Part shown: in pieces, positions 1 to 64,000 of the stretch | How the letters are laid out: each line of letters opens with the position of its first letter | Numbering within the stretch: the first letter of the stretch is position 1 | Source of the DNA: a virus | Lineage: Duplodnaviria > Caudoviricetes | Length of the DNA: 64,000 nt | Reading direction: 5' to 3' (one strand) | IMG/VR virus record: IMGVR_UViG_3300026549_000029 | Span: 96,001-160,000 of that record | Translations under genes and position numbers: made by a program | Notes under the pieces: generated by a model | The model's database searches: none | Told to the model about the DNA's origin: nothing | What the model saw: the letters and a program-made list of their open reading frames with translations, nothing else

Positions 1-1
1 T

Positions 2-331
2 ATTATATTTGATTCTTGTATTAGTAAAGAAACTACTTTTGATAAATTCTTAGTTAAGTTTGCTGAAGTTTTCTTAGGTCAAGAATCTGGACAAATGACT
101 CCTAAACATAGAGCAAGATTAACTACAGAAGCTTTTGTTCAAAGATGGATGTACTCTTATGGACCAAGTACTTTCTTTGCTCTTGATTGTTTTGTTCCTT
201 TTGCTCAGATGCTTACAGATACATATGTAGGAGCATATCTTAACCAGCAAAATACTATTGAAAAAGTAGTAGGGAAGAACTATACAACATTTACAAATGA
301 ATTACTGAGAGTAGGGAGTGAAAATGCATGA
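2..331 (+). CDS. 5'-truncated conserved jumbo-phage protein (possibly virion-associated)
   Basis: Frame is open from base 2 through the ORF-track segment 95..331; stop overlaps the next start (ATGA). Confidence 0.7.
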   Translation: MIFDSCISKETTFDKFLVKFAEVFLGQESGQMTPKHRARLTTEAFVQRWMYSYGPSTFFALDCFVPFAQMLTDTYVGAYLNQQNTIEKVVGKNYTTFTNELLRVGSENA

Positions 332-2865
332 TGAACCAGAAGTTCATAGATAGGATTGAAACTTTAAGACATCATACTTACTCTAGAATTCAAGAGTTAC
401 AGAAAAATTTATGCCCAATGATTAAGAAAGATATTTATATGCATTATCAATTTGATTATTGGTATGATGGATATAAATATAATCTTTGGGAAGATGATAC
501 TCATATTTATGCTGTAAAAGAAATTCCATACTGTTATGATAATAATATTAGAAATACAGTATTTCAAGGAAATCTTAAAGATCTAGTAGATGAAGATAAA
601 GTTTGGCCATTCTTATTATTTATTAATGGTGAAGTAATACCTTGGTCTGATATTACTATTATCCATGACTATGATTATTCTTATATGAGAATTGATAATT
701 ATGGTCCAGATTATTCTTTTTATACTGATATAATAGTATTCCCTATTGGATCTAAACAGATTAGATATGGTGAAGATAATGATATTCTTGCTGGAGTAAG
801 TGATAGAAAAGGTTTTTATTTTGGTACAGATAGAACAAGACTTACTAATATTGACTTTGTAGATATTATAGTAAGATTAGAAATATTAGATGATAATATC
901 TATTATAAAGAATTACAGCTTACTGATTCTTATACCGGTAATATTACTTTTGATGATTTACCAGTAGGATTTATTCCTTCATTAGATAATATTATTCTAT
1001 TTGATAATGAAGGTAAATTTGTGCATACTAATATTACGGAATATTTTTCTGATCAATTTAATGGAGTTCTTGGTAAATTTAAAATTATTACTACTGAAGG
1101 ATTAGGAACTGCCATTTTATTATATAATACTAGTCATACTAAATCTAAATCTTCTATTTATGATAGAATAGAAGATTTAGATATTAATACACTTAATAAT
1201 CTTTTAGATAGTGTAGAATATGATAGCGAAGAATGGAATACAGTAGTATATAAATTAATAGAAAAATTTGATTTTGATCATTCATTTGGAGTAGATTATG
1301 AATCAAATATAAATAATGCTGCTGATTATATTAGTAAATATGACTATAGATTATGGAGAGAAGCTTTCTTAAATGATGAACCAATTATAATAAAAACTTA
1401 TACTGGTTCTGATTATAAAAATCTCTCTGATGATAGAGGATATATTCATTTATCTAGAAGACATGCTGATCCTATTCAAGATGTGGTAATGGTATTTGTA
1501 AATAGTAAATTATATGAATATTCTATTGATATAAGTTATACTAATAATACCATTAATGTACCTATCTTTGGTATTATGGATGATGATCATATAGAATTGG
1601 TCATATTTACAAAATGTAATAATCTAGTACTTGATATGAAAGTAAATTCTGCTGATGAAGATGTATATATTCACCCAGAATATAATTTAGATGATTGTTA
1701 TATTATGTCTGAAGAATGTCCTGATGCTGTATATACTGTTCCTGATAGTGTAGAACATAGAAAACAGTATATTCCTGACTATACATATACATCGATAGAA
1801 GAAGAAGGACATTATAATATTAGTTTTGAAAATGCTTATTATTATGGAAAGAATCTTAAGATTGTTCCTAAAAGACAATTTAGACACTATAGATTTAAAC
1901 AGAAAGATGGGCAATTTAAGATTATACTTCCTACACAGTTTAATTATTGTCATGATCCTAATAGATATTTGATTTTTATCAATGGTAAAAAAATTGATAG
2001 AACTGAATATACTATTACTATCATGAATAAAGATAGACCTTTTGATAAATTAATTCTCTATCTCTCTACTATCTTAGATGAAGGCGATTATGTAGATATC
2101 TTCTATATTCCTATGATTCTTAAAGAGAGTTATAGGTTAGATATTATTGATAGAGATGGTTTACTTAGATTATCAAGTACTAGTAAGTATCCTACTAAAT
2201 ATCCATTATCTAAATATACTACTATGGTATTTATTAATGGATATAAAGTAAATCCTTTAGAAATTAAAGATGTAAGCATTAATCAAATGCTTATTAATGT
2301 AGATAAATATATAAGAGATTCTGATGGAAATAAAATTAATAATTATGGATATTGGGAAACTGTTCCTTATACTATTCCTAGCATTAATAATATAACTGTT
2401 ATGGAATATATAGAAGGAGATGAAGATATTTCTAATTATCTTGATGAAGGTAATTATGATTCTTGGAGAACTTATATAGAAACTCTTCAAAATAGTGAAT
2501 ATGAATTAAAGTCTATCTATGGTAAGTATTATGAAATCGAAAATCAAGATATTGAACCTGATTATAAGACTTACTTTGGTGGACTTAGAAGTATTCTCTA
2601 TGATATTGTCATTGACTATTATCTTGTTAGAAATGAAGCTGCTACAGGTGAAGCATTTGTCTATGATTTTGAAAGAGCTGAATGGGAGCCCTATAGTAGA
2701 TATTCTGGTGAACAAGATCTTGATAGTAAAGATAATGTTAAACTTATTACAGTTTTTGAAATACATGATAAATTACTTGATTATATTCCTACAACAGAAA
2801 ATATTGCAGATCCTAGTAATGTTCTTAATGGAATGCAATTTTATCCTGTTAATACTGGAAATTAA
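328..2865 (+). CDS. Large virion structural protein (baseplate-like, AR9-type)
   Basis: 845 aa; repeated LFING/VFVNS/IFING beta-rich units like those in jumbo-phage structural proteins; RBS GGGAG. Confidence 0.5.
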   Translation: MMNQKFIDRIETLRHHTYSRIQELQKNLCPMIKKDIYMHYQFDYWYDGYKYNLWEDDTHIYAVKEIPYCYDNNIRNTVFQGNLKDLVDEDKVWPFLLFINGEVIPWSDITIIHDYDYSYMRIDNYGPDYSFYTDIIVFPIGSKQIRYGEDNDILAGVSDRKGFYFGTDRTRLTNIDFVDIIVRLEILDDNIYYKELQLTDSYTGNITFDDLPVGFIPSLDNIILFDNEGKFVHTNITEYFSDQFNGVLGKFKIITTEGLGTAILLYNTSHTKSKSSIYDRIEDLDINTLNNLLDSVEYDSEEWNTVVYKLIEKFDFDHSFGVDYESNINNAADYISKYDYRLWREAFLNDEPIIIKTYTGSDYKNLSDDRGYIHLSRRHADPIQDVVMVFVNSKLYEYSIDISYTNNTINVPIFGIMDDDHIELVIFTKCNNLVLDMKVNSADEDVYIHPEYNLDDCYIMSEECPDAVYTVPDSVEHRKQYIPDYTYTSIEEEGHYNISFENAYYYGKNLKIVPKRQFRHYRFKQKDGQFKIILPTQFNYCHDPNRYLIFINGKKIDRTEYTITIMNKDRPFDKLILYLSTILDEGDYVDIFYIPMILKESYRLDIIDRDGLLRLSSTSKYPTKYPLSKYTTMVFINGYKVNPLEIKDVSINQMLINVDKYIRDSDGNKINNYGYWETVPYTIPSINNITVMEYIEGDEDISNYLDEGNYDSWRTYIETLQNSEYELKSIYGKYYEIENQDIEPDYKTYFGGLRSILYDIVIDYYLVRNEAATGEAFVYDFERAEWEPYSRYSGEQDLDSKDNVKLITVFEIHDKLLDYIPTTENIADPSNVLNGMQFYPVNTGN

Positions 2866-2878
2866 TATAAAAATGTAT

Positions 2879-2910
2879 AGAGAAGAGCAATTTGCTCTTC
2901 TCTTTTATTT
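2879..2910 (+). terminator. Rho-independent terminator
   Basis: agagaagagcaa-t-ttgctcttctct hairpin followed by T tract. Confidence 0.8.
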
Positions 2911-3097
2911 AATATAAAAGTAATATTTATAAATATTAAATAATATATTTAAAAAATATTATAAAAATACCGTTCTCAGATATACTAAAATAACTATCTG
3001 AGAACAAGTGGAAAAAAAGTGTTAAAAAATGGCCTATTAAAATTTTTTTCAATTGAAAATAATAAAGATGATTATTATTGAATTTGCTACTAAGGGG

Positions 3098-3151
3098 CCC
3101 CAGTGAATAGAAGCCTGCCCCCAAGGGCTAAGGCTTCGTAATTCACTGGGG
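3098..3151. repeat. GC-rich long hairpin in intergenic region
   Basis: ccccagtgaat/attcactgggg, gaagcct/aggcttc and gccc/gggc stems around a CCAA loop. Confidence 0.85.
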
Positions 3152-3325
3152 TGATATATACGATATTACTACAATAATAGTACATATCCATTACGTTATA
3201 TCATCTTTATTATCTTAATATTAATGGAGGAATTTTTAAAGGACACAAACCTCAAAAATCATACTAAAATTTAATTTTCTAATATTTTTTTTTCAATAAT
3301 ATAATAAATATAAAAATTGTATATG

Positions 3326-3370
3326 TTTATAGATGAATATAGATTTCCTATATCATAAGATAAAATAAAT
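3326..3370 (+). pseudogene. Remnant of the 3' end of an HNH endonuclease gene
   Basis: 45 nt matching 26869..26913 with 3 mismatches, one of which makes a stop (caa to taa). Confidence 0.7.
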
Positions 3371-3540
3371 AAATAAAATTATAGCTAAAAAGAAATAATT
3401 AATATTATTTTTTTATTTTTTGTAAAAAAACCTCAATTTTAGGGATAGTAAAATAAAAAATAGTTAGTTATTATATCCTTGATATAATTATAATAATCAT
3501 AATAAAAAAATATATATTATGATTATTAGTTGAATATAAT

Positions 3541-3629
3541 ATCTATTCAACGTTAATAAGATTAACGTTGATTTAGACCCTCAAGGTCTAAAAATCAACG
3601 TTAAGATTATTAACGTGTATGATATAGAT
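3541..3629. repeat. Nested inverted repeat with four AACGT cores (origin-like)
   Basis: acgttaataagattaacgttgatttagacc-ctcaa-ggtctaaaaatcaacgttaagattattaacgt; each arm is itself nearly palindromic. Confidence 0.85.
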
Positions 3630-3771
3630 GCTAATGGTAAAGTAGATTAACCGAATATCATACTGAATATAATAACCTTAGGGAGTATTTTTATTTTTCT
3701 ACGAAAAATAAAACTGGAAATATAATTTTTATTTAAAAATAAAAATTATATTTCCAATAAAATATTCAATA

Positions 3772-3789
3772 AGATATTATAATTATGAA
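3772..3789 (+). promoter_or_regulatory. Putative early (virion RNAP) promoter, consensus A(G/T)ATATTATAATWWTGAA
   Basis: Motif recurs before genes at about 4997, 8966, 26942, 27495, 27701, 29368, 30506, 33658, 36744, 39723, 50378, 56346, 61023 and 61719; resembles AR9/phiKZ TATATTA(T/C) early promoters. Confidence 0.65.
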
Positions 3790-3821
3790 TCATTATCAAA
3801 ACATAAAAAAGGAGAAAATAT

Positions 3822-4682
3822 ATGAATATTAAACCTGTAATATTTAATACAAATAATCCTAACTTCAAAAAAGAATTAGCAGATAAAGCATCAAACTGGT
3901 TTAATAAAATGGAAACAGAATATTTAGATATTATTACAAATTCTTTCAATAATACTAAAAAATATAATCCTGATTTTTTAGGTAAATTATCATATGATAA
4001 TAATAATAATAATAAATCTACTATTCAAAATATTCAATTATTAGATATGGATTCTGTATCAGCAGCATATTTAATAAATTTTGCAACAAAAAATGAAGAT
4101 AAACCTATTGGATTATTAAATTTTGCATCTTTTAAGTTTCCAGGTGGATTGTTTTTGCAGGGAAGTAGGATGCAAGAAGAATCATTATGTCATGAATCAA
4201 TTCTTTATAATGTACTTAGAAGATTTAATTTAGATTTTTATGGAGAAAATAGATTATTATGTAAAAGATATAAAGATGTAAATAGTACATATATAAATAG
4301 AGGTTTATATTCTCCAGATATATTATTTATCCATAATAATGAAAAATTCTACTGTAATGTAATTACAGTAGCAGCTCCTAATAATAGAAAACATGATATA
4401 TCAAATGATGTTAATTATAGAGCTTTATATGCAAGAATAAAATTTGTATTAGACATTGCTAAAGATAATAATATAAAAACTATTATTCTTGGAGCATTTG
4501 GTTGTGGAGTATTCAAACAAAATCCTGAAGAAGTAGCAAATATATTTAAAGAATTATTAATATTTGGAGAATATAATTTTAATAATGTATATTTTGCTAT
4601 TCCTTATGGAAATAATTATAAAGTATTTGCCAGAGTACTTAAAGCTTGTCTTTCTGGTATTATTATTGATAATGAAACTTAA
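3822..4682 (+). CDS. TIGR02452-family microbial PARG-like macrodomain (ADP-ribose glycohydrolase)
   Basis: LNFAS..PGG.F..GSRMQEESLC signature, ITVAAP, ILGAFGCGVF. Confidence 0.85.
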   Translation: MNIKPVIFNTNNPNFKKELADKASNWFNKMETEYLDIITNSFNNTKKYNPDFLGKLSYDNNNNNKSTIQNIQLLDMDSVSAAYLINFATKNEDKPIGLLNFASFKFPGGLFLQGSRMQEESLCHESILYNVLRRFNLDFYGENRLLCKRYKDVNSTYINRGLYSPDILFIHNNEKFYCNVITVAAPNNRKHDISNDVNYRALYARIKFVLDIAKDNNIKTIILGAFGCGVFKQNPEEVANIFKELLIFGEYNFNNVYFAIPYGNNYKVFARVLKACLSGIIIDNET

Positions 4683-4699
4683 ATAATAGGAGGATAGTT

Positions 4700-4939
4700 A
4701 TGACTTCATTTAAAACGAAACAAAATTTAATTGATGCTTTAAAAGAATTATGCTTAGGATGTGAAGTAGATTATCATCCTTTAGGTGGAGATATTATCTA
4801 TTGTACACAAGAATATTTTCATGCTAAAAATAATAATATTCCTATTGCAGGAATTAGAATTGTTGATATTTTAAGTGGAAAAATATGTGGATTTATCTAT
4901 GAAAATAAACCTACTGAAGTAGAATGGTATGATGCATAA
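4700..4939 (+). CDS. Hypothetical protein
   Basis: 79 aa, RBS AGGAGG. Confidence 0.7.
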   Translation: MTSFKTKQNLIDALKELCLGCEVDYHPLGGDIIYCTQEYFHAKNNNIPIAGIRIVDILSGKICGFIYENKPTEVEWYDA

Positions 4940-5109
4940 TAAAAGAAGAGGAGAGCTAATATTAGCTCTCCTCATATTCTAAATTATTTTTTATAAATAT
5001 ATTATAATTTTGAGAAAGGAGATTATATAGTATCAAAATTAACTATTTACAAAACTTTATATTATAAGGTGAAAACTATTTTAAGAGAGAATAATAAGGA
5101 GAAATAAAA

Positions 5110-7224
5110 ATGATATCTAACTTTGAAAATTATGGTCCATTTATAAAATTAGTACAAGATGGATATATGGATTTATATACAAAAGATATAAATACTAAAA
5201 ATTATAATTCTTATTTTGATGGAATTCTTAATATCATGAGAGATGGTATTGAAGATCCAGAAGTACAAGCATTAAAAATTGGAGTTCATTTAGATGATGG
5301 AAATTTTGTTAAATTAACTGTACCTGATTTATATTTTCAATTAATTTTCTTTACATTTCCTATTTATATTGGAACTCCTATTACAGTAATTCATCTTGTA
5401 GATACAAGACAAATTACAAAACGTACTATTAGAGAATACTTTAATATGCTAATTAAGCAACATTCTAAAGATGTTGATTTTATTACTCTAAATAACTTAA
5501 TTGATGAGACTATTTACAAATTTAAATATATAGATGAATTTGCAATGTATTTATCCAATACAGTTAATTTTAAAGATACATTAGATTTAATGATAAAATA
5601 TCCTGAATTTAATGAATCTATTCATGCAGATTTATCTGGAGTTCCTATTGAAGATGTAAAAGATGTAGGAATGAAGTATACTCAAACTCAGATTAACTAT
5701 ATTAAGAATAATGATCATTGTTTAAGAGATTCTTTTATTGCACAAGAAGCTATATCTCCTAAACAATTTAAAGAAGTATCTGTAAATATTGGTACTAAAC
5801 CTGATGGACATGGAGGGATATTCCCCTATATTATTAATAATTCTTTTATGAATGGTGGAGTATCCAATCCTGAATCTTATGTTATAGATTCTTCTGTAGG
5901 AAGAACAGCACAAATATTACAGAAAATGAATGTTGGTACATCAGGAGCATTTGCAAGATTATTGGAGACTAATAATCTTGATACTTTCTTTAATCCGGAT
6001 CAAGATTATTCTTGTGATACAAAGAATTTTATTCAAGTATTTATTAAAGATTCTAACTGGTTATCTAAATATGATAAAAGATATTATAGATTTAATCCAG
6101 ATGGAATTGATTATGTATTAGATAAAGATAAAGATATTCATTTAATTGGGCAAACTCTATTATTTAGATCACCTATTACATGTGCATCTTATGCCCATGG
6201 ATACGGAATTTGTAGAAAATGTTATGGGGATCTTTATTATATTAATAGAGATATAAATCCTGGAAAAATGGCAGCAGAATTATTATCATCTAAATATACG
6301 CAGATGCTTTTATCTGCTAAACATTTGTTGGAATCTTCTGTCATAGAGATGAAATGGAATCAAGAATTCTTTGATATTTTTGAATTAAATCTTAATATGA
6401 TATCTATTCAAGAAGATATTGAATTGGAAGGATATTATATGATTCTTGATTCTAATAAATTTATATCTGATGAAGATGATGATTCTGAAGATGCTGGAAT
6501 TCAATATGAAGAATATATTCCATCTTTCGATATTAAATATTCTAATGGAAATATTATTACATTCCATACATCAGAAGAAGATAATATTTATCTTACAGAA
6601 GATCTTAATAGATTATTAAAATCTAAAAAAGTAAAAGAGAATGAAGATGGTCTTTATATAATATCTCTTGAGTTATTAAGTTCTATTCCTGTAGTATTTA
6701 CTGTAAAGATTCAAAATAAAGAATTACAGAGAACTTTGGAAAGATCTAAAAATATTATTAATAGAGATAAGGATACAAGTAGTTTTACTAAAGATGAAAT
6801 TGTTAAAGAATTTATAACTGCTAATATGGAAGGTGGAATCGATATATCTGCTATCCATTTGGAGACCATATTATCAAATCAGATGAGAGATCCTGATGAT
6901 ATTTTATCTATGCCTAATTGGTCTATAAGAAATGCACCATATAAGATTCTTACTTTAGGTTCAGCATTAAATAACAGTCCTTCAATTACAGTAACCCTAG
7001 AATATCAAAAAATTGGTAAGACTTTAATTAGTCCATTATCTGCTAAAAAGAGAAAACCTTCTGTATTTGATTTATATTTTATGGAGAAACCTCAAGATTA
7101 TGTAGAGAATAATGAAATGGTTTCTGATAAATATAAAATGAAAGAAGATAATGATCCTAATGTATTGAAAGATGTTATTTATTTTATTAATAATGAAGAA
7201 CCTAGTGACTTATGTGATGATTAA
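5110..7224 (+). CDS. Phage multisubunit RNA polymerase beta-prime subunit, C-terminal part (probably non-virion; phiKZ gp74-like)
   Basis: Bridge-helix-like GTSGAFAR, Zn site RSPITC..GICRKCYG, trigger loop TQMLLSAKH, HLETIL; followed by a helicase as in phiKZ gp74-gp75. Confidence 0.9.
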   Translation: MISNFENYGPFIKLVQDGYMDLYTKDINTKNYNSYFDGILNIMRDGIEDPEVQALKIGVHLDDGNFVKLTVPDLYFQLIFFTFPIYIGTPITVIHLVDTRQITKRTIREYFNMLIKQHSKDVDFITLNNLIDETIYKFKYIDEFAMYLSNTVNFKDTLDLMIKYPEFNESIHADLSGVPIEDVKDVGMKYTQTQINYIKNNDHCLRDSFIAQEAISPKQFKEVSVNIGTKPDGHGGIFPYIINNSFMNGGVSNPESYVIDSSVGRTAQILQKMNVGTSGAFARLLETNNLDTFFNPDQDYSCDTKNFIQVFIKDSNWLSKYDKRYYRFNPDGIDYVLDKDKDIHLIGQTLLFRSPITCASYAHGYGICRKCYGDLYYINRDINPGKMAAELLSSKYTQMLLSAKHLLESSVIEMKWNQEFFDIFELNLNMISIQEDIELEGYYMILDSNKFISDEDDDSEDAGIQYEEYIPSFDIKYSNGNIITFHTSEEDNIYLTEDLNRLLKSKKVKENEDGLYIISLELLSSIPVVFTVKIQNKELQRTLERSKNIINRDKDTSSFTKDEIVKEFITANMEGGIDISAIHLETILSNQMRDPDDILSMPNWSIRNAPYKILTLGSALNNSPSITVTLEYQKIGKTLISPLSAKKRKPSVFDLYFMEKPQDYVENNEMVSDKYKMKEDNDPNVLKDVIYFINNEEPSDLCDD

Positions 7225-7279
7225 TTTTAATATAAGGGAAGAATAATAATCTTCCCTTATATTTTTTAAAGGAAATAAT

Positions 7280-8914
7280 ATGAAAACTATAGATGACTAT
7301 AAAATGATATTACATAATTCTGCAATAGTTATAAATAATTGTAATTGGGAAGATTATCCTACATTAACTAATAAATTCTCTAACTGGGATCCATTAAGAT
7401 TTAAAAAAGAATATATTGGAATTTATTATGATAAACAGACTAGAAGATTATTTCTTCCCAGAGGAATAGATGTAGATTATGTAAAAAGAAAAATTTCTTC
7501 TAATATAAATATAGAAGATTTTACTTCTACAGTAATACATAATCACGATTTTGCTTATAATAAAAAACCTATTAAATTAAAAGTACCACCTAGAGATGAT
7601 ATACAAATAGAAGCATTAAATTTTGTATTATGTAAAGATAAATATTTAAAAAATTCTGGTAGATCACAATTTGCATTAAATCTATTTACTGGTAAAGGAA
7701 AAACATTTGTAATATCTGCAGCAATAAGTTACTTAGGAATTAGAACTATAGTAATTACTGCTCAGACTGGTATACTTGATCAATGGATAGAAAGAGTAAA
7801 AGAATATACTACTATAGATGATTCTGATATTGTAAAAATAGAGGGTGGTCCAATGATTACAAGAATACTGGAAAATAAAAGTACAGTATTAGACAAATCA
7901 TTGTATTTATGTACACATTCTACTTTACAAAGTTACGCTTCTACTCATGGATGGGATTCTATTGGTAAATTGTTTAAAACTTTAAAAATTGGTATTAAAG
8001 TATTTGATGAAGCTCATCAAAATTTTCTTAATATGAGCTTAATAGATTTTGCTGCTAGAGATGTATGGAGAACTTATTATGTTACAGCAACTCCATCTAG
8101 ATCAGATAGTACAGAAAATAAGATTTATAAATTATATATGAAAAATGTACCATCTATAGATTTATTTAATCCTGATGTAGATGCACATACTAAATATATT
8201 TCTATAAAGTATAATTCTTATCCTAAACCATCTGATATTACTAAATGTAAAACTTCAGTGTATGGAATAAGTAATCCTTTATATATTGATTATTTAATGA
8301 GAAATGAAAGATTCTGGATAATGTTTGATTATATATTTTCATTAATATATAAATCTGGAGGAAGAGCATTATTTTATATAGGAACAAATTCTGCAATATT
8401 AAAAGTAAAACAGAGAATATTATTTAATTATCCAGAATTGGAATATGATATAGGGATATATACATCTATAAGTGAAAATAAACAAGAAGAAAAGAATAAA
8501 AAATATATCCTTACTACAACTAAATCAGCAGGCGCTGGTGAAGATATTCCTCATTTAAAATATTCTGTAGTATTAGCAGAACCTTTTAAATCAGAAGTAT
8601 TAGCTAGACAGACTTTAGGAAGAACTAGAGATGATAATACTATATATATAGAACTTGTAGATGTAGGATTTAAACAATTAATATCCTATTATAATTCTAA
8701 AAAATCTGTATTTAATAAGTATGCATCTGAATGTAAAAATATGAATATTGATAATTTGACTTTATATAACTTACAAGAGGAGACTAAAATACATATTAAA
8801 AATAGATTTAAAGAAGTAATAGAAATAAATGCAGTAGGTCCTAGAGAAGCTATAATATTTACTAAAGAAAAATTAATGCCTGTTGTTATATTTAGTACAC
8901 AAATGAATGATTAA
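7280..8914 (+). CDS. Superfamily 2 DExD/H helicase
   Basis: TGKGKT, DEAH, TATP and QTLGRTR motifs. Confidence 0.9.
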   Translation: MKTIDDYKMILHNSAIVINNCNWEDYPTLTNKFSNWDPLRFKKEYIGIYYDKQTRRLFLPRGIDVDYVKRKISSNINIEDFTSTVIHNHDFAYNKKPIKLKVPPRDDIQIEALNFVLCKDKYLKNSGRSQFALNLFTGKGKTFVISAAISYLGIRTIVITAQTGILDQWIERVKEYTTIDDSDIVKIEGGPMITRILENKSTVLDKSLYLCTHSTLQSYASTHGWDSIGKLFKTLKIGIKVFDEAHQNFLNMSLIDFAARDVWRTYYVTATPSRSDSTENKIYKLYMKNVPSIDLFNPDVDAHTKYISIKYNSYPKPSDITKCKTSVYGISNPLYIDYLMRNERFWIMFDYIFSLIYKSGGRALFYIGTNSAILKVKQRILFNYPELEYDIGIYTSISENKQEEKNKKYILTTTKSAGAGEDIPHLKYSVVLAEPFKSEVLARQTLGRTRDDNTIYIELVDVGFKQLISYYNSKKSVFNKYASECKNMNIDNLTLYNLQEETKIHIKNRFKEVIEINAVGPREAIIFTKEKLMPVVIFSTQMND

Positions 8915-9050
8915 TAAGTTAGAAGGGTTAAATCCCTTCTGACTTATTTTTTTATTTTTATAATGAGATATTATTATTATGAGTAAGCAAAAGAAAGGAC
9001 TGTTTACTTATATAAATTGTATTTTTAAAAAAGGAGGAATAGTAATAAAA

Positions 9051-10814
9051 ATGAAAATCAAATTTGTAAAAGCAATTAAAGGTACCGGTAATAAGGTACA
9101 TAACCTTGAGAAAATAATTAATGGAAATTCTTCAGGAGAAATAAATTCTTCTAATGAATTTCCAAAGTATGCTGATGGACTTATTATAAGATTTGGTTAT
9201 AGAGATCCTAATGTGGTAAGTGAATATTATAATAAACTTATTTCTGGAGAATTTAAAGATGATAAATATTTTACCAAGGATGATGGTAGAGTATATTATC
9301 TTGTAAAGAAATTATTTAAAGGGAAGACAGATAAAGCTACTCTTCTCAATATATCTAGTTTCTTCAATATAACAAATAAACAGATTTATGGTGATGTAGA
9401 TGGATTTATAGATAAAGCAAAATCAAAATCTATTAAAACTGCTTATAACAAAGGATCAAAAGTAGGAAAAAAGAATCCTTTAAAAGAAGCAGCCTGGATT
9501 GTTGTTCATTCTTATCTCATTGATAAATTCATGTCTGAAAATTATCAGAATAGAATAATTCCAAAGAAACCCGAATTAGTTCCTCTTTGGAATCATTATA
9601 TTGAGATGATGAATGATGTACCCGAACTTGTTAAGAAATATTATTATCTTAATGAGAAATGTGAATCTATATTTACAACTCATTTTAAAGATAATGATAT
9701 TGAATCTAAGACAACAGGTAAAGCTGAAGAATTTGATGTTGATGCTGTATTTGAAGAAGATAATAAAGGACTTATCATTGATGATCATCCTATGGATGAT
9801 AATGAACCTGGAGCAGTTCCATCTTCTGATGAAGTTCCATTTGAAAAAGCTGTAGTAGATACTGCAAATACTATCATAGATAAAGTAGTAGATGCAGCAA
9901 AAGAGTTAAAAGAAGCTATTAATAATACATCAGATGATAAAAAAGATAATAATATCATTGATACAAAATTTGAACTGATCAATATTCCTGAAAAGAAAGA
10001 TAAAAAGGAAATTAATGAAAAGAAAGATTCTTCTAATGAGAAGAAAGAAGAATATCCTAAAATAACTGTTAAAAGACCAGATGAACCTGATCAGAATATC
10101 AGAATAAATAATGAATCAAGTGAAGCAAATGTCAGAAACTTATATAAGTTTACTGATTTTTGTAGAAAACTGGGATATTCTGTTATTTATTCAAATAATC
10201 AGTATTATCCTATGTTAGTACAGGCTTTTGTCTTTAATAGGAGTAACTCTGATAAAGATCGTCGATATATAATGATTGATCCATGTGTAGTGTATGGAGA
10301 TACATTAAGAATTATCCATATATCTGACAATCATTCTGGTATCAGAAATGGTTGTTTTGTGGCCATTTCACAGAAACAGTTAGTGGAAAAAATCATTAAA
10401 GGAACTTTCACAAAGGAGGACAGAAAAGCAAATAATGATCAGCTTCCTAAAGTTCTAAGCGACTATAAAGATAAGTACTATTTTATAGATCGCATTGATT
10501 TAAGGAATCTACAGTCAATAACTTATAACAAAGAAACCAAAAGGTCTATTAGCTTCAGAGACTGGAAAGGTTTCATAGTAAATGTGTCAAATATCTTTAA
10601 AAATCCAGATATTCCTGTTTGTAGATTTAGAATAACTAATTTTAAGGATATTGCACATTTCAAACTTATCTGTGATGATAAGGTTCAGATCTATTATAGA
10701 TCCAACCTTCCTAATGAGGAATCACAGATCAAAGCTATGGCTTCTAAGTTCTGGATATCTTATGATGCAGATAACCAAGATTTCCAGTATATATACGGAG
10801 TCATGTCTGAATAA
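9051..10814 (+). CDS. Hypothetical protein with acidic/Lys-rich central linker
   Basis: Long ORF; start moved to the ATG after AAGGAGG; early promoter motif upstream. Confidence 0.75.
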   Translation: MKIKFVKAIKGTGNKVHNLEKIINGNSSGEINSSNEFPKYADGLIIRFGYRDPNVVSEYYNKLISGEFKDDKYFTKDDGRVYYLVKKLFKGKTDKATLLNISSFFNITNKQIYGDVDGFIDKAKSKSIKTAYNKGSKVGKKNPLKEAAWIVVHSYLIDKFMSENYQNRIIPKKPELVPLWNHYIEMMNDVPELVKKYYYLNEKCESIFTTHFKDNDIESKTTGKAEEFDVDAVFEEDNKGLIIDDHPMDDNEPGAVPSSDEVPFEKAVVDTANTIIDKVVDAAKELKEAINNTSDDKKDNNIIDTKFELINIPEKKDKKEINEKKDSSNEKKEEYPKITVKRPDEPDQNIRINNESSEANVRNLYKFTDFCRKLGYSVIYSNNQYYPMLVQAFVFNRSNSDKDRRYIMIDPCVVYGDTLRIIHISDNHSGIRNGCFVAISQKQLVEKIIKGTFTKEDRKANNDQLPKVLSDYKDKYYFIDRIDLRNLQSITYNKETKRSISFRDWKGFIVNVSNIFKNPDIPVCRFRITNFKDIAHFKLICDDKVQIYYRSNLPNEESQIKAMASKFWISYDADNQDFQYIYGVMSE

Positions 10815-10932
10815 TACTGTTATAAAAATAAGAGAGGTTAACTTAACCTCTCTTATTTTTTTGATTTTTATATTCTTTAATACCTTTCATTAATATTATA
10901 TTTTATTTTTATATAGGGAGAATTTGATAAAA

Positions 10933-11724
10933 ATGAGTGAAGCTAGAGCAGCTATATTATTTCAATATGAAAGATTAATTGATACTATTATAGATTTTTA
11001 CAATGGAGTAACTTTGAAATTAGTAGTAGACTTAGGATTTAAAGATAAAGATAATAATAAAAAAAGAATATATGAAGAGTTTAGATATAACTCTAGTAAA
11101 TATAAAAATGAATCTTCTCTTATAACAGCTAAAAGAAATTTCACATATTATCTTAGAATAGATTACCCTTCTAATAGTTCCCTTGGATATAAATTAGAAA
11201 ATATAATTATACCTGTATATGCAATATTAGGTTTAAGAGATAAAGTAAAAGAATTTGATAATATTTTATTTAATCCTTATTATTTAAAGCCTGATAATAC
11301 TCTACAAATTGTCTCTAATGAAATAATTACAGTTACATCTAGACCAATGAAGAATTCTACTATAGAATTTAGTCATTCTTTATATGAAGGAAAAGATAAA
11401 GATGATTTAGATTATGGTGTAAATATTGGACTAAATGAAGAATTTTATTTTACAATAAGATCCATTACAAAATGGAAAGAATTTGTATATATAATCCAAA
11501 CTTGTGATTTATATTTATGGGCCTCTCAATTAGTAGCTCCATATATTACTCAATTAGTAGGAAATTCTATATCTGATACTGGTAGTTATTCTTCTAATAA
11601 AAGATATACTATAGAAACTACTTATGAACCCGAAGATTATATGTATGATAATGATTCTTCAAAAATAATAAAGACTAAACCTCTTGATCAAGAGTCTAAA
11701 ATAAAGAGCTTCTTTGATGATTAA
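10933..11724 (+). CDS. Hypothetical protein
   Basis: ORF with RBS GGGAG. Confidence 0.7.
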   Translation: MSEARAAILFQYERLIDTIIDFYNGVTLKLVVDLGFKDKDNNKKRIYEEFRYNSSKYKNESSLITAKRNFTYYLRIDYPSNSSLGYKLENIIIPVYAILGLRDKVKEFDNILFNPYYLKPDNTLQIVSNEIITVTSRPMKNSTIEFSHSLYEGKDKDDLDYGVNIGLNEEFYFTIRSITKWKEFVYIIQTCDLYLWASQLVAPYITQLVGNSISDTGSYSSNKRYTIETTYEPEDYMYDNDSSKIIKTKPLDQESKIKSFFDD

Positions 11725-11808
11725 GGGACTTATAAATAATAGACTTTGGGTTTAGCATTTTATTTTTTAAAGATTTTTATTAAGGAGGAGTTTAGAACTT
11801 GTAAAATT

Positions 11809-12318
11809 ATGAAATCAACAGATTTAATTTGTTTAGAAACTTGTATGAAATCATATAAATCACGATTAAGAAATAATAATATTGATCTACATATGGTACT
11901 TTATTCTTGTAATCATTGTTTTGAATATAACCCTAACACAAAAGAAATTAGACCTTTTAATTCTTTATTTTGGTATAATTTAGATAAAGGTCCTAATGAA
12001 AATAAATATTCCAATATATTAGAATATTTGAAAAAGAAACATGAAGAAATAAGAAATAGTTATCCATATTATAATGAAATAAATTATCCAATTGGTATTG
12101 TATTAGAAAATACTTTAGCTGTAGATATGGATAAATTAGTAGAAGATATTATTCCTAAAGAAAATATTAAAAATTCTAAGGATATTATAGATGAATGTAA
12201 TAATATGATTACATTTTTAAAAGAAATGTATCAAAATTGGAAAGATATAATGTTATTTGTATTAAATAACTATAAGGATATTGATAAAGTTATTATAAAT
12301 AAATTTTGGGGAGAATAA
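11809..12318 (+). CDS. Hypothetical protein
   Basis: ORF with AAGGAGG upstream; start uncertain. Confidence 0.6.
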   Translation: MKSTDLICLETCMKSYKSRLRNNNIDLHMVLYSCNHCFEYNPNTKEIRPFNSLFWYNLDKGPNENKYSNILEYLKKKHEEIRNSYPYYNEINYPIGIVLENTLAVDMDKLVEDIIPKENIKNSKDIIDECNNMITFLKEMYQNWKDIMLFVLNNYKDIDKVIINKFWGE

Positions 12319-12320
12319 AG

Positions 12321-12827
12321 ATGAATATTCAATTAAAGAATATCCAAAAATCTATAGATGATTTTAAAGAAAAAAATCCTAATGAATCTGTAGGTGAACT
12401 TAATGATACTTATCATTCATTCAATGACTTATATAAACATAGAACAATTCTATCTGCATTATTATTTTTAAATCTTCCATATTCTTGGAAAGCTAAAGTA
12501 CATGAAGATGGAACAATGTTTGATGGTATGTTTATTACAGGATTTCCTACTCCTACGGGAATGATTTCTTATCATTATGATTTAGAATATTGGGATATGT
12601 TTAAAATTCCTGAATTGCCAAAAGCACCACATTTTGATGGATATACTGATCAAGATGTTTTAACAAGACTTGCAAATATTATTAGACACTCTTCTACTAA
12701 ATTATTTAATATTGATGATATTAATAAAATTGAAGAAATAGTAAAAACACAAATATTACCTACATTTGGAGATGATATTATAAGCCAAGCTGCTTATATA
12801 TCATTTTTTGATAGGAATAAGAGTTAA
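12321..12827 (+). CDS. WDGH-domain-like phage protein
   Basis: DTYHSFNDLYKHR, WKAKVHEDG, GMISYHY, APHFDGYT pattern. Confidence 0.6.
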   Translation: MNIQLKNIQKSIDDFKEKNPNESVGELNDTYHSFNDLYKHRTILSALLFLNLPYSWKAKVHEDGTMFDGMFITGFPTPTGMISYHYDLEYWDMFKIPELPKAPHFDGYTDQDVLTRLANIIRHSSTKLFNIDDINKIEEIVKTQILPTFGDDIISQAAYISFFDRNKS

Positions 12828-12839
12828 TAAGACCTCCAA

Positions 12840-12851
12840 AACATCATTATA
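12840..12851 (+). promoter_or_regulatory. Putative late (nvRNAP) promoter AAC(A/T)-N6-TA
   Basis: Exact AACA-N6-TA here and at 17744, 20545, 44520 and 63385; AACT variants at 5053 (+) and 19926..19937 (-); matches the AR9 late consensus. Confidence 0.55.
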
Positions 12852-12876
12852 ATTTAATAAAGTGGAGGTCCTTATA

Positions 12877-14169
12877 GTGGGCTTAATTAATACTACACAT
12901 AAGACTATGACCCAGTCTGTAATAGATCTTCAAAAAGATCTATTAAAAAACCCATTTTATTTATTTAATGATAAAAAAGGAACACCTGTAGATTATTATA
13001 ATATAAATACTACAAGAACAACATTAGACCCATCTTTAAAAATGACATATGCTGAACATGGTCCAGAGTCTTCTTTAAGATTTAATCTTATACATAATTT
13101 TTATTTATATGGTATTGACAGAATTGCTACTACATTAGAGAATGGTGATTATGGCTTAGCAGCTTCTGAAATTACTGGAGATGCTGTTATATTACCTGAT
13201 ACTATTCATCCTTATGTTGGAGATAATTTTGTTATAAATATGATTAATCAAAGATATCAGTTTAAAGTAACTTCTGTTACTACTGATACTTTTGAAAACG
13301 GTGGAAATTATTTTAGAATAGAATATAGACTTGATCATTTAAGTGATCATGAATTATATGAATTAGTGGTTGAAGAATTTGAATTCATCTCTGGTAATAT
13401 TGGGACTAATTATGCTTCAGTATTACATAAAACAAAATATAATCTTGGTAAGCAGTTAGATGATGCTGCTGTGAATATGAAAAAATTATTCAAGGGATTA
13501 TATTATAATAATAAAGTTCAGACATATACTTTTGTATATTTATATAAGGTATGTCAATGGAATATGAACTCTGATTATTTCTATGATCCCTATATGATGG
13601 AATTTATAATTAAGCATAAACTATTAGAAAACAGTAGTGCTAATTATGATTTTGTTGATCATAAAACAGTATTAAGACCAGAGTTTGATATTAAATATAA
13701 TAGATCTATTTGGAAAGTATTTGAAACTAGAGAAAAATATGAATTAACTTCATGTAAACATTCTTCATCTGCTGTATATATAGATGATCCAGGTACGATA
13801 TTTGGTACAAGATATGAAGATTATTTTGAATTAAATTATAATGATCCAGATCCTGTATCAGAAATGTTTGCTCCTGCTATTGATATTCTTGATCCTCAAG
13901 TTATTGGGCATATATTAGAAAATCAGTTATTCGATCAAGATACAAAATATACAAAATACAATATGATTATTAAATACTTTAATCATACTGATCTTGGTGT
14001 AGAAGATATTATTCCTATTGAGAGAATAACTGAAACTGAAAATAATACAGAAAATTATTTTCTTATTCCTATGCTTATATTTGTTCTTGAATTTTATATT
14101 AAAGATTTAATGAGCAGAATAGAAGTTAAAGAGGAACTTCATAATAATATTCCTAGGAGGATCGTATAA
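12877..14169 (+). CDS. Virion structural protein (head/neck-like, AR9-type)
   Basis: GTG start after GGAGG; late-type promoter; N-terminal beta-barrel-like region (ILPDTIHPYVGDNF). Confidence 0.5.
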   Translation: MGLINTTHKTMTQSVIDLQKDLLKNPFYLFNDKKGTPVDYYNINTTRTTLDPSLKMTYAEHGPESSLRFNLIHNFYLYGIDRIATTLENGDYGLAASEITGDAVILPDTIHPYVGDNFVINMINQRYQFKVTSVTTDTFENGGNYFRIEYRLDHLSDHELYELVVEEFEFISGNIGTNYASVLHKTKYNLGKQLDDAAVNMKKLFKGLYYNNKVQTYTFVYLYKVCQWNMNSDYFYDPYMMEFIIKHKLLENSSANYDFVDHKTVLRPEFDIKYNRSIWKVFETREKYELTSCKHSSSAVYIDDPGTIFGTRYEDYFELNYNDPDPVSEMFAPAIDILDPQVIGHILENQLFDQDTKYTKYNMIIKYFNHTDLGVEDIIPIERITETENNTENYFLIPMLIFVLEFYIKDLMSRIEVKEELHNNIPRRIV

Positions 14170-14170
14170 T

Positions 14171-14464
14171 ATGAAGAGTTTAGATACTCTTTTTGAAGAA
14201 GATATCGAAATGCAGGATGCCATAGAAGATATGGATAGTCTTGTAAGTGATGATGAAGACATTCTTATTGGTGTAATCGAAGATAGATTTAAAACAGAAT
14301 CTACTGAAGTTCATTTATTTACTAATGAAGATTATAACTCGCTTAAAGAAGAGATGCAATTAGCTGAAGATGTAGAAGAACTACTTGATGATAAGTATGA
14401 TGAAGTACATCTTAGTGATGAAGATTTAGATGATCTCTTTGATGATGATTTAGAAGATATTTAA
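14171..14464 (+). CDS. Small hyperacidic protein
   Basis: 97 aa, D/E-rich, RBS AGGAGG. Confidence 0.75.
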   Translation: MKSLDTLFEEDIEMQDAIEDMDSLVSDDEDILIGVIEDRFKTESTEVHLFTNEDYNSLKEEMQLAEDVEELLDDKYDEVHLSDEDLDDLFDDDLEDI

Positions 14465-14481
14465 AAGGAGGAATAGAGAGA

Positions 14482-14808
14482 ATGTATAAGACTATTCCTG
14501 AATATGATATTGATGTATCTACTATCTTTGAAGATGCTATTGATATTGCTTTAGCTTCAGATGATTCTATTGATGATATTGAAGTTGAAGAGAATGAATC
14601 TGAAGATGATATTGTAGATACCGATATTAGTTATGAAGATGATGATATTGATAATTCTCTTGAAGGGGTTGATGCAGATGATATTATAGCTGCTGAAAGA
14701 GATATTGCATTTAATCCTTTTGAAGATGATGAAGTCATTGATGCTGCTATTGGAGATGATAAAGATATTGACTTTGATGTAGATGTCAATGAACTTGTTG
14801 ATGATTAA
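14482..14808 (+). CDS. Small hyperacidic protein
   Basis: 108 aa with about 40% D/E and only 3 K/R; RBS AAGGAGG. Confidence 0.75.
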   Translation: MYKTIPEYDIDVSTIFEDAIDIALASDDSIDDIEVEENESEDDIVDTDISYEDDDIDNSLEGVDADDIIAAERDIAFNPFEDDEVIDAAIGDDKDIDFDVDVNELVDD

Positions 14809-14855
14809 AATATTTAAATTTAAGATTTTAAATATAAAAAAGGAGTTTAATTATC

Positions 14856-15509
14856 ATGGCTGAAAAGATTTATATTGCAGTTAAGCCGAAGTATCCTACT
14901 AGAAAGGCTGTTGATAGGGTTCTTACTAAGAATGCTGATAATTTTGTAGATATTGCTGAAGCTAATGTTGCAAGACAGGTTATTGCTATTCTTGATACTG
15001 CATTTGTTGCTATTGTTAAGGAAGATAAGTATTATCCTGTTGATGAAACTAATGTTTATGAGCAGTATGATCTTATCGCTGCTGGCGAAGAGCCTACTGT
15101 TGAAGCTGATATTAACTTTGGTGTTAAGAAGCTTGAGTATTTCTTCTCTATTCCTGAAGAGGAAGATGCTGAGAACCTTGATAAGGTTCAGGATAAGGTT
15201 CAGATTTATAATGCTATTCTTTCCGGTAAACTGGTGAAGATTGAAGATTATGCTTCTCTTGGTATTGATGCTATTGATAAGAATGGCTATTGGTTTGCTA
15301 TTAAATTTGATAAGTCTGGAGCAACTAATGAGGGCTATACTGAAGTTAAGATGTATGGTGAAGAAGAAGAACTTATTGATGGGGTGAATTATATTTACAT
15401 GGGCAAGTCTCAGGAAGATGTTGCTTCTAAGGTTCTCTCTGTCTCTGCAGAATATACTCCCACTAATGCAGAAGAAGAGAATACTACTGATGAAGGTAAT
15501 AATGGTTAA
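14856..15509 (+). CDS. Hypothetical, probably highly expressed virion protein
   Basis: RBS AAGGAG; biased codon usage (aag, gct, gtt). Confidence 0.7.
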   Translation: MAEKIYIAVKPKYPTRKAVDRVLTKNADNFVDIAEANVARQVIAILDTAFVAIVKEDKYYPVDETNVYEQYDLIAAGEEPTVEADINFGVKKLEYFFSIPEEEDAENLDKVQDKVQIYNAILSGKLVKIEDYASLGIDAIDKNGYWFAIKFDKSGATNEGYTEVKMYGEEEELIDGVNYIYMGKSQEDVASKVLSVSAEYTPTNAEEENTTDEGNNG

Positions 15510-15549
15510 TAAAAAATAATATAGATCCTAAAAAAGGAGACCTACTATT

Positions 15550-16632
15550 ATGAATGTAAGTTTTATGTTTGATAACCGTCTTGGAATTAAAGAAGATATT
15601 CTTGTTGGTCAGGAGGATAAAGCTGCTCTTGATCCAATTACTATAGATGGTATTGCTGTTGATTCTTTTGAAGATGCTTTTAAGAGAGTTCAGGATGGTA
15701 GTACTATTACTATTAATAAGAATACTGTAATGAGTAATTATATTCAGACTTATAAACATGATAATGTTACTATTCATCTGAATAATGCTAGCCTTACCTG
15801 TAATCAGCCTATTTATTGCTGGAATAAGACACTTAATATTACTGGTGAAGGTACTATCAAAGCATCTGATATGGATAATGGATATGTTTTCATTATGAGT
15901 AATATTTATGATGATTGGAATCCTATCCTTAATATTGATGGTAAGATTAGAATTATTGGTAATGCTAGTATTTTTACTAATAGCAATACTAAAAATGCTA
16001 CTGTTAATATTGGCAAAGATGTAGTTCTTGATGGATTCTGGTATGGATTTGCTAGTAATGGTACTTCTACTGGAACTAAGTTAAACTTTAATGGTACTGC
16101 AATTACTAGAGCAGATAATGCAGATGAACCTAATGGCATTTATCTTGCTGGTGATGGAGAATATTTCCTTGGTGGAAATACTAAGGTTGAATCTTTCCTT
16201 TCTGTTGAAATTCGTGCTGGTAAACTTACCATTGAAGGTGGAGAATATGTTTCTACTGGTGAAGGAGAAGCTACTCAGAAGAAGAATGGTAATGGTTCTA
16301 CTGGTCAGAACATTTGTATTTCTGTAGCAGAACATAGTACCAAGCTTCCTATTGAAGTTAAGATTCTCGATGGTAAATTCAAAGCTAATGGTGCTGCCTT
16401 CATGGAAGGTGATCCTAATGAAACTGGAGTTGCTACTGAAAATACTACTATTGGTATTTATGGTGGTACTTTCTCTGCTAAGGAAGCTGTTAAGACTCTT
16501 ACCCCTGATACTGATTGCAAGAACTTTATCTATGGTGGTAAATTTAATAATCTTGAGAATGAAGATTATATTGCTAAGGGCTATAAGGCTGAAAAGACTT
16601 ATAATGGCACTGTAGAAGTCGTTGCAGAATAA
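15550..16632 (+). CDS. Parallel beta-helix (pectin-lyase-like) virion/decoration protein
   Basis: Gly/Asn/Thr-rich beta-helix repeats (GKLTIEGGEY, IYGGTF, IYGGKF). Confidence 0.55.
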   Translation: MNVSFMFDNRLGIKEDILVGQEDKAALDPITIDGIAVDSFEDAFKRVQDGSTITINKNTVMSNYIQTYKHDNVTIHLNNASLTCNQPIYCWNKTLNITGEGTIKASDMDNGYVFIMSNIYDDWNPILNIDGKIRIIGNASIFTNSNTKNATVNIGKDVVLDGFWYGFASNGTSTGTKLNFNGTAITRADNADEPNGIYLAGDGEYFLGGNTKVESFLSVEIRAGKLTIEGGEYVSTGEGEATQKKNGNGSTGQNICISVAEHSTKLPIEVKILDGKFKANGAAFMEGDPNETGVATENTTIGIYGGTFSAKEAVKTLTPDTDCKNFIYGGKFNNLENEDYIAKGYKAEKTYNGTVEVVAE

Positions 16633-16666
16633 TCTGTAATTAATAATATATTGAGCTGACTTCATT

Positions 16667-16704
16667 TTCTCCCATAGAGGGGCTCGACCTCTATGGGAGA
16701 ATTT
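16667..16704 (+). terminator. Rho-independent terminator
   Basis: tctcccatagagg / cctctatgggaga stem. Confidence 0.8.
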
Positions 16705-16756
16705 ATCTTAATAACCTTAAGATAAGAATATTATATAAAAAAGAAAGGTATTCAAA

Positions 16757-17404
16757 ATGAGTATTTTTATGAATAGAAAAAATGTTAGAACTAATAAAAG
16801 TAATCTTATGAGATTAATTTCTAGTGGTTCTATTGATAAGAGATCTGTAATAAGAGAAGGTGCTTATATTTTATTTCATGCTGTACCTTATGCTTTTGCT
16901 AAAAGAATTCTTTCTAAATGTGATATTGAAGTAGAGAATAATAATAAGTGGAATTTTATTAGAAATATGGATTATGCTAAATTAGACGAACTCTATAAAG
17001 ATGAGAAAAAAGAAAGCGATCTTATTATTAATAGAGAAGGTAGTATTAGCATAGTATTAAATGATGAAGTTAAAATAGAACCTGAAGTAATTGAAGTTGA
17101 AAAAGTTAAAGAAGAAGCTATTGAAGAAGTAGAACCTGAACATATTGTTGAAGAAGAACCTATTTTTGAACCTGAAGAAGAAGTAATTGAAGAAACTGTT
17201 ATTACAGAATCAAATGCTATTGATATTCCTGAAGAGCCAATTTTAAAAACTTCAGATGAAGAAGAAATTAAATTAGAAGAAATTGAAGAAGAAGAAACTA
17301 TTTCTACAGAAGAAGAGCATAATTCTTCTTATCCAAAAGATATTAATAATTTTACTCTTAATAAACCTCATTTTAAGAAAAAGAAAAAGAAATCTCAGCA
17401 GTAA
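16757..17404 (+). CDS. Hypothetical protein with Glu-rich tract and poly-Lys C-terminus
   Basis: 215 aa ORF, RBS GAAAGG. Confidence 0.7.
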   Translation: MSIFMNRKNVRTNKSNLMRLISSGSIDKRSVIREGAYILFHAVPYAFAKRILSKCDIEVENNNKWNFIRNMDYAKLDELYKDEKKESDLIINREGSISIVLNDEVKIEPEVIEVEKVKEEAIEEVEPEHIVEEEPIFEPEEEVIEETVITESNAIDIPEEPILKTSDEEEIKLEEIEEEETISTEEEHNSSYPKDINNFTLNKPHFKKKKKKSQQ

Positions 17405-17485
17405 AAATAAATGGTATATAATATTGGGGATAGTAATATTACTATCCCCAATATATTTGTCAATGTGCAATAAATCTTTTAAATC

Positions 17486-17707
17486 TTAATAATCGTCTTC
17501 ATCATCAAGATCATCATCTTCAAGAGTGAATCTTGATTCTATACCACCTCCTCTATCATTAGGCTCTAGACTTTCTCGAAAAAGATCTCTATCATATGTC
17601 TGACCATATGTAGTAGTATCCTCTCCATGATAACAAGAGAAAAATCTAAAGCTGCACATAACAAAAATACCCCTTCTATAATATGGTGGAGCAACACTGT
17701 CTCCCAT
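17486..17707 (-). CDS. Small hypothetical protein with acidic tail
   Basis: Fills the gap between plus-strand genes; start may be the internal MCSF. Confidence 0.5.
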   Translation of the reverse strand: MGDSVAPPYYRRGIFVMCSFRFFSCYHGEDTTTYGQTYDRDLFRESLEPNDRGGGIESRFTLEDDDLDDEDDY

Positions 17708-17779
17708 TATTATAATATCTCTTTATAAAAACCGTAATTCCAAAACATCTTTATAATCTTATATAAAAGGAATTTATAT

Positions 17780-18775
17780 ATGACTAATACAGAATCTATT
17801 TATTTACAAATGATTAAACCTACTATCATGAGTAGTTGTAATAAATATAGAATTTGTCCCTCAGTAATAGCAATGATTTCTATATTAAAATCTTCATTTA
17901 CTACTACTAGAGAAGCAGCATTTGCAAGAAATTTATTTAATTTGGTTATAGACAATTCATGGTTTGGAAAATGCTATTCTAAGACTTCTGGAAAAATATA
18001 TAATTCTAGAAGTGAATGTAAAGAAGTAGGGGCTATATTGTATAGAGCTTATAATAACTATAATCAATCTATAGAAGATTATGTAGAATATATAGCTACT
18101 AAAAAGAGATTTAAAGATGGTCCTATTAAATATCAAGCTATAATTAATGATTTTAATTATAAATCTTGCATTGATAAATTAGTTAGAGCAGGATTTATAC
18201 AAGATCAATTTAAATTAAATGATAATCCTATATTTATACAAGATAAATTGATTAATACTATAGAAAAATATGAATTATATACTTGGGATAATGAAATAGA
18301 ACCAGAAAAAATAATCGAAATTCAAAAAGAAAAAGAAGAGAATATTATTATGAATCCTATAAATATTTATAGAGTAAGATTAGATTGGGAAAAACCAGAT
18401 ACTCAGATTTGTGCTTCCATTAATTATGAAGATGCTTTAAAAGAAGCTATGCATCATCAAGGATATAAAGTATATATTAATGATGATGGTGAACTCTTCT
18501 TTGATCCATGGGATAATTCTGAGATTGTAGAACCTAGTGTTGATCCTATAGCAGTACCAGATATTATTCCTAAAGCTGGATTAGAAATTTATTTAGAAAA
18601 AAGAGCAGTATATAAAGATGCTAAAGCTGCTAAACCTGATAAGTATGTAACTGGTACTTTTTATTTTTATGATAATACTGCTTTTAATAAAAGAGCTAAG
18701 ATTACTAAAGTAAAAGGTATTAAATATATGAAACCAGATCCTGCTATGATATATGGATATATTAATATTGGATAA
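17780..18775 (+). CDS. GH73 glucosaminidase-like protein with cell-wall-binding modules, apparently catalytically degenerate
   Basis: ICPSV...ILKSS...ARNLF...YRAYNNYNQSIEDY aligns with GH73; YRVR.W...TQI and SH3-like C-terminal modules resemble clostridial phage endolysins. Confidence 0.65.
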   Translation: MTNTESIYLQMIKPTIMSSCNKYRICPSVIAMISILKSSFTTTREAAFARNLFNLVIDNSWFGKCYSKTSGKIYNSRSECKEVGAILYRAYNNYNQSIEDYVEYIATKKRFKDGPIKYQAIINDFNYKSCIDKLVRAGFIQDQFKLNDNPIFIQDKLINTIEKYELYTWDNEIEPEKIIEIQKEKEENIIMNPINIYRVRLDWEKPDTQICASINYEDALKEAMHHQGYKVYINDDGELFFDPWDNSEIVEPSVDPIAVPDIIPKAGLEIYLEKRAVYKDAKAAKPDKYVTGTFYFYDNTAFNKRAKITKVKGIKYMKPDPAMIYGYINIG

Positions 18776-18787
18776 GGAGGTATTATT

Positions 18788-19414
18788 GTGGGCAAGATTT
18801 ATATGTTTGATAATAATACTGGAAGAGAATTACCTGATAAAGTAGATACCAGAAAAGTAGAAGTATTATTAGGATCTATTATTTCTGATATTCATAAACT
18901 TATTGAAAATAAATCTACTATGTTTTGTGTATTTACACGTATGAATGATTGTGATTTTGCTGTTCCTACAATAGCAGAAGCTCAGAAATTAAAAGAGATT
19001 TTAGGATTTGGCAATTATAATTATAAAGTTATTAATGCCCCTAATTCTGTATGGTATACAAATAAAGTAGATAAAAATATTATTATTTCTGATAAAGTAG
19101 ATCTTGATAAAGATAAACTTTCTTATCTATTGGCAATATATCTTAATATTATTGATAAAAATGGAAAGACTATTCCTAAACCTTCTGAAATGTATATTGT
19201 AAAAAATACAAGAAATTCTAATATCATCGAGAAGACTCCAGATTATAATGCTGCTGTACTTGCTTGTGATAGAAGCCCTTGTACAATAATTATTAAGAGA
19301 TCTACTAATGAAGTAATTTATAAATCTAAATATGGAAAAGTTGCAGTTCCATATACTCAGAAGAATGCTGGAACTAGATTTAAAAATAGAATTGGTATTA
19401 ATATTGGAGTATAA
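18788..19414 (+). CDS. Hypothetical protein with degenerate endolysin-type binding module
   Basis: GTG start after AAGGAGG; MYIVK...YNAAVLACD...EVIY resembles the YRVR module of the preceding gene. Confidence 0.6.
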   Translation: MGKIYMFDNNTGRELPDKVDTRKVEVLLGSIISDIHKLIENKSTMFCVFTRMNDCDFAVPTIAEAQKLKEILGFGNYNYKVINAPNSVWYTNKVDKNIIISDKVDLDKDKLSYLLAIYLNIIDKNGKTIPKPSEMYIVKNTRNSNIIEKTPDYNAAVLACDRSPCTIIIKRSTNEVIYKSKYGKVAVPYTQKNAGTRFKNRIGINIGV

Positions 19415-19418
19415 TATA

Positions 19419-19452
19419 AATTCCAAGAAGGATTTTATTCCTTCTTGGAATT
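19419..19452. terminator. Bidirectional terminator between convergent genes
   Basis: aattccaagaagga / tccttcttggaatt. Confidence 0.8.
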
Positions 19453-19456
19453 ATTT

Positions 19457-19900
19457 TTAATTTATTATAGTAGCAGAATTAATAACAAAGTATATAGTAT
19501 TGTATTCTCTATCTTCAATTTTAGGATAAATATACATACTCTCATCTAATACAAGAGTATATCTTTCTAAAGGTTCTCTATATTGAGCATATGTATATCT
19601 AGATTCTCTTAATTTAACAGTAGTACCAGATACTGTACCTTCCTCTAATGCTAGATTTCTTTCTGTTACAGGAGAAGGATGATTAGTATTATCATATCTA
19701 ACAAAATTGGTATTCTGCATTCTAGCTCTTAATATTCTTTGATAAATATCTTGAGCCATAGATACTTTTTCACCAGTATTTCTATTTACATAATATAATT
19801 CATAATTTGTATAGTCAAGAAGTAATTCTCCAAGTCTGGGATTACTTATATCATGATCTCTTAATGTTAAAGGATATGATCCTAATTCAGGTAGATGCAT
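19457..19900 (-). CDS. Hypothetical protein
   Basis: 147 aa, RBS AGGAG, late-type promoter. Confidence 0.7.
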   Translation of the reverse strand: MHLPELGSYPLTLRDHDISNPRLGELLLDYTNYELYYVNRNTGEKVSMAQDIYQRILRARMQNTNFVRYDNTNHPSPVTERNLALEEGTVSGTTVKLRESRYTYAQYREPLERYTLVLDESMYIYPKIEDREYNTIYFVINSATIIN

Positions 19901-19979
19901 TTTAAATCTCCTAAACTAATAATATTATATTGAAGTTAAAAATCCTAATAGGCTATAAAACCTATTAGGATTTAAAATT

Positions 19980-20444
19980 TTAACGATTCTTATCTTTTGT
20001 AATAGCATCAGAGATAGAGGAATTAACATTATTAGAAATATTAACACCTCTCATAGCCTTGACATAAGCTTTCTGTCCTTTAATAGCTGCCTTACTAGCT
20101 TTTGCACCATACTTATCAACAATCTTCTGTCTAGTCTGTTTACGAAGAAGCTGATACTTGACAAGCTTGGCATAAATAGGATCTTTCTTAGCTTTTGCCA
20201 TCATAATAGCTGCAATAACCATACGTCTCTTAGCATCAGCAGCCTTATCAAGACGAATTGCAGTTCTTTTATTAGAAAGAACCTTTGCTTCAAGAAGAGC
20301 ATCAGCAATACCACCAGGAGCACAGAACTCATGGATAGCATCTTCTCCATAATTATGAGTAAGATCATCAATCAGAAAAGCTTCAATAAGAGCATTCTCA
20401 TCAAGACCAAAGTACTCATCTTCATTATTAGAATAAAGTCCCAT
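19980..20444 (-). CDS. Probable head protein (acidic propeptide followed by basic domain)
   Basis: Acidic N-terminus ending ALLE|A then a Lys/Arg-rich helical region, like protease-processed phiKZ-like head proteins. Confidence 0.5.
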   Translation of the reverse strand: MGLYSNNEDEYFGLDENALIEAFLIDDLTHNYGEDAIHEFCAPGGIADALLEAKVLSNKRTAIRLDKAADAKRRMVIAAIMMAKAKKDPIYAKLVKYQLLRKQTRQKIVDKYGAKASKAAIKGQKAYVKAMRGVNISNNVNSSISDAITKDKNR

Positions 20445-20665
20445 AATTATTTTTTCCTTTCTACATGTAGAATGTTAAATCTAATTAGGATTAAATATTA
20501 TAATATTGATAATGAAATAACTGAGCTCGTTTATTATTTCACTTAACATAATACTAATTCTAATTATTATAGAAAAGTTGTAAATTAAAAATAATTATTG
20601 TATCTACTACTTATTACAAAACTTTTTAAATTTATATGGGCAAAACCCAAGAAAGGAAATTTGAT

Positions 20666-21328
20666 ATGAGTTACAATGGTAACAACAGAAGAAACTTTAA
20701 TAACAATAGAAACAATAATAACAGAAATTTTAATAATCGTAATAATAATAGAAATAATAATCAACAGAATGCTAAAAAGCAGGAAATTATTGCAAAACAG
20801 AAAAAGAATCTTGATATGATTGAAGCTGTTGCAGAGTATCTTAACAATATTGTTGCTGCTTCTGAAGTTGCAGCAGATAATACTGCTCCTGCACAGAAGA
20901 TTACTATGAAAGAGATTCTTGATTACCTTGTTAATAATAAGGGTTTTGCTCAGGATGATACTAAAGCTGTTTCTCAGTTTAATTATATTATGATGGATCT
21001 TGCTAATGCCCAGAAGAGCGGATTCATTAATGGAAATAGAATTAATATCCGTATTCTTTATATTCAGGAAAGATTGAAGACTTCCTTTAAGAAGGAACTT
21101 CATCCTACTATTGATAAGATTATGGAAGATTATTCTAATCTTTTTCTTTGGAATGAAGATAATAAGTCTGAAGATTCTCCTATCGAAGTAGTTCCTACTG
21201 ATGAAGGTGCTCCTCTTGCTCCTACTGCAGGAGAAACTATTTCTACTGAAGAAGTTGTAGAAGAGAAAGTTAGTGAGGAACCTACTACTGAAGTAGTAGA
21301 AGAGGTTAAGGAAACTGTAGAAGCATAA
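20666..21328 (+). CDS. Hypothetical protein with Asn/Arg low-complexity N-terminus and acidic tail
   Basis: SYNGNNRRNFNNNRNNNNRNFNNRNNNRNNNQQN; RBS GAAAGGA. Confidence 0.75.
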   Translation: MSYNGNNRRNFNNNRNNNNRNFNNRNNNRNNNQQNAKKQEIIAKQKKNLDMIEAVAEYLNNIVAASEVAADNTAPAQKITMKEILDYLVNNKGFAQDDTKAVSQFNYIMMDLANAQKSGFINGNRINIRILYIQERLKTSFKKELHPTIDKIMEDYSNLFLWNEDNKSEDSPIEVVPTDEGAPLAPTAGETISTEEVVEEKVSEEPTTEVVEEVKETVEA

Positions 21329-21348
21329 GAAAAGAGAGGTAAATATAT

Positions 21349-21846
21349 ATGGCTAAAGTTAATCTTTCTTCCCCTTGGTCTAATTATTATAAAGAGATTA
21401 ATGCTCTTTTTGGATTAGATCCTGATATTAATGTTGTATTTGATGAAGAGAATTATATTGTTAAACTTTATGTAGATGGAGAAGTTAAGGCTAATGCTAT
21501 TGAGCAGATTCTTCCTCAGGAAAAAGAGTTTGGTAATGTAACAGTTACTATTCAGGTTATTCCTGCAAATAAGACTAGCAAAACTCGTGCAGATTTGTTT
21601 GAAGCCGCTTTTAGAGGAAATCCTGCATTCTCTTATATCCAGACTATTGAAGGACCTTTTACTAATCCAATTAGTTATGTAGTATTTAAGAATGCTGTTG
21701 TTCAGTATTTTACAGATAATCTTGGTGATATTCATGGACTTAGATCCACTTTATATCAGGAGATTGCTAGAGAAATTATTGGCGTAGATGAAGAAGGGAT
21801 TTATTTCTGTACTGATGTAGCAGAGGAAGATACTGATAAGGAATAA
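21349..21846 (+). CDS. Conserved hypothetical phage protein
   Basis: 165 aa, RBS GAGG. Confidence 0.75.
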   Translation: MAKVNLSSPWSNYYKEINALFGLDPDINVVFDEENYIVKLYVDGEVKANAIEQILPQEKEFGNVTVTIQVIPANKTSKTRADLFEAAFRGNPAFSYIQTIEGPFTNPISYVVFKNAVVQYFTDNLGDIHGLRSTLYQEIAREIIGVDEEGIYFCTDVAEEDTDKE

Positions 21847-21852
21847 AAAATT

Positions 21853-22338
21853 ATGCCTGCAAATAAATATATTGAAAAAGATACTCAAGGTGAATTTTTT
21901 AATCCCGTTTCATCAACAGTAAAAGTAAATCCTGATTGTAATTGTGATTGTAATAATAGATCTTCTTCATCTGGAGATGAGAATTATGAAAGATGGAGAT
22001 GGTTAATTGATAATTGGGATAAAATGAGTTTTAAAGAAAGATTAGCTTTATTTTATCCTTATATGCATTATGTAAATACAAGAGATAACTACAAGAAAGA
22101 TTTTGATGAAAGATTTCAGTTTGAAATGATTGAAACTGGATATAAAACTTGTAGAATGTTTGATAAATTGAAATTCGATCCCGATGGTCAAGGAATTCCT
22201 AATATGATTATGGTTTTTAAGCCTATTATTATTGAACAGATTCCTGATGTTGAAATTAGGAATAAAGTAATAACTTGGGCTAATAATATGAAACTTATTA
22301 ACTGTGTATCATGCATGACAAACAAAAATAATAATTAA
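21853..22338 (+). CDS. Hypothetical protein
   Basis: 161 aa ORF in operon. Confidence 0.7.
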   Translation: MPANKYIEKDTQGEFFNPVSSTVKVNPDCNCDCNNRSSSSGDENYERWRWLIDNWDKMSFKERLALFYPYMHYVNTRDNYKKDFDERFQFEMIETGYKTCRMFDKLKFDPDGQGIPNMIMVFKPIIIEQIPDVEIRNKVITWANNMKLINCVSCMTNKNNN

Positions 22339-22411
22339 AAAATTGCCCTAAGTGTAAAAATACACTTAGGGCTTAATATTATATTAAAAATAAATAGGAG
22401 GATATATTTTA

Positions 22412-22735
22412 GTGAAAATAAAGCAAAAATTTAATAAAATAAATTTTCTAAATATAATAGCTTTTCTATATGAATATTCTGGTTTAATTGTATTAATAGG
22501 TATAATAATATTTATTATAGTTAATTTAATAATTCATAATTTTATTGGTAATCAATCTATTATAGATACTAAATATCATTTTCATACAGCTATAATAAAA
22601 TTACCTAATGATGAAATAGTAGAAGGTGAAATTAAAAATTGGAAAGATTATAGTAATTCTGATCAGATACAGATTACATTTGAAGATGGTACTACTTATT
22701 TGGTTCATTCAAATAATGCAGCACTGATATATTGA
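22412..22735 (+). CDS. Membrane-anchored hypothetical protein
   Basis: N-terminal hydrophobic helix; W.DY..SDQIQI...DG.TYLVHSNN pattern. Confidence 0.7.
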   Translation: MKIKQKFNKINFLNIIAFLYEYSGLIVLIGIIIFIIVNLIIHNFIGNQSIIDTKYHFHTAIIKLPNDEIVEGEIKNWKDYSNSDQIQITFEDGTTYLVHSNNAALIY

Positions 22736-22760
22736 TAAGAATGAAAAGAGGAAATTATTA

Positions 22761-25688
22761 ATGAATAAAATAAATGTAAAAGATCATCCTATATTAGTAC
22801 AATATAGAGATACAATGACTAGAATATTAAATTCTAAATATCCTTTAATGAATAAAAATGATATAGAAAAAGCAGTAGAATTTTCTATACAGAAAAGATT
22901 TAAAGATTTTAATCTCAGTATACAAAATAAGTATATTGGAAAAACTGTCGATATGACAGCATTAGCCATGCTAGATTATATAAGGAATAGAGAGCCTATT
23001 ATAACTAGCTATGGTACAATGTTTAGAAAACACGATACTGTACCTAATCCAATGGGTAAAGTTATTCAAAGTTTTCTTGATTTAAGAAAAGCTCAAAAGA
23101 AAGAAATGTTCAAATATCCTAAAGGAAGTGAGATGTTTGAACGATGGAATTTATTACAAAACTTATCTAAAATTGATACAAATGGTTAATAATATAGCCC
23201 ACTTATTAGGAAACTAATAGGTTGAATACCAAGAAATTGCTGGAAAATCCTAAAGCTCTCTTGCCTATATGGAGTGAAAACAGAAATAAGTAGAGAGATG
23301 AACTATGGTGAAATAAAAGCTCTTAATATAATAAGAGTCCTAAGGTTTATTAATAATGGATGATCAGCAGCCAAGCTCTATATTATTATATAGAGAAGGT
23401 TCAACGACTAATTGTAAGGCTCAAGTGAGTCTGAAAACTTGGTACACCTAACCTAGAAATAGTATGGTGAAGATATAGTCTGTCCTTTAAGGAAATCTTA
23501 AAGAAGTTCATAAGAGAACTACATAGATTAACGACCTATGTGAACATAAGAGATTTACGGTTTAACATATTAGACCTCTTATATAGAAATATATAAGTAA
23601 AAACAGGGTTAAAATTGGAAGAAGGTTAGATTGGCCATCTAATATTCAATCAATTACGAACACTACTTTTAGTAGGGACGTTTAACGACTATCCTCTTAA
23701 GAGGAGTAGGGCTCAAGCGAGCGTGGCATTCTTGTAAATGTAAGTCCACTTAATTCGAAAATCCTGCACCTAAACCTAATTATTTGGCATGGTGATTATA
23801 TAGTCTCAGCATTCAGGTAACACTTGAAGAAGTTCATAAGAGAACTGCACAGATTAGCGACCTGTGTGAAGATACTGTGATTGGCCTTTATGTTTCTATC
23901 CTTTTTGATCTTAATATAGCACCAGCAGTTACTTCTACTGGTAGATCCCTTATATCTTCTGCTATATTATGTTTTGAAGGATTTCTTGGAAATAATGTAA
24001 AATTTTCATCTTTAAATGATATTCTTATTTTTATAGATAATGTAAGATTAGAATATTCATCTTGGCAGTATAATGATTATGAGGTTCTTCCTACAGAAGG
24101 ATTTGTATCTTTAGAAGAAGCTTTTACTAAACTTATCTTAAATTGTGGATATAAGTATACACCTTCTTATGAAGATATGGATACTGTATATCGTATATTA
24201 CAGTCCTGCAATCAAATAGAGTTAAATAGATTATTTTATAAGAATAATTTATACTGCTTTATGGATCTTCCTATAGCAAGAAATCTTATGATATCTATTA
24301 TAACTAATATGCAGACTCCTTATATAGAACCTGCAAAACCACCTAAAGAAATTGTTCCTCAATTAAATGAGTTAAGAGATCTATTAGTAGAATATGTATT
24401 CTATAATCATCAATGGATGGATAGAATGGATAGAAATAAGAATATGATTAAGAATGTTTCTATTGTATCTGATACTGATTCATCTTTTGTATCTTTAGAT
24501 GCATGGTATCATTATAATATGACATATCTTAAAGATTATGATTCTCCTATTTTACATCAGAAGATAGACCTCTTTATGAAATTAGAGAAAGAGAAGAAAT
24601 CTGATTATTGGAAAGATAAAGAAATTCCAGAATGGTATAATGCTATTAATAAAACAGAAGTAGTAGAGTTTTTAGATACTGATGAATTTGGAGATCTTAA
24701 AGATCTATCTAGATTAAATGGAATAGAATTTCTTGATAATGAAAAAGACTATGATTTTTATAATCAAGAGATTATAGAAAAGAAAAGATTAATAAATGCT
24801 TTAGAGATTATACCACAAGATAATTTAAAGTTTGCTTTAATAAATATTATGTGTTATATTTTATCTACTATTATTAATCTCTATATGATTGATTTTACTA
24901 AACAGTCTGGATCTTATAGATCAGACGAATTATGTAGAATCAATATGAAAAACGAGTTTATGATGTCCAGGATCATGTTATGTACAACGAAAAAAAATTA
25001 TGCATCCTTACAAATTTTGCAAGAAGGAAATTATCTTGGTGGAGTACTTGATGTAAAAGGAATTCCTTGTTTAACAAAATCTGTTATATCTAAAGATACA
25101 CAGAAAGCTTTAAGAAAGATTTTATTAGAAGATATTCTTACAGGAAAAGTAGATCAATTAAAATTAATAAAAGATATAGCTATACTTGAAAGAGAAATTT
25201 ATAATGATCTTAAAAGTGGTAGCAAAAAATATTTTAAACCTGCAATAATTAGAGATATTGATAATTATGAAACTCCACTTAGAATACAAGGGATTAAAGC
25301 AGCTATTGCATGGAACTATGTTAGAACAGGACTTCCTGGATTTGATTTAACTAATAGAAATTCTTTAGATATAGTAAAAATTAAAATAGATAAAAATTCT
25401 GTAATTAAAATAAGAGATCAATATCCTGCACAATATGAAAAATTTTGTGATATATTAGAATCTAAAAATAATATACAATTAGAAGGATTTAATTTACATG
25501 AAATATTTGGAGGAAAATTAGAGAATATTGCTATTCCTAAAGACCTTCCAGTTCCAGAATGGTTAATTCCTTTTATTGATTATGAATCTATTATTAATGA
25601 TAATTTAGCTACATTTCCTGTAGAATCTATAGGTTTAGGCAGTTTTGGTAATAAAAAACCTAACTATAATAATGTGGTAAAATTATAA
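22761..25688 (+). CDS. Family B DNA polymerase, C-terminal gene (motifs B and C); spliced join(22761..23186,23553..23562,23878..25688), 748 aa
   Basis: Splicing restores motif B KIDTNG-IYGL-IG in frame (2247 nt); motif C SDTDS; KKNYA; KGI. Confidence 0.9.
23187..23552 (+). mobile_element. Group I intron 1 (ORF-less, IA2-like), 366 nt
   Basis: 5' exon ends in U paired to IGS gcc; P aattgctggaaa, Q tcagcagcc, R ggttcaacgacta, S atatagtc; terminal G. Confidence 0.9.
23563..23877 (+). mobile_element. Group I intron 2 (ORF-less), 315 nt
   Basis: P1 ggtt/gacc with U-G pair; P7 gacta/tagtc; P3 cagggtt/aatcctg; 3' end nearly identical to intron 3; omega G at 23877. Confidence 0.85.
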
Positions 25689-25749
25689 ATATTAAATTTA
25701 ATAGGTAGGAATAAATTTATTCCTACCTATTAAATAAAAGGATAAAAAT

Positions 25750-26928
25750 ATGATTATAGATAAAAATGGAAATAAACATGTAGAAATAGGTGATAAATAT
25801 GGTAAACTTACTGTGATAGAAAAATCTAATAATGATTATATAACTTCATTCGGATATCATATTCCAAAATATATATGTAAATGTGAATGTGGTAATTATA
25901 CAGAAATATTAGAATATAGTTTAACAAATAATCGTACAAAATCATGTGGCCATTGTAGTAATATTCATATTGGAGATAAATTTGGAAAATTAACAGTATT
26001 AGAAAAAGATAAAAATGATTGTATATTACCATCAGGAAGGCATATTCCAAAATATATATGTAAATGTGAATGTGGCAATATAATATCTGTATTAAAATAT
26101 ACTTTACTTAGAAATCAAAAATTATCATGTGGTAATTGTAATTCAATTCATATTGGAGATAAATTTGGAAAATTAACAGTAATATCTAAAGCCAGTGATT
26201 ATATAAATCCTAATTCTGGAAATTGTATTAAAAGATGGCTTTGCAAATGTGAGTGCGGTAATACTACAATAGTAAGAGATAATGATTTAAAACGTGGTAT
26301 AACTAAATCATGTGGATGCTTGATTATTGAACAATTAAAAAAGAGAAATAGTACTCATTTATTATCTAATACACTATTATATAGAGAATATAGTAGTATG
26401 ATACAAAGATGCTATAACCCAAACAATATTAGATATCCAGAATATGGTCAAAGAGGAATACAAGTTTGTAGAGAATGGTATAATTCAGATTATAAAAAAG
26501 GATTTGATCCAGAATGTATTAATATATTTTATAATTGGGCAATAAATAATGGGTATAAAGAAGGTTTAACTATTGATCGAATCAATGTTAATGGTAATTA
26601 TGAACCTAGTAATTGTAGATGGATACCAAAAGAATATCAAGCACATAATAGAAGAAATAGTATAAAAATAAATCTTAATGGAGAAATATATGATATAGGA
26701 CAAATTTCTAGTATATTAGGTATAGATTATATGTTTTTATATCATCGATTAAAGAAGAATAATTATAATTTATCTTCTTTATTTACTTATATTACAGATC
26801 AATATGGTAATACTAGACCTTATATATTAGATAAATATAATAATCCTATACCTATTAATATTATATACTTTATAGATGAATATGGATTTCCTATATCACA
26901 AGATAAGATAAATGAATCTAATATCTAA
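25750..26928 (+). CDS. Free-standing HNH homing endonuclease with three Cys-rich N-terminal repeats
   Basis: Three IGDK(F/Y)GKLTV...CKCECGN...SCG units; M..RCY, YG.RGI.VC..W, TIDRINVNGNYEPSNCRW. Confidence 0.9.
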   Translation: MIIDKNGNKHVEIGDKYGKLTVIEKSNNDYITSFGYHIPKYICKCECGNYTEILEYSLTNNRTKSCGHCSNIHIGDKFGKLTVLEKDKNDCILPSGRHIPKYICKCECGNIISVLKYTLLRNQKLSCGNCNSIHIGDKFGKLTVISKASDYINPNSGNCIKRWLCKCECGNTTIVRDNDLKRGITKSCGCLIIEQLKKRNSTHLLSNTLLYREYSSMIQRCYNPNNIRYPEYGQRGIQVCREWYNSDYKKGFDPECINIFYNWAINNGYKEGLTIDRINVNGNYEPSNCRWIPKEYQAHNRRNSIKINLNGEIYDIGQISSILGIDYMFLYHRLKKNNYNLSSLFTYITDQYGNTRPYILDKYNNPIPINIIYFIDEYGFPISQDKINESNI

Positions 26929-27005
26929 ATTATAATAAAGAAAATATTATAATAGTGAATGAAATTAACTTATTCACTATTATAATTATATAAGGATAAA
27001 ATAAA

Positions 27006-27092
27006 ATGACAAATTATATTATGGAAATAACCGAAGAAGAGAAAAATATTTTTAAAGAGATTATTAAATATAAATATTTTGAAGAGGGATAA
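27006..27092 (+). CDS. Very small ORF (28 aa)
   Basis: MTNYIMEITEEEKNIFKEIIKYKYFEEG with AAGGA RBS; below the ORF-track cutoff. Confidence 0.4.
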   Translation: MTNYIMEITEEEKNIFKEIIKYKYFEEG

Positions 27093-27096
27093 AAAT

Positions 27097-27465
27097 ATGA
27101 AATTTTGGATTATTCATGAAGATTATTATGAAGATTTAAAACTTTATGATCCTATAGAAAATAGTGATATTATTTATGTCGCTAAAAGTGAAGAAGAAGC
27201 AAATAATTATATAGATAATCTTTATAATAAAAATTTAGATCTTATTATTGAATCAAATGAAAAATCTAAAACGTTTAGAAGTACAATATCTGATCTAATG
27301 GCTGAAAAGAAAAGAAGAAAAAATAATATAGTATCTACTATTAAATATTATTCTATTGCTTGCCATAAACTTTGTAAAGATAAAGAAGGCAATGAATATA
27401 TGAAACTTACTAGTGTAAATAATTATGTTTATAATATTATTGAAATTGAAATAAAAGAAGGTTAA
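27097..27465 (+). CDS. Hypothetical protein
   Basis: ATG after GAGGG. Confidence 0.7.
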   Translation: MKFWIIHEDYYEDLKLYDPIENSDIIYVAKSEEEANNYIDNLYNKNLDLIIESNEKSKTFRSTISDLMAEKKRRKNNIVSTIKYYSIACHKLCKDKEGNEYMKLTSVNNYVYNIIEIEIKEG

Positions 27466-27510
27466 TCCTTCTTTTATTTTTAATATTTTCAATAATATAT
27501 AATAAATATG

Positions 27511-27643
27511 AATAAATTGGATGGCCCTGAGAGTAATCGAGGTGAGCGATTATGGAGAAATTCTCCCTGGGTTAGAGTACACGACCCGGAGATATTGGCT
27601 ACGGTCAAATATGTGTACTACCTCTCCATACATCCAATTTATT
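27511..27643 (+). ncRNA. Candidate structured ncRNA A (about 133 nt, pseudoknotted)
   Basis: Perfect 13-bp closing stem, internal stems, cUACGg tetraloop, GC-rich; early promoter at the 5' end and T tract at the 3' end. Confidence 0.6.
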
Positions 27644-27744
27644 TTTTTTATTAAATATATTTTTTTATTAAATAAATGATTTCTAATATTTTCTATAAAA
27701 AGATATTATAATATTGAAACAAAATATGAAAGGAGAATGTTACT

Positions 27745-28104
27745 ATGTATGATTTTAAATTGTATCAAAAAGTATCACAAAAGTTACAGAAGAAAATGGA
27801 AGATGAATATAATTGGAAAATTGATTCTTATGGGATACTTGATAAGGATGATGGAATATCATTTATAAGATATATAAATACAAAGAATCCATCATCTACA
27901 TTAAATATATATGAAGATGGAGATTGCTATTTAGATGATAAAATTTATTATCCTTCAGCACAAGAAATGGAATTAATTAAAAAGATTATTAGATTAGAAC
28001 TTTCAGATGATAATACTGTGATAAATGAACTTAAGAGGTATGCAAATAATAATAAGGAGAATGAATATGAAAACTATTTTTCTTGTTTTAGAGATATCCA
28101 CTAA
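27745..28104 (+). CDS. Hypothetical protein
   Basis: RBS AAGGAG, early promoter. Confidence 0.7.
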   Translation: MYDFKLYQKVSQKLQKKMEDEYNWKIDSYGILDKDDGISFIRYINTKNPSSTLNIYEDGDCYLDDKIYYPSAQEMELIKKIIRLELSDDNTVINELKRYANNNKENEYENYFSCFRDIH

Positions 28105-28324
28105 TAATGATGGTAGTAAGAAAAGAAGAGCATTATCTTTCTCTGAAAAGTATAAAGCAATAAATTTTATTACAGAATATGTAAATCATAAATATGATGA
28201 AAAATATATATGTAAACTTAATGATGATGAAAAATATAAAAATAATAATTTATATAAAAGAATTATTACAGAAACTTCTACAATAGAATATTATATAGAG
28301 GAGATTGATTATATAGATGAATAA
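28067..28324 (+). CDS. Hypothetical protein
   Basis: ATG after AAGGAG. Confidence 0.65.
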   Translation: MKTIFLVLEISTNNDGSKKRRALSFSEKYKAINFITEYVNHKYDEKYICKLNDDEKYKNNNLYKRIITETSTIEYYIEEIDYIDE

Positions 28325-28727
28325 TGAAGTTAGAATTATAATTGCTGGTGGTAGAGAGTTTAATAATTTTGATAGACTTTGTAAATTCTGTGATACAGTA
28401 ATTAGTGGATATAAAACCAAAGATACTATAATAACTATAATATCAGGAAATGCAATTGGAACTGATAGAATGGGAGAAAGATATGCTCAGCTTAGAGGAT
28501 ATAATTTAAAAATTATTCCTGCTGATTGGTTTAAATTAGGAAGATCTGCTGGAATAATTAGAAATAAACAAATGGCAGAATATGCTATTAGCGATAATGC
28601 AAATGGTGTATTAATAGCTTTTTGGAATGGTGCATCTAGAGGTACTGGTAATATGATACAAATAGCAGAATCTTATAAAATGGATGTATTTATAGATACA
28701 TGTGATTATAAAAAGGGAGAAAAATAA
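28317..28727 (+). CDS. SLOG/YspA-like (DUF2493) protein
   Basis: IIIAGGR, ISGNA.GTD, ADW...GRSAG..RN..M, AFWNG.SRGT. Confidence 0.8.
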   Translation: MNNEVRIIIAGGREFNNFDRLCKFCDTVISGYKTKDTIITIISGNAIGTDRMGERYAQLRGYNLKIIPADWFKLGRSAGIIRNKQMAEYAISDNANGVLIAFWNGASRGTGNMIQIAESYKMDVFIDTCDYKKGEK

Positions 28728-28729
28728 TA

Positions 28730-29344
28730 ATGTTTTTTATTATGAAAAATAATCCTAAATATACATTTACTACTGGATTTTCTGATCAAGGAATTGATCA
28801 TGAAACAACATGTTTTGAAGTAGATGAACTTATTGCTCCTATTATATCAATACTTAATCAAAAAGGATATAAAACAATATATTCTTGTAGTGGTCATTAC
28901 TATAGATATGATATAGATGAAATTGAATTTTATGAAAATAATGATAATGACTTAGAAAAAACTAAAGTAACATTTTTTGATACAGATGATATATATGAAG
29001 ATGAATCTTGGGGAATACCATATATTATGTTTAATCAATGTATTAAATCTATTCCAAATATAGATACTATTCCAGAAGGTTGGTCTGTAAAATATATACC
29101 TACAGATATTAATATACAATTACAATTAAGAGAAAAATATGGTGATATATTTTCTCTTACAAAACCAAATAGATATGAATATAAAATTAGTTTATATTAT
29201 GAAAAAATAAATTCTATAATTAAAAAATGTAGAATGGTAAATAATGAAATTAATATTTATAAATTTTATTCAGAAATTGTAAAAGTAATGAGTAAAATGT
29301 ATAATTGGTGTAATAGTTTAGATGATTATAAAGAAGAGAATTAA
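28730..29344 (+). CDS. Hypothetical protein with Tyw3-like motif
   Basis: VDELIAPII..LN.KGY.T..SCSGH. Confidence 0.55.
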   Translation: MFFIMKNNPKYTFTTGFSDQGIDHETTCFEVDELIAPIISILNQKGYKTIYSCSGHYYRYDIDEIEFYENNDNDLEKTKVTFFDTDDIYEDESWGIPYIMFNQCIKSIPNIDTIPEGWSVKYIPTDINIQLQLREKYGDIFSLTKPNRYEYKISLYYEKINSIIKKCRMVNNEINIYKFYSEIVKVMSKMYNWCNSLDDYKEEN

Positions 29345-29418
29345 TTCTCTTCTTTATTTTTTGGATAAGATATTATAATAATGAAGATATTAATAAATTC
29401 TTAAATAGGAGATATATT

Positions 29419-30507
29419 ATGAATAATACTTTTAATTTTGATATTGTGTATAAATCTATTATGAACTATGGTGCTTGTAATAATTGTGAACATTTTAAAG
29501 ATGCATATCAGTCTATGTGTAAAATGGGTGGTATTCCTGGAGAATACTGCATTATAAATGGTGATGAATTTACTAAGAATTTTAATCTTGGTAAATTCAT
29601 CATTTGTGAAGCCAGAGATACGACTGGTAGACTGTATATAAGAACTTTAGATATAGTCAGAGATTATATTCGTAAAGATGGATGGTGGAATATGTTTACA
29701 CTATCTACAAATATAATTGACAAAGAAGGTCTGTGGCTTTGTCAAATAAAAAGATTTACTGTTGACAAAAAAGGATATCCAATGAATATTGTATGTCCTA
29801 TAAAATATATAGGAACAGAAACATTCATAAGAAATAATATGAATGCAATGTTTCTGTTATCAAAAAGTAGGGAATTCGCTTCTTCAAAAGAATTCTCTTG
29901 TATTAATAAGGAGAATGATTATTATACTAATTATGATCCTTATAGAGCTGGTGCTTATGATATTCTTTATGATGGATATCATGAAGAATTATATTGGCTT
30001 AATGAAATAAGACTTGCAAAATATGTATTAAAAGAATATATTGCAGGAAATGTTTCATTACCAGAAATTAATTCAGCTGTCACTGCTAAGTCTATGAAAT
30101 TTTATTGGACTGTAGAGGAGTTCAACAAAAGAATCAATAGATTCTTACACGAAATAGGATATCGAGATGTATATCCTCTTGTATACAAAAAGCTTCAATC
30201 TGGTACATATAAATATGTATCAGATTTCATTAATCATATGATGTATACTTATGATACTTTACTTGATGAAGGTAAAGTAAATGATATAGATTTGTATGAT
30301 TTTACTGATAATCATATGGATCTATTAGATATGATTAATGAGGTTTGCATGTATTATCAAGAGTTATATGCTGGTAAAAAAGAAAAAGAAAAAGCCGAAA
30401 GAAAAAGAAAACGGCTTGAAAGGAGGCAATTAGAAAAAGAAAGAAAACAAAAAGAAAAGGATTACTCCTTTTCTTTTTTATTTTTAAAAGTTAATATTTT
30501 CAATTAG
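29419..30507 (+). CDS. Hypothetical early protein with basic coiled C-terminus
   Basis: 362 aa; RBS AGGAG; reads into a terminator-like hairpin. Confidence 0.7.
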   Translation: MNNTFNFDIVYKSIMNYGACNNCEHFKDAYQSMCKMGGIPGEYCIINGDEFTKNFNLGKFIICEARDTTGRLYIRTLDIVRDYIRKDGWWNMFTLSTNIIDKEGLWLCQIKRFTVDKKGYPMNIVCPIKYIGTETFIRNNMNAMFLLSKSREFASSKEFSCINKENDYYTNYDPYRAGAYDILYDGYHEELYWLNEIRLAKYVLKEYIAGNVSLPEINSAVTAKSMKFYWTVEEFNKRINRFLHEIGYRDVYPLVYKKLQSGTYKYVSDFINHMMYTYDTLLDEGKVNDIDLYDFTDNHMDLLDMINEVCMYYQELYAGKKEKEKAERKRKRLERRQLEKERKQKEKDYSFSFLFLKVNIFN

Positions 30508-30524
30508 ATGATATAAAAGTGAAA

Positions 30525-30624
30525 CATAAGTAAGATAGTATAGTTCACATTAGCCTCCAATGTTCTGTTGGTATTTAATTGTTTGAGGATAGATGGAGAA
30601 ACCCCAACAGATATCTTGCTTATG
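30525..30624 (+). ncRNA. Candidate structured ncRNA B (about 100 nt)
   Basis: 13-bp closing stem cataagtaagata/tatcttgcttatg, 8-bp tctgttgg/ccaacaga, two hairpins with complementary loops; early promoter directly upstream. Confidence 0.5.
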
Positions 30625-30670
30625 ATATTATATATTAACTAATAATTTTTGCTTAGAAAGGTGGAAAAGA

Positions 30671-30880
30671 ATGAGAAAAAAAGTTATGAGGTGTTTCCCT
30701 GATTGGTTTGAAGAACTGTGTTGCAACATTGGGTACGCATGTATCTGCGGATACCTGATTGGAGCTGGAGCAGCTCTTATGGATGTAATTATCCATAGAA
30801 AGTACTGGTTTGACAACAAAGAAAAACAGACTGAAAAGATCGATACATCTGATCCTAACTGCTTCAAAGAAGTAGTTTGA
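30671..30880 (+). CDS. Small membrane protein
   Basis: 69 aa with one hydrophobic helix; higher GC; RBS AGGTGG. Confidence 0.55.
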   Translation: MRKKVMRCFPDWFEELCCNIGYACICGYLIGAGAALMDVIIHRKYWFDNKEKQTEKIDTSDPNCFKEVV

Positions 30881-30971
30881 TTAGTATGCAGGGGCCTTAT
30901 GGTCCCTGCAAATTTATTTTTTATTTTTTTATTCACTTTATTTTAATAATCATATATTTTGGAGGTATATT

Positions 30972-31985
30972 ATGTCTTATGCAGATACAGTTTTTAAAAA
31001 TACATGTAGGGATATTCTTGAAAATGGTACTGATACACAAGGAGAACTTGTAAGACCAGTATGGCAAGATACAGGAGAAAAAGCTTATACAATAAAGAAA
31101 TTTTCTGTAATTCATAGATATAATCTTTCTAAAGAATTTCCTGCTATTACATTAAGACCAGTTCCTATTAAATCTGCTACAGAAGAACTTCTTTGGATTT
31201 ATCAAAAGAAATCAAATAATATTAATGATTTTAAACTCCATATTTGGGATTCTTGGGCAGATTCTAATGGTTCCATTGGTAAAGCCTATGGATATCAGAT
31301 TAAACAGAAATATGCTCATCATAAAATAGCATCATCTGATGAATTAAAATTTGGAAAAGATGATGTTAAATTTTATAATTATATTCATGATTATTTTTCA
31401 AATATTGATATAAAAACTTATCCTTCTTCAGAAATTTATTATGAACAAAAAATAAATGATGATAATAAACGTTCAATTGTAGCATATCTTATGCTTGATC
31501 AGATTGATGCAGTGATCTGGGATCTGAAAAATAATCCATATTCTAGAAGAATTATGACCAATACTTATAATTTTAAAGATCTTCATGAAATGAATCTTTA
31601 TCCTTGTGCATATGAAATGAAATATAATGTTACTAAAGATAAAGAAACTGGAAAACTTGTTCTTAATGGAATTCTTATTCAGAGATCTCAGGATGTATTA
31701 GCAGCATTAGCATGGAATGAAGTTCAGTATGCTGTACTTCTTCATATAATTGCTCAGTGTTGTGATATGATTCCTGGTGAATTTGTTCATGAGATTACAG
31801 ATTGTCATATTTATGATAGGCATGTTCCTATTATTAAAGAACTTATTGAAAGAGAAGAATATCCTGCACCTAAGTTTTGGTTAAATCCTGATATTCATAA
31901 TTTCTATGATTTTACTAAAAATGATGTAAAATTAATTGATTATAAACATGGACCGCAGATTGAATATATTCCTATTGCAGTATAA
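30972..31985 (+). CDS. thyA: Thymidylate synthase
   Basis: EELLW, IGKAYG, SRR, LYPCAY (catalytic Cys), QRSQD, WN..QY (dUMP-specificity Asn), DCHIY, C-terminal IAV. Confidence 0.95.
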   Translation: MSYADTVFKNTCRDILENGTDTQGELVRPVWQDTGEKAYTIKKFSVIHRYNLSKEFPAITLRPVPIKSATEELLWIYQKKSNNINDFKLHIWDSWADSNGSIGKAYGYQIKQKYAHHKIASSDELKFGKDDVKFYNYIHDYFSNIDIKTYPSSEIYYEQKINDDNKRSIVAYLMLDQIDAVIWDLKNNPYSRRIMTNTYNFKDLHEMNLYPCAYEMKYNVTKDKETGKLVLNGILIQRSQDVLAALAWNEVQYAVLLHIIAQCCDMIPGEFVHEITDCHIYDRHVPIIKELIEREEYPAPKFWLNPDIHNFYDFTKNDVKLIDYKHGPQIEYIPIAV

Positions 31986-32006
31986 TAATAATAGGAGGAT
32001 TTATAT

Positions 32007-32714
32007 ATGAATGCTATTGCATGTGTAGATCTTAATTGGGGACTTGGTAGAGATGGTAAACTTCTTTATCATATTCCTGAAGATATGGAATTTTTTAAGA
32101 GTAAAACTAAAGGTAAAGTAGTAATTTATGGTAATTCTACCCTTAAATCTTTTCCAGGGGGAAAACCTCTTAAAGATAGAATTAATATTGTAATTACTTC
32201 TAATAGAAATAATATATCTGAAGAAGCTATTAATAATTCTTGTACTTGTACTAAAATAGAAGTACAAAGTAATGAAAATTTAAATAAGATAAAAAATATT
32301 ATTAGACATAATAGATATGTGGAATTTAATATGTTTAATTCTATTAATAACGATACTATTGATTTTAATGATAAGCCAATTTTATTAATTGCAACTTCTA
32401 TAGAACAAGCCATAAAATTTGCAAGAACTTTAGCTTATGATGAAGATATCTGGGTATGTGGAGGTTCAACTATCTATGAACAAATGATTTCTTATATTGA
32501 TACTTTCTGGATCACTAAAGTTTATCAATATAATGAAGCTGATAGATTCCTTCTTAATCTAGATAAAATGGAAGATGAAGATGAGCTTCCATATTTTATA
32601 CCAGTACAAATAGTTCCTAAAGTTTCAGATAATAATATATATTCATTTATTTGCTATCGTAAAAGAAGTAAATATATTGAAAAAATAAGATCTAATAAAT
32701 TTAGAATAGATTAA
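32007..32714 (+). CDS. folA: Dihydrofolate reductase
   Basis: N.GLG.DGKL..HIPEDM.FF, PLKDRINIVIT, WVCGG.TIY, ADRF. Confidence 0.9.
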   Translation: MNAIACVDLNWGLGRDGKLLYHIPEDMEFFKSKTKGKVVIYGNSTLKSFPGGKPLKDRINIVITSNRNNISEEAINNSCTCTKIEVQSNENLNKIKNIIRHNRYVEFNMFNSINNDTIDFNDKPILLIATSIEQAIKFARTLAYDEDIWVCGGSTIYEQMISYIDTFWITKVYQYNEADRFLLNLDKMEDEDELPYFIPVQIVPKVSDNNIYSFICYRKRSKYIEKIRSNKFRID

Positions 32715-32733
32715 ACTTTAATGGTAAATAAAT

Positions 32734-33639
32734 ATGGATAATAATATAAGCTTTGGAATTAATAAAAAATATATTATAGATAATAATAATCTTATTAAAG
32801 GACCAGAATTATCTTATAATATATATCAAACTTTTATATCTTTAAAGAATAGAATTTCTTATACTGGATATAATGACATGTGTAATTTTATACTTAATAA
32901 TATTACACAATTATTAACATCTGCAGTGGATAAGAATCCTAATAGTTTAAAGATAATATCGGATAGAGATTTCTTATATACTATTCTATTACTCATGAAT
33001 GAATCTAATCCTAATTACAATATTCTAAAAGAGAAATTTACAAAAGAATATATTAATAGATTTAATCGAGTATATAGAGCATATATGATAAATCCAGCAA
33101 AGAATGCTATATTTAATCTTGATACAGCAAATTTAATGTATCAGATTGCTCTTAAATTAAATAGAGATGTAGTAAATAAAATAGTTACTAAAGATCTAGT
33201 GGAATCAAATGCTCTTTGGATAGTTATTAATAGATATTCTTCTACAGATGAAAGAAGAAATATTAGAAGAGCTGTTAGAGCAATGCAACATGTAGATAGA
33301 AATATTATGGATGAAGATATGATAGTAAAAATCTTCTCTAAATTATTTCAAGATCAATTAACAAATCTATTTTGTGCTGTTATGACAGATAGATTTGATG
33401 AATTTGATGATTATAATGAGAGTATTGTATATTCATCTGTAAATATTGCTATATTAAAAATACTTAATACTATGGACTATGATGAAATTAAAGATATCTT
33501 AATTCTTTATGCTAGAGAATTAAATGAATCTGGTATTAAAGGAAGATTTTCTTTAGATACTATTAGTCCAGATGATTATGGTAAAATTATAGAAGCTAAA
33601 GATGAAATAGAAAAAGTATTTGGAATAAAAGTATATTAA
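32734..33639 (+). CDS. Hypothetical alpha-helical protein
   Basis: 301 aa ORF. Confidence 0.7.
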   Translation: MDNNISFGINKKYIIDNNNLIKGPELSYNIYQTFISLKNRISYTGYNDMCNFILNNITQLLTSAVDKNPNSLKIISDRDFLYTILLLMNESNPNYNILKEKFTKEYINRFNRVYRAYMINPAKNAIFNLDTANLMYQIALKLNRDVVNKIVTKDLVESNALWIVINRYSSTDERRNIRRAVRAMQHVDRNIMDEDMIVKIFSKLFQDQLTNLFCAVMTDRFDEFDDYNESIVYSSVNIAILKILNTMDYDEIKDILILYARELNESGIKGRFSLDTISPDDYGKIIEAKDEIEKVFGIKVY

Positions 33640-33697
33640 AATGCTCTCCTTTTAAATAGATATTATAATAATATAATATCGAAAGGAGAATAGTAAT

Positions 33698-34348
33698 ATG
33701 TTTTTATTTGGAAAGAAATATGATGATTACGAACCAGAGGAGGATGTATATGCCTCCTCTGGTATGTTTTATCAAAGATCCGTAAGCGAATTTACTAATA
33801 TTGATGAATTTGTTTATAAGTATTATCCTGAGAATACTATTTTAATCCCTTTATGCAATAATATAGATGTAATTTTAAGTGATGATAATTATGAAGATAA
33901 GGATTATATTCCTCATGATGTAGAAGTAACTTATGATTTAGCAGAAGGAATGATAGAAGAAAATGAAAATTTAACAGAAGAAGAAAAAGATGAAGAATTA
34001 AAAGAATTATATAGAACAACTTATGACTATAGATTATTTAATCCTTACATTTTAAGAGATAGTAACTTACTTCCTATAAATGTAAAAATGTTAGGAGATA
34101 AAAAATGTAGAGGATTAATAGGAAGATTTTTAGATATATTGGAATGGATAGACAAGCAAATATCTACTATTCCATTTGGTTGGGCAAAGAAATGGATAGT
34201 AAAATTGAGAAATAAATATGATAAGAAGATGGTTACTAATAAAGGAAAAGTAATCAGAACTGTAATATGGATACCTTTGTATTCTATATCAAATAGTGCT
34301 GCTATATGTGTAACACTAATTGATAGAATAGATATTATTATAACTTAA
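33698..34348 (+). CDS. Hypothetical protein
   Basis: RBS AAGGAG, early promoter. Confidence 0.7.
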   Translation: MFLFGKKYDDYEPEEDVYASSGMFYQRSVSEFTNIDEFVYKYYPENTILIPLCNNIDVILSDDNYEDKDYIPHDVEVTYDLAEGMIEENENLTEEEKDEELKELYRTTYDYRLFNPYILRDSNLLPINVKMLGDKKCRGLIGRFLDILEWIDKQISTIPFGWAKKWIVKLRNKYDKKMVTNKGKVIRTVIWIPLYSISNSAAICVTLIDRIDIIIT

Positions 34349-34365
34349 AAAAGGAGAAAATAAAA

Positions 34366-34851
34366 ATGGAAAAAATGGAAGAAAAAAAGATTGTTGAAGA
34401 TACCAGTGAAACCATTATTCAAATATTATTAATGTCATGGCTTAATAATATGAATAATCCTTCTAAGTCTAAATTATCAAAAGATGAAATTTTGGAAAAA
34501 AGTTTTTTAGCAAAGGTACTTGTAAAAAAGATTGAAGCTATGGGATTAGATGTTATTGTATCTAATGAACTTTTATCAATTATTGTTTTATGTTCTGAAA
34601 CTCCTGCTGAAGTTCAGATGATTTTCACGGATATTTTAGATGGAGTATTAGAAGCTTATAAAATTGATAAGCTTCCTAAAGAATATAAAATTACTCCATT
34701 TGATTTTATCTATGCATATCCCAATAAATTTCCAATTACATGTTTATATCCTGATGTAAAAGAAAAATACAATAAGAAATGGGATGAACAGAAAATCAAT
34801 GGAATGAATTCATATGATACATATAAATTCTGGGAAAAATATAGAAGTTAA
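34366..34851 (+). CDS. Hypothetical protein
   Basis: RBS AAGGAG. Confidence 0.7.
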   Translation: MEKMEEKKIVEDTSETIIQILLMSWLNNMNNPSKSKLSKDEILEKSFLAKVLVKKIEAMGLDVIVSNELLSIIVLCSETPAEVQMIFTDILDGVLEAYKIDKLPKEYKITPFDFIYAYPNKFPITCLYPDVKEKYNKKWDEQKINGMNSYDTYKFWEKYRS

Positions 34852-34948
34852 TTATAAAAAGAAGGTAGTAATTACTACCTTCTTTTTTTATTTTTTATTT
34901 ACTTCACTATAATACATAAAATAAATTAGTAGGAGTTATTTTAGTATT

Positions 34949-35227
34949 ATGGCTAATAGTAATTACATAAAGACAAGGCGTCATGTACTTTCAAGTACTG
35001 GATATAAATTATTATCTTATTGGGCAAAAGCAGAGTCTATTGAATTAAATAACGGCAATAATCTTGAAACGGATTATGCCAATTTAAAACAAAATTCAAA
35101 TCTTAAATCAAATTCATCATTAGTTTTAGCATCTGGTACTAATGATGAAGTTACAGTATCTGCTAGTCAGATGAGTAGTTTATTAAGTTTATTATCTCTT
35201 ACTACTTGGAATGGAGGTAATTATTAA
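34949..35227 (+). CDS. Small tail-fibre-associated-like protein
   Basis: RBS AGGAG; translationally coupled (TAATG) to the next gene. Confidence 0.5.
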   Translation: MANSNYIKTRRHVLSSTGYKLLSYWAKAESIELNNGNNLETDYANLKQNSNLKSNSSLVLASGTNDEVTVSASQMSSLLSLLSLTTWNGGNY

Positions 35228-35892
35228 TGGCTATAGATGCTTTTGTTGATAGTACACAGTTAAATTCTGATTTAACTTCTATTGCTAATGCCATAAGAGC
35301 TAAAGGAGAACTTCCAAGTTCACAGAAACTTTCATTTCCAGCAGGTTTTATATCAGCAATAAGTTCAATACCACATAATAGTTTAGGTACTCATACTTTT
35401 ACTGAAAATGGTACATATAATGCAACCGATTATAATTGTGATGGATTATCTCAAGTTACTATAAAATCTCATCCAGGATTATTATTTCCTATAAATTTTG
35501 ATATTACTACTGGATATGTCTATGGTAATCTATGGAAATGGGGAGGAACAACAGTATCTCATTCTGATGTATTTGAAGTGGAAGCAAATAAATTATATTA
35601 TTTATTTGTAGGAGAAACTACTGGTACTAGATTTAGAAGTATGTTTAGTCCTATTAATCCAGAAGATGTACCATTGAAAGATAGAACAAATGATAATGAT
35701 ATAGTTGGTACTCAAATACTTAGAAAAGATAATCCTGAGAGTTATGCAGGTACTAAGTTTACTACTACTGAAGCTGGATATATACTAATTCAGAAAGACA
35801 ATGCTGGAGTTGTTGGATTAATTTCATTTGTAATTGATATATCTGCATTAGAAAGCGCATTTATAGACATATTTATACAATCACAAAATTGA
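35227..35892 (+). CDS. Tail fibre/receptor-binding-like protein
   Basis: LTSIANAIRAKG...LSFPAGFISAISSI and TENGTY..DGLSQVT motifs typical of Firmicute phage fibre proteins. Confidence 0.55.
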   Translation: MAIDAFVDSTQLNSDLTSIANAIRAKGELPSSQKLSFPAGFISAISSIPHNSLGTHTFTENGTYNATDYNCDGLSQVTIKSHPGLLFPINFDITTGYVYGNLWKWGGTTVSHSDVFEVEANKLYYLFVGETTGTRFRSMFSPINPEDVPLKDRTNDNDIVGTQILRKDNPESYAGTKFTTTEAGYILIQKDNAGVVGLISFVIDISALESAFIDIFIQSQN

Positions 35893-36009
35893 TAAATATA
35901 GTCTAGAGAGAAATCTCTAGACTATTATATAAAATTAATAAGCGTATCTTTAAAACTTTACTTTCTATACAACATTTTATAAAATAAATTTTAGGAGGTT
36001 ATTCATAAT

Positions 36010-36741
36010 ATGATAATTGATAAAAATGGCTATAAGCATGTAGAAATTGGAGATAGATATGGTAGACTTACAGTAATAGAAGAAGCTCCAAAACATAGAG
36101 AACCTAATGGTCATCTTGTTAGAATGTTTAGATGTAAATGCGATTGTGGAAATGAAACTATTGTAGCAGGGCATTCTCTTACAAAATCTAATAGACCCAC
36201 TATTAGTTGTGGATGTATAAAAATAGATTTTCCAGCAGGGCTTACACATGGATTAAGTAAGACTGCAGTATATAGACATTATATTGCTATGAAATCAAGA
36301 TGTACTAACCCTAATGCATCTGATTATTATAGATACGGAGGAAGAGGAATTAAAATTTGTAATAGATGGTTAGATCCTGAAGACGGATTTATGAATTTCT
36401 ATGCTGATATGGCTCCTATATATGTAGAAGGATGGACTCTTGATAGAATTAATAATGAAGGAGATTATTGCCCTGAAAATTGTAGATGGGCTCCAAAATG
36501 GGTACAATCAAATAATACTAGAAAAAATGTACATATAACTTTAAATAATGAAACTATGACTATGACAAATTGGATTAGAGCATATGGTGTTAATGAGAAT
36601 GTTGCTAGAACAAGATTAAAAAGAGGTTGGCCTATAGAAGAGGTATTTAGAGGTAGACAAGAGAATCCTAATCCTATTAATGTTGTTTATTTTTTAGATG
36701 AATTTGGTAGTCCTATTCCTCAAGATCAAATTAAAGATTAA
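36010..36741 (+). CDS. Free-standing HNH homing endonuclease
   Basis: YGRLTV, CKCDCGN, MKSRC, YGGRGIKIC.RW, TLDRINNEGDYCPENCRWA. Confidence 0.9.
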   Translation: MIIDKNGYKHVEIGDRYGRLTVIEEAPKHREPNGHLVRMFRCKCDCGNETIVAGHSLTKSNRPTISCGCIKIDFPAGLTHGLSKTAVYRHYIAMKSRCTNPNASDYYRYGGRGIKICNRWLDPEDGFMNFYADMAPIYVEGWTLDRINNEGDYCPENCRWAPKWVQSNNTRKNVHITLNNETMTMTNWIRAYGVNENVARTRLKRGWPIEEVFRGRQENPNPINVVYFLDEFGSPIPQDQIKD

Positions 36742-36836
36742 ATATATATTATAATTGTAGAATAGATATTATTGTATTTTAATATCTATTCTACAATTAT
36801 ATAAATTTGATAAATAATAAGGAGAAAATATAATAA

Positions 36837-39149
36837 ATGAGATCAAATAATTTTGCTGATCAAGTTGAAGAAGCTTATTCTAATTTAGATTCTAAAGAAC
36901 AAATGCTAGGTAAAGGACTAATTCAACCTAATACGGCGACGAATAGTGGCAGCAGGAAAATAATGATGAGCACCCATACGTCGCATCATCTTACCCTCTC
37001 TCAGGCGCAACCACCTTATATATCCACTGGTTTTGAAAATATGTTTGGAGATCATTCTTCTTCTATTATTAATTCTTCATCTGATCTTTTTGATAGAGTT
37101 AATGATAATAATAAAAATGATTCTTCATCATCTCACGATAAACCATATCTTTCATCTTACTCTTCTCCTGTAGAAGTAATAGCTAAGATATCTAAGTTTT
37201 CTTATGCACCTAATCATCATTATTATCTTATAGTAAAAGATTCAGATTCTAATTCTCTTGATGTTATAGAAAGAGTATCATATAAATATCAGACAGAATG
37301 TTATGGATTTCTCTATAATAATTCTGTTCTTGACTCTTATTCTTTTCCTGGTTCTATAATTCCACCTAATACTATTCTTCGTCGTTCTACTGGTTTTGAT
37401 GCTTATGGTAATAAAGCAGATGGTTATAATATAAATACTGCTTATATGGCATTAGATCATAATATGGAAGATTCTGTTATTATCTCTGATACTTGTTCAG
37501 AAAAACTTTCTGCACCTCTTATCAGAAATGTAGAAATCATTCTTAATGAAAATGATATTCCATTAAATATTTATGGGGATGATAATATTTATAAAGTATT
37601 TCCTGATATTGGGGAAGATGTAAAAGATGGAATTCTTCTTGCATATAGAAGAGAGAAAAGAGAAGAAGCTATATACACTCAATCAGTATCTAGATTGCAG
37701 CAGATAATGATGAGTGATGATAAGATTACTATTAAAGGAAAAGTAATAGATATTCAATTATACTGCAATAATCCTGAATATATTTCTAAATCTACATATA
37801 ATCAGCAGTTTTATGCTTATTATCAAGATAGAATTAGAATGTGTACAGAAATTATGAATGTAGTAGGTCCTTATAAAACTCAAGGATATAATTTAAGTTA
37901 TAGATTGGACAAATTATATTCAAGATCCATTAGTGAAGTTAATGGAAAGAAATTTATGGAGAAAAAATTATTCTCTAATATTAGAATTGAATTTACTGTA
38001 ATGGAAAATAGACCTTTAGGTGTAGGAGATAAAGTAGCAGATAGATATGGAGGAAAAGGAGTTATTTCTAAAATAATTCCTAATGAACTAATGCCTAAGA
38101 TGGCTAATGGAATGCCTATAGAGATGATTAAAAATTCCTCTACTATGTATAATAGAGAAAATGCTGGACAGATATTTGAATTAGAAATTAATTATATCTC
38201 TATGTGTATTTTAGATAGAATAAAATCTGGGTATTATGGAGATGATATAGAAGCAGCAATGGATGAGATTTTAAAATTTGTTAAACTTCAGTCTCCCGTA
38301 CAATATGAAGAAATGAAGAAATATATTGATTCTTATGATATACAAGGAGTCATATATTTCTTGGAGAGTATATTGCAAAAGACTTGTATTCCTATTTCAA
38401 ATAATCCTATGTCTGAAACTATGGATATAGATAAATTAAGAAGATTATACGAGGAATTTCCTTGGATTAATCAATCATATTTGATGGTTCCTATTGTAGA
38501 TTCTAAAGGAAATTATAGATTTGTAAAATCTAGAAGACCTGTAATAGCAGCACCTATATATTGTTTAAGATTAAAACAATTTGCAGAAGAAAAATTTTCT
38601 GCTGCAAGTTTAAGTTCTACTAATATTAAAAATGAGAATGCTAAGAGTAAAGCTAGTAAAAATTATAGAGAACCTAATTCTAATACTCCTATTAAGTTTG
38701 GTCAGATGGAATCTGGAGATTTTGATCATATGGGGACAGAATATGTAGTAATCAATCTCTTATTGCATTCTTTATCTCCACATGGTAGAAGATTAGTAGA
38801 ACAAGCTGCTATAGGTGATCCTTATAATGTAGATATTAAATTGGATTCTAAATCAAAAAATAGATCTGCAGAAATCTTAAATACCAGATTAAAAGCTATG
38901 GGCTATAGATTAGTATTTAAGAAGATTAAGAAACATAAGAAATATGCATTATTAACTCCTGCATTAGAATTCTTTGAAAGGTCTCCTGAAGATCCTATTG
39001 AAGTTGTAGATTTTATGGAAGAAGGATATGACTTCGATAAATGGTATAAGACTCTATATGAGATAGAAAAAATCAAGAAGAATAGTGTTGCTATGATTAA
39101 TGCTATTTCATTCACTGAAGATTCTTCTCATGTACCTGAAGATGAGTAA
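36837..39149 (+). CDS. Phage RNA polymerase beta subunit, C-terminal part (phiKZ gp71/73-like)
   Basis: NSGSRKIM, EDSVIIS, GDKVADRYGGKGVISKI, R.N.GQ, KFGQME. Confidence 0.92.
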   Translation: MRSNNFADQVEEAYSNLDSKEQMLGKGLIQPNTATNSGSRKIMMSTHTSHHLTLSQAQPPYISTGFENMFGDHSSSIINSSSDLFDRVNDNNKNDSSSSHDKPYLSSYSSPVEVIAKISKFSYAPNHHYYLIVKDSDSNSLDVIERVSYKYQTECYGFLYNNSVLDSYSFPGSIIPPNTILRRSTGFDAYGNKADGYNINTAYMALDHNMEDSVIISDTCSEKLSAPLIRNVEIILNENDIPLNIYGDDNIYKVFPDIGEDVKDGILLAYRREKREEAIYTQSVSRLQQIMMSDDKITIKGKVIDIQLYCNNPEYISKSTYNQQFYAYYQDRIRMCTEIMNVVGPYKTQGYNLSYRLDKLYSRSISEVNGKKFMEKKLFSNIRIEFTVMENRPLGVGDKVADRYGGKGVISKIIPNELMPKMANGMPIEMIKNSSTMYNRENAGQIFELEINYISMCILDRIKSGYYGDDIEAAMDEILKFVKLQSPVQYEEMKKYIDSYDIQGVIYFLESILQKTCIPISNNPMSETMDIDKLRRLYEEFPWINQSYLMVPIVDSKGNYRFVKSRRPVIAAPIYCLRLKQFAEEKFSAASLSSTNIKNENAKSKASKNYREPNSNTPIKFGQMESGDFDHMGTEYVVINLLLHSLSPHGRRLVEQAAIGDPYNVDIKLDSKSKNRSAEILNTRLKAMGYRLVFKKIKKHKKYALLTPALEFFERSPEDPIEVVDFMEEGYDFDKWYKTLYEIEKIKKNSVAMINAISFTEDSSHVPEDE

Positions 39150-39193
39150 TTTTATTATAAGAGGGGATAGAAATATTCCCTCTTATATTTTTT

Positions 39194-39715
39194 ATGAGGA
39201 ACTATATTATGATTTCTGATAGTCTTAATAATATGCTTGGTAAAATATGTAAATTAGAATATATTAAAAGTATTTATAATACAAAAATAGAAAAATTCGA
39301 ACGAAATGATTATATAATGATACCAAATTCTTCATATGATTTTTTTAGATATTTTAATTCTTATGAACAGCTTAATGAAAAATTCTTTTCTGTATATAAA
39401 AATATAGATATTTATGAAATAGATAAAGGTACTATATTAAATGGTAATATAATTGAATTTACAATATCTGATATTTCTAAAGAAAAAGACTTTTCCATAA
39501 TCAAATCAAATCATATCATAATTTCTGGAGTTATTCTTACAGGAATAGAAACTTCAGATTCTGAAGAACCATCTACAAAATCTATAATCGGTGTTACTCC
39601 AAAAATAATAGAAGATAATGATATTTTACAAGAATCTTGTCAATTAAATATGACATTAGGTGGTTATAATAAATTATATGATTTATTATCTTCGAATGAT
39701 GAGGTTAAATTATAA
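39194..39715 (+). CDS. Hypothetical protein
   Basis: 173 aa ORF; start possibly the internal MISD. Confidence 0.6.
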   Translation: MRNYIMISDSLNNMLGKICKLEYIKSIYNTKIEKFERNDYIMIPNSSYDFFRYFNSYEQLNEKFFSVYKNIDIYEIDKGTILNGNIIEFTISDISKEKDFSIIKSNHIIISGVILTGIETSDSEEPSTKSIIGVTPKIIEDNDILQESCQLNMTLGGYNKLYDLLSSNDEVKL

Positions 39716-39784
39716 AATATAAATATATTATAATATTGAAAGGAATTATAGTTATTTATTAAAAATAAAAATGGAGAAATAAAA

Positions 39785-40069
39785 ATGATAATAAATGAAT
39801 TTTCTATTGTTATGAAATCTATAGAATATACATTAAATGATTTATATAAAAATGGTTATATAAAATTAAATATACCAGAAAAAATAAAATATGATAATAC
39901 ATTAAAATTTATTAAAGAAATTGGATTTAAGGTATTAAGAAATTCTGAAGGAATACATAAATTGAATACAAATACAGAAAAAATACAGGATATTATTAAT
40001 GATGAAGAAAAACAAAGAAAATTTGCACTAACTTATCCAGTAGCAATTCAATGTATATATAAATTATAA
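39785..40069 (+). CDS. Hypothetical protein
   Basis: RBS GGAG, early promoter. Confidence 0.65.
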   Translation: MIINEFSIVMKSIEYTLNDLYKNGYIKLNIPEKIKYDNTLKFIKEIGFKVLRNSEGIHKLNTNTEKIQDIINDEEKQRKFALTYPVAIQCIYKL

Positions 40070-40085
40070 CAAAATGGAGGAAATA

Positions 40086-40406
40086 ATGGCACTTAAAGAA
40101 AAAATGATGGAAGAAAATAAAAAATTTGCAAAAATTTGTAAACTAGAAGAACTTATAAAAACTTATAAAAATTTTAGAGAATTTGAAAAATTATCTAAAA
40201 ATCATGATAGAAAAATTATACTTGAAGTAAGAAGTAGAAATAATGATTATCATAATACTGAATCTATAGTAAGATTAGATATTTCTAATATGCCTAAATC
40301 ATTTATTGAAATTCTTTTAAATATTATGTCAGAATATAAAGGTATTTTTGAAGATGAGTTAGATAAAATTTTATTTAAAGATAGAGAAGGAGAAAATAAT
40401 AAATGA
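40086..40406 (+). CDS. Hypothetical protein, paralog of the next gene
   Basis: KIILEVRS...LDISNM vs KLTLVVRS...LDFSDI. Confidence 0.65.
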   Translation: MALKEKMMEENKKFAKICKLEELIKTYKNFREFEKLSKNHDRKIILEVRSRNNDYHNTESIVRLDISNMPKSFIEILLNIMSEYKGIFEDELDKILFKDREGENNK

Positions 40407-40728
40407 GTATTAATATTAATAATAGTAGAATTAAAGAAGTAAATATTAATATTAATAATAATAATGAAATTAAAGAAACTGATAAAATTCAAGAGATTTT
40501 ATCAATATTTCATAACTATGAAATATTTGAAACATTATTATCTAATGATAATAAAAAACTTACACTTGTAGTAAGATCTGATTCTAGACTTTCTACAATA
40601 CAAATATTAGATTTTTCTGATATATCTGAAGAGCTTATTAATGATATTTTAAAATATATAAAAAATATAAATCTAATTTAGCAAAAAAAGTACAAGATAT
40701 TTTAAATAATAATGAGGATACAGAATAA
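40403..40728 (+). CDS. Hypothetical paralog, probably frameshifted at the A6 run (40660..40665)
   Basis: As written it stops at 40681; adding one A extends it to a TAATG overlap with the next gene. Confidence 0.5.
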
Positions 40729-41381
40729 TGTATACATTTAAAATACAAAAAGATTATTATAATAATGGTGTAAAATTATATTTAAAAGACACTATTGAAA
40801 TTAAAGAAGGATTAACAGTATTAGTTGGATGTAATGGAAGTGGTAAAACTACTTTAATTAAACAAATGAAAAACCAATTAGAAGAAAATATAGATATAGA
40901 TATTATTGATTTTAATAATTTATCTCAAGGCGGTTCAAATAAATTATCTGAACTATTATATCGTGCTAATCAATTTAATAATAATATGGAAGAACTTGCT
41001 TTAAGAGCATTTGCTTCTGAAGGAGAAAGTATCTATTATAATATTGGAGATATAATTAGAAAAATTGGAAATACTATAAGATGTAGTAAAAAAGATATTA
41101 TATTTGTATTCTTTGATGCTATTGATTCTGGTCTATCTATAGATAATGCAGCTGAGGTTATTGATATCATTAAAAATCTTATTATTCCAGATGCACAAAG
41201 ATTTAATAAAGAAATTTATTTTATTATATCTACAAATAGTTATGAATTTGTAAGACATAATACAAGTGAATGTTTTGATATATATCATTGTGTATATAGA
41301 TCTTTTAGTGGATATGAAAGCTATAGAAAGTTTATATTAAATACAAAGAAAATAAAAGATAGGAGAGTTTATAAAGAATGA
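40728..41381 (+). CDS. ABC/AAA-type ATPase
   Basis: Walker A GCNGSGKTT, ASEGE signature, FFDAIDSGLS. Confidence 0.8.
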   Translation: MYTFKIQKDYYNNGVKLYLKDTIEIKEGLTVLVGCNGSGKTTLIKQMKNQLEENIDIDIIDFNNLSQGGSNKLSELLYRANQFNNNMEELALRAFASEGESIYYNIGDIIRKIGNTIRCSKKDIIFVFFDAIDSGLSIDNAAEVIDIIKNLIIPDAQRFNKEIYFIISTNSYEFVRHNTSECFDIYHCVYRSFSGYESYRKFILNTKKIKDRRVYKE

Positions 41382-43756
41382 GAGATATTATTATAGGTAA
41401 TATCTTAAATGATTTAAGACATGGAAGTCTTAAACTTGTATATGATAATAAACAATATCTTAATGATTATGCAATGATGTTGTATAATAAAACAGGATTA
41501 ACACAAGATGAACTATATGATTTTAGAGATATTATCTTAATTGCTAATATTACTTATAATGATACCGATAAAGAATTATTACCTATTGAAGATGGTTTTT
41601 ATGATTTACTTTTAGAAAAATATAAAAAATATGATCCAAATTTTCAAGTAGGGGCTGAAGTAATTAATTTTACATCATCTGAACCTATTATTACTAATGA
41701 AAACGGTGAAGTAATTAAACCTATGAGAGAGGCTATTACATTTGATCCTATTCCTAGTGAACAAGATAATCATTTTGTTAATAGTATTATCATAGATGAA
41801 AGAAAATATCTTGATGCTAGAGATTTCTTTGTACCTAATCCTTTAGGTGAAGCTTATATTACAAAGAGATTGCATGATACTTCTCATAATCATCCTGAAT
41901 TAGTAGGCACTCTAGATAAATGCAAGTTTGTATTAGATAGAGATGCTAAAACTAGAGGAGTTTATGAAGATTCTAATGTAAAAATTGTTGAAAGAGATTT
42001 TATTATGGATCATATTAATAAAGGAATTATTAATCCTAATATGATCTTTGATATGGTTTTAGAATTAAAATATGATGGTATTTCTGTTGAAGCTGATTGT
42101 ACAGATGAAATAGTATCTGCAAGATCTAGAGGCGATACTGGTATAGGTAAAGCTTCTGATCTTACACCAATATTAAAAGGATATAAGTTCCCTCATAGAA
42201 CTCCTAATAGTCCTATGATTGGAGTTAAATTTGAAGCAATAATCACACAATATGATTTACCTTTCTTTAATGCAGCTAAAGGATATGAATATAAGAATTG
42301 TAGATCTGCTATAGTTGGATTATTTTCTTCTTCTGATGCTTGGAAGTATAGAGATTTTATAACTCTTGTACCTTTAGCAGTTGAAGAAAATGTATATAAA
42401 ACTATATGTCATTCAGATAGAGTAGAAGAAATAGACTTTTTAAATAAAGAATTTATTTCTAAAGGATGCCCTTTAAGATCCGTAATGATAAGAGGAAATT
42501 ATCTAGAAAATCTTGTTTGGATTAATATGTTTACACAGAATGCTGAATCTTCTAGAGCTTGGGTACCATTTATGTACGATGGTATTGTAGTATCTTATAG
42601 AGATGAAGCTATTAGACAGACTTTAGGAAGAGAAAATTTTATTAATAAATATTCTATAGCAGTAAAGTTTAATCCTCTCAGAAAAGAAACTATATTTAGA
42701 GGATATACCTATACTGTGGGTCAAGATGGTTCTATTACTCCAATGATTCATTATGATCCTGTAGAATTTTATGGAACTATCCATCCTAAATCTTCTGGTC
42801 ATTCTTATGCTAGATTTAAAGAATTGAATTTACATATTGGAGACATGTTAGCTATAGAATATGTCAATGATGTTATGCCATATGTATATAAACCTTTTAA
42901 TGATTATAATTTAGATAATGAAAAAGTTATGCCTGCTGAAGTATTTCCTACTAATTGTCCTGTTTGTGGTGGACCTATTGAAATATCTGAATCTGGTAAG
43001 TCTGCTAAATGCGTAAATCCTAATTGTGGTGGTAGACAGTTATCTCGTATGGTAAATATGTTTGCTAAGTTAGGATTAGAAGGTTTTGGAGAAGCTACAG
43101 TACAACAGTTAGGCTATTATCATCTTAAGGATTTATTAGAAGAGATGATAGAACAAGGAGATGGAGCAGCTAAATTTATTCATAAAGGGTTTGGCCCTAT
43201 AGAAGCTATGAATATAGCTAATCAATTAATAGGATTATTGACTAATCCCATTACAGATGCTAAACTTTTGGGAGCTATTGGTTTTACAGGTATATCTACT
43301 AAAACTTGGGAAACTATATTAGCTAAAATTAGTTATTCTAAATTAAAAGAATTATTTACAATGATAGATCCAGGAAAATTCTATTATAAGAAAGGCATAG
43401 AATTTATGTCATCTATCAAAGGTATCGGTCCATCTACTGCAGATACCATAGCAAGAGAGTTCAAATATTTTTATAAAGATATTGATTATATGATTCAGCA
43501 TGGTAATGTTATAGAATATATTCCAGTACAAGGAAAAATTATAAAATTATCTGGTACTAGAGATAAGAATTTAGTTAAGTTCTTAACTGATAATGGATTT
43601 ATTGTAGATTTTAATAGAACTATAACTAAAGATGTAGCTTATGTTGTTGTACCTCATCCTGGTTTTACTAGTTTTAAAACTAAGATGGCTAATGATTATA
43701 ATATTCCTGTAGTACCTATGGAAGATATTATGAATAATATTGAAAGATATAAATAA
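41378..43756 (+). CDS. ligA: NAD-dependent DNA ligase
   Basis: ELKYDG, SRGD, YDGIV, AVKF, OB fold, CPVCG...C...C zinc finger, HhH (KGIGP), BRCT-like C-terminus. Confidence 0.92.
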   Translation: MRDIIIGNILNDLRHGSLKLVYDNKQYLNDYAMMLYNKTGLTQDELYDFRDIILIANITYNDTDKELLPIEDGFYDLLLEKYKKYDPNFQVGAEVINFTSSEPIITNENGEVIKPMREAITFDPIPSEQDNHFVNSIIIDERKYLDARDFFVPNPLGEAYITKRLHDTSHNHPELVGTLDKCKFVLDRDAKTRGVYEDSNVKIVERDFIMDHINKGIINPNMIFDMVLELKYDGISVEADCTDEIVSARSRGDTGIGKASDLTPILKGYKFPHRTPNSPMIGVKFEAIITQYDLPFFNAAKGYEYKNCRSAIVGLFSSSDAWKYRDFITLVPLAVEENVYKTICHSDRVEEIDFLNKEFISKGCPLRSVMIRGNYLENLVWINMFTQNAESSRAWVPFMYDGIVVSYRDEAIRQTLGRENFINKYSIAVKFNPLRKETIFRGYTYTVGQDGSITPMIHYDPVEFYGTIHPKSSGHSYARFKELNLHIGDMLAIEYVNDVMPYVYKPFNDYNLDNEKVMPAEVFPTNCPVCGGPIEISESGKSAKCVNPNCGGRQLSRMVNMFAKLGLEGFGEATVQQLGYYHLKDLLEEMIEQGDGAAKFIHKGFGPIEAMNIANQLIGLLTNPITDAKLLGAIGFTGISTKTWETILAKISYSKLKELFTMIDPGKFYYKKGIEFMSSIKGIGPSTADTIAREFKYFYKDIDYMIQHGNVIEYIPVQGKIIKLSGTRDKNLVKFLTDNGFIVDFNRTITKDVAYVVVPHPGFTSFKTKMANDYNIPVVPMEDIMNNIERYK

Positions 43757-43767
43757 AGGAGGTATAT

Positions 43768-44496
43768 ATGCCAGCAGTAGAAGAAACAGTTGAATATTTA
43801 TGTTTAGAAAATAAGTTTTTTGATAAGACTCCTAATGCAAGAATAACTGTCAATTTTGATTATGAAATTGATCAGCTTGCTAAATGCTTAGAGTCAGAAG
43901 GAGTACCTGTTAATAAATATGAAGCAATGCAGCTTCTTGATGTTTATATTAGATCTCTTTGTGGTATTATTAATATGACTCCTCTTACTGATAATATTAA
44001 TGTAATTAAACAGCTTAATGTTATTATTGGTAGTGAAGATTTTCCTGAAGTTACTGGTGATAAGATTGAGAAGATGTCTCAGATGATTACTACTATTAAT
44101 GAGTATTCATTTGTTAAATTTACTAATAATACTCTAAAGAATATTTTATCTCATATTGAGATTGTATTTAAAGAGTGTAATACTTTTATTAGTGAACTTA
44201 AAGCTATTCTGTATAGAATTTATACAAGTTATGGCTCTGATGCTGGTATTGATAATATTTTAGGTATTGTAGAAATTGATACTAGATTCATCAGTTTTAG
44301 ATTTACTTCTAATTATCCTGAGAATGTTATTTATACAGATAACTATGCTTTTAATATTGTATCTAATATGATTTCTTATCCTAGATTTTTCCAGGAGAGA
44401 GTATCTGTTATTGGAGATACATTTAGTCCTGATGATAAAAAGTTTAAAGAGTTTAGAGAGAAATTAGAAAAAACAACAGAATTTAAGAAAGAGTAA
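43768..44496 (+). CDS. Hypothetical protein
   Basis: RBS AAGGAGG. Confidence 0.75.
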   Translation: MPAVEETVEYLCLENKFFDKTPNARITVNFDYEIDQLAKCLESEGVPVNKYEAMQLLDVYIRSLCGIINMTPLTDNINVIKQLNVIIGSEDFPEVTGDKIEKMSQMITTINEYSFVKFTNNTLKNILSHIEIVFKECNTFISELKAILYRIYTSYGSDAGIDNILGIVEIDTRFISFRFTSNYPENVIYTDNYAFNIVSNMISYPRFFQERVSVIGDTFSPDDKKFKEFREKLEKTTEFKKE

Positions 44497-44606
44497 AAAT
44501 AAAAGTTTATAAAATTAAAAACAATAAAGTATTATAAAAATGATACCTATATAAAAGGGTTATCTTTTTATGTATAACTTTTTAATTCGAAAGGAGAAAA
44601 CACAAC

Positions 44607-45215
44607 ATGGAAACAAAATTTAAAGAAACTAATATTCCTGCAGATTTTAGCAGAGCATTGGCTAAGCAGTCTATGCTTCTTGGACCACAGCATGCTTATA
44701 GAATTGCAACTGTTCTGTTTACTGGTGTTTCTCAGTATCTTGCAACAGTTAAAAATCGTCAGATTCCAAAGGGAATTATTATTAAGTCTATCAGTAATGA
44801 ATTTCTTGCAGGAGCAAAAGTTGAATATTTTGCAAATGAAGCAGATCCTACAAATCCTTCTGCAGGTAGATGGGATTATACCTGGACTTGTTATGAAGAT
44901 GATATGAAGGGAGTAGATACTGTAGACTTCTCTGGAAATTCTGCAATTTTGATCTATTTCACAGGAGCAGCACAGCAGCTTTATAATATGAAATTTATGG
45001 GCATTGATGTGTGTGTAGCTTCTATTGTTACTATTCTTGAAATGATTATCAACTGGGTTAAGGATAATACTTCTCAGACAGATCCTGCAGTTCTTGTTCT
45101 TGAGAATTGCTTTAAGGCTATTGGTAAAGTTGAAAATGGTAAGCTTGAAATCGGTATCATTCCTGATGGAGCTATGAAAGTTCTTATTAAGGATGATGCT
45201 GCTATTCAGGAATAA
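44607..45215 (+). CDS. Hypothetical protein
   Basis: RBS AAGGAG; late-type promoter at 44520. Confidence 0.75.
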   Translation: METKFKETNIPADFSRALAKQSMLLGPQHAYRIATVLFTGVSQYLATVKNRQIPKGIIIKSISNEFLAGAKVEYFANEADPTNPSAGRWDYTWTCYEDDMKGVDTVDFSGNSAILIYFTGAAQQLYNMKFMGIDVCVASIVTILEMIINWVKDNTSQTDPAVLVLENCFKAIGKVENGKLEIGIIPDGAMKVLIKDDAAIQE

Positions 45216-45307
45216 TATATCAAAATATGATATATTACATATAAGGGGTGGATACCAATCCATCCCTTATATTTTTCTTTATATTGATAAAGGAAAGGAC
45301 TTAAGAT

Positions 45308-45976
45308 ATGCAATATCGAAATGCTCCTATTGATGGTAAAGTAATGGATGTCATTACTGAAGATGAATATAGAAGTAAGTATAATTTATATTCAGATAAT
45401 CCATCTATTTGTTCGATGACTGCCATAGAAGTTCAGAATTCAAATCAATCATATTTATTACCTTTTAGGGGTAAATCTGATGATAGACCTGGTATTTATG
45501 TAGATGGTCATATTTATTTTGTAAAATATCCATCATCAGAAGAAGAAGAGTTATCTTATAATAAGAGAAATGTCGAAGTAGTAGATTTCTCTAATGTAAA
45601 TAATATAAATGATTTTCTGAATAAGAATGATCAAGTCAGAGAAATGGAGAATCTTTCATTATCTGATTCTGATGAGATATTTACACCTTCATTTAGTGGA
45701 AAAGAAAGTGAAGCAATGAAAGCTTTTAAACAAGCTATTGCTGCTAAGCATATGGATATTGATAGATATTCTACTAGATTTGGTGAAAATTATCTCAATG
45801 ATAAAAGAATTCTAAAAGGTGATGATATCACTATGAATAAGTTAGTTTCTATATGTAATAAATTTGATATAGAAGCTAAATTAGTATTAAGTGATAAACA
45901 TCCTGATGTAGCTAATCCCATGGGTACTGTTATAGAAACTATATTAACAGATAAGCATATAGCTGAGGAGGATTGA
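45308..45976 (+). CDS. Conserved jumbo-phage protein with C-terminal HTH-like region
   Basis: ITMNKLVSICNKFD; directly upstream of the RNAP beta N gene. Confidence 0.6.
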   Translation: MQYRNAPIDGKVMDVITEDEYRSKYNLYSDNPSICSMTAIEVQNSNQSYLLPFRGKSDDRPGIYVDGHIYFVKYPSSEEEELSYNKRNVEVVDFSNVNNINDFLNKNDQVREMENLSLSDSDEIFTPSFSGKESEAMKAFKQAIAAKHMDIDRYSTRFGENYLNDKRILKGDDITMNKLVSICNKFDIEAKLVLSDKHPDVANPMGTVIETILTDKHIAEED

Positions 45977-45977
45977 A

Positions 45978-47927
45978 GTGGATCAAAACTTCTCTTTTAA
46001 TTATCAACAAATTCCTATGCCAGAAAATAGAGATCCTTATTCTGGTAATATTGGAAGTATGATGGTATCTCCTAGTGATAAACCATCTATTGATAAATTT
46101 ATGTATAAATTTAATAAAGAAAATAGAGCTCCATTTAATGATTATTGGTTTCAAAGAAATGATGAAGATCTTATTGAAGGAATGAAACAAGTAATCTTAT
46201 CCTGTCAAAGAGATAAATACTTTGTATTGAAAGTATTGAACTTTGAAACTATTAAAGATTATAATGAAATTAATAGAGCTCTCTATGAATACTATTCTGC
46301 TAAAACTAAGAATGGTAAAAAGATTGATAATAATTATGAGTATATTAATCTTAGAGATTCAGATATAATGTTACTTAAAGTAATTTATTATGTCAAATTA
46401 AATGTACCAGAGAATAAGATCAGAATTGATTCTAAAACTGGAGAATTAGAAAAGAGTGAAGGGATTGTAAATGTATTAATAGCATTACCAAGATATGTAG
46501 ATAAGTATTATTTTAGAATTCTTGGTAATTATTATAATCCTATATTCCAGATTGTAGATGGAAGCACTTATAATAATTCTACATCTAATAGTAAGACTCA
46601 ATCTATTACTTTAAAGACACAGTTTATGCCTATTAAAGTATACAAAGAGTATTATGATTTAGTAGACATTTGTGATAAAGAATCTCATAGATGTGTATTA
46701 TTTGCAAGCTATGTGTTTACTAAGAAAACAGATACAATGAAATTTATTTTAGGACGTTATGGCTTATATGGAACCCTTGAAATGCTGGAATTAGAAGGTA
46801 TTTATGTATTTCCGTATGAGAACCATCAGGTATTAGATCCTAAAACTTATTATAATTTTGCGGATAAACATAATAAGATAATTGTATCTGTAGTAAAGAG
46901 ATTATTTGATAAAGATAATGTAACACAATCTTTTTGTTATACAATTTTAAAGAGTGTTAAAAAGCTTAATAAATTTAATGATATATTTGATCCAAGATAT
47001 TGGAATAAAATATTAGGAGCAGATTTTCAATCTGCCACTTTAGATAAAGGGATTCCTGTACTTGATTCTTTGGAAAGCATTTATGATTTGAAAACTAAAC
47101 ATTCTATAAGATTGCCATTAGAAGATAAAGCTGATACTTATTGCATTCTTAGATGGATGATGAGAGAGTTCTCTTATTTAAAACAAAGAGATAATATTGA
47201 TATATCTACTAAACATCCAAGAAAAGCAGATGAATATCTTCCTGCTATCTATGCTAAGAAAATTTCTACTGGTATTTATAGAATTTCTGACAAAGGAAAA
47301 AATATTACCTTTAAAGATGTGACAAGAGTAATTGATACAGCACCAGATTATATACTTAAGTCTATTAACTCTGCTAACTTAGTAGATTATGTAGATCTTG
47401 TAAATGATAATGATGCTGAATTGGCTTTAGCTTATACTTATAAAGGAATTTCTGGTCTTGGAGATCAGGGAAATGGTACAGCAGTACCTATTATCTATAG
47501 AAGTGTACATCCTTCTCATTTAGGTAGAGTAGATTTAGACTCTTCTTCTAATTCAGATCCTGGTTTATCTGGAATGATTTGTCCTATGGCAAAAGTATAT
47601 GATGGTTCTTTTTCTGATTATAAAGAACCTAATGAATGGAGGAACTTTTATAAAGAGACATTACAAGAATTAAATAGTCTTTATGGTATAAAGCAAGCTA
47701 TAGAATTAAAGAAAACTCTTGGATTATCATATGATTATGTAAAAGAAGATATGGTAAGAGAGACTATAGAAACATATCATAGATTAATTCCTCTTGTTAT
47801 TGATATTGAAGGTAAGAAAGATTATACTTTAGGTGCTGTTATGGATATAGAGGAACAAGTACTTGTAGAATCTGATTCTGAAGATGGTGTAGGAGAAATT
47901 ACTACAACTATGGAAAGAATAACCTGA
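45978..47927 (+). CDS. Phage RNA polymerase beta subunit, N-terminal part (phiKZ gp123-like)
   Basis: YFRILGN.Y.PIFQ, YRSVHPSHLGRVDLDSSSNSDPGLSG.ICP; GTG start after GAGGAGG. Confidence 0.88.
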   Translation: MDQNFSFNYQQIPMPENRDPYSGNIGSMMVSPSDKPSIDKFMYKFNKENRAPFNDYWFQRNDEDLIEGMKQVILSCQRDKYFVLKVLNFETIKDYNEINRALYEYYSAKTKNGKKIDNNYEYINLRDSDIMLLKVIYYVKLNVPENKIRIDSKTGELEKSEGIVNVLIALPRYVDKYYFRILGNYYNPIFQIVDGSTYNNSTSNSKTQSITLKTQFMPIKVYKEYYDLVDICDKESHRCVLFASYVFTKKTDTMKFILGRYGLYGTLEMLELEGIYVFPYENHQVLDPKTYYNFADKHNKIIVSVVKRLFDKDNVTQSFCYTILKSVKKLNKFNDIFDPRYWNKILGADFQSATLDKGIPVLDSLESIYDLKTKHSIRLPLEDKADTYCILRWMMREFSYLKQRDNIDISTKHPRKADEYLPAIYAKKISTGIYRISDKGKNITFKDVTRVIDTAPDYILKSINSANLVDYVDLVNDNDAELALAYTYKGISGLGDQGNGTAVPIIYRSVHPSHLGRVDLDSSSNSDPGLSGMICPMAKVYDGSFSDYKEPNEWRNFYKETLQELNSLYGIKQAIELKKTLGLSYDYVKEDMVRETIETYHRLIPLVIDIEGKKDYTLGAVMDIEEQVLVESDSEDGVGEITTTMERIT

Positions 47928-47958
47928 CTTATTAATAATATCAAAGGAGATTATTAAT

Positions 47959-48210
47959 ATGCTCATTAATAGTTTAAGAAATAAAGATATCTATGTGTAC
48001 TTTTTATATTCAGACCAGCAATTTAAAGAAAGAACAGCTGTAGAAAAGAAGATGTCTAGAATCTTTGTTCCTGGTACTGTAATTATAAATGGAAGAAAGA
48101 GAAATTTTACAGAAATGTCAAAGAAATCTTCTAATAGATATCCTGATTGTAAAGTTATAGCAGAAGGATATAAATCCAAGATGACATATACTCCTGTTTC
48201 TAACAGATAA
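47959..48210 (+). CDS. Small basic hypothetical protein
   Basis: RBS AAGGAG. Confidence 0.7.
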   Translation: MLINSLRNKDIYVYFLYSDQQFKERTAVEKKMSRIFVPGTVIINGRKRNFTEMSKKSSNRYPDCKVIAEGYKSKMTYTPVSNR

Positions 48211-48224
48211 GGAGATGATATATT

Positions 48225-48968
48225 ATGGCTCATATTTTTGAAATTATGTCTATAGTGACAAGTCAAATTAATATTTTAACTGATTACTATGGATCTTCTG
48301 GAAGAAATTCTATAAGAAAACTCCCTACTATTCCTGAACATATTTATGCTGCAATAGATAGATATCTCATAAGACATAATGATATAATCTATGATAAAAA
48401 TCTTCCTATTAGTACTAAAGTTTGTACTTCAACTAATTGTGAAGATGTATTTACCAATATCTATGTTTGTGTAATCAATAATATTACAAAACCTATTATT
48501 GATAAGATGACTATTTATGTAGATCATAAAGATCAAAGAGGACCTGGTATTGGTATTTTTGTAGGAATACCAAAGGTAGCATTTAATCAGGATTATAATG
48601 CTCCAGATTCTTCTCAATTATTAAGAGATATTTATATGAGTATTCTTGAATTAGATGAAGATATGCAATATAAACCAGGTATTGATATAATTAGAGTAGC
48701 TAATGATAAGCGTATTGAAATTCACAGTTATGACATTCAGATGAATTATGTTGCATTATGCTTTATGAATGTTATAATGAGAAATTGGTTTGGGAATAAT
48801 ACAAAAGATATAGAGGAATATACTTTATGCTCTTTTGGCAATAATGAATTACCAGAAGAAAAAAGAAAGAAAGTTATTGATATCATAAATAAATTTGGAA
48901 CAAGTATATCTACAGTAAGAGATTCCATAGAAAAAGGAACTCTTATGAAAGCTATTTCTGAAGAATAA
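48225..48968 (+). CDS. Hypothetical protein
   Basis: RBS AAGGAG. Confidence 0.7.
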   Translation: MAHIFEIMSIVTSQINILTDYYGSSGRNSIRKLPTIPEHIYAAIDRYLIRHNDIIYDKNLPISTKVCTSTNCEDVFTNIYVCVINNITKPIIDKMTIYVDHKDQRGPGIGIFVGIPKVAFNQDYNAPDSSQLLRDIYMSILELDEDMQYKPGIDIIRVANDKRIEIHSYDIQMNYVALCFMNVIMRNWFGNNTKDIEEYTLCSFGNNELPEEKRKKVIDIINKFGTSISTVRDSIEKGTLMKAISEE

Positions 48969-49043
48969 GAAAATATTATATTGGTAGAGTAGGATTTAAC
49001 TACTCTACCAATATATTTATAATATTATTTTTCGGAGAATTAT

Positions 49044-49340
49044 ATGGAAAATATAGCATCTACTGGCATAGATAAATTAAAAAATGAAAAACCAATAGAA
49101 GCTCTTTATTTTTTAGATAATACATGTCCAAAATGTGGTGATAAACTAGAATTAATAACAAGAAAATTGGATAATATTAATATAGCTATAAGATATGAAT
49201 GTAAAAAATGTGGTTATATTTGTCCAATAAAATATGATATGAAAGACTCTATATGTGATAAAGATAAATTTAATATGCCAAAATATAGTCCATTATATGA
49301 TAGAAGTATTTATGAATTTATAAAATATTTTGGAGAATAA
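49044..49340 (+). CDS. Zinc-ribbon protein
   Basis: CPKCG...CKKCG. Confidence 0.7.
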   Translation: MENIASTGIDKLKNEKPIEALYFLDNTCPKCGDKLELITRKLDNINIAIRYECKKCGYICPIKYDMKDSICDKDKFNMPKYSPLYDRSIYEFIKYFGE

Positions 49341-49341
49341 A

Positions 49342-50091
49342 ATGGAAGAATATATTAGTATAACTGAATTATTAAATAGAATAAAAAAGCAAAGAAAGAT
49401 TGTTTTAGAATTGGACCATAAATATTTAGATCCAGATGAATTTAAAAAATCAAAATCTTTGTTTTCACTATATAATCCTTCTAGAGATGTAACAGTTAAT
49501 GGTATAAATATAGATAAATCTAAATTTGATATAATAAAACAATTTGAATCTATTACAAGTAATATAAATATTCTTAGACATTTACTTATTATTAAAGAAC
49601 AAGTTAATTCTACTTTTAAACTTGTTGTACCTGATATTTTATTAGGAGATACTAAAAATACTGCTTTATCACTTGCTCAAATATTAGTATTGAAATCTCC
49701 ATTGGTAAAAGAATATTATTTAAAATTTGCTGAAAGACTAAAAAGTGACATTAATAATTTACAAGAAACATTAGATGTTTATAATTCTAATACATTATCA
49801 GATGAAAAAATTAATGCTTATGTATTAGCTAAATTGAATTCTTTAAAAATAAATTTAGATTATAAATCTATTGCTAATTTATGTAGTTTACCAGAATATA
49901 ATTCCTTTGCAAAAGAATATATAGATGCTAATAAATTAGAAATAATAGATCCATTAAATTTACAAACTGAAAGTGCTAAATATATAAATAATATTTATAA
50001 TTTTTATGATATTATAGATCTTAAATTATTAGAATTTAATTCTAGTACTAAAATTTGGATAAATATTGATAATGGTACATGGAGAAGTTGA
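49342..50091 (+). CDS. DUF6847/DIP1984-like coiled-coil protein
   Basis: ISITELL..IK N-terminus, internal LSLAQIL..K, C-terminal IIDPLNL...IDLKLLEFNSSTKI. Confidence 0.55.
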   Translation: MEEYISITELLNRIKKQRKIVLELDHKYLDPDEFKKSKSLFSLYNPSRDVTVNGINIDKSKFDIIKQFESITSNINILRHLLIIKEQVNSTFKLVVPDILLGDTKNTALSLAQILVLKSPLVKEYYLKFAERLKSDINNLQETLDVYNSNTLSDEKINAYVLAKLNSLKINLDYKSIANLCSLPEYNSFAKEYIDANKLEIIDPLNLQTESAKYINNIYNFYDIIDLKLLEFNSSTKIWINIDNGTWRS

Positions 50092-50320
50092 TATTAGATC
50101 TTAAGAAGACTAGATCAATAAAAATGCTAAAGGTAATATTAGGTTCTTTTATAAAAAATAAAGGGCTGCGAGTATATTACCAATATCTTAATACCAGGAA
50201 CATAGGTTTGTAAATATATATTGATCTTCTTTTCCACATAATTTATAAAAATAGACTAACTTGTATTATGATGGTTATAGCATTCCATAATATTGATCTA
50301 AGAACTTAAGATTTTAATAT
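50091..50320 (+). ncRNA. Candidate structured ncRNA C (about 230 nt, multibranched)
   Basis: Four stacked long-range stems close a junction with two further paired arms; followed by a separate terminator. Confidence 0.6.
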
Positions 50321-50324
50321 ATTT

Positions 50325-50355
50325 GAGTAGGGGAGAAATCCCCTACTCTATTTTA
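50325..50355 (+). terminator. Rho-independent terminator
   Basis: gagtagggga-gaaa-tcccctactc followed by T tract. Confidence 0.85.
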
Positions 50356-50432
50356 TATTTAAAATATATTTTTAATAAGATATTATAATAATGAAACTAT
50401 AAATAATTTTATAATATAAAGGAGAAATAAAA

Positions 50433-51173
50433 ATGATTAAAGTTAATATTGATTCTAAAATTTTATGGGAAAATTATAATGAATATACAAAAATGCTTTC
50501 AACATTTGATAGTGATTATAAAGGCTATAAAAGAGAAGATGCATTTATAGATTATTTACTTAAAGATATATCCTATAATAATTTTCAAATATTATGTACA
50601 GAATTTTTTAGAAGAAGTATTCGATACATAGATGCTGAAGAACGTAATTTTATTTATAGAATAACGAGAATATTAAATATTCATGCAGAAATGATATTAA
50701 ATACAACATTTTCTAGATTAATAAGTATTATTTGGACAAATAAAAGAAACAGTAGTGGAATTAAAGATAATAAAAATTTTGATATTTATACATTATTTAC
50801 AAAAACAACTCCAATTGATACCAATATTGAAGCTGCTACAATATCAGCATTTACCATGATTTTGGAATTTAAAAATAAAGTTATAATTCCAAATAATATT
50901 GATAATATAGATTTAAATACAATATTTAATATTATAACTTTTAACAGTATGTATATGGCTAATAATATAGATGTGATATATAATGAAAAAGGACAATTTA
51001 GTTTTATTAAAAATCTTAAAGAAAAATTTACTGAGAAAGATGAATTAGAATTACAAAAATTTTTAGAAAAAGAAAGAAAGACCCATATTGAAGTATGGAA
51101 TAAATTTGTAAAGACAATTATAGATAGAGAATATGATAAAGGTTATGCAATTTTAAAAGATAATATTTTTTAA
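50433..51173 (+). CDS. Hypothetical early protein, paralog of the next gene
   Basis: Shared Y.LFT...P..T and E..THI..W.KF.....R.Y motifs. Confidence 0.7.
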   Translation: MIKVNIDSKILWENYNEYTKMLSTFDSDYKGYKREDAFIDYLLKDISYNNFQILCTEFFRRSIRYIDAEERNFIYRITRILNIHAEMILNTTFSRLISIIWTNKRNSSGIKDNKNFDIYTLFTKTTPIDTNIEAATISAFTMILEFKNKVIIPNNIDNIDLNTIFNIITFNSMYMANNIDVIYNEKGQFSFIKNLKEKFTEKDELELQKFLEKERKTHIEVWNKFVKTIIDREYDKGYAILKDNIF

Positions 51174-51226
51174 ATTATTATAATGATAAAATTATTAAAA
51201 TAATTATGTATAAAGGAGAAATAAAA

Positions 51227-51991
51227 ATGTTAAGGTTTGACGATAATAAAAAATCAAATGAAAAAAAGATTTTATTTGATATAGTAAATAAAATTAATAA
51301 AGAAGCTAAAAAAGAACAAGTATCAGTACCATATTATCTTAATAAATTATTATATAAAAAAGATATGAATACTTTTTCTGATGTATGTAGCTATTTGTAT
51401 GCATTAGATATGATTAATCTTAATTTATTTACAGATGATAATATGATTGATTCTTTTGGAGATACTAGAGTATTATGTGAGGAAAATGCTGAAAAATATT
51501 TAGATGAAACAGTAATTGCTATATATAAAGATATTTTATATAAACAAAAAAGTGATGATCATTCTTTTGATAATAGAGTTGATTATATTTATCATTTATT
51601 TACAAATATAGTTCCTATGAGTACATATGTTACATCAAGTATTATTGCTACAACTTATATCATGAGATATTATAGTATGGAAAGTATTATTTGTACTACA
51701 GCTACTGCTACTAGTAATTTAAATAGATTAAGAAATATTATTAAATTATATAATGGTAAAGTATACCCTTGGGTATATTATGAAGATTATGAAAGTGAAT
51801 TTAAAACTGCAGATGATAGATTTTTAACTATTGAAGAAAGAAATAATTTAAATAAAATTATTGATAGAGAAATAAATACACATATTATGTATTGGAAAAA
51901 ATTTATTAATGGTTTAGTAGAAAGAAATTATGGATTCTGTATTAGTTTAATACAGAATAATATGAATGGTAAGTATGATAGAATATATTGA
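51227..51991 (+). CDS. Hypothetical early protein, paralog of the previous gene
   Basis: Same leader tataaaggagaaataaaaatg and the same C-terminal motifs. Confidence 0.7.
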   Translation: MLRFDDNKKSNEKKILFDIVNKINKEAKKEQVSVPYYLNKLLYKKDMNTFSDVCSYLYALDMINLNLFTDDNMIDSFGDTRVLCEENAEKYLDETVIAIYKDILYKQKSDDHSFDNRVDYIYHLFTNIVPMSTYVTSSIIATTYIMRYYSMESIICTTATATSNLNRLRNIIKLYNGKVYPWVYYEDYESEFKTADDRFLTIEERNNLNKIIDREINTHIMYWKKFINGLVERNYGFCISLIQNNMNGKYDRIY

Positions 51992-52782
51992 TGGAGGAAT
52001 TAAAATTGAATAATAATTCATATGCAATAAGAGATTGTATTTTAAATTGTAGTATTAATGAAAAACAAGATGCTTATATTCAACCTCTTGATGAATTATC
52101 ATCTTATTTAGTATATAATTTCTTTGATTATGCTGTATATTTTGATACATCTCTCAAATGTATTGATGAAATTGAAAAAGGAAATTTTACCAGAGAAAGA
52201 TTTTCTAAAACAGTATATACTCTTTATAAATTTATGCAAAATAAATGGGAAAATGAAAATAATAGTGGAGAAAATATTATTAATAGATCTTCATTTTTAA
52301 TTCATATTCCTGATACTTCAACTAATTTTGCAATTAATTTTCCTCTTTGCTTAGATGAATTATTTGAATCTATGAAAGAGTTTATTATTGCTTTTAGGAA
52401 ATGGAGTATGGAAACAATAGAATCTTCTTGGAAAAGAAATGTAAGGGATTTAAGTCCTTATATGGAATCAATGTTTAAAGAATTATATTTCTTTAAACTT
52501 GAATTATATAGTGCTTATCTTAATGATGGAAGTTATGATGATAAAGTTGTGTTTGCAAGCCCATTTAGTCAAATTAGAAATATATATGGATTAAATTCTA
52601 ATATTAGAGATTTTACTAGATCTGTGACAGATATTTATAATGATATTAATTCAATTAGTTATTTAATAAGAGCTACTATAAATTTTTCTACACCTATAGA
52701 TATGTCTATAAGAAATGATATCTTTAAAGCTCAAAATCCAAATATTAAACAGCAAATAAATAATGAAGAAGAAGATTGGTAA
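51988..52782 (+). CDS. Hypothetical protein
   Basis: 264 aa ORF. Confidence 0.65.
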   Translation: MMEELKLNNNSYAIRDCILNCSINEKQDAYIQPLDELSSYLVYNFFDYAVYFDTSLKCIDEIEKGNFTRERFSKTVYTLYKFMQNKWENENNSGENIINRSSFLIHIPDTSTNFAINFPLCLDELFESMKEFIIAFRKWSMETIESSWKRNVRDLSPYMESMFKELYFFKLELYSAYLNDGSYDDKVVFASPFSQIRNIYGLNSNIRDFTRSVTDIYNDINSISYLIRATINFSTPIDMSIRNDIFKAQNPNIKQQINNEEEDW

Positions 52783-52873
52783 TATTATAAGAGGGATATA
52801 AATATCCCTCTTATATTAATTTTTTAAAAATATTTAGACTACTTTATATAATTATTTATAATAAGGAGATTTT

Positions 52874-53071
52874 ATGAGAACTTATGATACAACTTTTATA
52901 GATAAGAAAACTAAACAAAATATAATTATTATTAGAACAAATGCTAATGGAAAAGATAAAGCTAAAGTATTAGCAATAAAGAATTTTAAACATACCTATA
53001 GAGATATTAATCTTGATGATGTAGATATTAGCATTAAACAAATAGACACTAATAATGAGGATTGGCTATAA
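52874..53071 (+). CDS. Small hypothetical protein
   Basis: RBS AAGGAG. Confidence 0.6.
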   Translation: MRTYDTTFIDKKTKQNIIIIRTNANGKDKAKVLAIKNFKHTYRDINLDDVDISIKQIDTNNEDWL

Positions 53072-53076
53072 ATAAA

Positions 53077-53310
53077 ATGATTATAATTTCTGTAATTTGC
53101 CCATTAATGATTCTATTAATTTGGTTTTCTATAATAAGATTCTTTTGTAAAAAAGTATCTGTAAAGAGAGATTTAATATTTATTTTTCTTATAATATTAT
53201 GGTATTTAGCAATATTTATATTCTATACTAATACATCATTAGGTAATAGTATTGTGAATAAAGAACTTGATATGGATTCAATGATAACTACTAATGGTGA
53301 ATTAAGATGA
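53077..53310 (+). CDS. Small two-TM membrane protein
   Basis: Two hydrophobic helices; stop overlaps the SbcC-like start. Confidence 0.6.
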   Translation: MIIISVICPLMILLIWFSIIRFFCKKVSVKRDLIFIFLIILWYLAIFIFYTNTSLGNSIVNKELDMDSMITTNGELR

Positions 53311-56042
53311 AAATAACTTATTTTAGAATAAAAGGTTATATTAATATTTTAAATGGTATGGGATTAGATGAACTAATAATACCATTTTTAGAATTTAAAA
53401 ATCGTATTATATTAGTATCTGGAGAAAATGGTACTGGTAAATCTACAATAATAAAAGCTTTAACTCCAAATCCAGATTCATCTGATTCTTTTAGAACAGA
53501 TGTATTTATTGATCAATTTGGGAATAGACAAATTATAGAATATCCTGCAGAAAAAGAGATTCATTATTTAAGTTATGAAGAATCTGGAGAACCTGTAGTA
53601 TATAAAATATTAATACAGTCTTTAGTAGATGAATCTAGAACAAGAAGAACTACTAAAGCATTTATTAAAAAGAATGATGAAGAATTAAATCCCAATGGAA
53701 ATGTCTCTTCTTTTAAAGATATTAGAGATGATCTGTTAGGAATAGATCCTGTATATTTAGATTTATCATTTGTTTCTTCTGAACAAAGAGGAATAGTAGA
53801 TATGATTCCTTCTGAGAGAAGAAAATATATGGCTAATTATATTGGATCTCTTGATACTTATAATAATATTTATAAAATAATCTCTAAAAAAGTATCTAAT
53901 TTAAAATCTTATATGAATACATTAAATACCAAAATATATGAAATTGGTAATGAAAATGAATTAAGATTACAGCAGATGCAATTAGAGAAACAGTTAGGAT
54001 CTTTAAATACAGAAAGAGATAAATTATTAAAAGATTTGTCAGAAGCAGAAACTACTGTAAAGTTAATAGATCCAGAAAATAAAATGCAAGATCTTTATCA
54101 TACCATTTCTGATAAGCTGACAATTATTAATTTAGAAATGGGAAAGAATCAACAAATTCTTGATAAACTATACAGTAGATTTGGATATGAGCTTAAAAAT
54201 CAAGATTTAGATCTTTTATTAAAACAAACTCAAGATAAGTTTGATAAGTATAGTAAAGATTTAGAGAATAATAGAACTAAAAGTGCTAATTTATTATTTA
54301 TGAATCAGATTACTTATAATAATCTTGAGGATAATAGAACTAGATTAGAAGCTTTATCAAGAGAAGAAGTTCAAATCAATATAGAAGAAGCAGTAGATCA
54401 AATTAAAGGAGAAGTAGATTTATATTCTTCTTATTTATCTAAATCTGATATATCAATATTAGATACTATTTCTTTAGATGAATTAAAAGATTTAAAATTT
54501 GATCTTGATAGATTTATATCTGGTATAGGATCATTAGAAGATCAGTATTCTTTTGATAATATAGGATTAGCATTAGATAATTTTACTAAAGAATCTGAAT
54601 TAAGAACAAATATAACTTGTTGGAATAAAGAATCTATAGATCTTTCTAATCAGATAATATCTATAGAAAAAGACATTGAGAGATATAGAGAAGATTATGA
54701 GACATTAAAAGAATTTGGTTCTACTAGACCAAGTGATTGTAAGATAGATTCTTGTCCTTATATTGTAAAATATATTAAAATAAAAGAATCTATAAAATCA
54801 GAGAAAGATATTGAATCTCTTGAAATAGAATTATCTAATATTAAACAAATAGAAGAATATCTTAAGAAAGATATTACTACATATTCTACTATAATAGATA
54901 TAATAGAGAAACTTAAACCTATACTAGCAATAACTTATAAATCTATATTTCTTAAAATATCTAAGTTAAGTTTTATGAAAAATTTAGATAAGATATTTAT
55001 TAAAATTAAAAATCATAATAGATTCCCAGAATTTTCTGTAATAGATGATTTAATAGAAAAGAAATCTATCTATGATAATTTTTCTAAATTAAAACTACAG
55101 CTAAAAGAAATGGAATCTGATCTTAAAGTATATAAAGCAAATAAATTAATGAAAGATTCTCTTACAGAATCTATAGCTAAATTAGATAAAGAATATTCTG
55201 ATAGAAAAGAACAGATTCTTTTACTGGGAAAAGATTATACTTTCTTAGAAGGAGTACTAACCGAAACTTCTACTACTATAGAGAATATTAAATCTCTTAT
55301 AGAAGCTACAGAAAAGATGAAATCTTTAGATAAAGATAAATCTGATCTAAAAGAAGAATTTAACTCTGTAAAAGATAAAATATCTTTAGTAAAAGAAAAA
55401 GTAGATTCTGTAGAGGTATTAAAAACTCAAATATCTAATATAGAGAAAGATATAGAACCATTAAGAAATACTATAAATAATATTATTTATAATCTTACAA
55501 ATATTGTAAGTTATCAGCAGGAGTATAAAGCTTCTTCTGATATGTATGATAAGATGGTATTTATTAGAAATGCTTGTTCTCCAGGTAATGGAATGGGTAT
55601 ACAGTCAGAATATATTAAGAGATATATGAGTGATATTATTATTGATTGTAATAGAATGCTTAGCTATATGTTTGGTGGTGCTATTCAGTTAGCAGTACCA
55701 ATAATAAATGAAAAACAATTCTCTATACCTTTCTTAGGTCCAGGTGGAATGATGGTACCTGATATATCAAATGGATCTACTGCTCAGAAATGTATGATAG
55801 GATTAGTATTTTCATCTGTAGCTATGATGAAATCTAGTTTAAAATATAATATTCCTAGATATGATGAATTAGATTCTGGTCTTGATCAAAGTAATAGAAT
55901 TACTTTTATACAAGTATTGAATAGTGTACTAGATATTATGAATTCTGAGCAATGTATAATCTGTTCTCATAATGCAGAATTTGATACCCAGAGTACTACT
56001 AGAATAATATGTTCATCTAAGGGGGTAAAATTTGAGCAGTAA
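53307..56042 (+). CDS. sbcC: SbcC/Rad50-like SMC ATPase
   Basis: Walker A GENGTGKST, long coiled coils with a central CKIDSCP hook, GSTAQ signature, YDELDSGLD, SHN. Confidence 0.88.
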   Translation: MKITYFRIKGYINILNGMGLDELIIPFLEFKNRIILVSGENGTGKSTIIKALTPNPDSSDSFRTDVFIDQFGNRQIIEYPAEKEIHYLSYEESGEPVVYKILIQSLVDESRTRRTTKAFIKKNDEELNPNGNVSSFKDIRDDLLGIDPVYLDLSFVSSEQRGIVDMIPSERRKYMANYIGSLDTYNNIYKIISKKVSNLKSYMNTLNTKIYEIGNENELRLQQMQLEKQLGSLNTERDKLLKDLSEAETTVKLIDPENKMQDLYHTISDKLTIINLEMGKNQQILDKLYSRFGYELKNQDLDLLLKQTQDKFDKYSKDLENNRTKSANLLFMNQITYNNLEDNRTRLEALSREEVQINIEEAVDQIKGEVDLYSSYLSKSDISILDTISLDELKDLKFDLDRFISGIGSLEDQYSFDNIGLALDNFTKESELRTNITCWNKESIDLSNQIISIEKDIERYREDYETLKEFGSTRPSDCKIDSCPYIVKYIKIKESIKSEKDIESLEIELSNIKQIEEYLKKDITTYSTIIDIIEKLKPILAITYKSIFLKISKLSFMKNLDKIFIKIKNHNRFPEFSVIDDLIEKKSIYDNFSKLKLQLKEMESDLKVYKANKLMKDSLTESIAKLDKEYSDRKEQILLLGKDYTFLEGVLTETSTTIENIKSLIEATEKMKSLDKDKSDLKEEFNSVKDKISLVKEKVDSVEVLKTQISNIEKDIEPLRNTINNIIYNLTNIVSYQQEYKASSDMYDKMVFIRNACSPGNGMGIQSEYIKRYMSDIIIDCNRMLSYMFGGAIQLAVPIINEKQFSIPFLGPGGMMVPDISNGSTAQKCMIGLVFSSVAMMKSSLKYNIPRYDELDSGLDQSNRITFIQVLNSVLDIMNSEQCIICSHNAEFDTQSTTRIICSSKGVKFEQ

Positions 56043-56292
56043 TGAAAAAAGTCCAGAAAAAGAAGTAATAATAATACATTCTAAATATAAGTATAATGAT
56101 TATGACAATTGGATAGATATTATAAGAGGATCAGATAAAAAGAGTTTATCATCTGAAGTATATAATCGTGCAATATATATTGATAAATATGAGGGATTAG
56201 CTTGGGATGATAAAGATGTAATAGATTTATTAAAATTCTTAGGAATTAAAGTTACAGAAGTTAATCATATTCTAGATGAAGAAAAAAATTAA
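56032..56292 (+). CDS. Hypothetical protein
   Basis: TTG start after AAGGGGG, followed by a terminator. Confidence 0.55.
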   Translation: MSSNEKSPEKEVIIIHSKYKYNDYDNWIDIIRGSDKKSLSSEVYNRAIYIDKYEGLAWDDKDVIDLLKFLGIKVTEVNHILDEEKN

Positions 56293-56404
56293 AGGAAGGT
56301 ATAATTACCTTCCTTTTTATTTTTTAAAAATTAATATTTTTAATTAGATGATATAATATTGTATAAAAGAACAATAATTTTTCTATTAGAGAGGAGAAAT
56401 AAAA

Positions 56405-56767
56405 ATGACTAATGAAAGAGATGAAAGAATTATTCATGATGTAGTCGCAAGAGGCCTGGAAAAACAGGCTATAATGATTTGTGTCGATAAGGGTCGTATG
56501 ATCCAGGTGTATTTAACACCTGGTCATGGTGGCATTGACTTTGACATGATTGTTCGCTGCATTAAGGCGAATGGTAATCTTGAAGTTGTTCACAGTGCCA
56601 AGGGGAATCTCTGGTGTGCTAATGTTGTTAGCATTACTGGAGAAACAAGTGATACTCCTACAGACTGGGTGAGTATCGATACACCCTTTGGTAAAGTTTC
56701 TGCTAGCTGGGAATGGTCCGGCTATAACAGAGACTACAATAAATATGAGGTTAGGCTTAATGCCTGA
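56405..56767 (+). CDS. Hypothetical early protein, GC-elevated
   Basis: RBS GAGGAG, early promoter, atypical codon usage. Confidence 0.7.
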   Translation: MTNERDERIIHDVVARGLEKQAIMICVDKGRMIQVYLTPGHGGIDFDMIVRCIKANGNLEVVHSAKGNLWCANVVSITGETSDTPTDWVSIDTPFGKVSASWEWSGYNRDYNKYEVRLNA

Positions 56768-56786
56768 CCTCATATTTATTTTTTTC

Positions 56787-57833
56787 TTAGAATCTAGATA
56801 TATTTGAGCTATTCTTAATAATAACTCTCTTAGTATTATTCAAGTTATTATTTTTTGCAAGTCTCTTATTTACATCTATATTATAATCAGCTGCAGTTAA
56901 TTCAGAACTCACAGGCATATTAGGAATAGGTTGATCTGTTCTTCTATCTACCCATTGAAATTGTCTAGCACCTGTAGCTTCATCATATACTATTACTTCT
57001 TCTATATTAGGATTATTATCATTAAGCATTAAATTCTCTTCAGGTGTTAAGTTAGCTAAATAATTAGCTAATCCTGCATCACTTCCAGCAGATCCTTCTA
57101 ATCCAGTTCTAATAATACCATTTAATCCGGCAGTCATATCCATAGTATTAGGCTGTGTATATGCAGGAGCTCCAATAGGTGCACTAATATAAGCATTATA
57201 AGCATCCATAATAGCTTTATTATCATCACCTTGATCCATAGCTCTCATATCTTTAAATCTTCTATATTCCATATCATTAACAGATTTGATAGTATTATTA
57301 ATCTCTTTTACAGCAGCAAGTTTAGTACTTAATAAACTACTCATACTTGCTAATGTAGCATTAGTATAATGATATTTTCCTTTAAGATTTCTTTGCGATC
57401 TGATAAAATCTAAATCTTGTTTACAATCTTTTAATAATTCATCTGCTTGAGCAATAATATTATATGACATCTGATTTGTTGTTACATAAGAATCAGCATA
57501 TATAGTATGCTCAACTACTTGCTTAGAATTAGTAGGATCAATTTCTTCTACATCTGTAGATTTTTCTGCATCTACTACTGTTACTTTTGTACTAGCTTTT
57601 TTCTTTTTCTTAAGAGTAGTCTTTTCTGTAATTACATTATTTCCAATTGGAGCAATAGGAGTACTTACATTAGTTCCAATTAAACCTGAAAAGTTTGCTC
57701 CAAGAGTAGATCTCTTTTCTATAGGAGTAGTAGGAGGAGTAGTCTCTGTTTGTACAGGTTTACCATCTGTAGTATAAGCCTGACCCATATACATATTATT
57801 TAAAGGTGGATTAGGAAAATTCATTGAGTCCAT
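56787..57833 (-). CDS. Conserved hypothetical jumbo-phage protein divergent from the polymerase N gene
   Basis: 348 aa, RBS AAGGAG. Confidence 0.75.
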   Translation of the reverse strand: MDSMNFPNPPLNNMYMGQAYTTDGKPVQTETTPPTTPIEKRSTLGANFSGLIGTNVSTPIAPIGNNVITEKTTLKKKKKASTKVTVVDAEKSTDVEEIDPTNSKQVVEHTIYADSYVTTNQMSYNIIAQADELLKDCKQDLDFIRSQRNLKGKYHYTNATLASMSSLLSTKLAAVKEINNTIKSVNDMEYRRFKDMRAMDQGDDNKAIMDAYNAYISAPIGAPAYTQPNTMDMTAGLNGIIRTGLEGSAGSDAGLANYLANLTPEENLMLNDNNPNIEEVIVYDEATGARQFQWVDRRTDQPIPNMPVSSELTAADYNIDVNKRLAKNNNLNNTKRVIIKNSSNISRF

Positions 57834-57963
57834 TGTAAACTCCTTTTTGAAAATGTATTATAATATTGAATCATTACATTCGGTATAATTATTTAGAAGT
57901 ATTATAAATTAAAGTTTATAAAATTTTTGACTTTATTATAATTTAATTTAGGAGAAAATATAA

Positions 57964-60352
57964 ATGGCTAAGAGAAAGAGTTTTATTTTAAATAATAAAC
58001 AATATGAATTAGTAATTCCAGGATATCCAAAAGGTTCTGATATAACAGTAATAAATACTTCTTATATACCTAGAAAGAAAGTAGAAAATGAAGAAGGAAA
58101 TATTGTATATGAGAAAGATTATATAGCAATATTATTTAGAGATAATAAGACTGAAGAAAAACATATTCATATTATAAAAGAACCAGTATATACTTTTTAT
58201 AAACTTAAAGATGATATAATCCCTACAGATTATGTATTATTCTTTATTCCTAAAGAAGATGTAGAACCTTATACCTGTAAATATTCTAATATACTACAAG
58301 CTATAGCTGAAGTTACTAATATGATAGATTTCTATCAATATAATGTAACTAATAAAATCTTTAGTGAGAATAAGAAATTACATACTATTCCTTCTATATT
58401 TATGTCAGATATGAATATAGAAAATTATTATAGATTTTTATTTGGATTATCTTATCCTAATAATATCTTTAAATTATCTAAAGCATATCTTGATATAGAA
58501 ACCGATGGGCGTTATGCTATGGGAGATTTTCCAGAACCTGGAGAAGTACCTATTAATGCTGTAGCATATTGTGATGAAGCTCATAATATTACATATCAAT
58601 TTATCTTTGATGATCCTAGAAATCCTGCACTTCAGGAATATAAGAGACAATTTTCTAGAAAAGATATATTAGGAGAATTAAAGAATTTTGTAATTAATGC
58701 TGTAGGAGGATATAAGAAAGCAGTAAAATTTGGTGTTGATAATATGGAATATAAATTAATCTTCTTTAAAGATGAATTAGAAATGTTAGAAAGATTATTT
58801 GATATTATTAATATTTCTTCACCAGATTTTCTTAATATATGGAATATGTCATTTGACTTATCTTATATATTAGCAAGAATATATGAGTTAGGTGGAGATG
58901 TAATAGAAACTGTATGTGATAAAAGAGTTACTCCTAAATTCTTAAGATATTATATAGATGAGAGAAATAAAAATAATTTTGAAGAAAGAGGAGATTTTGT
59001 AGCTATATCTTCTTATACAGTATGGAATGATCAAATGATAACATTTGCATCAAGACGTAAAGGTAGAGCAGCATATCCATCTTTTGCATTAAACGCTATT
59101 GGAGAAGATGTAGCAAATGTTAAGAAATTAGATTATTCTAATATCACTAAAGATATTAATATGCTTCCTTATATAGATTTTAAGACATTCAGTTTTTATA
59201 ATGTGATGGATGTTATTGTACAGAAATGTATAGAAAGAATGACATCTGATTGCGATTATATATTTACTAAGTGTTTAGTAAATAATACAAACTATTCTAA
59301 ATGTCATAGACAGAGTGTATATTTAGCTAATAGATTTGCTAAAGATTTTTATAATTATGGATATATTATTGGTAATAATAAAAATATCTATAATGAGAAA
59401 CCCGACGCTAAGTTTTGTGGTGCTCAAGTCGGCAATCCATTGAATAATAATCCAGATATTACATATCATATTAATGGTAAGCCTACTATGCTAGTAGAGA
59501 ACTGTGTGGATTTCGATTGATTTTAGTCGCTTTTTAGTAGTAATACTGAGAAGAAAATCTTATTGAATTGCTGGGAAAGGCTAAAGCTCTCTTGCCTATA
59601 TGGAGTGAAAACAGAAATAAGTAGAGAGATGAACTATGGTGAAATAAAAGCTCTTAATATAATAAGAGTCCTAAGGTTTATTAACAATGTCTAATCAGCA
59701 GCCAATCTTTATAATGTAAAGAAGGTTCAACGACTATCCGAAAGGAGTAGGGCTTAAGCAAGCTCGAAGTGATAAGAGGTCCAGGATATACTGGATCGTG
59801 ATATAGTCTCAGCATTCAGGTAACACCTGAAGAAGTTCATAAGAGAACTGCACAGATTAGCGACCTGTGTGAAGATTACTGTACTCCTCACTTTATCCAT
59901 CTATTATCTTAGAAAATAATATAGCACCAAATACACAATATGGTAGAATTATTATTGAAGATGAATCCGATCCCAATAAAGTATATTCTCGTAATGAGCA
60001 TCCTGATATGTTTAGTAATGATGATGATGAAGCTAAATATTCTCGTGGTGGAGAATTTTTAGATAATCTGATGACTTCTAATATATTAGAATTCTGTTGG
60101 AGATGGCTTAACTTAGGAGATATTTATGATGTAGAATCTGACTTGAGAGAATTTTATAATTTTAATTCTTATGAAGGTCCTTCTATAGATTATTCTCTTA
60201 AAGATGCTATTTATATTAGTAAATCTAATATGACTTCTGTATTTGAAGATATTCCTTATGGAAATAATCCTGTTGTAATTTCTGATGTAGCTCTTGACAA
60301 AACAGTAAGTGATAATCTTACTGAAGAAATAAAGAAAGGAGCTATTTTATAA
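57964..60352 (+). CDS. Family B DNA polymerase, N-terminal gene (3'-5' exonuclease and motif A); spliced join(57964..59517,59882..60352), 674 aa
   Basis: ExoI YLDIETD, ExoII WNMSFD, ExoIII YNVMDV; splicing restores motif A DFD-YSSLYPS in frame with ORF 60008..60352. Confidence 0.92.
59518..59881 (+). mobile_element. Group I intron 3 (ORF-less), 364 nt
   Basis: P1 cgat/gtcg with U-G pair; P aattgctggg, Q tcagcagcc, R ggttcaacgacta, S atatagtc; omega G at 59881. Confidence 0.92.
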
Positions 60353-60979
60353 ATGGAAATAGGATCTGTAACTCCTGTAAATTATATAGAATTATGTAAA
60401 TATATAAATCCTATAATAACTTCTTATGCAGGATTTATTAGAACTACTGGTTATATAACCCATATACCAGGTTATATAATAATGATGTCTGATGATGAGA
60501 GTTTTATAAGTATTATAAAAATACCTATTATATTTAATATAATTTTTGCTGCTAAAATAAATGATCTTCTTAAATTAAAAGAAGAAAATAATATGTTAAA
60601 TTTATTAAATCTAACATATTTTCTTGGTAGTAATATTATATTAAATAAAATGATAAATTATTGGAATATATATAATGATATTGATAATAAATGTAATTGT
60701 ATATATTCAGAAGATGATTGTTATAATATAAATAATTTTAGTACAGTAAGTAGTAATACTAATATAGGTTCTATAATGGTATCAAATGGTATTAATATTT
60801 TTATGATTCCTGCAAGTAAAAGTATAACTAATTTAAATAAAGCAGATAAAGTAAGTTTAAGATTATATGATTATATTAATGATCAAAATAATAAAAATAT
60901 AAAAACTGTAAGATATATATTATATAAAAATAAATTTAAATTAATAGCAGATATTTATACAAATATATTAGTAGTATAA
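60353..60979 (+). CDS. Hypothetical protein co-transcribed with the polymerase N gene
   Basis: ATG immediately after the stop; AAGGAG RBS inside the polymerase gene. Confidence 0.7.
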   Translation: MEIGSVTPVNYIELCKYINPIITSYAGFIRTTGYITHIPGYIIMMSDDESFISIIKIPIIFNIIFAAKINDLLKLKEENNMLNLLNLTYFLGSNIILNKMINYWNIYNDIDNKCNCIYSEDDCYNINNFSTVSSNTNIGSIMVSNGINIFMIPASKSITNLNKADKVSLRLYDYINDQNNKNIKTVRYILYKNKFKLIADIYTNILVV

Positions 60980-61077
60980 GAGAGGAAAAAATTCCTCTCT
61001 TTATTTTTTATATTTTTAAAAGAGATATTATAATATTGGAAATAGATACTTATATTATTTTAAAAAGGAGAAATAAG

Positions 61078-61662
61078 ATGAACAAAAGAAGATATTTTAT
61101 CGAGGCAATTATCAGAAATTCTGGTTGGTACAACGAGATCTTTAATATTCTTGATGATCTTAAAGATCTTAAAGATTTGACAGATTCATCCTATCCATTA
61201 TATAATGCTTTCTTTTATGAAGGTGTTTTTTATAATCGGGTTAAAGGATCAGACATTAAAGAGGGGGCTATTCTCCTTCTCCATTTCATTAAAGGAGAAG
61301 TCTCTTCTGACGTACTTTACGAAACATGGCCCCACAGAGCTCTTTATCATTATCTGTGGGGTGAGAAAGAAACTCTGATACACAATTATGGAGTTTCAAA
61401 AAGTCATAGAGTACGCCCTGATGAAGGAGCTCTGGATAAAATCAGGCAATTAAGTATAATATGTAGCCTCCTTGACCATATCGATATAAAGGAGGAGGAT
61501 TTCTTTGAAGTACCTGATGGATGGAAAAAGAAAAATTCAAAGAAGTACTTTTTCGAAAAGGTACTTCCTACATTATCAGATGAGCTTCTTGAACAAGCTA
61601 TTAGAGCTTGTAAAAATATCCTGAAAGAAAGAAGAAGTCAGGATAAAAGTTTGTTTAATTAA
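61078..61662 (+). CDS. Hypothetical early protein, GC-elevated
   Basis: RBS AAGGAG, early promoter, flanking terminators. Confidence 0.7.
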   Translation: MNKRRYFIEAIIRNSGWYNEIFNILDDLKDLKDLTDSSYPLYNAFFYEGVFYNRVKGSDIKEGAILLLHFIKGEVSSDVLYETWPHRALYHYLWGEKETLIHNYGVSKSHRVRPDEGALDKIRQLSIICSLLDHIDIKEEDFFEVPDGWKKKNSKKYFFEKVLPTLSDELLEQAIRACKNILKERRSQDKSLFN

Positions 61663-61774
61663 AAAAATAAAGGGAGGAAGAAATTCCTCTCTTTATTTTT
61701 TTAAATAGTTTTTTAATTATATATTATAATATTGAAGTAATTGAAATATTATTAATTAAAGGAGATGATTATTT

Positions 61775-62227
61775 ATGCTTTATTATATTAATAATGAAAA
61801 ACCTATTTATAGTGAAGAAATATTGATTGAACAGCCTGTATACAGTGAAAAAGTAGGAAAGAAGAAAGCATATTGTATATTTTCTGATCCTCAAATTGGT
61901 AGAAATTTTGAATATGATCCATATATTAAAATTTATAATAATATAAATCAATCAAAAGCTACAGAAGTTGCAAGAATATCCATGAGAACAGGAGCACCTT
62001 TACCTACAGATCATAGAAATACAAATAAAGATGCTGGTAAAAAGAGACTTAGATTTACAAAAGAAGTAGCAGAATTTTTAACAAAAGCTATGAATCAATT
62101 TCCAAATGAATATGATTATCCAGATGATATCAAAACTGTATATGATGGTATTTATTATGATATTATGAGAGTATGCGGATCTTGTATTAAATATCCTATT
62201 CCTAATTTTATGGAGAATATCGAATAA
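61775..62227 (+). CDS. Hypothetical protein
   Basis: RBS AAGGAG, early promoter. Confidence 0.7.
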   Translation: MLYYINNEKPIYSEEILIEQPVYSEKVGKKKAYCIFSDPQIGRNFEYDPYIKIYNNINQSKATEVARISMRTGAPLPTDHRNTNKDAGKKRLRFTKEVAEFLTKAMNQFPNEYDYPDDIKTVYDGIYYDIMRVCGSCIKYPIPNFMENIE

Positions 62228-62622
62228 TGACAGATTTTTATGAATGGACTAACATGCTTTATAGTAATCTTGGATTTGAAGAATATAATGATGATAAGAC
62301 ATTTATTATATTTTCTTGTGTATCTATGTATAAGAATACATATGCTTTTGGACTTAATTTACCAGATAAAGATAAATGTTTTTATATATCTATGATATCA
62401 CCAGAAATTCTTACATCATATAAAGATCAAAATATAGATAAAGAAGATATAGATAGATTAGTTAATAAGCTAAATACAACAGATATATGGAAAACTATAA
62501 TTTCATATATGCATAAATGTATTAAAAATGAAAGCTTTACAAAAGATGATGCTAGTATAGAATTTGAAAAAATTCCATCCACTCCACCAGATTATAGAAA
62601 GATATTGGAGGATGTATCATGA
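62227..62622 (+). CDS. Hypothetical protein
   Basis: Translationally coupled (TAATG). Confidence 0.65.
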   Translation: MTDFYEWTNMLYSNLGFEEYNDDKTFIIFSCVSMYKNTYAFGLNLPDKDKCFYISMISPEILTSYKDQNIDKEDIDRLVNKLNTTDIWKTIISYMHKCIKNESFTKDDASIEFEKIPSTPPDYRKILEDVS

Positions 62623-63323
62623 ATTATATTGATATTGATCAAGTAGCAGATCAAGTTAAGCATTTATTATGGTCTTTTAATTCTATTAAAATTTCAGCAA
62701 ATCAAATAAAGATTTTTATGTTATATTTATTAAGAACTTTAACTGGTTCTTTTATGTGTAAAATGAATGGATATGTACCAATTGAAAATGAGGATTGTGA
62801 ATGGGGTCTTAATGGAAATACATTTAATGGTAAAATTATATTAAATAGATCACTACCAGGTTTTGCAATAAGAATAAGTTTTTATTCAATGACATTAGAT
62901 TATGAAATATGTAATATAAGAATAAAACAATTAATAGATAAAATTTTATTTAAGATTAAAGATAATCATAATATAATTTATAATACTGATCAATATCTTT
63001 GCCCTATTTCTGATGAGGATTATGAGTTATATGCAATTATTATGCTTACTATTTTTCAATATTTATCTACAAAGATAATTAATAAAAAAGAAAATGTTTA
63101 TTTAATAGATTTTTGTAGAGATGATTATATTAAAAGTATTATTCCTAATAAAAGAAGAACTTGTTTTATAGTATCTTATGATGGAATTATGATTTCTGAG
63201 AATAATAGTATATATAGTATCATAATCGAAAAAATAAAAAGAAAAGAAATAGATGATTATGTAAATACTAATACCATAGATATATCTAATTCAGAAGTAG
63301 ATACTATATTAGAGCTTTTATAG
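62619..63323 (+). CDS. Hypothetical protein
   Basis: RBS GGAGG, ATGA overlap. Confidence 0.65.
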   Translation: MNYIDIDQVADQVKHLLWSFNSIKISANQIKIFMLYLLRTLTGSFMCKMNGYVPIENEDCEWGLNGNTFNGKIILNRSLPGFAIRISFYSMTLDYEICNIRIKQLIDKILFKIKDNHNIIYNTDQYLCPISDEDYELYAIIMLTIFQYLSTKIINKKENVYLIDFCRDDYIKSIIPNKRRTCFIVSYDGIMISENNSIYSIIIEKIKRKEIDDYVNTNTIDISNSEVDTILELL

Positions 63324-63426
63324 GATATAATAAAAAAGAAAAGGTAACTACCTTTTCTTTTTTTTGCTATTTCATTACTCAAAAAACATCACTATAATTT
63401 AATCCATATTAAGGAGATTATGTATT

Positions 63427-64000
63427 ATGCCTGATAATGCAAATCAGAGAAAAATAAATAAATCTCTTGATTTACTTAGACAGAGAGTAAATGATTTATA
63501 TAATAATACTTATTATACTAATGATAATTCTGAAGAATTTAAAACTCAGGTTACAGATAAATTAGATGATGCTATTAGAAAATCTACTCAACAGGATGAA
63601 GAGTTTAAGAATATATCTAATACATCTAGATTATTCCGTAAATTATTAAAGAATACATCCTCTTCTAATTCTGCTCAAGCTAAATTAGATAAAGCATTTG
63701 GTCGTGGTGGAGAAGATGATATCTCTTCTCTTTTCCAATCTACTGATATGGTAGCTTCTATGATGGAAGCTTATTCCAAAACTAAATGGATCTCTGAACT
63801 TGATAATGAATTTGATCTTATTTGTAAATATATGACAAAACTTCAAGCTGCATTGGATATCAAAAGAGATGCAGTCCTCTGTTCAGATTCTTATACTAAA
63901 GAATTCTTGGAGATTCATGCTAAAGGAGAAAATCCTCAGTCTGATAAAAATGCCGCTATTCAAAATAATATAGATGAAATGGTTAAAAAATATGACCTTT
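63427..64000 (+). CDS. 3'-truncated probable portal protein (AR9/phiKZ-like)
   Basis: Open frame MPDNANQRK... to the window end (absent from the ORF track); EFDLICKYM..L..AL..K.DAVL.SD resembles jumbo-phage portal N-termini; late promoter at 63385. Confidence 0.55.
   Translation, partial: MPDNANQRKINKSLDLLRQRVNDLYNNTYYTNDNSEEFKTQVTDKLDDAIRKSTQQDEEFKNISNTSRLFRKLLKNTSSSNSAQAKLDKAFGRGGEDDISSLFQSTDMVASMMEAYSKTKWISELDNEFDLICKYMTKLQAALDIKRDAVLCSDSYTKEFLEIHAKGENPQSDKNAAIQNNIDEMVKKYDL

Follow-up and report, generated by a model that had tools for sequence, protein, structure and literature searches.

Proteins that copy and repair DNA or form the late RNA polymerase of an uncultured gut phage (288 kb) carry a short repeated peptide on their loose ends, and comparison with related phages makes it likely that this peptide is a linear docking tag with one shared reader, borne by DNA-acting enzymes across lineages. 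It is read as a docking signal because related phages carry another spelling at the same spots. The tag is shared between proteins, changes in lockstep, is under selection at the peptide level, is restricted to DNA/RNA enzymes and lies in flexible segments specific to each lineage.

Sequences compared and definition of the tag

The window analyzed here comprises positions 96,001 to 160,000 of IMGVR_UViG_3300026549_000029 (Caudoviricetes), and coordinates below are relative to its 64,000 nt. Sites cited in the initial annotation were checked by orthologous alignment with four relatives, while more lineages (G006, G007, G009, and AR9) entered other comparisons. The full consensus, hydrophobic-hydrophobic-x-[A/V/G/P]-[I/V/L/M]-x-[F/Y]-hydrophobic-acidic, is longer than the motif first described. 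It is spelled x[AVG][IVL]xF in this genome, and AIxF, PIYF, GMxY, MCx[IV], or [MP]LF[EKR] at the same tail and loop positions in six related lineages. A single register may not hold throughout, as the core reads I-x-F in some lineages and appears as adjacent L-F or I-V in others. The tag constitutes a short conserved island within variable, flexible, lineage-specific segments, with linkers varying around the conserved core; as in a SLiM, one motif occurs independently in unrelated proteins at above-chance frequency.

All 16 peptides named in the initial annotation were found in the ORFs assigned to them. Twelve are true tag sites, because the spelling switches by lineage at orthologous positions, and three were rejected.

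Tag sites in RNA polymerase and helicase

7159..7200, + strand, C-terminal tail tag of the non-virion RNA polymerase beta' C-half (ORF 5110-7224, aa 684-697; core DVIYF, then INNEE)
8792..8911, + strand, C-terminal tail of the SF2 (ResIII) helicase with two to three tags, EVIEI, EAIIF, and PVVIF (ORF 7280-8914, aa 505-544)
38946..39128, + strand, tail of the non-virion RNA polymerase beta C-half with three tags, PALEF, EVVDF, and NAISF (ORF 36837-39149, aa 704-764)
47688..47708, + strand, weak tag variant IKQAIEL in the non-virion RNA polymerase beta N-half (ORF 45978-47927, aa 571-577)

The cited peptides of the beta' C-half (KDVIYF) and the beta C-half (TPALEF, IEVVDF, and INAISF) lie in lineage-switching columns. 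In the former, the column reads AIYF in both G001 and G002, PIYF in G004, and GMMY in G005, behind a variable linker; the AR9 orthologue is 73 aa shorter and devoid of the tag. The three aligned sites of the beta C-half correspond to AIEF/AIEF/AISF (G002), PLYF/PIFF/PIYF (G004), and GMVY/GMTY/GMVY (G005). The G007 orthologue contains five tandem copies (four of QKMLFE and one of QELLFK), and that of AR9 is 105 aa shorter. The beta N-half site, aligned with NPLEF (G004), EAMLF (G005), and VMCKII (G006), is the least certain because Leu replaces Phe in this genome.

Helicase tails of the relatives contain one to three copies in their own spelling (QAIEF/PAIYF, TPIYF, or PGMVY/PGMIY/RGMVY), and the tail is absent from relatives below about 37% identity. 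Of the cited helicase peptides, REAIIF and MPVVIF are borne out, and KEVIEI is probably a tag as well. AlphaFold2 pLDDT falls from about 90 in the core to 70-71 at residues 511-530, 55 at residues 531-540, and 39 at the end. This low pLDDT, along with the lack of tails in AR9 and tail-less relatives, agrees with the proposed placement in disordered, lineage-specific segments.

Tag sites in PolB, ligase, and smaller proteins

24645..24752, + strand, loop of the PolB C-half with two tags, EVVEF and NGIEF (ORF 23877-25688, aa 257-292)
60191..60232, + strand, tag KDAIYI in the PolB N-half tail, second ORF piece (exon 2; ORF 60008-60352)
41714..41761, + strand, tag REAITF in the N-terminal insertion of the NAD-dependent DNA ligase (ORF 41378-43756, aa 113-128)
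49092..49133, + strand, N-terminal tag of a 98-aa zinc-ribbon protein (ORF 49044-49340, PIEALYFLDNTC)
10945..10962, + strand, possible N-terminal tag RAAILF of a 266-aa protein (ORF 10924-11724)

Lineage-switching columns also contain TEVVEF and LNGIEF of the PolB C-half, KDAIYI of the PolB N-half exon 2, and REAITF of the ligase. The loop of the PolB C-half reads AISF/AIEF, ALYF/PIYF, or GMEY/GMVY in relatives and VMCEIV in G006. At the PolB N-half tail, the spellings are KDAVYF and AIIF (G001), QAIYF and AISF (G002), KPLYF (G004), and GMSY/GMQY/GMLY (G005). The ligase insertion contains PAITF, QPIYF, or KGMEY in relatives and VMCSIV in G006, and the AR9 ligase is 111 aa shorter.

The tag of the zinc-ribbon protein, which was not among the seeds of the scoring matrix described below, scores 19.0; small proteins with the same tag-then-CxxC layout use PIYF in G004, GMIY in G005, and PLFK in G007. 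The RAAILF peptide of the 266-aa protein has its aligned counterpart in MEQGMTYLD at the N-terminus of the G005 orthologue and is tentative because one lineage only supports it.

The three rejected peptides are AEVINF in the ligase and INALEI in the PolB C-half, which are core segments in every lineage (G004 and G005 lack their own spelling there), and KGVKF at the SbcC end, for which other lineages have no consistent tag, with one AI.F match in G002 only.

HNH endonucleases

26845..26904, + strand, C-terminal tail tag of HNH endonuclease 1 (ORF 25750-26928, PINIIYFIDEYG)
36667..36726, + strand, C-terminal tail tag of HNH endonuclease 2 (ORF 36010-36741, PINVVYFLDEFG)

Both HNH tails cited in the initial annotation are tag sites by matrix score and by the tails of their paralogues. 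The first enzyme belongs to PHROG 374 HNH, and the tag of the second scores 16.3 with a matrix built without it (cut-off 11.5). HNH paralogues terminate in N[AG]I[YF]F in G001 and G002, and in the local spelling QMCSMV...QMCTIID in G006. The nucleases thus wear the spelling of the resident genome, and intron and free-standing types are both tagged. The proposal that selfish HNH nucleases have also acquired the docking peptide is supported by this local spelling, and since homing endonucleases are tagged in the local spelling, reaching the hub seems to be of consequence to mobile elements.

Statistical support

The motif as originally written, [EDNP][AVGI][IVL]x[FI], gave 197 matches in 300 ORFs against about 160±12 in shuffled proteins, and its reversed form gave 118 in this genome. 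Triple clusters numbered 3 (0.8±0.9 in shuffles), and no tail enrichment of the original pattern was found in this genome. A stricter version, [EDNPQ][AVG][IVLM]xF, placed 16 of 46 matches within the last 45 residues (7.2 expected, p=0.001). The degenerate pattern alone is weak evidence, barely above chance in this genome; that a real peptide recurs was established through the relatives.

Each spelling is in 2.4- to 18-fold excess in the genome of the lineage that uses it (P between 7e-21 and 2e-6), and this excess is absent outside that genome. GM.Y occurs 31 times (3.1 expected), in excess in G005 only, and PI[YF]F 18 times (1.0 expected), in excess in G004 only; the corresponding values are 37 against 15.5 for AI.F (G002), 21 against 4.3 for MC.[IV] (G006), and 19 against 5.6 for [MLP]LF[EKR] (G007). 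A matrix built from switching sites only identified 23 sites in this genome and 3 in shuffles, its cut-off of 11.5 corresponding to 3 false matches per shuffled proteome. Spelling changes in lockstep at about 10-15 orthologous sites of unrelated proteins in six lineages. Across 14 lineages, helicase and beta' C-half tails are more similar within a genome (19.2) than between genomes (16.3±0.85; permutation p=0.0012), although several lineages sampled through these two tails only have no clear 6-mer in common. Synonymous codons at tag positions match genome-wide usage and vary freely; therefore, selection acts at the peptide level.

Chance, in an AT-rich genome with an abundance of I, F, N, D, and E in its proteins, combined with ordinary beta strands, would fit the slight excess of the original pattern (197 found, 162 expected), its lack of tail enrichment, and the three cited core strands. 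The probability of this explanation is practically nil, as it is refuted by the lineage-specific enrichment, the switch of spelling at orthologous sites, the restriction of carriers by function, and the matrix counts.

Distribution among proteins

Carriers include both halves of the split PolB, four of five non-virion RNA polymerase subunits, DnaB-like and SF2 helicases, NAD ligase, RNase H, a 277-aa protein, and small zinc-ribbon proteins, joined in some lineages by RusA, SbcD, and a PD-(D/E)XK exonuclease. Tags in at least two lineages were found in 10 of 23 DNA/RNA-acting orthogroups and in 0 of 27 virion, packaging, and lysis orthogroups (Fisher 1.1e-4), in line with the expected difference between DNA-metabolism and structural proteins. 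This confinement to DNA/RNA enzymes, along with the lockstep change, argues for the proposal that one docking peptide is common to unrelated DNA-acting proteins. Virion RNA polymerase subunits were negative for the tag, whereas non-virion subunits were positive. UvsX, Dda, primase, and SSB carry no tag though they act on DNA, and neither does topoisomerase II, save for three loose-pattern matches in one G007 subunit.

In G004, 20 of 25 tags fall within the first 20 or last 45 residues, which together account for 22% of the summed length of the proteins. Compared with their AR9 orthologues, in which no shared motif is present, most clients have 59-111 additional residues; both AR9 and a tail-less relative lack tails and tag.

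Possible function

The tag was probably added to flexible N-termini, C-termini, and loops of proteins acting on replicating phage DNA, with one partner reading all copies. A rapidly changing partner would force all clients to switch their tag together, and the private spelling of each lineage could be explained by this joint change. The partner would be a single and probably phage-encoded receptor, whose role might be to gather enzymes on phage DNA as a DNA-bound platform or through an address label for the replication site; it could also be a host protein and need not be a folded receptor. One candidate has a conserved position:

60353..60979, + strand, candidate receptor, a 208-aa ORF starting from the PolB N-half stop codon

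Immediately after the PolB N-half, each of the nine genomes examined, the tail-less G009 among them, has an ORF of 174-234 aa, and profile search of PDB sequences assigned it to no family. The hubs suggested in the initial annotation (a sliding clamp/SSB, or import or condensate machinery) are not supported; no gene for a clamp, clamp loader, PCNA, gp45, or chimallin was detectable. The beta clamp (PF00712, DNA_pol3_beta) had no match in the phage genome, which was the scope of the search; the gp45-like clamp (PF09116) and clamp loader (PF13177) had none at E<=1, a far-diverged clamp being able to escape sequence search. PCNA (PF00705) was likewise without a match in the genome, and no tag site contains the PIP pattern. 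For phiKZ gp54 chimallin, a single-sequence search of five genomes, which a very distant homologue may escape, gave no match at E<=1.

As a specific form of the docking explanation, the tag may, though this is less likely than not, be a "toolbelt" motif for a sliding clamp or processivity factor. A DNA-bound protein, either ring-shaped or derived from a clamp, would then hold the clients, as gp45 holds T4 gp43, gp33, and gp55 and the beta clamp holds bacterial enzymes, and late transcription would in this way be coupled to replication. The client list (polymerase, ligase, RNase H, helicases, and nucleases) and the placement in C-tails, N-termini, and loops match clamp-binding motifs (PMC11139829), G007 QKMLF/QRNLF approaches Qxx[L/M][F/L], the ORF following the PolB N-half would be suitably placed, and in chimalliviruses a PolB split in a similar way works with Rhc, a subunit derived from a clamp (PMC13648687). 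Apart from the undetectable clamp families, this is opposed by the lack of a phiKZ Rhc match in five proteomes, by the spellings of G000, G002, G004, G005, and G006, which fit neither Q-phi-x-[L/M]-[F/L] nor the PIP box, and by the presence of the family-less ORF in G009. Somewhat more doubtful is a role in addressing proteins to a replication compartment or condensate, where each separately translated polypeptide would need its own copy and private spellings would exclude the proteins of co-infecting relatives. AR9-like phages are not known to form a compartment, which weakens such a reading; further, UvsX, Dda, primase, SSB, and mostly topoisomerase II act on DNA untagged, and no chimallin homologue was found in the five genomes. 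It would nonetheless account for tags on several subunits per complex (four of the non-virion RNA polymerase and both PolB halves), for up to 3-5 copies per tail, and for the untagged virion RNA polymerase, which arrives with the DNA; the phage also encodes low-complexity proteins as possible scaffolds. Import into the chimallivirus nucleus is species-specific (PMC11087766), but an address label of this kind would be without precedent, because no linear import signal was found in chimalliviruses.

An enzyme recognition site seems unlikely, whether for modification or for a phage protease, such as the zincin-like 392-aa family (genome 52549-53727), that would cut there or read the tag as a degron. 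This family occurs in 13 of 13 tail-bearing genomes and is absent or distantly matched in tail-less ones, retains HExxH in 55 of 140 members, and weakly matches the M48 protease BepA (E 0.05); the tags, moreover, lie mostly at protein ends. Yet HExxH is lost in G000, G001, G002, G004, and G005, where the tag is fully kept, cutting within PolB or ligase loops would be destructive, and common ancestry confounds the phylogenetic profile, which no fewer than seven further genes share. Still less likely are homotypic beta-strand or sticker contacts, through which carriers would co-assemble with no receptor; lockstep change would arise because each copy must match all others, and no separate gene would be needed. 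The tag is beta-prone and aromatic with acidic "gatekeeper" flanks, and some clients are multivalent; however, neither GMxY nor MCx[IV] is an aggregation-prone spelling, and the model places the helicase tags, with moderate to low confidence, in short helices and coil rather than strands.

Returning to the docking tag with a shared reader, a speculative extension is that AR9-related gut jumbo phages use a linear, lineage-private "postal code" by which a phage receptor admits proteins to the replicating genome, with fast turnover driven by co-infecting relatives and their homing endonucleases competing for access. If so, a linear signal that targets proteins to the site of phage replication would be without earlier example, and selfish nucleases would need the resident code to spread. 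Hub access is possibly relevant to competition between phages. With four of five late RNA polymerase subunits tagged along with the replisome, replication and late transcription may be physically connected, and this in phages without a known clamp or nucleus. The tag could serve as bait for finding the receptor, and it marks many proteins of unknown function as DNA-acting.

Comparison with known systems

Hub-and-tag arrangements (beta clamp, PCNA, and SSB tails) are the means by which cells coordinate replication and repair. PCNA clients, which include PolB, ligase, RNase H, nucleases, and helicases, bind through the PIP box, Qxx[ILM]xx[FY][FY]; the layout and client set are similar here, whereas PCNA is undetectable and the PIP pattern is absent. 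On the gp45 clamp of T4/RB69 dock the C-terminal tails of the gp43 polymerase and the late-transcription proteins gp33 and gp55, so that hydrophobic-acidic terminal peptides likewise tie replication and late transcription to one DNA-bound ring. No gp45 or gp44/62 homologue was found in the phage studied here, its tags are on core RNA polymerase subunits rather than a sigma factor or co-activator, and clients are far more numerous, with several copies each.

The bacterial beta-clamp motif, Q-phi-x-[L/M]-[F/L] or Q-phi-x-[L/M]-x-[F/L] (PMC11139829), similarly allows polymerases, ligase, repair enzymes, and regulators to share a hub through one peptide in C-tails, N-termini, and loops; acidic flanks help binding, and multi-subunit clients may hold several copies. 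In contrast, the tag lacks Gln and has aliphatic-x-aromatic spacing in most lineages (only G007 QKMLF/QRNLF comes close), varies by lineage where the beta-clamp motif is conserved across phyla, has no detectable clamp or loader gene, and counts RNA polymerase subunits and homing endonucleases among its clients.

Chimalliviruses are also jumbo phages with PolB split into N and C halves. Their Rhc, a clamp-derived subunit of the split PolB, binds via a folded interface on DNAP-C and serves as an accessory DNA-binding subunit for both replication and transcription (PMC13648687, PMC13648698); here, the peptide is shared, no Rhc homologue was found, and RNase H is a client. PicA-dependent nucleus import relies on folded-surface recognition, with no linear signal found (PMC11087766). 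The present phages have a linear signal and no shell gene was found in them; common to both is species-specific recognition deciding which DNA-acting proteins reach phage DNA. The tag is the clade's own, its spelling shifting per lineage with a constant client set, and thus constitutes an unusually clean natural experiment on how a motif and its reader co-evolve.

Genes in the window and their annotation

The phage genome (287,868 bp, 27.7% G+C; the window covers bases 96001-160000) encodes an RNA polymerase beta C-half about 29% identical to its counterpart in the Bacillus phages AR9 and PBS1. Family scans identify the non-virion RNA polymerase parts beta'C, betaC and betaN, and match the other ORFs named in the initial annotation to a ResIII/SF2 helicase, a split family-B DNA polymerase (PolB-N and PolB-C), an NAD-dependent ligase, SbcC and two HNH endonucleases. 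The N-half of the polymerase is divided once more in this genome, and the 490-bp gap probably contains an intron or insert; in the relative G001 the same half is one 676-aa ORF, and in G004 and G005 it is also undivided (637-727 aa).

Window 57964-59520 and 60008-60352: two ORF pieces of the PolB N-half.

Lineage-dependent spelling of a shared peptide tag

Near-complete relatives were fetched from IMG/VR (G001, G002, G004 and G005, the last being half a genome), with helicases ~90%, ~68%, ~45% and ~42% identical, respectively, to that of the phage under study. A wider search matched 96 related helicase loci, of which 80 were retained. At orthologous tail and loop positions a short peptide tag is kept, while its spelling depends on the lineage. 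In the beta'C tail, the column reads VIYF in this genome, AIYF in G001 and G002, PIYF in G004, and GMMY in G005; a like switch occurs in the ligase and the helicase, at three sites in betaC and at two in PolB-C. Proteome-wide counts of such patterns exceed the expectation from composition in the respective genomes (see table), and GM.Y, PI[YF]F and AI.F fall to background level outside their own genome.

Occurrence of spelling patterns in whole proteomes of related phages compared with the expectation from composition
Pattern; genome; observed; expected; P
GM.Y; G005; 31; 3.1; 7e-21
PI[YF]F; G004; 18; 1.0; 4e-17
AI.F; G002; 37; 15.5; 2e-6
MCx[IV]; G006; 21; 4.3; -
[MLP]LF[EKR]; G007; 19; 5.6; -

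G006 and G007 are two further lineages, and in the betaC tail of G007 the tag is repeated five times in tandem (QKMLFE four times, QELLFK once). Across 14 lineages, the best 6-mer common to a helicase and a beta'C tail is better within one genome than between genomes (permutation p=0.0012). Synonymous choice in the tag codons follows genome usage, hence what is selected is the peptide rather than a DNA site; a promoter or other DNA site translated by accident is ruled out by the same variation of tag codons with genome usage.

Most tag-bearing proteins (clients) exceed their AR9 orthologues by 59-111 aa. Both AR9 and the tail-less relative G009 lack the extensions as well as the shared motif, and a search of AR9 for an equivalent motif found none in its shorter orthologues. 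Tags cluster towards protein ends: in G004, 20 of 25 fall among the 20 N-terminal or the 45 C-terminal residues, regions that constitute 22% of total protein length. The AlphaFold2 model of the helicase has a core with pLDDT of ~90 and a tail that drops from 70 to 39. For the true sites, neither an equal frequency in structural proteins nor a position in buried, conserved core strands, the two outcomes named beforehand as refuting the idea, is seen.

Two relatives bear other terminal elements. In G008 (L142), the helicase and beta'C tails both carry a quite different element, [RQ]AYxxYLxK, which may be one more spelling, or else a docking helix of another kind. The DnaB-like helicase of AR9 (gp007, L103:3583-5268) ends in ...DSGIPF, similar to the tip of SSB proteins from bacteria (acidic-IPF), and this ending may represent a different, SSB-mimicking docking peptide in the tail-less relative.

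The tag within a single genome

The degenerate pattern proposed initially, [EDNP][AVGI][IVL]x[FI], occurs 197 times in this genome against 162 expected from composition (160±12 in shuffles), and its reversed form 118 times. Triple clusters are found in the helicase tail, the PolB-C loop and the betaC tail, the only three in the genome compared to 0.8±0.9 in shuffles, an excess that is not an independent test because the pattern was designed on those clusters. Within the last 45 residues only a stricter form is enriched (16/46 vs 7.2 expected). The sequence of this genome by itself makes a case for the tag that is suggestive at best.

A scoring matrix was built with seeds taken from the alignments and solely from sites whose spelling switches between lineages. 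It picks out 23 sites here against 3 in shuffles; the 23 include the following two, neither of them a seed:

36010-36741: ORF of an HNH endonuclease, site in the tail.
49044-49340: zinc-ribbon ORF.

The full tag reads hydrophobic-hydrophobic-x-[A/V/G/P]-[I/V/L/M]-x-[F/Y]-hydrophobic-acidic. Every one of the 16 peptides cited initially is present in the genome, and 12 are true sites. Those rejected include ligase AEVINF and PolB-C INALEI, situated in core segments that every lineage has and in which the G004 and G005 spellings do not appear in those two genomes; SbcC is likewise discarded as a carrier, having no consistent tag and just one AI.F match, in G002.

Carriers and non-carriers

Several lineages carry the tag in the DnaB-like helicase, the SF2 helicase, both PolB halves, the NAD ligase and RNase H, in the non-virion RNA polymerase (beta'C, betaC, a gp226-like subunit and, at one site, betaN), in a 277-aa relative of AR9 gp241 and in small zinc-ribbon proteins. 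Single lineages add RusA, SbcD, a PD-(D/E)XK exonuclease and a PC4-like protein to the carriers. At the level of orthogroups tag-positive in at least two lineages, 10 of 23 DNA/RNA-acting groups qualify versus none of 27 virion, packaging and lysis groups (Fisher 1.1e-4). Searches of UvsX, Dda, primase and SSB gave no match, and those of topoisomerase II only three loose-pattern matches in one subunit in G007. The virion RNA polymerase subunits have no lineage-consistent tag, just two isolated pattern matches.

The suggestion that HNH endonucleases share the tag is borne out, their spelling being that of the resident genome: N[AGIV][IV]YF in the phage under study, G001 and G002, but QMCSMV...QMCTIID and IMCKTV in G006.

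A putative receptor and its possible forms

For a single peptide to change in lockstep at many unrelated sites, its copies must share a reader, or recognise one another, in a way that is itself changing. A hub conserved in the host, the beta clamp for instance, would keep the motif constant (PMC11139829); the explanation preferred here is therefore a phage-encoded, fast-evolving receptor, which would gather the tagged enzymes on phage DNA. The receptor could take the form of a DNA-bound clamp-like platform, a reading favoured by the set of clients, by where their tags are placed and by the spelling in G007. Sequence searches detect no clamp or clamp-loader family in the phage genome (DNA_pol3_beta, PCNA_N, DNA_pol3_delta2, gp45-slide_C), nor any match to phiKZ Rhc or phiKZ chimallin. 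Alternatively, the tag might act as an address directing proteins to the replication site, a reading towards which two observations lean: several subunits of one complex are tagged, and the virion polymerase is without tags. Recognition by an enzyme (the tag as a protease site or degron) and homotypic sticking of tags to each other are less likely.

Phylogenetic profiling for the receptor yields eight genes present in tail-bearing genomes and missing from G009 and AR9, a signal confounded by common descent. Among them is a 392-aa family:

Genome 52549-53727 (outside the window): 392-aa protein.

The family comprises 600 clusters at 50% identity, with members of roughly 390 aa. Five additional tail-bearing genomes match it strongly, and in five tail-less ones it is absent or represented by a distant match only; this profile, reflecting one clade, is weak evidence. 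A zincin-like HExxH occurs in 55/140 members (about 40%) and is lost in this genome; D93, R361, C46 and W218 are better conserved than the metal site. The AlphaFold2 model is confident (pLDDT 88.8). Foldseek finds with it only a weak match to BepA, the VIA-align match is limited to the C-terminal three-helix bundle, and longer fused members show no Pfam domain.

Profile searches of the PDB with three more candidates gave nothing or only insignificant hits, and for the 222-aa ORF 45308-45976 nothing informative came from the ESM Atlas. A 208-aa ORF (window 60353-60979) lies directly after PolB-N, a place occupied by an ORF in 9/9 genomes examined, including tail-less G009; it belongs to no recognisable family, and its PDB sequence-profile search was negative. 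The probable phage SSB is Whirly/PC4-like with a conserved acidic tip. Complex prediction with two SSB cores (Whirly/PC4-like), the N-domain of a zinc-ribbon/Q-rich protein and the beta'C tail scored 0.00, uninformative either way. Proteins of note, this SSB included, are:

Genome 263609-264430 (outside the window): likely the phage SSB, from an Atlas model similar to PC4/Whirly/PurA folds; N/S-rich flexible ends, conserved acidic tip I-x-[DN]-L-E-D.
Genome 67631-68545 (outside the window): conserved C-H-C-C zinc ribbon plus helical domain, ahead of a ~130-residue Q/P/M/G-rich low-complexity tail; in several lineages the gene adjoins that of a small acidic tag-bearing protein (65311-65850).
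Window 56787-57833, minus strand: 348-aa protein in all tail-bearing relatives, undetected in G009 and AR9; T/P/K-rich flexible N-part, coiled middle, conserved C-domain always ending in an aromatic residue.
Genome 276531-277571 (outside the window): 346-aa protein in all relatives including G009; first 230 residues hyper-acidic and probably disordered, with four D[DN]FT[ML][DEN]D copies, followed by a helical C-domain.

Comparison with known systems

The literature searches brought up no paper describing this tag. Its logic is like that of clamp-binding motifs, PIP boxes and T4 gp45 tails. The sequence features and partner genes that define those systems were not found here. Import in chimalliviruses is specific to the species and works without a linear signal (PMC11087766); the phage tag, in contrast, is a linear peptide.

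Follow-up and report, generated by a model that had tools for sequence, protein, structure and literature searches.

How a DNA polymerase gene can yield an intact catalytic motif when the DNA encoding that motif is interrupted twice, 10 nt apart, is the question raised by this locus. It lies in a 64,000-nt window, i.e. the whole stretch of DNA that was analysed, of a 288-kb jumbo phage of 27.7% GC from cattle rumen, in which the gene at 22761–25688 (+) specifies the catalytic subunit, bearing motifs B and C, of a split family-B DNA polymerase of AR9 type. The gene and its neighbours comprise the following features.

22761–23186 (+): exon 1, 142 codons, ending ...SKIDTNG (from the ORF list)
23187–23552 (+): intron b, 366 nt, ORF-less group I intron with an IA-like P7.1/P7.2 insert and terminal G23552
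23553–23562 (+): micro-exon ATTTACGGTT, 10 nt, encoding Ile-Tyr-Gly and the first base of Leu
23563–23877 (+): intron c, 315 nt, ORF-less group I intron with terminal G23877
23878–25688 (+): exon 3, starting TGATTGGC, whose TG completes the Leu codon, and continuing with ...LIGLYVS..., motif C SDTDS and the divergent PolB palm/thumb
25750–26928 (+): gene of a free-standing HNH endonuclease, immediately 3′ of the polymerase gene (phrog_374 HNH endonuclease, 2.8e-83)
57964–60352 (+): partner gene of the split polymerase, with the exonuclease domain and motif A (Pfam DNA_pol_B_exo1; tblastn to AR9 'DNA polymerase')

The interrupted polymerase gene and its two introns

Exon 1, which ends in AATGGT with U23186 as the 5′ splice site for intron b, aligned with AR9 g152, SA1 and the intronless relative L010, while exon 3 matched Pfam PF20286 divDNApol (4e-23) and, by tblastn, the AR9/PBS1/SA1 'DNA-polymerase catalytic subunit'. 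Joined through the micro-exon, they form a CDS of 2247 nt (748 aa plus stop) whose product reads SKIDTNGIYGLIG, carries K-I-D-T-N-G-I-Y-G-L-I-G after both removals, and aligns gap-free to AR9 g152 and SA1 at KxxxNSxYG and DTDS. Motif B (K-x3-N-x2-YG) and motif C (DTDS) reside in this gene, and the exonuclease domain and motif A in the separate partner, as in AR9-type split PolB; the two-gene layout is also found in AR9. The partner gene is itself interrupted, between VDFD and YSSLYPSII, by a related intron (59518–59881; RF00028, 54.1 bits), and DFDYSSLYPS is present in its translation.

The exact junctions were sought by enumerating all removals of one or two introns, each 200 nt or longer, that begin after T, end in G, stay in frame and restore KID.NG[IV]YG, which returned exactly one solution, identical to the junctions and 10-nt exon put forward in the earlier note. 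That note had located the gap between exons 1 and 3 correctly but given its length as 690 nt; it is 691 nt. As it had also reasoned, skipping of the micro-exon deletes the motif and breaks the frame, giving AAT GGT TGA, an immediate stop; non-splicing gives AAT GGT TAA, likewise an immediate stop.

The group I landmarks previously read from the sequence, i.e. two P7 pairs, two P1 helices and two terminal Gs, are all located where they had been placed, and an Rfam scan returned two matches. The P7 halves GACTA/TAGTC lie at 23406–23410/23476–23480 in intron b and at 23687–23691/23801–23805 in intron c. In scans of short stretches, intron b gave a full-length Intron_gpI match (23178–23503; RF00028, 67.8 bits, E 6e-17) that passes the gathering score of 50 bits, the Rfam cut-off for RF00028 membership; intron c gave a full-length RF00028 match (23553–23829; 37.1 bits, E 1e-7) under that score, and its group I membership therefore rests on covariation, P1 and omega-G, and its removal from RNA. 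No intron was found by Rfam scans of the whole 64-kb window (at gathering and at E<=0.001) and of three whole loci; since short stretches of the same DNA do give matches, these negatives come from the filter step in AT-rich DNA and are no sign of absence.

Both introns combine a U·G pair in P1 at the 5′ splice site with a 3′-terminal G. The intron b guide G23197-C-C pairs with the exon-1 end GGU (U23186·G23197), in the register of the Rfam alignment with its conserved AUAGCCC guide, and in intron c the guide G23573-A-C-C pairs with the four-base end of the micro-exon, GGUU (U23562·G23573). The output of an automatic P1 finder for site-b introns was rejected for its spurious G·U-rich registers. 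By eye, P10 of intron b is weak in the window, with only two or three scattered A-U pairs. RNAalifold on six relatives of intron c recovered P1–P6, P7.1/7.2, P8 and P9–P9.2, with 29 of 83 pairs compensatory; P7, as part of a pseudoknot that RNAalifold cannot draw, was placed from the Rfam alignment. Exon position −2 of P1 co-varies with its guide partner, being U:A in the window, G:C in loci L015, L029 and L042, and A:U at site a of L011. Large P7–P3′ inserts, the hallmark of subgroup IA, appear in both Rfam alignments, and RNAalifold places two or three covarying hairpins there. Both introns are of the phage IA type, each folding on its own with its own guide, and both would be autocatalytic.

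Genome-wide, six family members were identified, by Rfam as well as by nhmmer. The motif-A intron of the partner gene (59518–59881) is identical to intron b over 104/104 nt and to intron c over 75/76 nt, and introns b and c, with near-identical P9 regions, belong to different sequence lineages (67% identity), both of which also occupy other catalytic motifs with retargeted guides. A second micro-exon, of 16 nt, adjoins the RNA polymerase active site in the same genome.

Removal of both introns from RNA in vivo

Introns b and c are both removed in RNA in vivo, and the 10-nt exon is retained. A 712-nt rumen metatranscriptome contig (X6 record 26) consists of 22950–23186, ATTTACGGTT and 23878–24342 with zero mismatches, and in two other runs RNA contigs terminate precisely at 23186 or begin precisely at 23878. 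A head-to-tail joint from 23552 to 23188, seen in RNA only, matches what a circle of intron b minus its first U would give and agrees with an attack by the terminal G. A single large intron or a twintron was rejected because the 10 nt stay in the mature RNA and each half has a complete core. The evidence for splicing comprises one assembled contig (depth 6) in one run and contig ends in two others, and such contigs give no ratios of spliced, unspliced and exon-skipped forms. Only the inclusion joint is listed among the RNA contigs, where rare variants get dropped, and no exon-skipped or half-spliced joints are. RNA depth was far higher over the introns than over the exons, but this depth is summed over related introns of other phages and was set aside. 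One further RNA contig, possibly a chimera, links the intron b 3′ end with an ectopic site, window position 47736.

It is extremely improbable that the spliced-looking contig reflects contamination of the RNA library by DNA of an intronless allele, with the introns never removed from RNA. Intronless alleles do occur in nature (L010, L021 and L022), and RNA libraries can carry DNA; however, the contig is identical to the window exons over 702 nt, and the known intronless relatives cannot be its source because they are only 80–85% identical across its 712 nt. Moreover, the contigs of DNA run X2 (∼125x) cross both exon/intron borders with the introns kept, no spliced joint was found among them, and the circular junction of intron b is confined to RNA.

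An intron hotspot in motif B and the origin of the pair

Across 30 related metagenome loci, four insertion sites were found within 33 nt, namely a′ (GCCT|TAGAC), a (CTGGAT|AAG), b (AATGGT|AT) and c (TACGGKT|T), each locus carrying none to three introns in the states none, a, b, c, a+b, a′+b, b+c and a′+b+c, with micro-exons of 10, 18 or 23 nt. Among the intronless alleles, L010 encodes an uninterrupted 751-aa protein with SKIDVNGIYGLIGLYVSILF, its homologous stretch reading SKIDVNGIYGLIG, and L021 carries the exact intron-free DNA AATGGTATTTACGGTTTGAT. The anatomy given in the earlier note, with two independent group I introns, exact junctions, a 10-nt micro-exon and a restored K-x3-N-x2-YG motif, is borne out by the Rfam matches, by the alignment with L010, by the guide/exon covariation and by the spliced RNA contig. 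Orthologues of intron b occupy the same site in L011, L015, L016, L025, L026, L029 and L042. The window, L015/L027, L029, L042, L033 and L034 all show the b+c state around a 10-nt exon (the exon reading ATWTACGGKT in L015, L029, L042, L033 and L034); singletons are found as well, with b alone in L016 and others, and c alone in L028 and L037. HNH ORFs lie within site-b introns (L026, L029 and L042) and site-c introns (L028 and L037), while the window's own two introns are ORF-less. Presence/absence polymorphism at the same site, together with endonuclease-bearing versions (the HNH being known as ORFs), marks these introns as mobile. Since close relatives carry none, one, two or three introns, the tandem arrangement is dispensable and polymorphic. 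The free-standing HNH gene downstream of the polymerase is missing from this position in L010 and L011, and a blastp comparison with the HNH ORFs inside the relatives' introns gave no similarity (E<1e-3); it is a possible mobilising nuclease, but any tie to introns b and c is therefore a guess.

We consider it likely that the tandem introns are a by-product of selfish mobile introns piling up at a very conserved motif. Mobile group I introns would accumulate at the conserved motif-B DNA of the polymerase gene and would spread by homing, some still carrying HNH homing-endonuclease genes; each would splice through its own guide, so that both are removed and the 10-nt exon is kept, and the arrangement would have no regulatory role. 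Homing of two introns to sites 10 nt apart counts against this reading, and b+c, with the same 10-nt exon, recurs in phages that share just 68–70% identity in their polymerases, which could point to upkeep of the pair, or its movement as one unit, instead of a random pile-up. Indeed, b, c and the 10-nt exon might form one composite element that is passed on through co-conversion from a single cut, possibly after reverse splicing of one intron lineage into a similar GGU site at a distance of 10 nt. This is unlikely, even with the shared b+c architecture of the loci named above, the synonymous TAC-GGK-T context of every intron-c allele that co-conversion would be expected to leave, target sites that both end in GGU or GKU, an intron-b guide in L015-type phages (GCCCC) that could also pair with the micro-exon end GGGU, and the RNA contig linking intron b to the ectopic site; b and c also occur singly and are of different lineages, reverse splicing into DNA is a hypothesis, and that contig may be chimeric. 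Quite unlikely, too, is that the arrays (b+c, and a′+b+c in relatives) are composite elements in which the ribozymes act on each other over a 10-nt exon nearly all used by splice-site helices, enforcing an order or controlling skipping or ectopic ligation, and spreading as one unit; were it true, no smaller exon would be known between group I introns of bacteria or phages, and the array would offer a natural model of cooperative ribozyme splicing.

The earlier note had gone further, suggesting that splicing order and fidelity could gate replication. A gate in which the tandem introns and tiny exon control polymerase production, through obligatory splicing order, GTP sensing or regulated skipping with a truncated 142-aa product, would draw on the immediate stop left by skipping or non-splicing, on the need to remove all three polymerase motif introns for an active enzyme, on the P9 regions common to both introns and on the recurrence of the pair in diverged phages; skipping is moreover documented for the similar phage intron pairs of Twort orf142 and SIOphi. 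We regard it as very unlikely. Relatives at 80–85% nucleotide identity are intronless here and others have only a, b or c, therefore such a device is not conserved, and the versions with HNH ORFs speak for selfish mobility. Introns b and c also use different guides, GCC and GACC respectively, and in engineered pairs skipping is suppressed when the guides differ (PMC10136302). The gating idea is thus unsupported, because intronless relatives exist, alongside relatives with one, two or three introns and versions bearing HNH ORFs.

Significance and closest known systems

The locus bears on annotation, RNA biology and phage evolution. Gene callers and whole-window Rfam scans both miss the tandem introns, the polymerase appears as two seemingly unrelated ORFs, and no ORF whatsoever covers the Ile-Tyr-Gly (IYG) residues of motif B; core genes of jumbo phages probably conceal similar micro-exons quite commonly. 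A 10-nt exon between two ribozymes, together with a natural none-to-three intron series, provides a ready-made system for asking how neighbouring group I introns avoid or use skipping and how guides get retargeted. The relatives, moreover, reveal an intense, presumably homing-driven hotspot in a widespread gut and rumen jumbo phage clade.

Inteins in motifs A, B and C of archaeal PolB are homing elements that target the same conserved catalytic motifs and are spliced at the protein level, an analogy with the window introns in targeting only. In Coxiella 23S rRNA, a 34-nt exon reportedly separates group I introns, and in placozoan cox1 a 1-nt exon does so (PMC5436844). Both resemble the present case in a very short exon isolated by a second group I intron beside the first and confirmed from RNA reads; unlike it, they concern mitochondrial or bacterial rRNA settings and other intron subgroups, without a population presence/absence series.

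The AR9/MarsHill-like jumbo phages are of the same type as the window phage, with a split PolB and two multisubunit RNA polymerases, and have introns in RNAP, polymerase and gyrase genes whose content varies between relatives (Lavysh 2016 as cited; bioRxiv 10.1101/2020.12.14.422802). In contrast to the window gene, AR9 g152 is uninterrupted; no motif-B micro-exon was found in MarsHill and Machias, the interruption in Machias lying near motif C, and these phages have no annotated micro-exons.

In Bastillevirinae (PMC11878797), the genes for DNA polymerase, ribonucleotide reductase and terminase each contain between one and three group I introns; in phiNIT1 a small exon flanked by introns came to light only through cDNA reads, and exon skipping takes place in SIOphi. 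A small exon between phage group I introns and a split polymerase gene are thus shared with the window phage; the Bastillevirinae polymerases, however, are of another family, their introns mostly carry endonuclease genes, and the text consulted describes neither a 10-nt exon nor a multi-site hotspot within one catalytic motif.

Short exons between phage group I introns are therefore already known, from Bastillevirinae and from the 23-nt exon of Staphylococcus phage Twort orf142, whose introns I2 and I3 flank it and for which skipping was observed (Landthaler & Shub 1999, as cited in PMC10136302). The earlier note's comparison with Twort orf142 is apt: at both loci a tandem of two similar, ORF-less group IA introns of phage type encloses a very short coding exon, and in both skipping would break the frame, since the length of this exon cannot be divided by three. 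Twort differs in the 23 nt of its exon, its tail-tube gene and the skipping observed there, compared with the 10-nt exon in PolB motif B and the inclusion product as the only one seen among contigs here; and, unlike what is described for Twort, relatives of the window phage carry up to three tandem introns.

Motif B of a split DNA polymerase

The source virus record, of which the window covers bases 96001-160000, comprises 287,868 bp with 27.7% GC, and the phage was detected chiefly in cattle-gut and rumen samples. Judging by its gene content, i.e. a multisubunit RNA polymerase piece, an NAD-dependent ligase, a thymidylate synthase and an SMC-like ATPase, it is an AR9/PBS1-like jumbo phage, and the top phage matches of its polymerase pieces were AR9, PBS1 and staphylococcal jumbo phages. 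Its family-B DNA polymerase (PolB) is split over two genes, as in AR9.

Features in the window
3822-4682: microbial PARG and macro-domain protein
22761-25688: catalytic subunit gene (motifs B and C)
to 23186: end of exon 1 (...AATGGT)
23187-23552: intron b, 366 nt, terminal G
23553-23562: micro-exon ATTTACGGTT
23563-23877: intron c, 315 nt, terminal G
from 23878: exon 3, starting TGATTGGC
30972-31985: thymidylate-synthase homologue, over-long (337 aa versus a 266-position profile)
36837-39149: RNA polymerase beta-like piece
41378-43756: NAD-dependent DNA ligase
57964-60352: partner polymerase gene (exonuclease domain and motif A)

The earlier note had read two group I introns around a micro-exon from the bare sequence, and its exon ends, terminal Gs and micro-exon were all borne out. 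The group I scan that it proposed, run with Rfam on a short stretch, returned two full-length Intron_gpI matches, of which only the first (67.8 bits) passed the 50-bit gathering score, the second scoring 37.1 bits (E 1e-7). A cmscan of the whole window (1-64000; gathering threshold or E<=0.001) reported no group I intron though three are present, because of a filter effect in AT-rich DNA; the introns were recovered only by scans of stretches <1 kb or by a genome-wide Rfam search. The three joined exons make 2247 nt (748 codons plus stop), and the spliced product aligned gap-free with AR9 g152 and phage SA1 through K-x3-N-S-x-Y-G on to DTDS. When every removal of one or two introns was enumerated, requiring a preceding T, a terminal G, an intact frame and a restored motif, a single solution emerged, identical to that of the earlier note. 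Directly downstream of the polymerase gene lies a free-standing HNH endonuclease gene (25750-26928; phrog_374, 2.8e-83), whose protein carries repeated CxCxCG zinc-finger-like units and which is missing at this place in the related phage loci L010 and L011.

Spliced junctions in relatives and RNA

Intronless homologues supported the junctions: in L010, a 274-kb relative, the 751-aa protein is encoded without interruption and reads SKIDVNGIYGLIGLYVSILF, and the DNA of L021 reads continuously as AATGGT-ATTTACGGTT-TGAT. The phage was also present in cattle-gut metatranscriptome runs, and the spliced joint with its micro-exon was found in run X6, as a 712-nt contig composed of 22950-23186, ATTTACGGTT and 23878-24342 with zero mismatch. 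The known intronless relatives cannot be the source of this contig, since they are only 80-85% identical to it over its 712 nt. In runs X3 and X4, RNA contigs stopped or started precisely at 23186 and 23878. In the DNA run X2, contigs crossed both exon/intron borders unbroken and the spliced joint was absent. A further joint, seen only in RNA (depth ~67), runs from 23552 back to 23188, as circularised intron b without its first U would give. In run X3, an RNA contig of depth ~15 joined 23324-23552, the 3'-terminal 229 nt of intron b, to 30 nt (47736-47765) lying 24 kb away inside ORF 45978-47927, directly after ...UAUGAU; this contig may be chimeric, or may represent the excised intron ligated to an ectopic RNA site.

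An intron hotspot and two intron lineages

Among 30 related loci on viral and metagenome contigs, we found four insertion sites within the 33 nt coding for L-x-K-I-D-x-N-G-I-Y-G-L: a' (GCCT/TAGAC), a (CTGGAT/AAG), b (AATGGT/AT) and c (TACGGKT/T).

Intron states among the related loci
none: L010, L021, L022, L035, L039-L041 and more distant loci
a: L017
b: L016 group; L026 (HNH ORF in L026)
c: L028, L032, L037 (HNH ORF in the P1 loop)
a+b: L011 (18-nt micro-exon KIDVNG; both introns detected by Rfam)
a'+b: L025 (23-nt micro-exon)
b+c: window, L015/L027, L029, L042 (10-nt exon common to all)
a'+b+c: L033 (2380-3498), L034 (1499-2617) (introns of 374, 377 and 335 nt within motif B; 23- and 10-nt micro-exons; predicted spliced product ...LQALDKIDVNGIYGLVGLY...)

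The introns fall into two sequence lineages. Besides site b, type 1 occupies site a in L017, motif A of the partner polymerase gene and the RNA polymerase beta' gene; type 2 occupies site c and, in L011, site a. At every one of these locations the guide fits the local exon. The motif-A intron (59518-59881; RF00028, 54.1 bits) lies between VDFD and YSSLYPSII and divides one gene into ORF 57964-59520 and frame 59882-60352. It is a mosaic, having 104/104 nt in common with intron b (59581-59684 versus 23250-23353) and 75/76 nt with intron c (59801-59876 versus 23798-23873), which suggests that dispersed introns have recently recombined or undergone gene conversion. A second tandem pair of the same genome, outside the window (L003:1194-1900; genome 6280-6986), consists of ORF-less group I introns of 301 and 390 nt (RF00028, 61.1 and 73.2 bits) enclosing a 16-nt micro-exon, ACAATTTCATATGGAT, in the beta' gene, which after intron removal reads ...LINRNP-TISYG-SILCM...AADFDGD. 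A gyrB intron proposed near genome position 71,000, 24.9 kb ahead of the window and with an apparently non-canonical last base, was detected neither by the genome-wide Rfam search nor by an nhmmer profile.

Six intron-c relatives fold into P1, P2, P3, P4-P6, P7.1/7.2, P8 and P9-P9.2, with compensatory changes in 29/83 pairs. In P1, exon base -2 and its guide partner change jointly across phages, being U:A in the window (GGUU/GACC), G:C in L015, L029 and L042 (GGGU/GCCC) and A:U in L011 (GGAU/GUCC).

Splicing model and comparison with known systems

In the simplest model, the pre-mRNA would carry two independent ribozymes, intron b pairing with exon-1 GGU and intron c with the final four bases of the micro-exon, and either could splice first; the 10-nt exon would have room for intron c's P1 and, perhaps, a weak intron-b P10. 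Exon skipping, or failed splicing of either intron, leads to an immediate stop, so that three correct splices, the motif-A intron included, are required for an active polymerase. The contig data are compatible with low-level exon skipping as documented in Twort and SIOphi. For the earlier note's proposal that splicing order gates replication we found no evidence. The arrangement has the look of selfish introns gathering at a conserved target: it is polymorphic and dispensable, it has endonuclease-bearing versions, and the same occurs elsewhere in the genome. The b+c pair may travel as a unit, as it recurs in polymerases only 68-70% identical and all intron-c-bearing alleles share the TAC-GGK-T context.

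Short exons flanked by tandem group I introns have precedents in phages. PMC10136302 describes a 23-nt exon between tandem introns, with exon skipping, in Twort orf142 and a 34-nt exon in Coxiella 23S rRNA, and PMC11878797 a 'small exon' in the ribonucleotide reductase gene of phiNIT1 and exon skipping in SIOphi; in organelles, exons between introns go down to 1 nt (PMC5436844). Introns in polymerase and RNA polymerase genes of AR9-like phages are likewise known (bioRxiv 10.1101/2020.12.14.422802), but the catalytic subunit gene of AR9 itself is intact, and Machias is interrupted near motif C rather than in motif B. Judged against the searchable literature, three features are new: an exon of only 10 nt, its location inside PolB motif B, and a population series reaching three introns in tandem.

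What the first reader, a model, noticed from the sequence alone, without database searches (positions are those of the whole stretch)
49342..50355. DUF6847/DIP1984-like gene followed immediately by a 230-nt multibranched RNA: candidate protein-ncRNA system
Seen: starting at the stop codon, atatta/taatat, atcttaag/cttaagat (50098-105/50305-312), tagatcaata/tattgatcta (50111-120/50291-300) and aatgcta/tagcatt stack into a long closing helix. Inside are ggtaatat/atattacc with a ggttcttt/aaagggct extension and a second arm starting taatac/gtatta. There is no ORF, and the actual terminator follows separately, so the structure is co-transcribed with the gene and is not a terminator. Inference: the coiled-coil protein (family call from motif memory, function unknown) and the RNA form an RNP, or the RNA is a cis-regulator or antitoxin; the upstream Zn-ribbon gene may be part of the module.
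Basis: partly seen in the sequence, partly recalled or inferred. Interest (0 to 1): 0.7.

Follow-up and report, generated by a model that had tools for sequence, protein, structure and literature searches.

The report
Conserved phage RNA behind a helical-protein gene
A giant phage from the cattle gut carries a real, evolutionarily conserved 230-base folded RNA that starts inside the stop codon of a small helical-protein gene, and distant relatives of that gene in hundreds of other large phages are also followed at once by a large folded RNA, so this looks like a widespread, uncharacterised gene-plus-RNA module.

Summary
In 12 distinct homologous loci the helices P1, P2, P3, P4 and P4a are kept by compensatory changes: 96.8% of cells paired, 12 pairs changed on both sides, 0/500 shuffles as good. 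G·U pairs occur only on the + strand. No ORF is conserved, and no Rfam family matches.

The RNA closes a separate transcription unit: terminator, TATAAT element, Zn-ribbon gene, 249-aa gene, RNA, terminator. A phage early-type promoter follows.

The protein has no Pfam hit. It belongs distantly to PHROG 1491 (14/14 homologues). DIP1984 (3kdq) is only a weak top fold match. A homodimer is predicted.

The main new result concerns the ~210-aa relatives. They sit in tRNA islands of many large phages (77/80 IMG/VR loci; Bacillus Deep Blue, Vibrio Pontus, Lactococcus WRP3). In 74/80 loci they are followed within ~30 nt by a ~390-nt RNA with a covarying closing helix. Rfam holds only its 5' end (RAGATH-27).

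A syntenic intermediate (L125) links the two forms, but covariance models do not prove RNA homology.

Function, and whether protein and RNA bind each other, remain inferred.

The parts
48977..49015 (+). Intrinsic terminator that closes the preceding unit (RNAP-like 649-aa, 83-aa and 247-aa genes) and sets off the module
   Evidence: 16-bp stem, T run. The stem is conserved in L003-L009 and L035.
49016..49043 (+). Conserved promoter-like TATAAT element (49018-49023) and ribosome-binding site of the module
   Evidence: Conserved ...CCAATAT(A/T)(T/A)TTATAATA... in relatives; consensus scan. Promoter activity is inferred.
49044..49340 (+). 98-aa Zn-ribbon protein gene, first gene of the unit
   Evidence: Sub-threshold Zn-ribbon Pfam hits (RPB9-type 8e-5); phrog_10675. 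Present upstream in L003-L012, absent next to remote homologues.
49342..50091 (+). 249-aa helical protein gene, distant member of PHROG 1491, predicted homodimer
   Evidence: (pLDDT 90).
50091..50321 (+). Structured non-coding RNA (whole element)
50091..50120 (+). 5' strands of P1 (50091-50105) and P2 (50111-50120), the long closing rod
   Evidence: P1 has 5 pairs with compensatory change. P2 is 10-14 bp in every relative, with a different sequence in each.
50123..50129 (+). P3 5' strand (pairs with 50278-50284)
   Evidence: 3 of 6 pairs have compensatory change.
50132..50181 (+). P4/P4a arm with conserved UUAGG...CUGYGAG
50193..50214 (+). Nearly invariant core ACCAGRAACAURGGUUUGUAAA
   Evidence: Alignment A4. 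Its pairing partner is unresolved (local GGU or distal GGUU at 50273-50276).
50278..50321 (+). 3' strands of P3, P2 (50291-50300) and P1 (50305-50320)
50325..50355 (+). Intrinsic terminator of the module, 3-4 nt after P1
   Evidence: Conserved in all relatives.
50378..50396 (+). Early-type phage promoter AAGATATTATAATAATGAA of the next unit (not part of the module; marks its boundary)
   Evidence: The ATATTATAAT core occurs 78 times in the genome. About 25 copies are intergenic and precede ribosome-binding sites. Conserved in relatives.

Best explanation
Window 50091-50321 encodes a strand-specific structured RNA of about 230 nt. It is transcribed as the 3' part of a dedicated unit (TATAAT element, Zn-ribbon gene, 249-aa gene, RNA, terminator). 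It is the clade-specific, shortened form of a gene-plus-RNA module that is widespread in large phages. In that module a gene for a dimeric helical protein of PHROG 1491 is followed, within about 30 nt of its stop codon, by a large RNA whose two ends pair in a long helix.

The likely working is as follows. The 25-30-bp terminal rod (P1+P2) protects the RNA, and perhaps marks it for excision by a double-strand RNase such as RNase III. The RNA then persists as a stable species after the mRNA decays. It acts together with the protein encoded just upstream, either as a bound partner or as the object of the protein's action. Because the module usually sits in phage tRNA islands and sometimes has tRNAs embedded in the RNA, the process probably concerns tRNA or translation.

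Shown: the structure, its conservation, its strand, the transcription-unit layout, and the deep gene-RNA linkage. Inferred: processing, physical association and biological role.
For: Structure:
- z -3.37.
- 96.8% of cells paired, 12 pairs and 40 cells with changes on both sides, 0/500 shuffles as good, slid controls 38-44% paired.
- P2 is fully covarying.
- G·U pairs are common, while A·C appears only in misaligned P2 columns.
- There is no conserved ORF.
- The element is single-copy in the genome (R1 E 3e-30).

Linkage in this clade:
- A 335-470-nt gene-free gap follows the gene in all homologous loci, down to 40% protein identity. This holds even where the downstream genes differ (L011: the SbcC-like gene follows directly).
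- The distant loci L011-L014 keep a long closing helix of unrelated sequence.

Unit boundaries: terminators at 48977 and 50325; conserved inter-unit region.

Remote homologues:
- 14/14 proteins hit phrog_1491, best 7e-10.
- The profile search reaches 205 clusters, including 205-215-aa proteins.
- BFVD fold matches have probability 1.0.
- Of 80 IMG/VR loci, 77 have tRNAs within 2.5 kb.
- 74 of 80 have a downstream sense-strand RNA (YGAAAAY, 13-20-bp closing helix, GGCUG; median span 389 nt). Controls gave 20/80 antisense and 11/80 upstream. There are 37 distinct closing helices with 12% G·U.
- A model of the 3' module trained on 26 loci finds held-out cultured phages at the expected place: Deep Blue E 2.8e-8, RsoM2USA 9e-8, AH06 0.026.

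Bridge: L125 has a 249-aa homologue in the same RNAP...SbcC synteny as the window, but an RNA of the broad type.

Homodimer: ipSAE 0.76 against a best control of 0.00. That mark was reached by 20/30 solved homo-pairs and 1/23 single chains. Runs agree in at least 92% of contacts; pLDDT at least 86.
Against: - No expression data were available, so the RNA's ends, abundance and processing are unknown.
- The protein and its relatives are acidic (pI 5.1-6.2), which is unusual for a protein that binds much RNA.
- RNA-level homology between the window type and the broad type is not demonstrable. R1 finds nothing in the 210-aa-type loci or in L011-L014. R2 finds nothing significant in window-type loci or L125. 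RAGATH-27 does not hit the window.
- In this genome the module is 110 kb from the five tRNA genes, so the tRNA link is indirect here.
- In a few remote loci an extra ORF lies between the gene and the RNA (L048, L051, L053), and one locus lacks the RNA (L045).
Confidence: 0.5

Rival explanations
1. The RNA is an independent trans-acting RNA that works without the protein, like the ROOL and GOLLD RNAs of phage tRNA islands. The adjacency reflects only shared transcription or shared inheritance.
For: The protein family is acidic. ROOL and GOLLD are phage RNAs near tRNA islands that assemble without protein, and GOLLD can carry tRNAs in a linker (bioRxiv 10.1101/2024.12.08.627333). The broad RNA type also has embedded tRNAs.
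Against: The gene-RNA order, the shared strand and the ~30-nt spacing hold in 74/80 remote loci. They also hold in the window's clade, where no tRNA island is near. Such tight linkage over this divergence is hard to explain without a functional tie.
Confidence: 0.25
2. The element is a cis-acting 3' UTR that controls the stability or translation of the upstream mRNA. For example, it could block 3' exonucleases, or sense ribosomes that stop on top of P1.
For: P1 begins inside the stop codon in the window and 0-3 nt from it in close relatives, so a terminating ribosome must open it. The element is always 3' of the same gene.
Against: Sizes of 230-460 nt, several covarying helices, invariant unpaired stretches, short-repeat arrays and embedded tRNAs in relatives far exceed what a stabiliser needs. 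A terminator hairpin that would already protect the 3' end follows separately.
Confidence: 0.15
3. The element is a riboswitch-like or antiterminator device that sets read-through of the terminator at 50325 into the downstream genes.
For: It has a multi-helix junction closed by P1 that ends 3-4 nt before a terminator.
Against: The downstream unit has its own strong conserved promoter. The P1 3' strand does not overlap the terminator stem. In L011 the downstream genes differ while RNA, terminator and promoter are kept. There is no Rfam riboswitch hit.
Confidence: 0.05
4. The element acts at the DNA level, as an inverted-repeat mobile element, an origin or a recombination site.
For: It has long imperfect inverted repeats at both ends.
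Against: It is single-copy in the genome. G·U pairs are strand-specific and compensatory changes keep RNA pairing. The - strand folds worse. Its position relative to one gene is fixed across relatives.
Confidence: 0.02

Closest known systems
RAGATH-27 RNA (Rfam RF03100, 86 nt, function unknown)
   Same: It matches the first ~86 nt of the RNA that follows remote homologues of this gene (L062 3164-3249 at 92.9 bits, L087 3146-3233 at 90.3 bits; both start ~20 nt after the stop codon). It is therefore a catalogued fragment of the same module.
   Different: It covers only the 5' part of a ~390-nt RNA and passes threshold in 2 of 20 loci scanned. It does not hit the window RNA at E up to 10. No paper in the library mentions it.
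ROOL and GOLLD large phage RNAs
   Same: They are large, elaborately folded RNAs of phages and prophages, often beside tRNA islands, with unknown function. GOLLD can hold tRNAs in a variable linker. The broad form of the present RNA shares that setting and the embedded tRNAs.
   Different: There are no Rfam hits to either family. The present RNAs are smaller (230-460 nt against ~580-800 nt) and are tied to one protein gene. ROOL and GOLLD have no known protein partner.
RAGATH-18-derived reRNA of IS607 TnpB
   Same: It is a precedent in which a RAGATH motif lying just 3' of a protein gene turned out to be that protein's RNA partner (PMC11061315).
   Different: TnpB is a RuvC nuclease on a transposon. 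The present protein is a 210-250-aa helical dimer with no nuclease motif, and the locus is single-copy and not mobile.
Bacterial Y RNA (YrlA) with Ro/Rsr
   Same: The 5' and 3' ends pair in a long stem that encloses a second module. The RNA behind the homologue in Erwinia phage AH06 holds a YrlA-like tRNA mimic (37.3 bits, E 5.9e-5, model positions 23-87).
   Different: That hit is below the gathering score (69), and there is no YrlA hit in the window. The adjacent protein is not Ro-like.
Abundant long non-coding RNAs beside tRNA genes in Staphylococcus phage K (lnc001, lnc002)
   Same: They are highly expressed, uncharacterised RNAs next to tRNA genes of a large Herelleviridae phage (PMC9241854). 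This is the same family setting as the Deep Blue locus.
   Different: No sequence or gene link to the present module was tested. No Staphylococcus phage appeared in the named part of the tblastn tally, which left six organism names unlisted.

Membership tests
Any Rfam 15 family | Covariance-model score at or above the family's gathering score | tested here: not met
   No hit in the whole window at gathering. Only chance-level hits (E 0.57-9.7) at 50000-50450.
RAGATH-27 (RF03100) | CM score of at least 76.1 bits | tested here: not met
   No RAGATH-27 row at E up to 10 for the window. The threshold is met in the remote loci L062 and L087.
PHROG-1491-associated RNA (defined here) | Lies on the gene's strand and starts within ~30 nt of the stop codon of a PHROG 1491 family gene | tested here: met
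   P1 starts in the stop codon. The protein hits phrog_1491.
PHROG-1491-associated RNA (defined here) | The 5' and 3' ends form a covarying closing helix of 13 bp or more | tested here: met
   P1 (15 bp) plus P2 (10-14 bp). The broad type has 37 distinct helices.
PHROG-1491-associated RNA (defined here) | 3' module UUUAYAAAAUCC-helix-GGCUG (model R2) | tested here: inconclusive
   R2 finds Deep Blue, RsoM2USA and AH06, but gives no significant hit in window-type loci. The best is E 0.94, inside the L006 RNA. By eye, AAAACC...AUGGGUUUG and the distal GGUU resemble the module.
PHROG-1491-associated RNA (defined here) | 5' junction YGAAAAY after the closing helix | tested here: inconclusive
   L007 has UGAAAAU; the window and the other relatives have UAAAAAU.
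PHROG 1491 (protein) | Significant match to the family HMM | tested here: met
   The window protein scores E 1.3e-4 over the C-terminal 57 residues only. 14/14 homologues match, best 7.3e-10. The genome search gives 5.5e-6. The family's 'tail fiber protein' label is untested.
DUF6847 (PF20935) / DIP1984 family (NF038048) | HMM score above the curated cut-off | tested here: not met
   No hit for the window protein or its 13 homologues. Distant relatives give 1/12 at E 0.015 and 2/12 at E 0.02. The profile found nothing among PDB sequences.
DUF6847 / DIP1984 family | Shared fold with 3kdq | tested here: inconclusive
   3kdq is the top hit in both searches: Z 7.9, rmsd 8.8 A, 152 aligned; Foldseek probability 0.44. 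That is within the range seen for unrelated helical proteins.
Y RNA (YrlA) | CM match including the tRNA-like module; adjacent Ro/Rsr gene | tested here: not met
   No YrlA row for the window. The neighbours are Zn-ribbon, helical-protein and RNAP-like genes.
ROOL / GOLLD | CM match; location at a tRNA island | tested here: not met
   No hits. The genome's five tRNAs lie at 33.9-36.0 kb, and the locus at 146 kb.
Type III toxin-antitoxin RNA | Tandem repeat array upstream of the toxin gene, separated by a terminator | tested here: not met
   The RNA is downstream of the gene and is not a tandem array.

The most novel reading that the evidence does not exclude
The PHROG 1491 dimer and the RNA encoded just behind its gene form a previously unrecognised ribonucleoprotein class of large phages (Herelleviridae, Demerecviridae, Lactococcus 949-like phages and several jumbo-phage lineages). 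The class acts on tRNAs or ribosomes during infection, for example by shielding or decoying against host tRNA-cleaving defences. The window holds a minimal 230-nt version that could define the functional core.
Probability: 0.3. Interest if true: 0.9.

Novelty: new variant of a known kind. Interest (0 to 1): 0.72.

Why it matters
Large folded phage RNAs near tRNA islands (ROOL, GOLLD, the phage K long RNAs) are abundant, but their function is unknown and they have no known protein partner. Here an RNA of that general kind is tied to one particular gene in hundreds of phage contigs. Several of those phages are cultured and tractable: Bacillus phage Deep Blue, Vibrio phage Pontus and Lactococcus phage WRP3. 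That gives a direct genetic and biochemical route to its function: delete the gene or the RNA, pull down the protein, map the RNA ends. The window's 230-nt version, together with the series of intermediates, suggests which parts are dispensable. The result also shows that the Rfam entry RAGATH-27 is the 5' end of a much larger RNA, and that the 'tail fiber protein' label on PHROG 1491 is doubtful.

Tried and rejected
- blastn of 48000-52000 and tblastn of the protein against 50,697 phage records found nothing.
- The pattern ATTAGGYTC...AACRTRGGTTT in IMG/VR gave 13 stretches, of which only 2 were real.
- The metagenome scan with the protein alignment gave only 4 loci.
- The broad protein alignments A5, A6 and A9 were too diverse for the search for related loci.
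- Foldseek against the PDB gave nothing below E 0.36.
- The protein profile found nothing among PDB sequences.
- R1 (whole window RNA) found no second copy in the genome, and nothing in L011-L014 or the remote loci.
- R2 (3' module of the broad RNA) did not detect the window-type RNAs or L125.
- Group I intron, tmRNA, 6S, RNase P, self-cleaving ribozyme and riboswitch readings were rejected for lack of any Rfam signal. In addition, there is no room for a second exon before the terminator.
- A mobile inverted-repeat element was rejected because the element is single-copy.
- Literature searches for RAGATH-27 and DIP1984 found nothing relevant.
- One preprint on coevolutionary mining of non-coding elements could not be opened.
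- The central region between 50215 and 50272 could not be given one consensus fold. Its helices differ between subgroups.

Full report
**Setting.** The window is bases 96001-160000 of a 287,868-bp virus record that CheckV rates complete. GC content is 27.7%. Earlier notes of this scan call it a cattle-gut or rumen jumbo phage with AR9-like promoters. I used those notes only as leads.

**The observation.**
- The + strand 50085-50325 folds at -51 kcal/mol, against -36.8 +/- 4.2 for dinucleotide shuffles (z -3.37). The - strand gives z -2.06.
- P1 begins with the last base of the TGA stop codon (50089-50091) and ends at 50320.
- A separate terminator follows at 50325-50348.
- There are no Rfam hits at gathering in the whole window and only chance-level rows at E up to 10. 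There are no tRNAs in the window.

**Conservation.** The 249-aa protein has 15 homologues at 40-96% identity.
- I recovered DNA for 13 loci. Every one has a gene-free stretch of 335-470 nt behind the gene.
- Synteny is conserved: RNAP-like ~650 aa, 83 aa, 247 aa, Zn-ribbon ~98 aa, then the target gene.
- In L011 the SbcC-like gene follows directly. The RNA therefore travels with the upstream gene, not with the downstream ones.

**Covariation.** Twelve distinct sequences align well (A4).
- For P1, P3, P4, P4a and a small hairpin, 96.8% of cells are paired. Twelve pairs and 40 cells have changes on both sides, and no shuffle out of 500 reached these values. Sliding the partners by 1-3 columns drops pairing to 38-44%.
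- MAFFT misaligns P2. Duplex folding of the flanking segments gives a 10-14-bp helix in every sequence, with different letters in each. Examples are CUAGAUCAAU, GAAUCAAAUUAA, UAUAUUAAACCA and UAUAUUAAGUCA.
- G·U pairs are frequent. A·C appears only in the misaligned P2 columns. This is therefore RNA from the + strand.
- The 44-aa ORF in the window is not conserved.
- The more distant loci L011-L014 keep a long closing helix of unrelated sequence, but model R1 does not detect them.
- R1 finds one copy in the genome (E 3e-30).

**Anatomy of the RNA.**
- P1 (15 bp), P2 (10-14 bp) and P3 (6-7 bp) form a rod that runs from the stop codon to 3-4 nt before the terminator.
- Inside it lie P4/P4a with conserved UUAGG...CUGYGAG, and a variable hairpin that the window lacks.
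- Next comes a nearly invariant stretch, ACCAGRAACAURGGUUUGUAAA (50193-50214), then a variable AU-rich arm and a conserved distal GGUU (50273-50276).
- Which partner ACC uses is unresolved, because none of these bases vary.

**Transcription unit.** Terminators lie at 48977-49015 and 50325-50348.
- The short region between the first terminator and the Zn-ribbon gene carries a conserved TATAAT element.
- After the second terminator comes AAGATATTATAATAATGAA. The genome holds 78 copies of the ATATTATAAT core, and about 25 are intergenic in front of ribosome-binding sites.
- The module is therefore: Zn-ribbon gene, 249-aa gene, RNA.

**The protein.**
- There are no Pfam or NCBIfam hits for it or its homologues.
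- AlphaFold gives a confident model (pLDDT 90.1): two long helical hairpins with short strands.
- 3kdq (DIP1984) is the top PDB match in two searches, but weakly (Z 7.9, rmsd 8.8 A).
- BFVD gives probability-1.0 matches to uncharacterised proteins of Aeromonas, Cronobacter and Acinetobacter phages.
- All 14 homologues hit phrog_1491, labelled 'tail fiber protein' (best 7.3e-10).
- A profile search of 1.8 billion representatives finds 205 clusters. About 50 are of the 240-270-aa type, followed by many proteins of 205-215 aa.
- The family is acidic (pI 5.1-6.2).
- A homodimer is predicted: ipSAE 0.76 against a best control of 0.00. That mark was reached by 20/30 solved homo-pairs and 1/23 single chains. 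Runs agree in at least 92% of contacts, with pLDDT at least 86. This supports pairing but does not show it.

**The wider module.** tblastn with a 211-aa relative hits 126 phage records (Vibrio, Bacillus, Lactococcus, Clostridioides and others).
- In Bacillus phage Deep Blue and Vibrio phage Pontus the gene sits right after the tRNA array and is followed by 557 and 364 unannotated bases that include a terminator.
- Lactococcus WRP3, Ralstonia RsoM2USA and Erwinia AH06 show gaps of 380-580 nt.
- In 80 IMG/VR loci (309 were found), 77 have tRNAs within 2.5 kb.
- A simple detector looked for YGAAAAY, then at least 150 nt, then GGCUG, with a duplex of -14 kcal/mol or better between the flanks. It fires in 74/80 downstream sense regions, against 20/80 antisense and 11/80 upstream. 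The median span is 389 nt, and the 5' motif lies about 30 nt after the stop codon. There are 37 distinct helices with 12% G·U.
- The interior holds arrays of short NUCAAAGNU-like repeats, sometimes embedded tRNAs, and a conserved 3' module: UUUAYAAAAUCC, a covarying 5-bp helix, then GGCUG.
- Model R2 of that module, trained on 26 loci, finds the held-out cultured phages at the expected place and strand: Deep Blue 2.8e-8, RsoM2USA 9e-8, AH06 0.026.
- Rfam knows only the 5' 86 nt, as RAGATH-27, and in only 2 of 20 loci scanned.
- AH06 also holds a YrlA-like tRNA mimic (E 5.9e-5, below gathering).

**Link between the two RNA forms.** L125 encodes a 249-aa homologue (profile E 1.1e-11) in the same RNAP...SbcC synteny as the window. 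Its RNA is of the broad type, with a closing helix, UCGUAAAUC repeats, and AAAUCUGG...CCAGCUG.
- L011 and L013 keep AAAUCC or AAAUU followed by a hairpin just before the closing strand.
- By eye, the window type's AAAACC...AUGGGUUUG and distal GGUU resemble UUUAYAAAAUCC...AUGGUUUG...GGCUG.
- Neither R1 nor R2 crosses the gap. RNA homology is therefore an inference from position, architecture and protein homology.

**Reading.** I conclude that the element is a real non-coding RNA and part of an old gene-RNA module. Physical binding is unproven, and the acidic protein argues for caution. An RNA-only role and a cis-acting role remain open. The precedent of RAGATH-18 and IS607 TnpB shows that an RNA motif 3' of a gene can be that protein's partner. 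ROOL, GOLLD and the phage K long RNAs show that abundant RNAs near tRNA islands are common and unexplained.

Noticed in passing
window 50378-50396, and about 25 other intergenic sites in the genome: A recurrent promoter-like motif (A/T)(G/T)ATATTATAATAATGAA sits in front of ribosome-binding sites. It is conserved after the module's terminator in all relatives.
   Followed up: partly
window 50433-52782: Three consecutive genes of 246, 261 and 264 aa look like paralogues, at least the first two. They share C-terminal motifs such as THIEVWNKFV / THIMYWKKFI. They have no family hits and are absent in L011, where SbcC follows the RNA directly.
   Followed up: no
L125 4660-5560: Behind the ~390-nt RNA of this relative lie a further ~900 nt of GC-richer gene-free sequence. 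A repeated GUGUCAAAGCUAUCU motif occurs at about 4999 and 5483. There is no Rfam or tRNA hit; it may be another large RNA.
   Followed up: no
L041 (Erwinia phage AH06) 3253-3317: A circularly permuted tRNA-like element: T arm, loop-capped acceptor stem, then D arm. It matches the tRNA-like module of Rfam YrlA at 37.3 bits (E 5.9e-5), inside the RNA behind the PHROG 1491 homologue.
   Followed up: partly
L053 1283-1411, L099 903-1059, L046 937-1065, L054 1440-1567: RAGATH-36 RNA (103-151 bits) lies 1.1-1.6 kb upstream of the PHROG 1491 homologue in several IMG/VR phages. L044 has a drum RNA and L071 a HEARO RNA in the same tRNA islands.
   Followed up: no
L039 (Lactococcus phage WRP3) 1-46 and 364-442: A skipping-rope RNA (71.8 bits) and the 3' end of a tmRNA-like match lie among the tRNAs upstream of the homologue.
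   Followed up: no
window 45978-47927: The 649-aa protein at the head of the preceding unit matches phrog_2943 'polymerase' (1.9e-17). It is probably a piece of a split phage multisubunit RNA polymerase. The module always lies just downstream of it in this clade.
   Followed up: no
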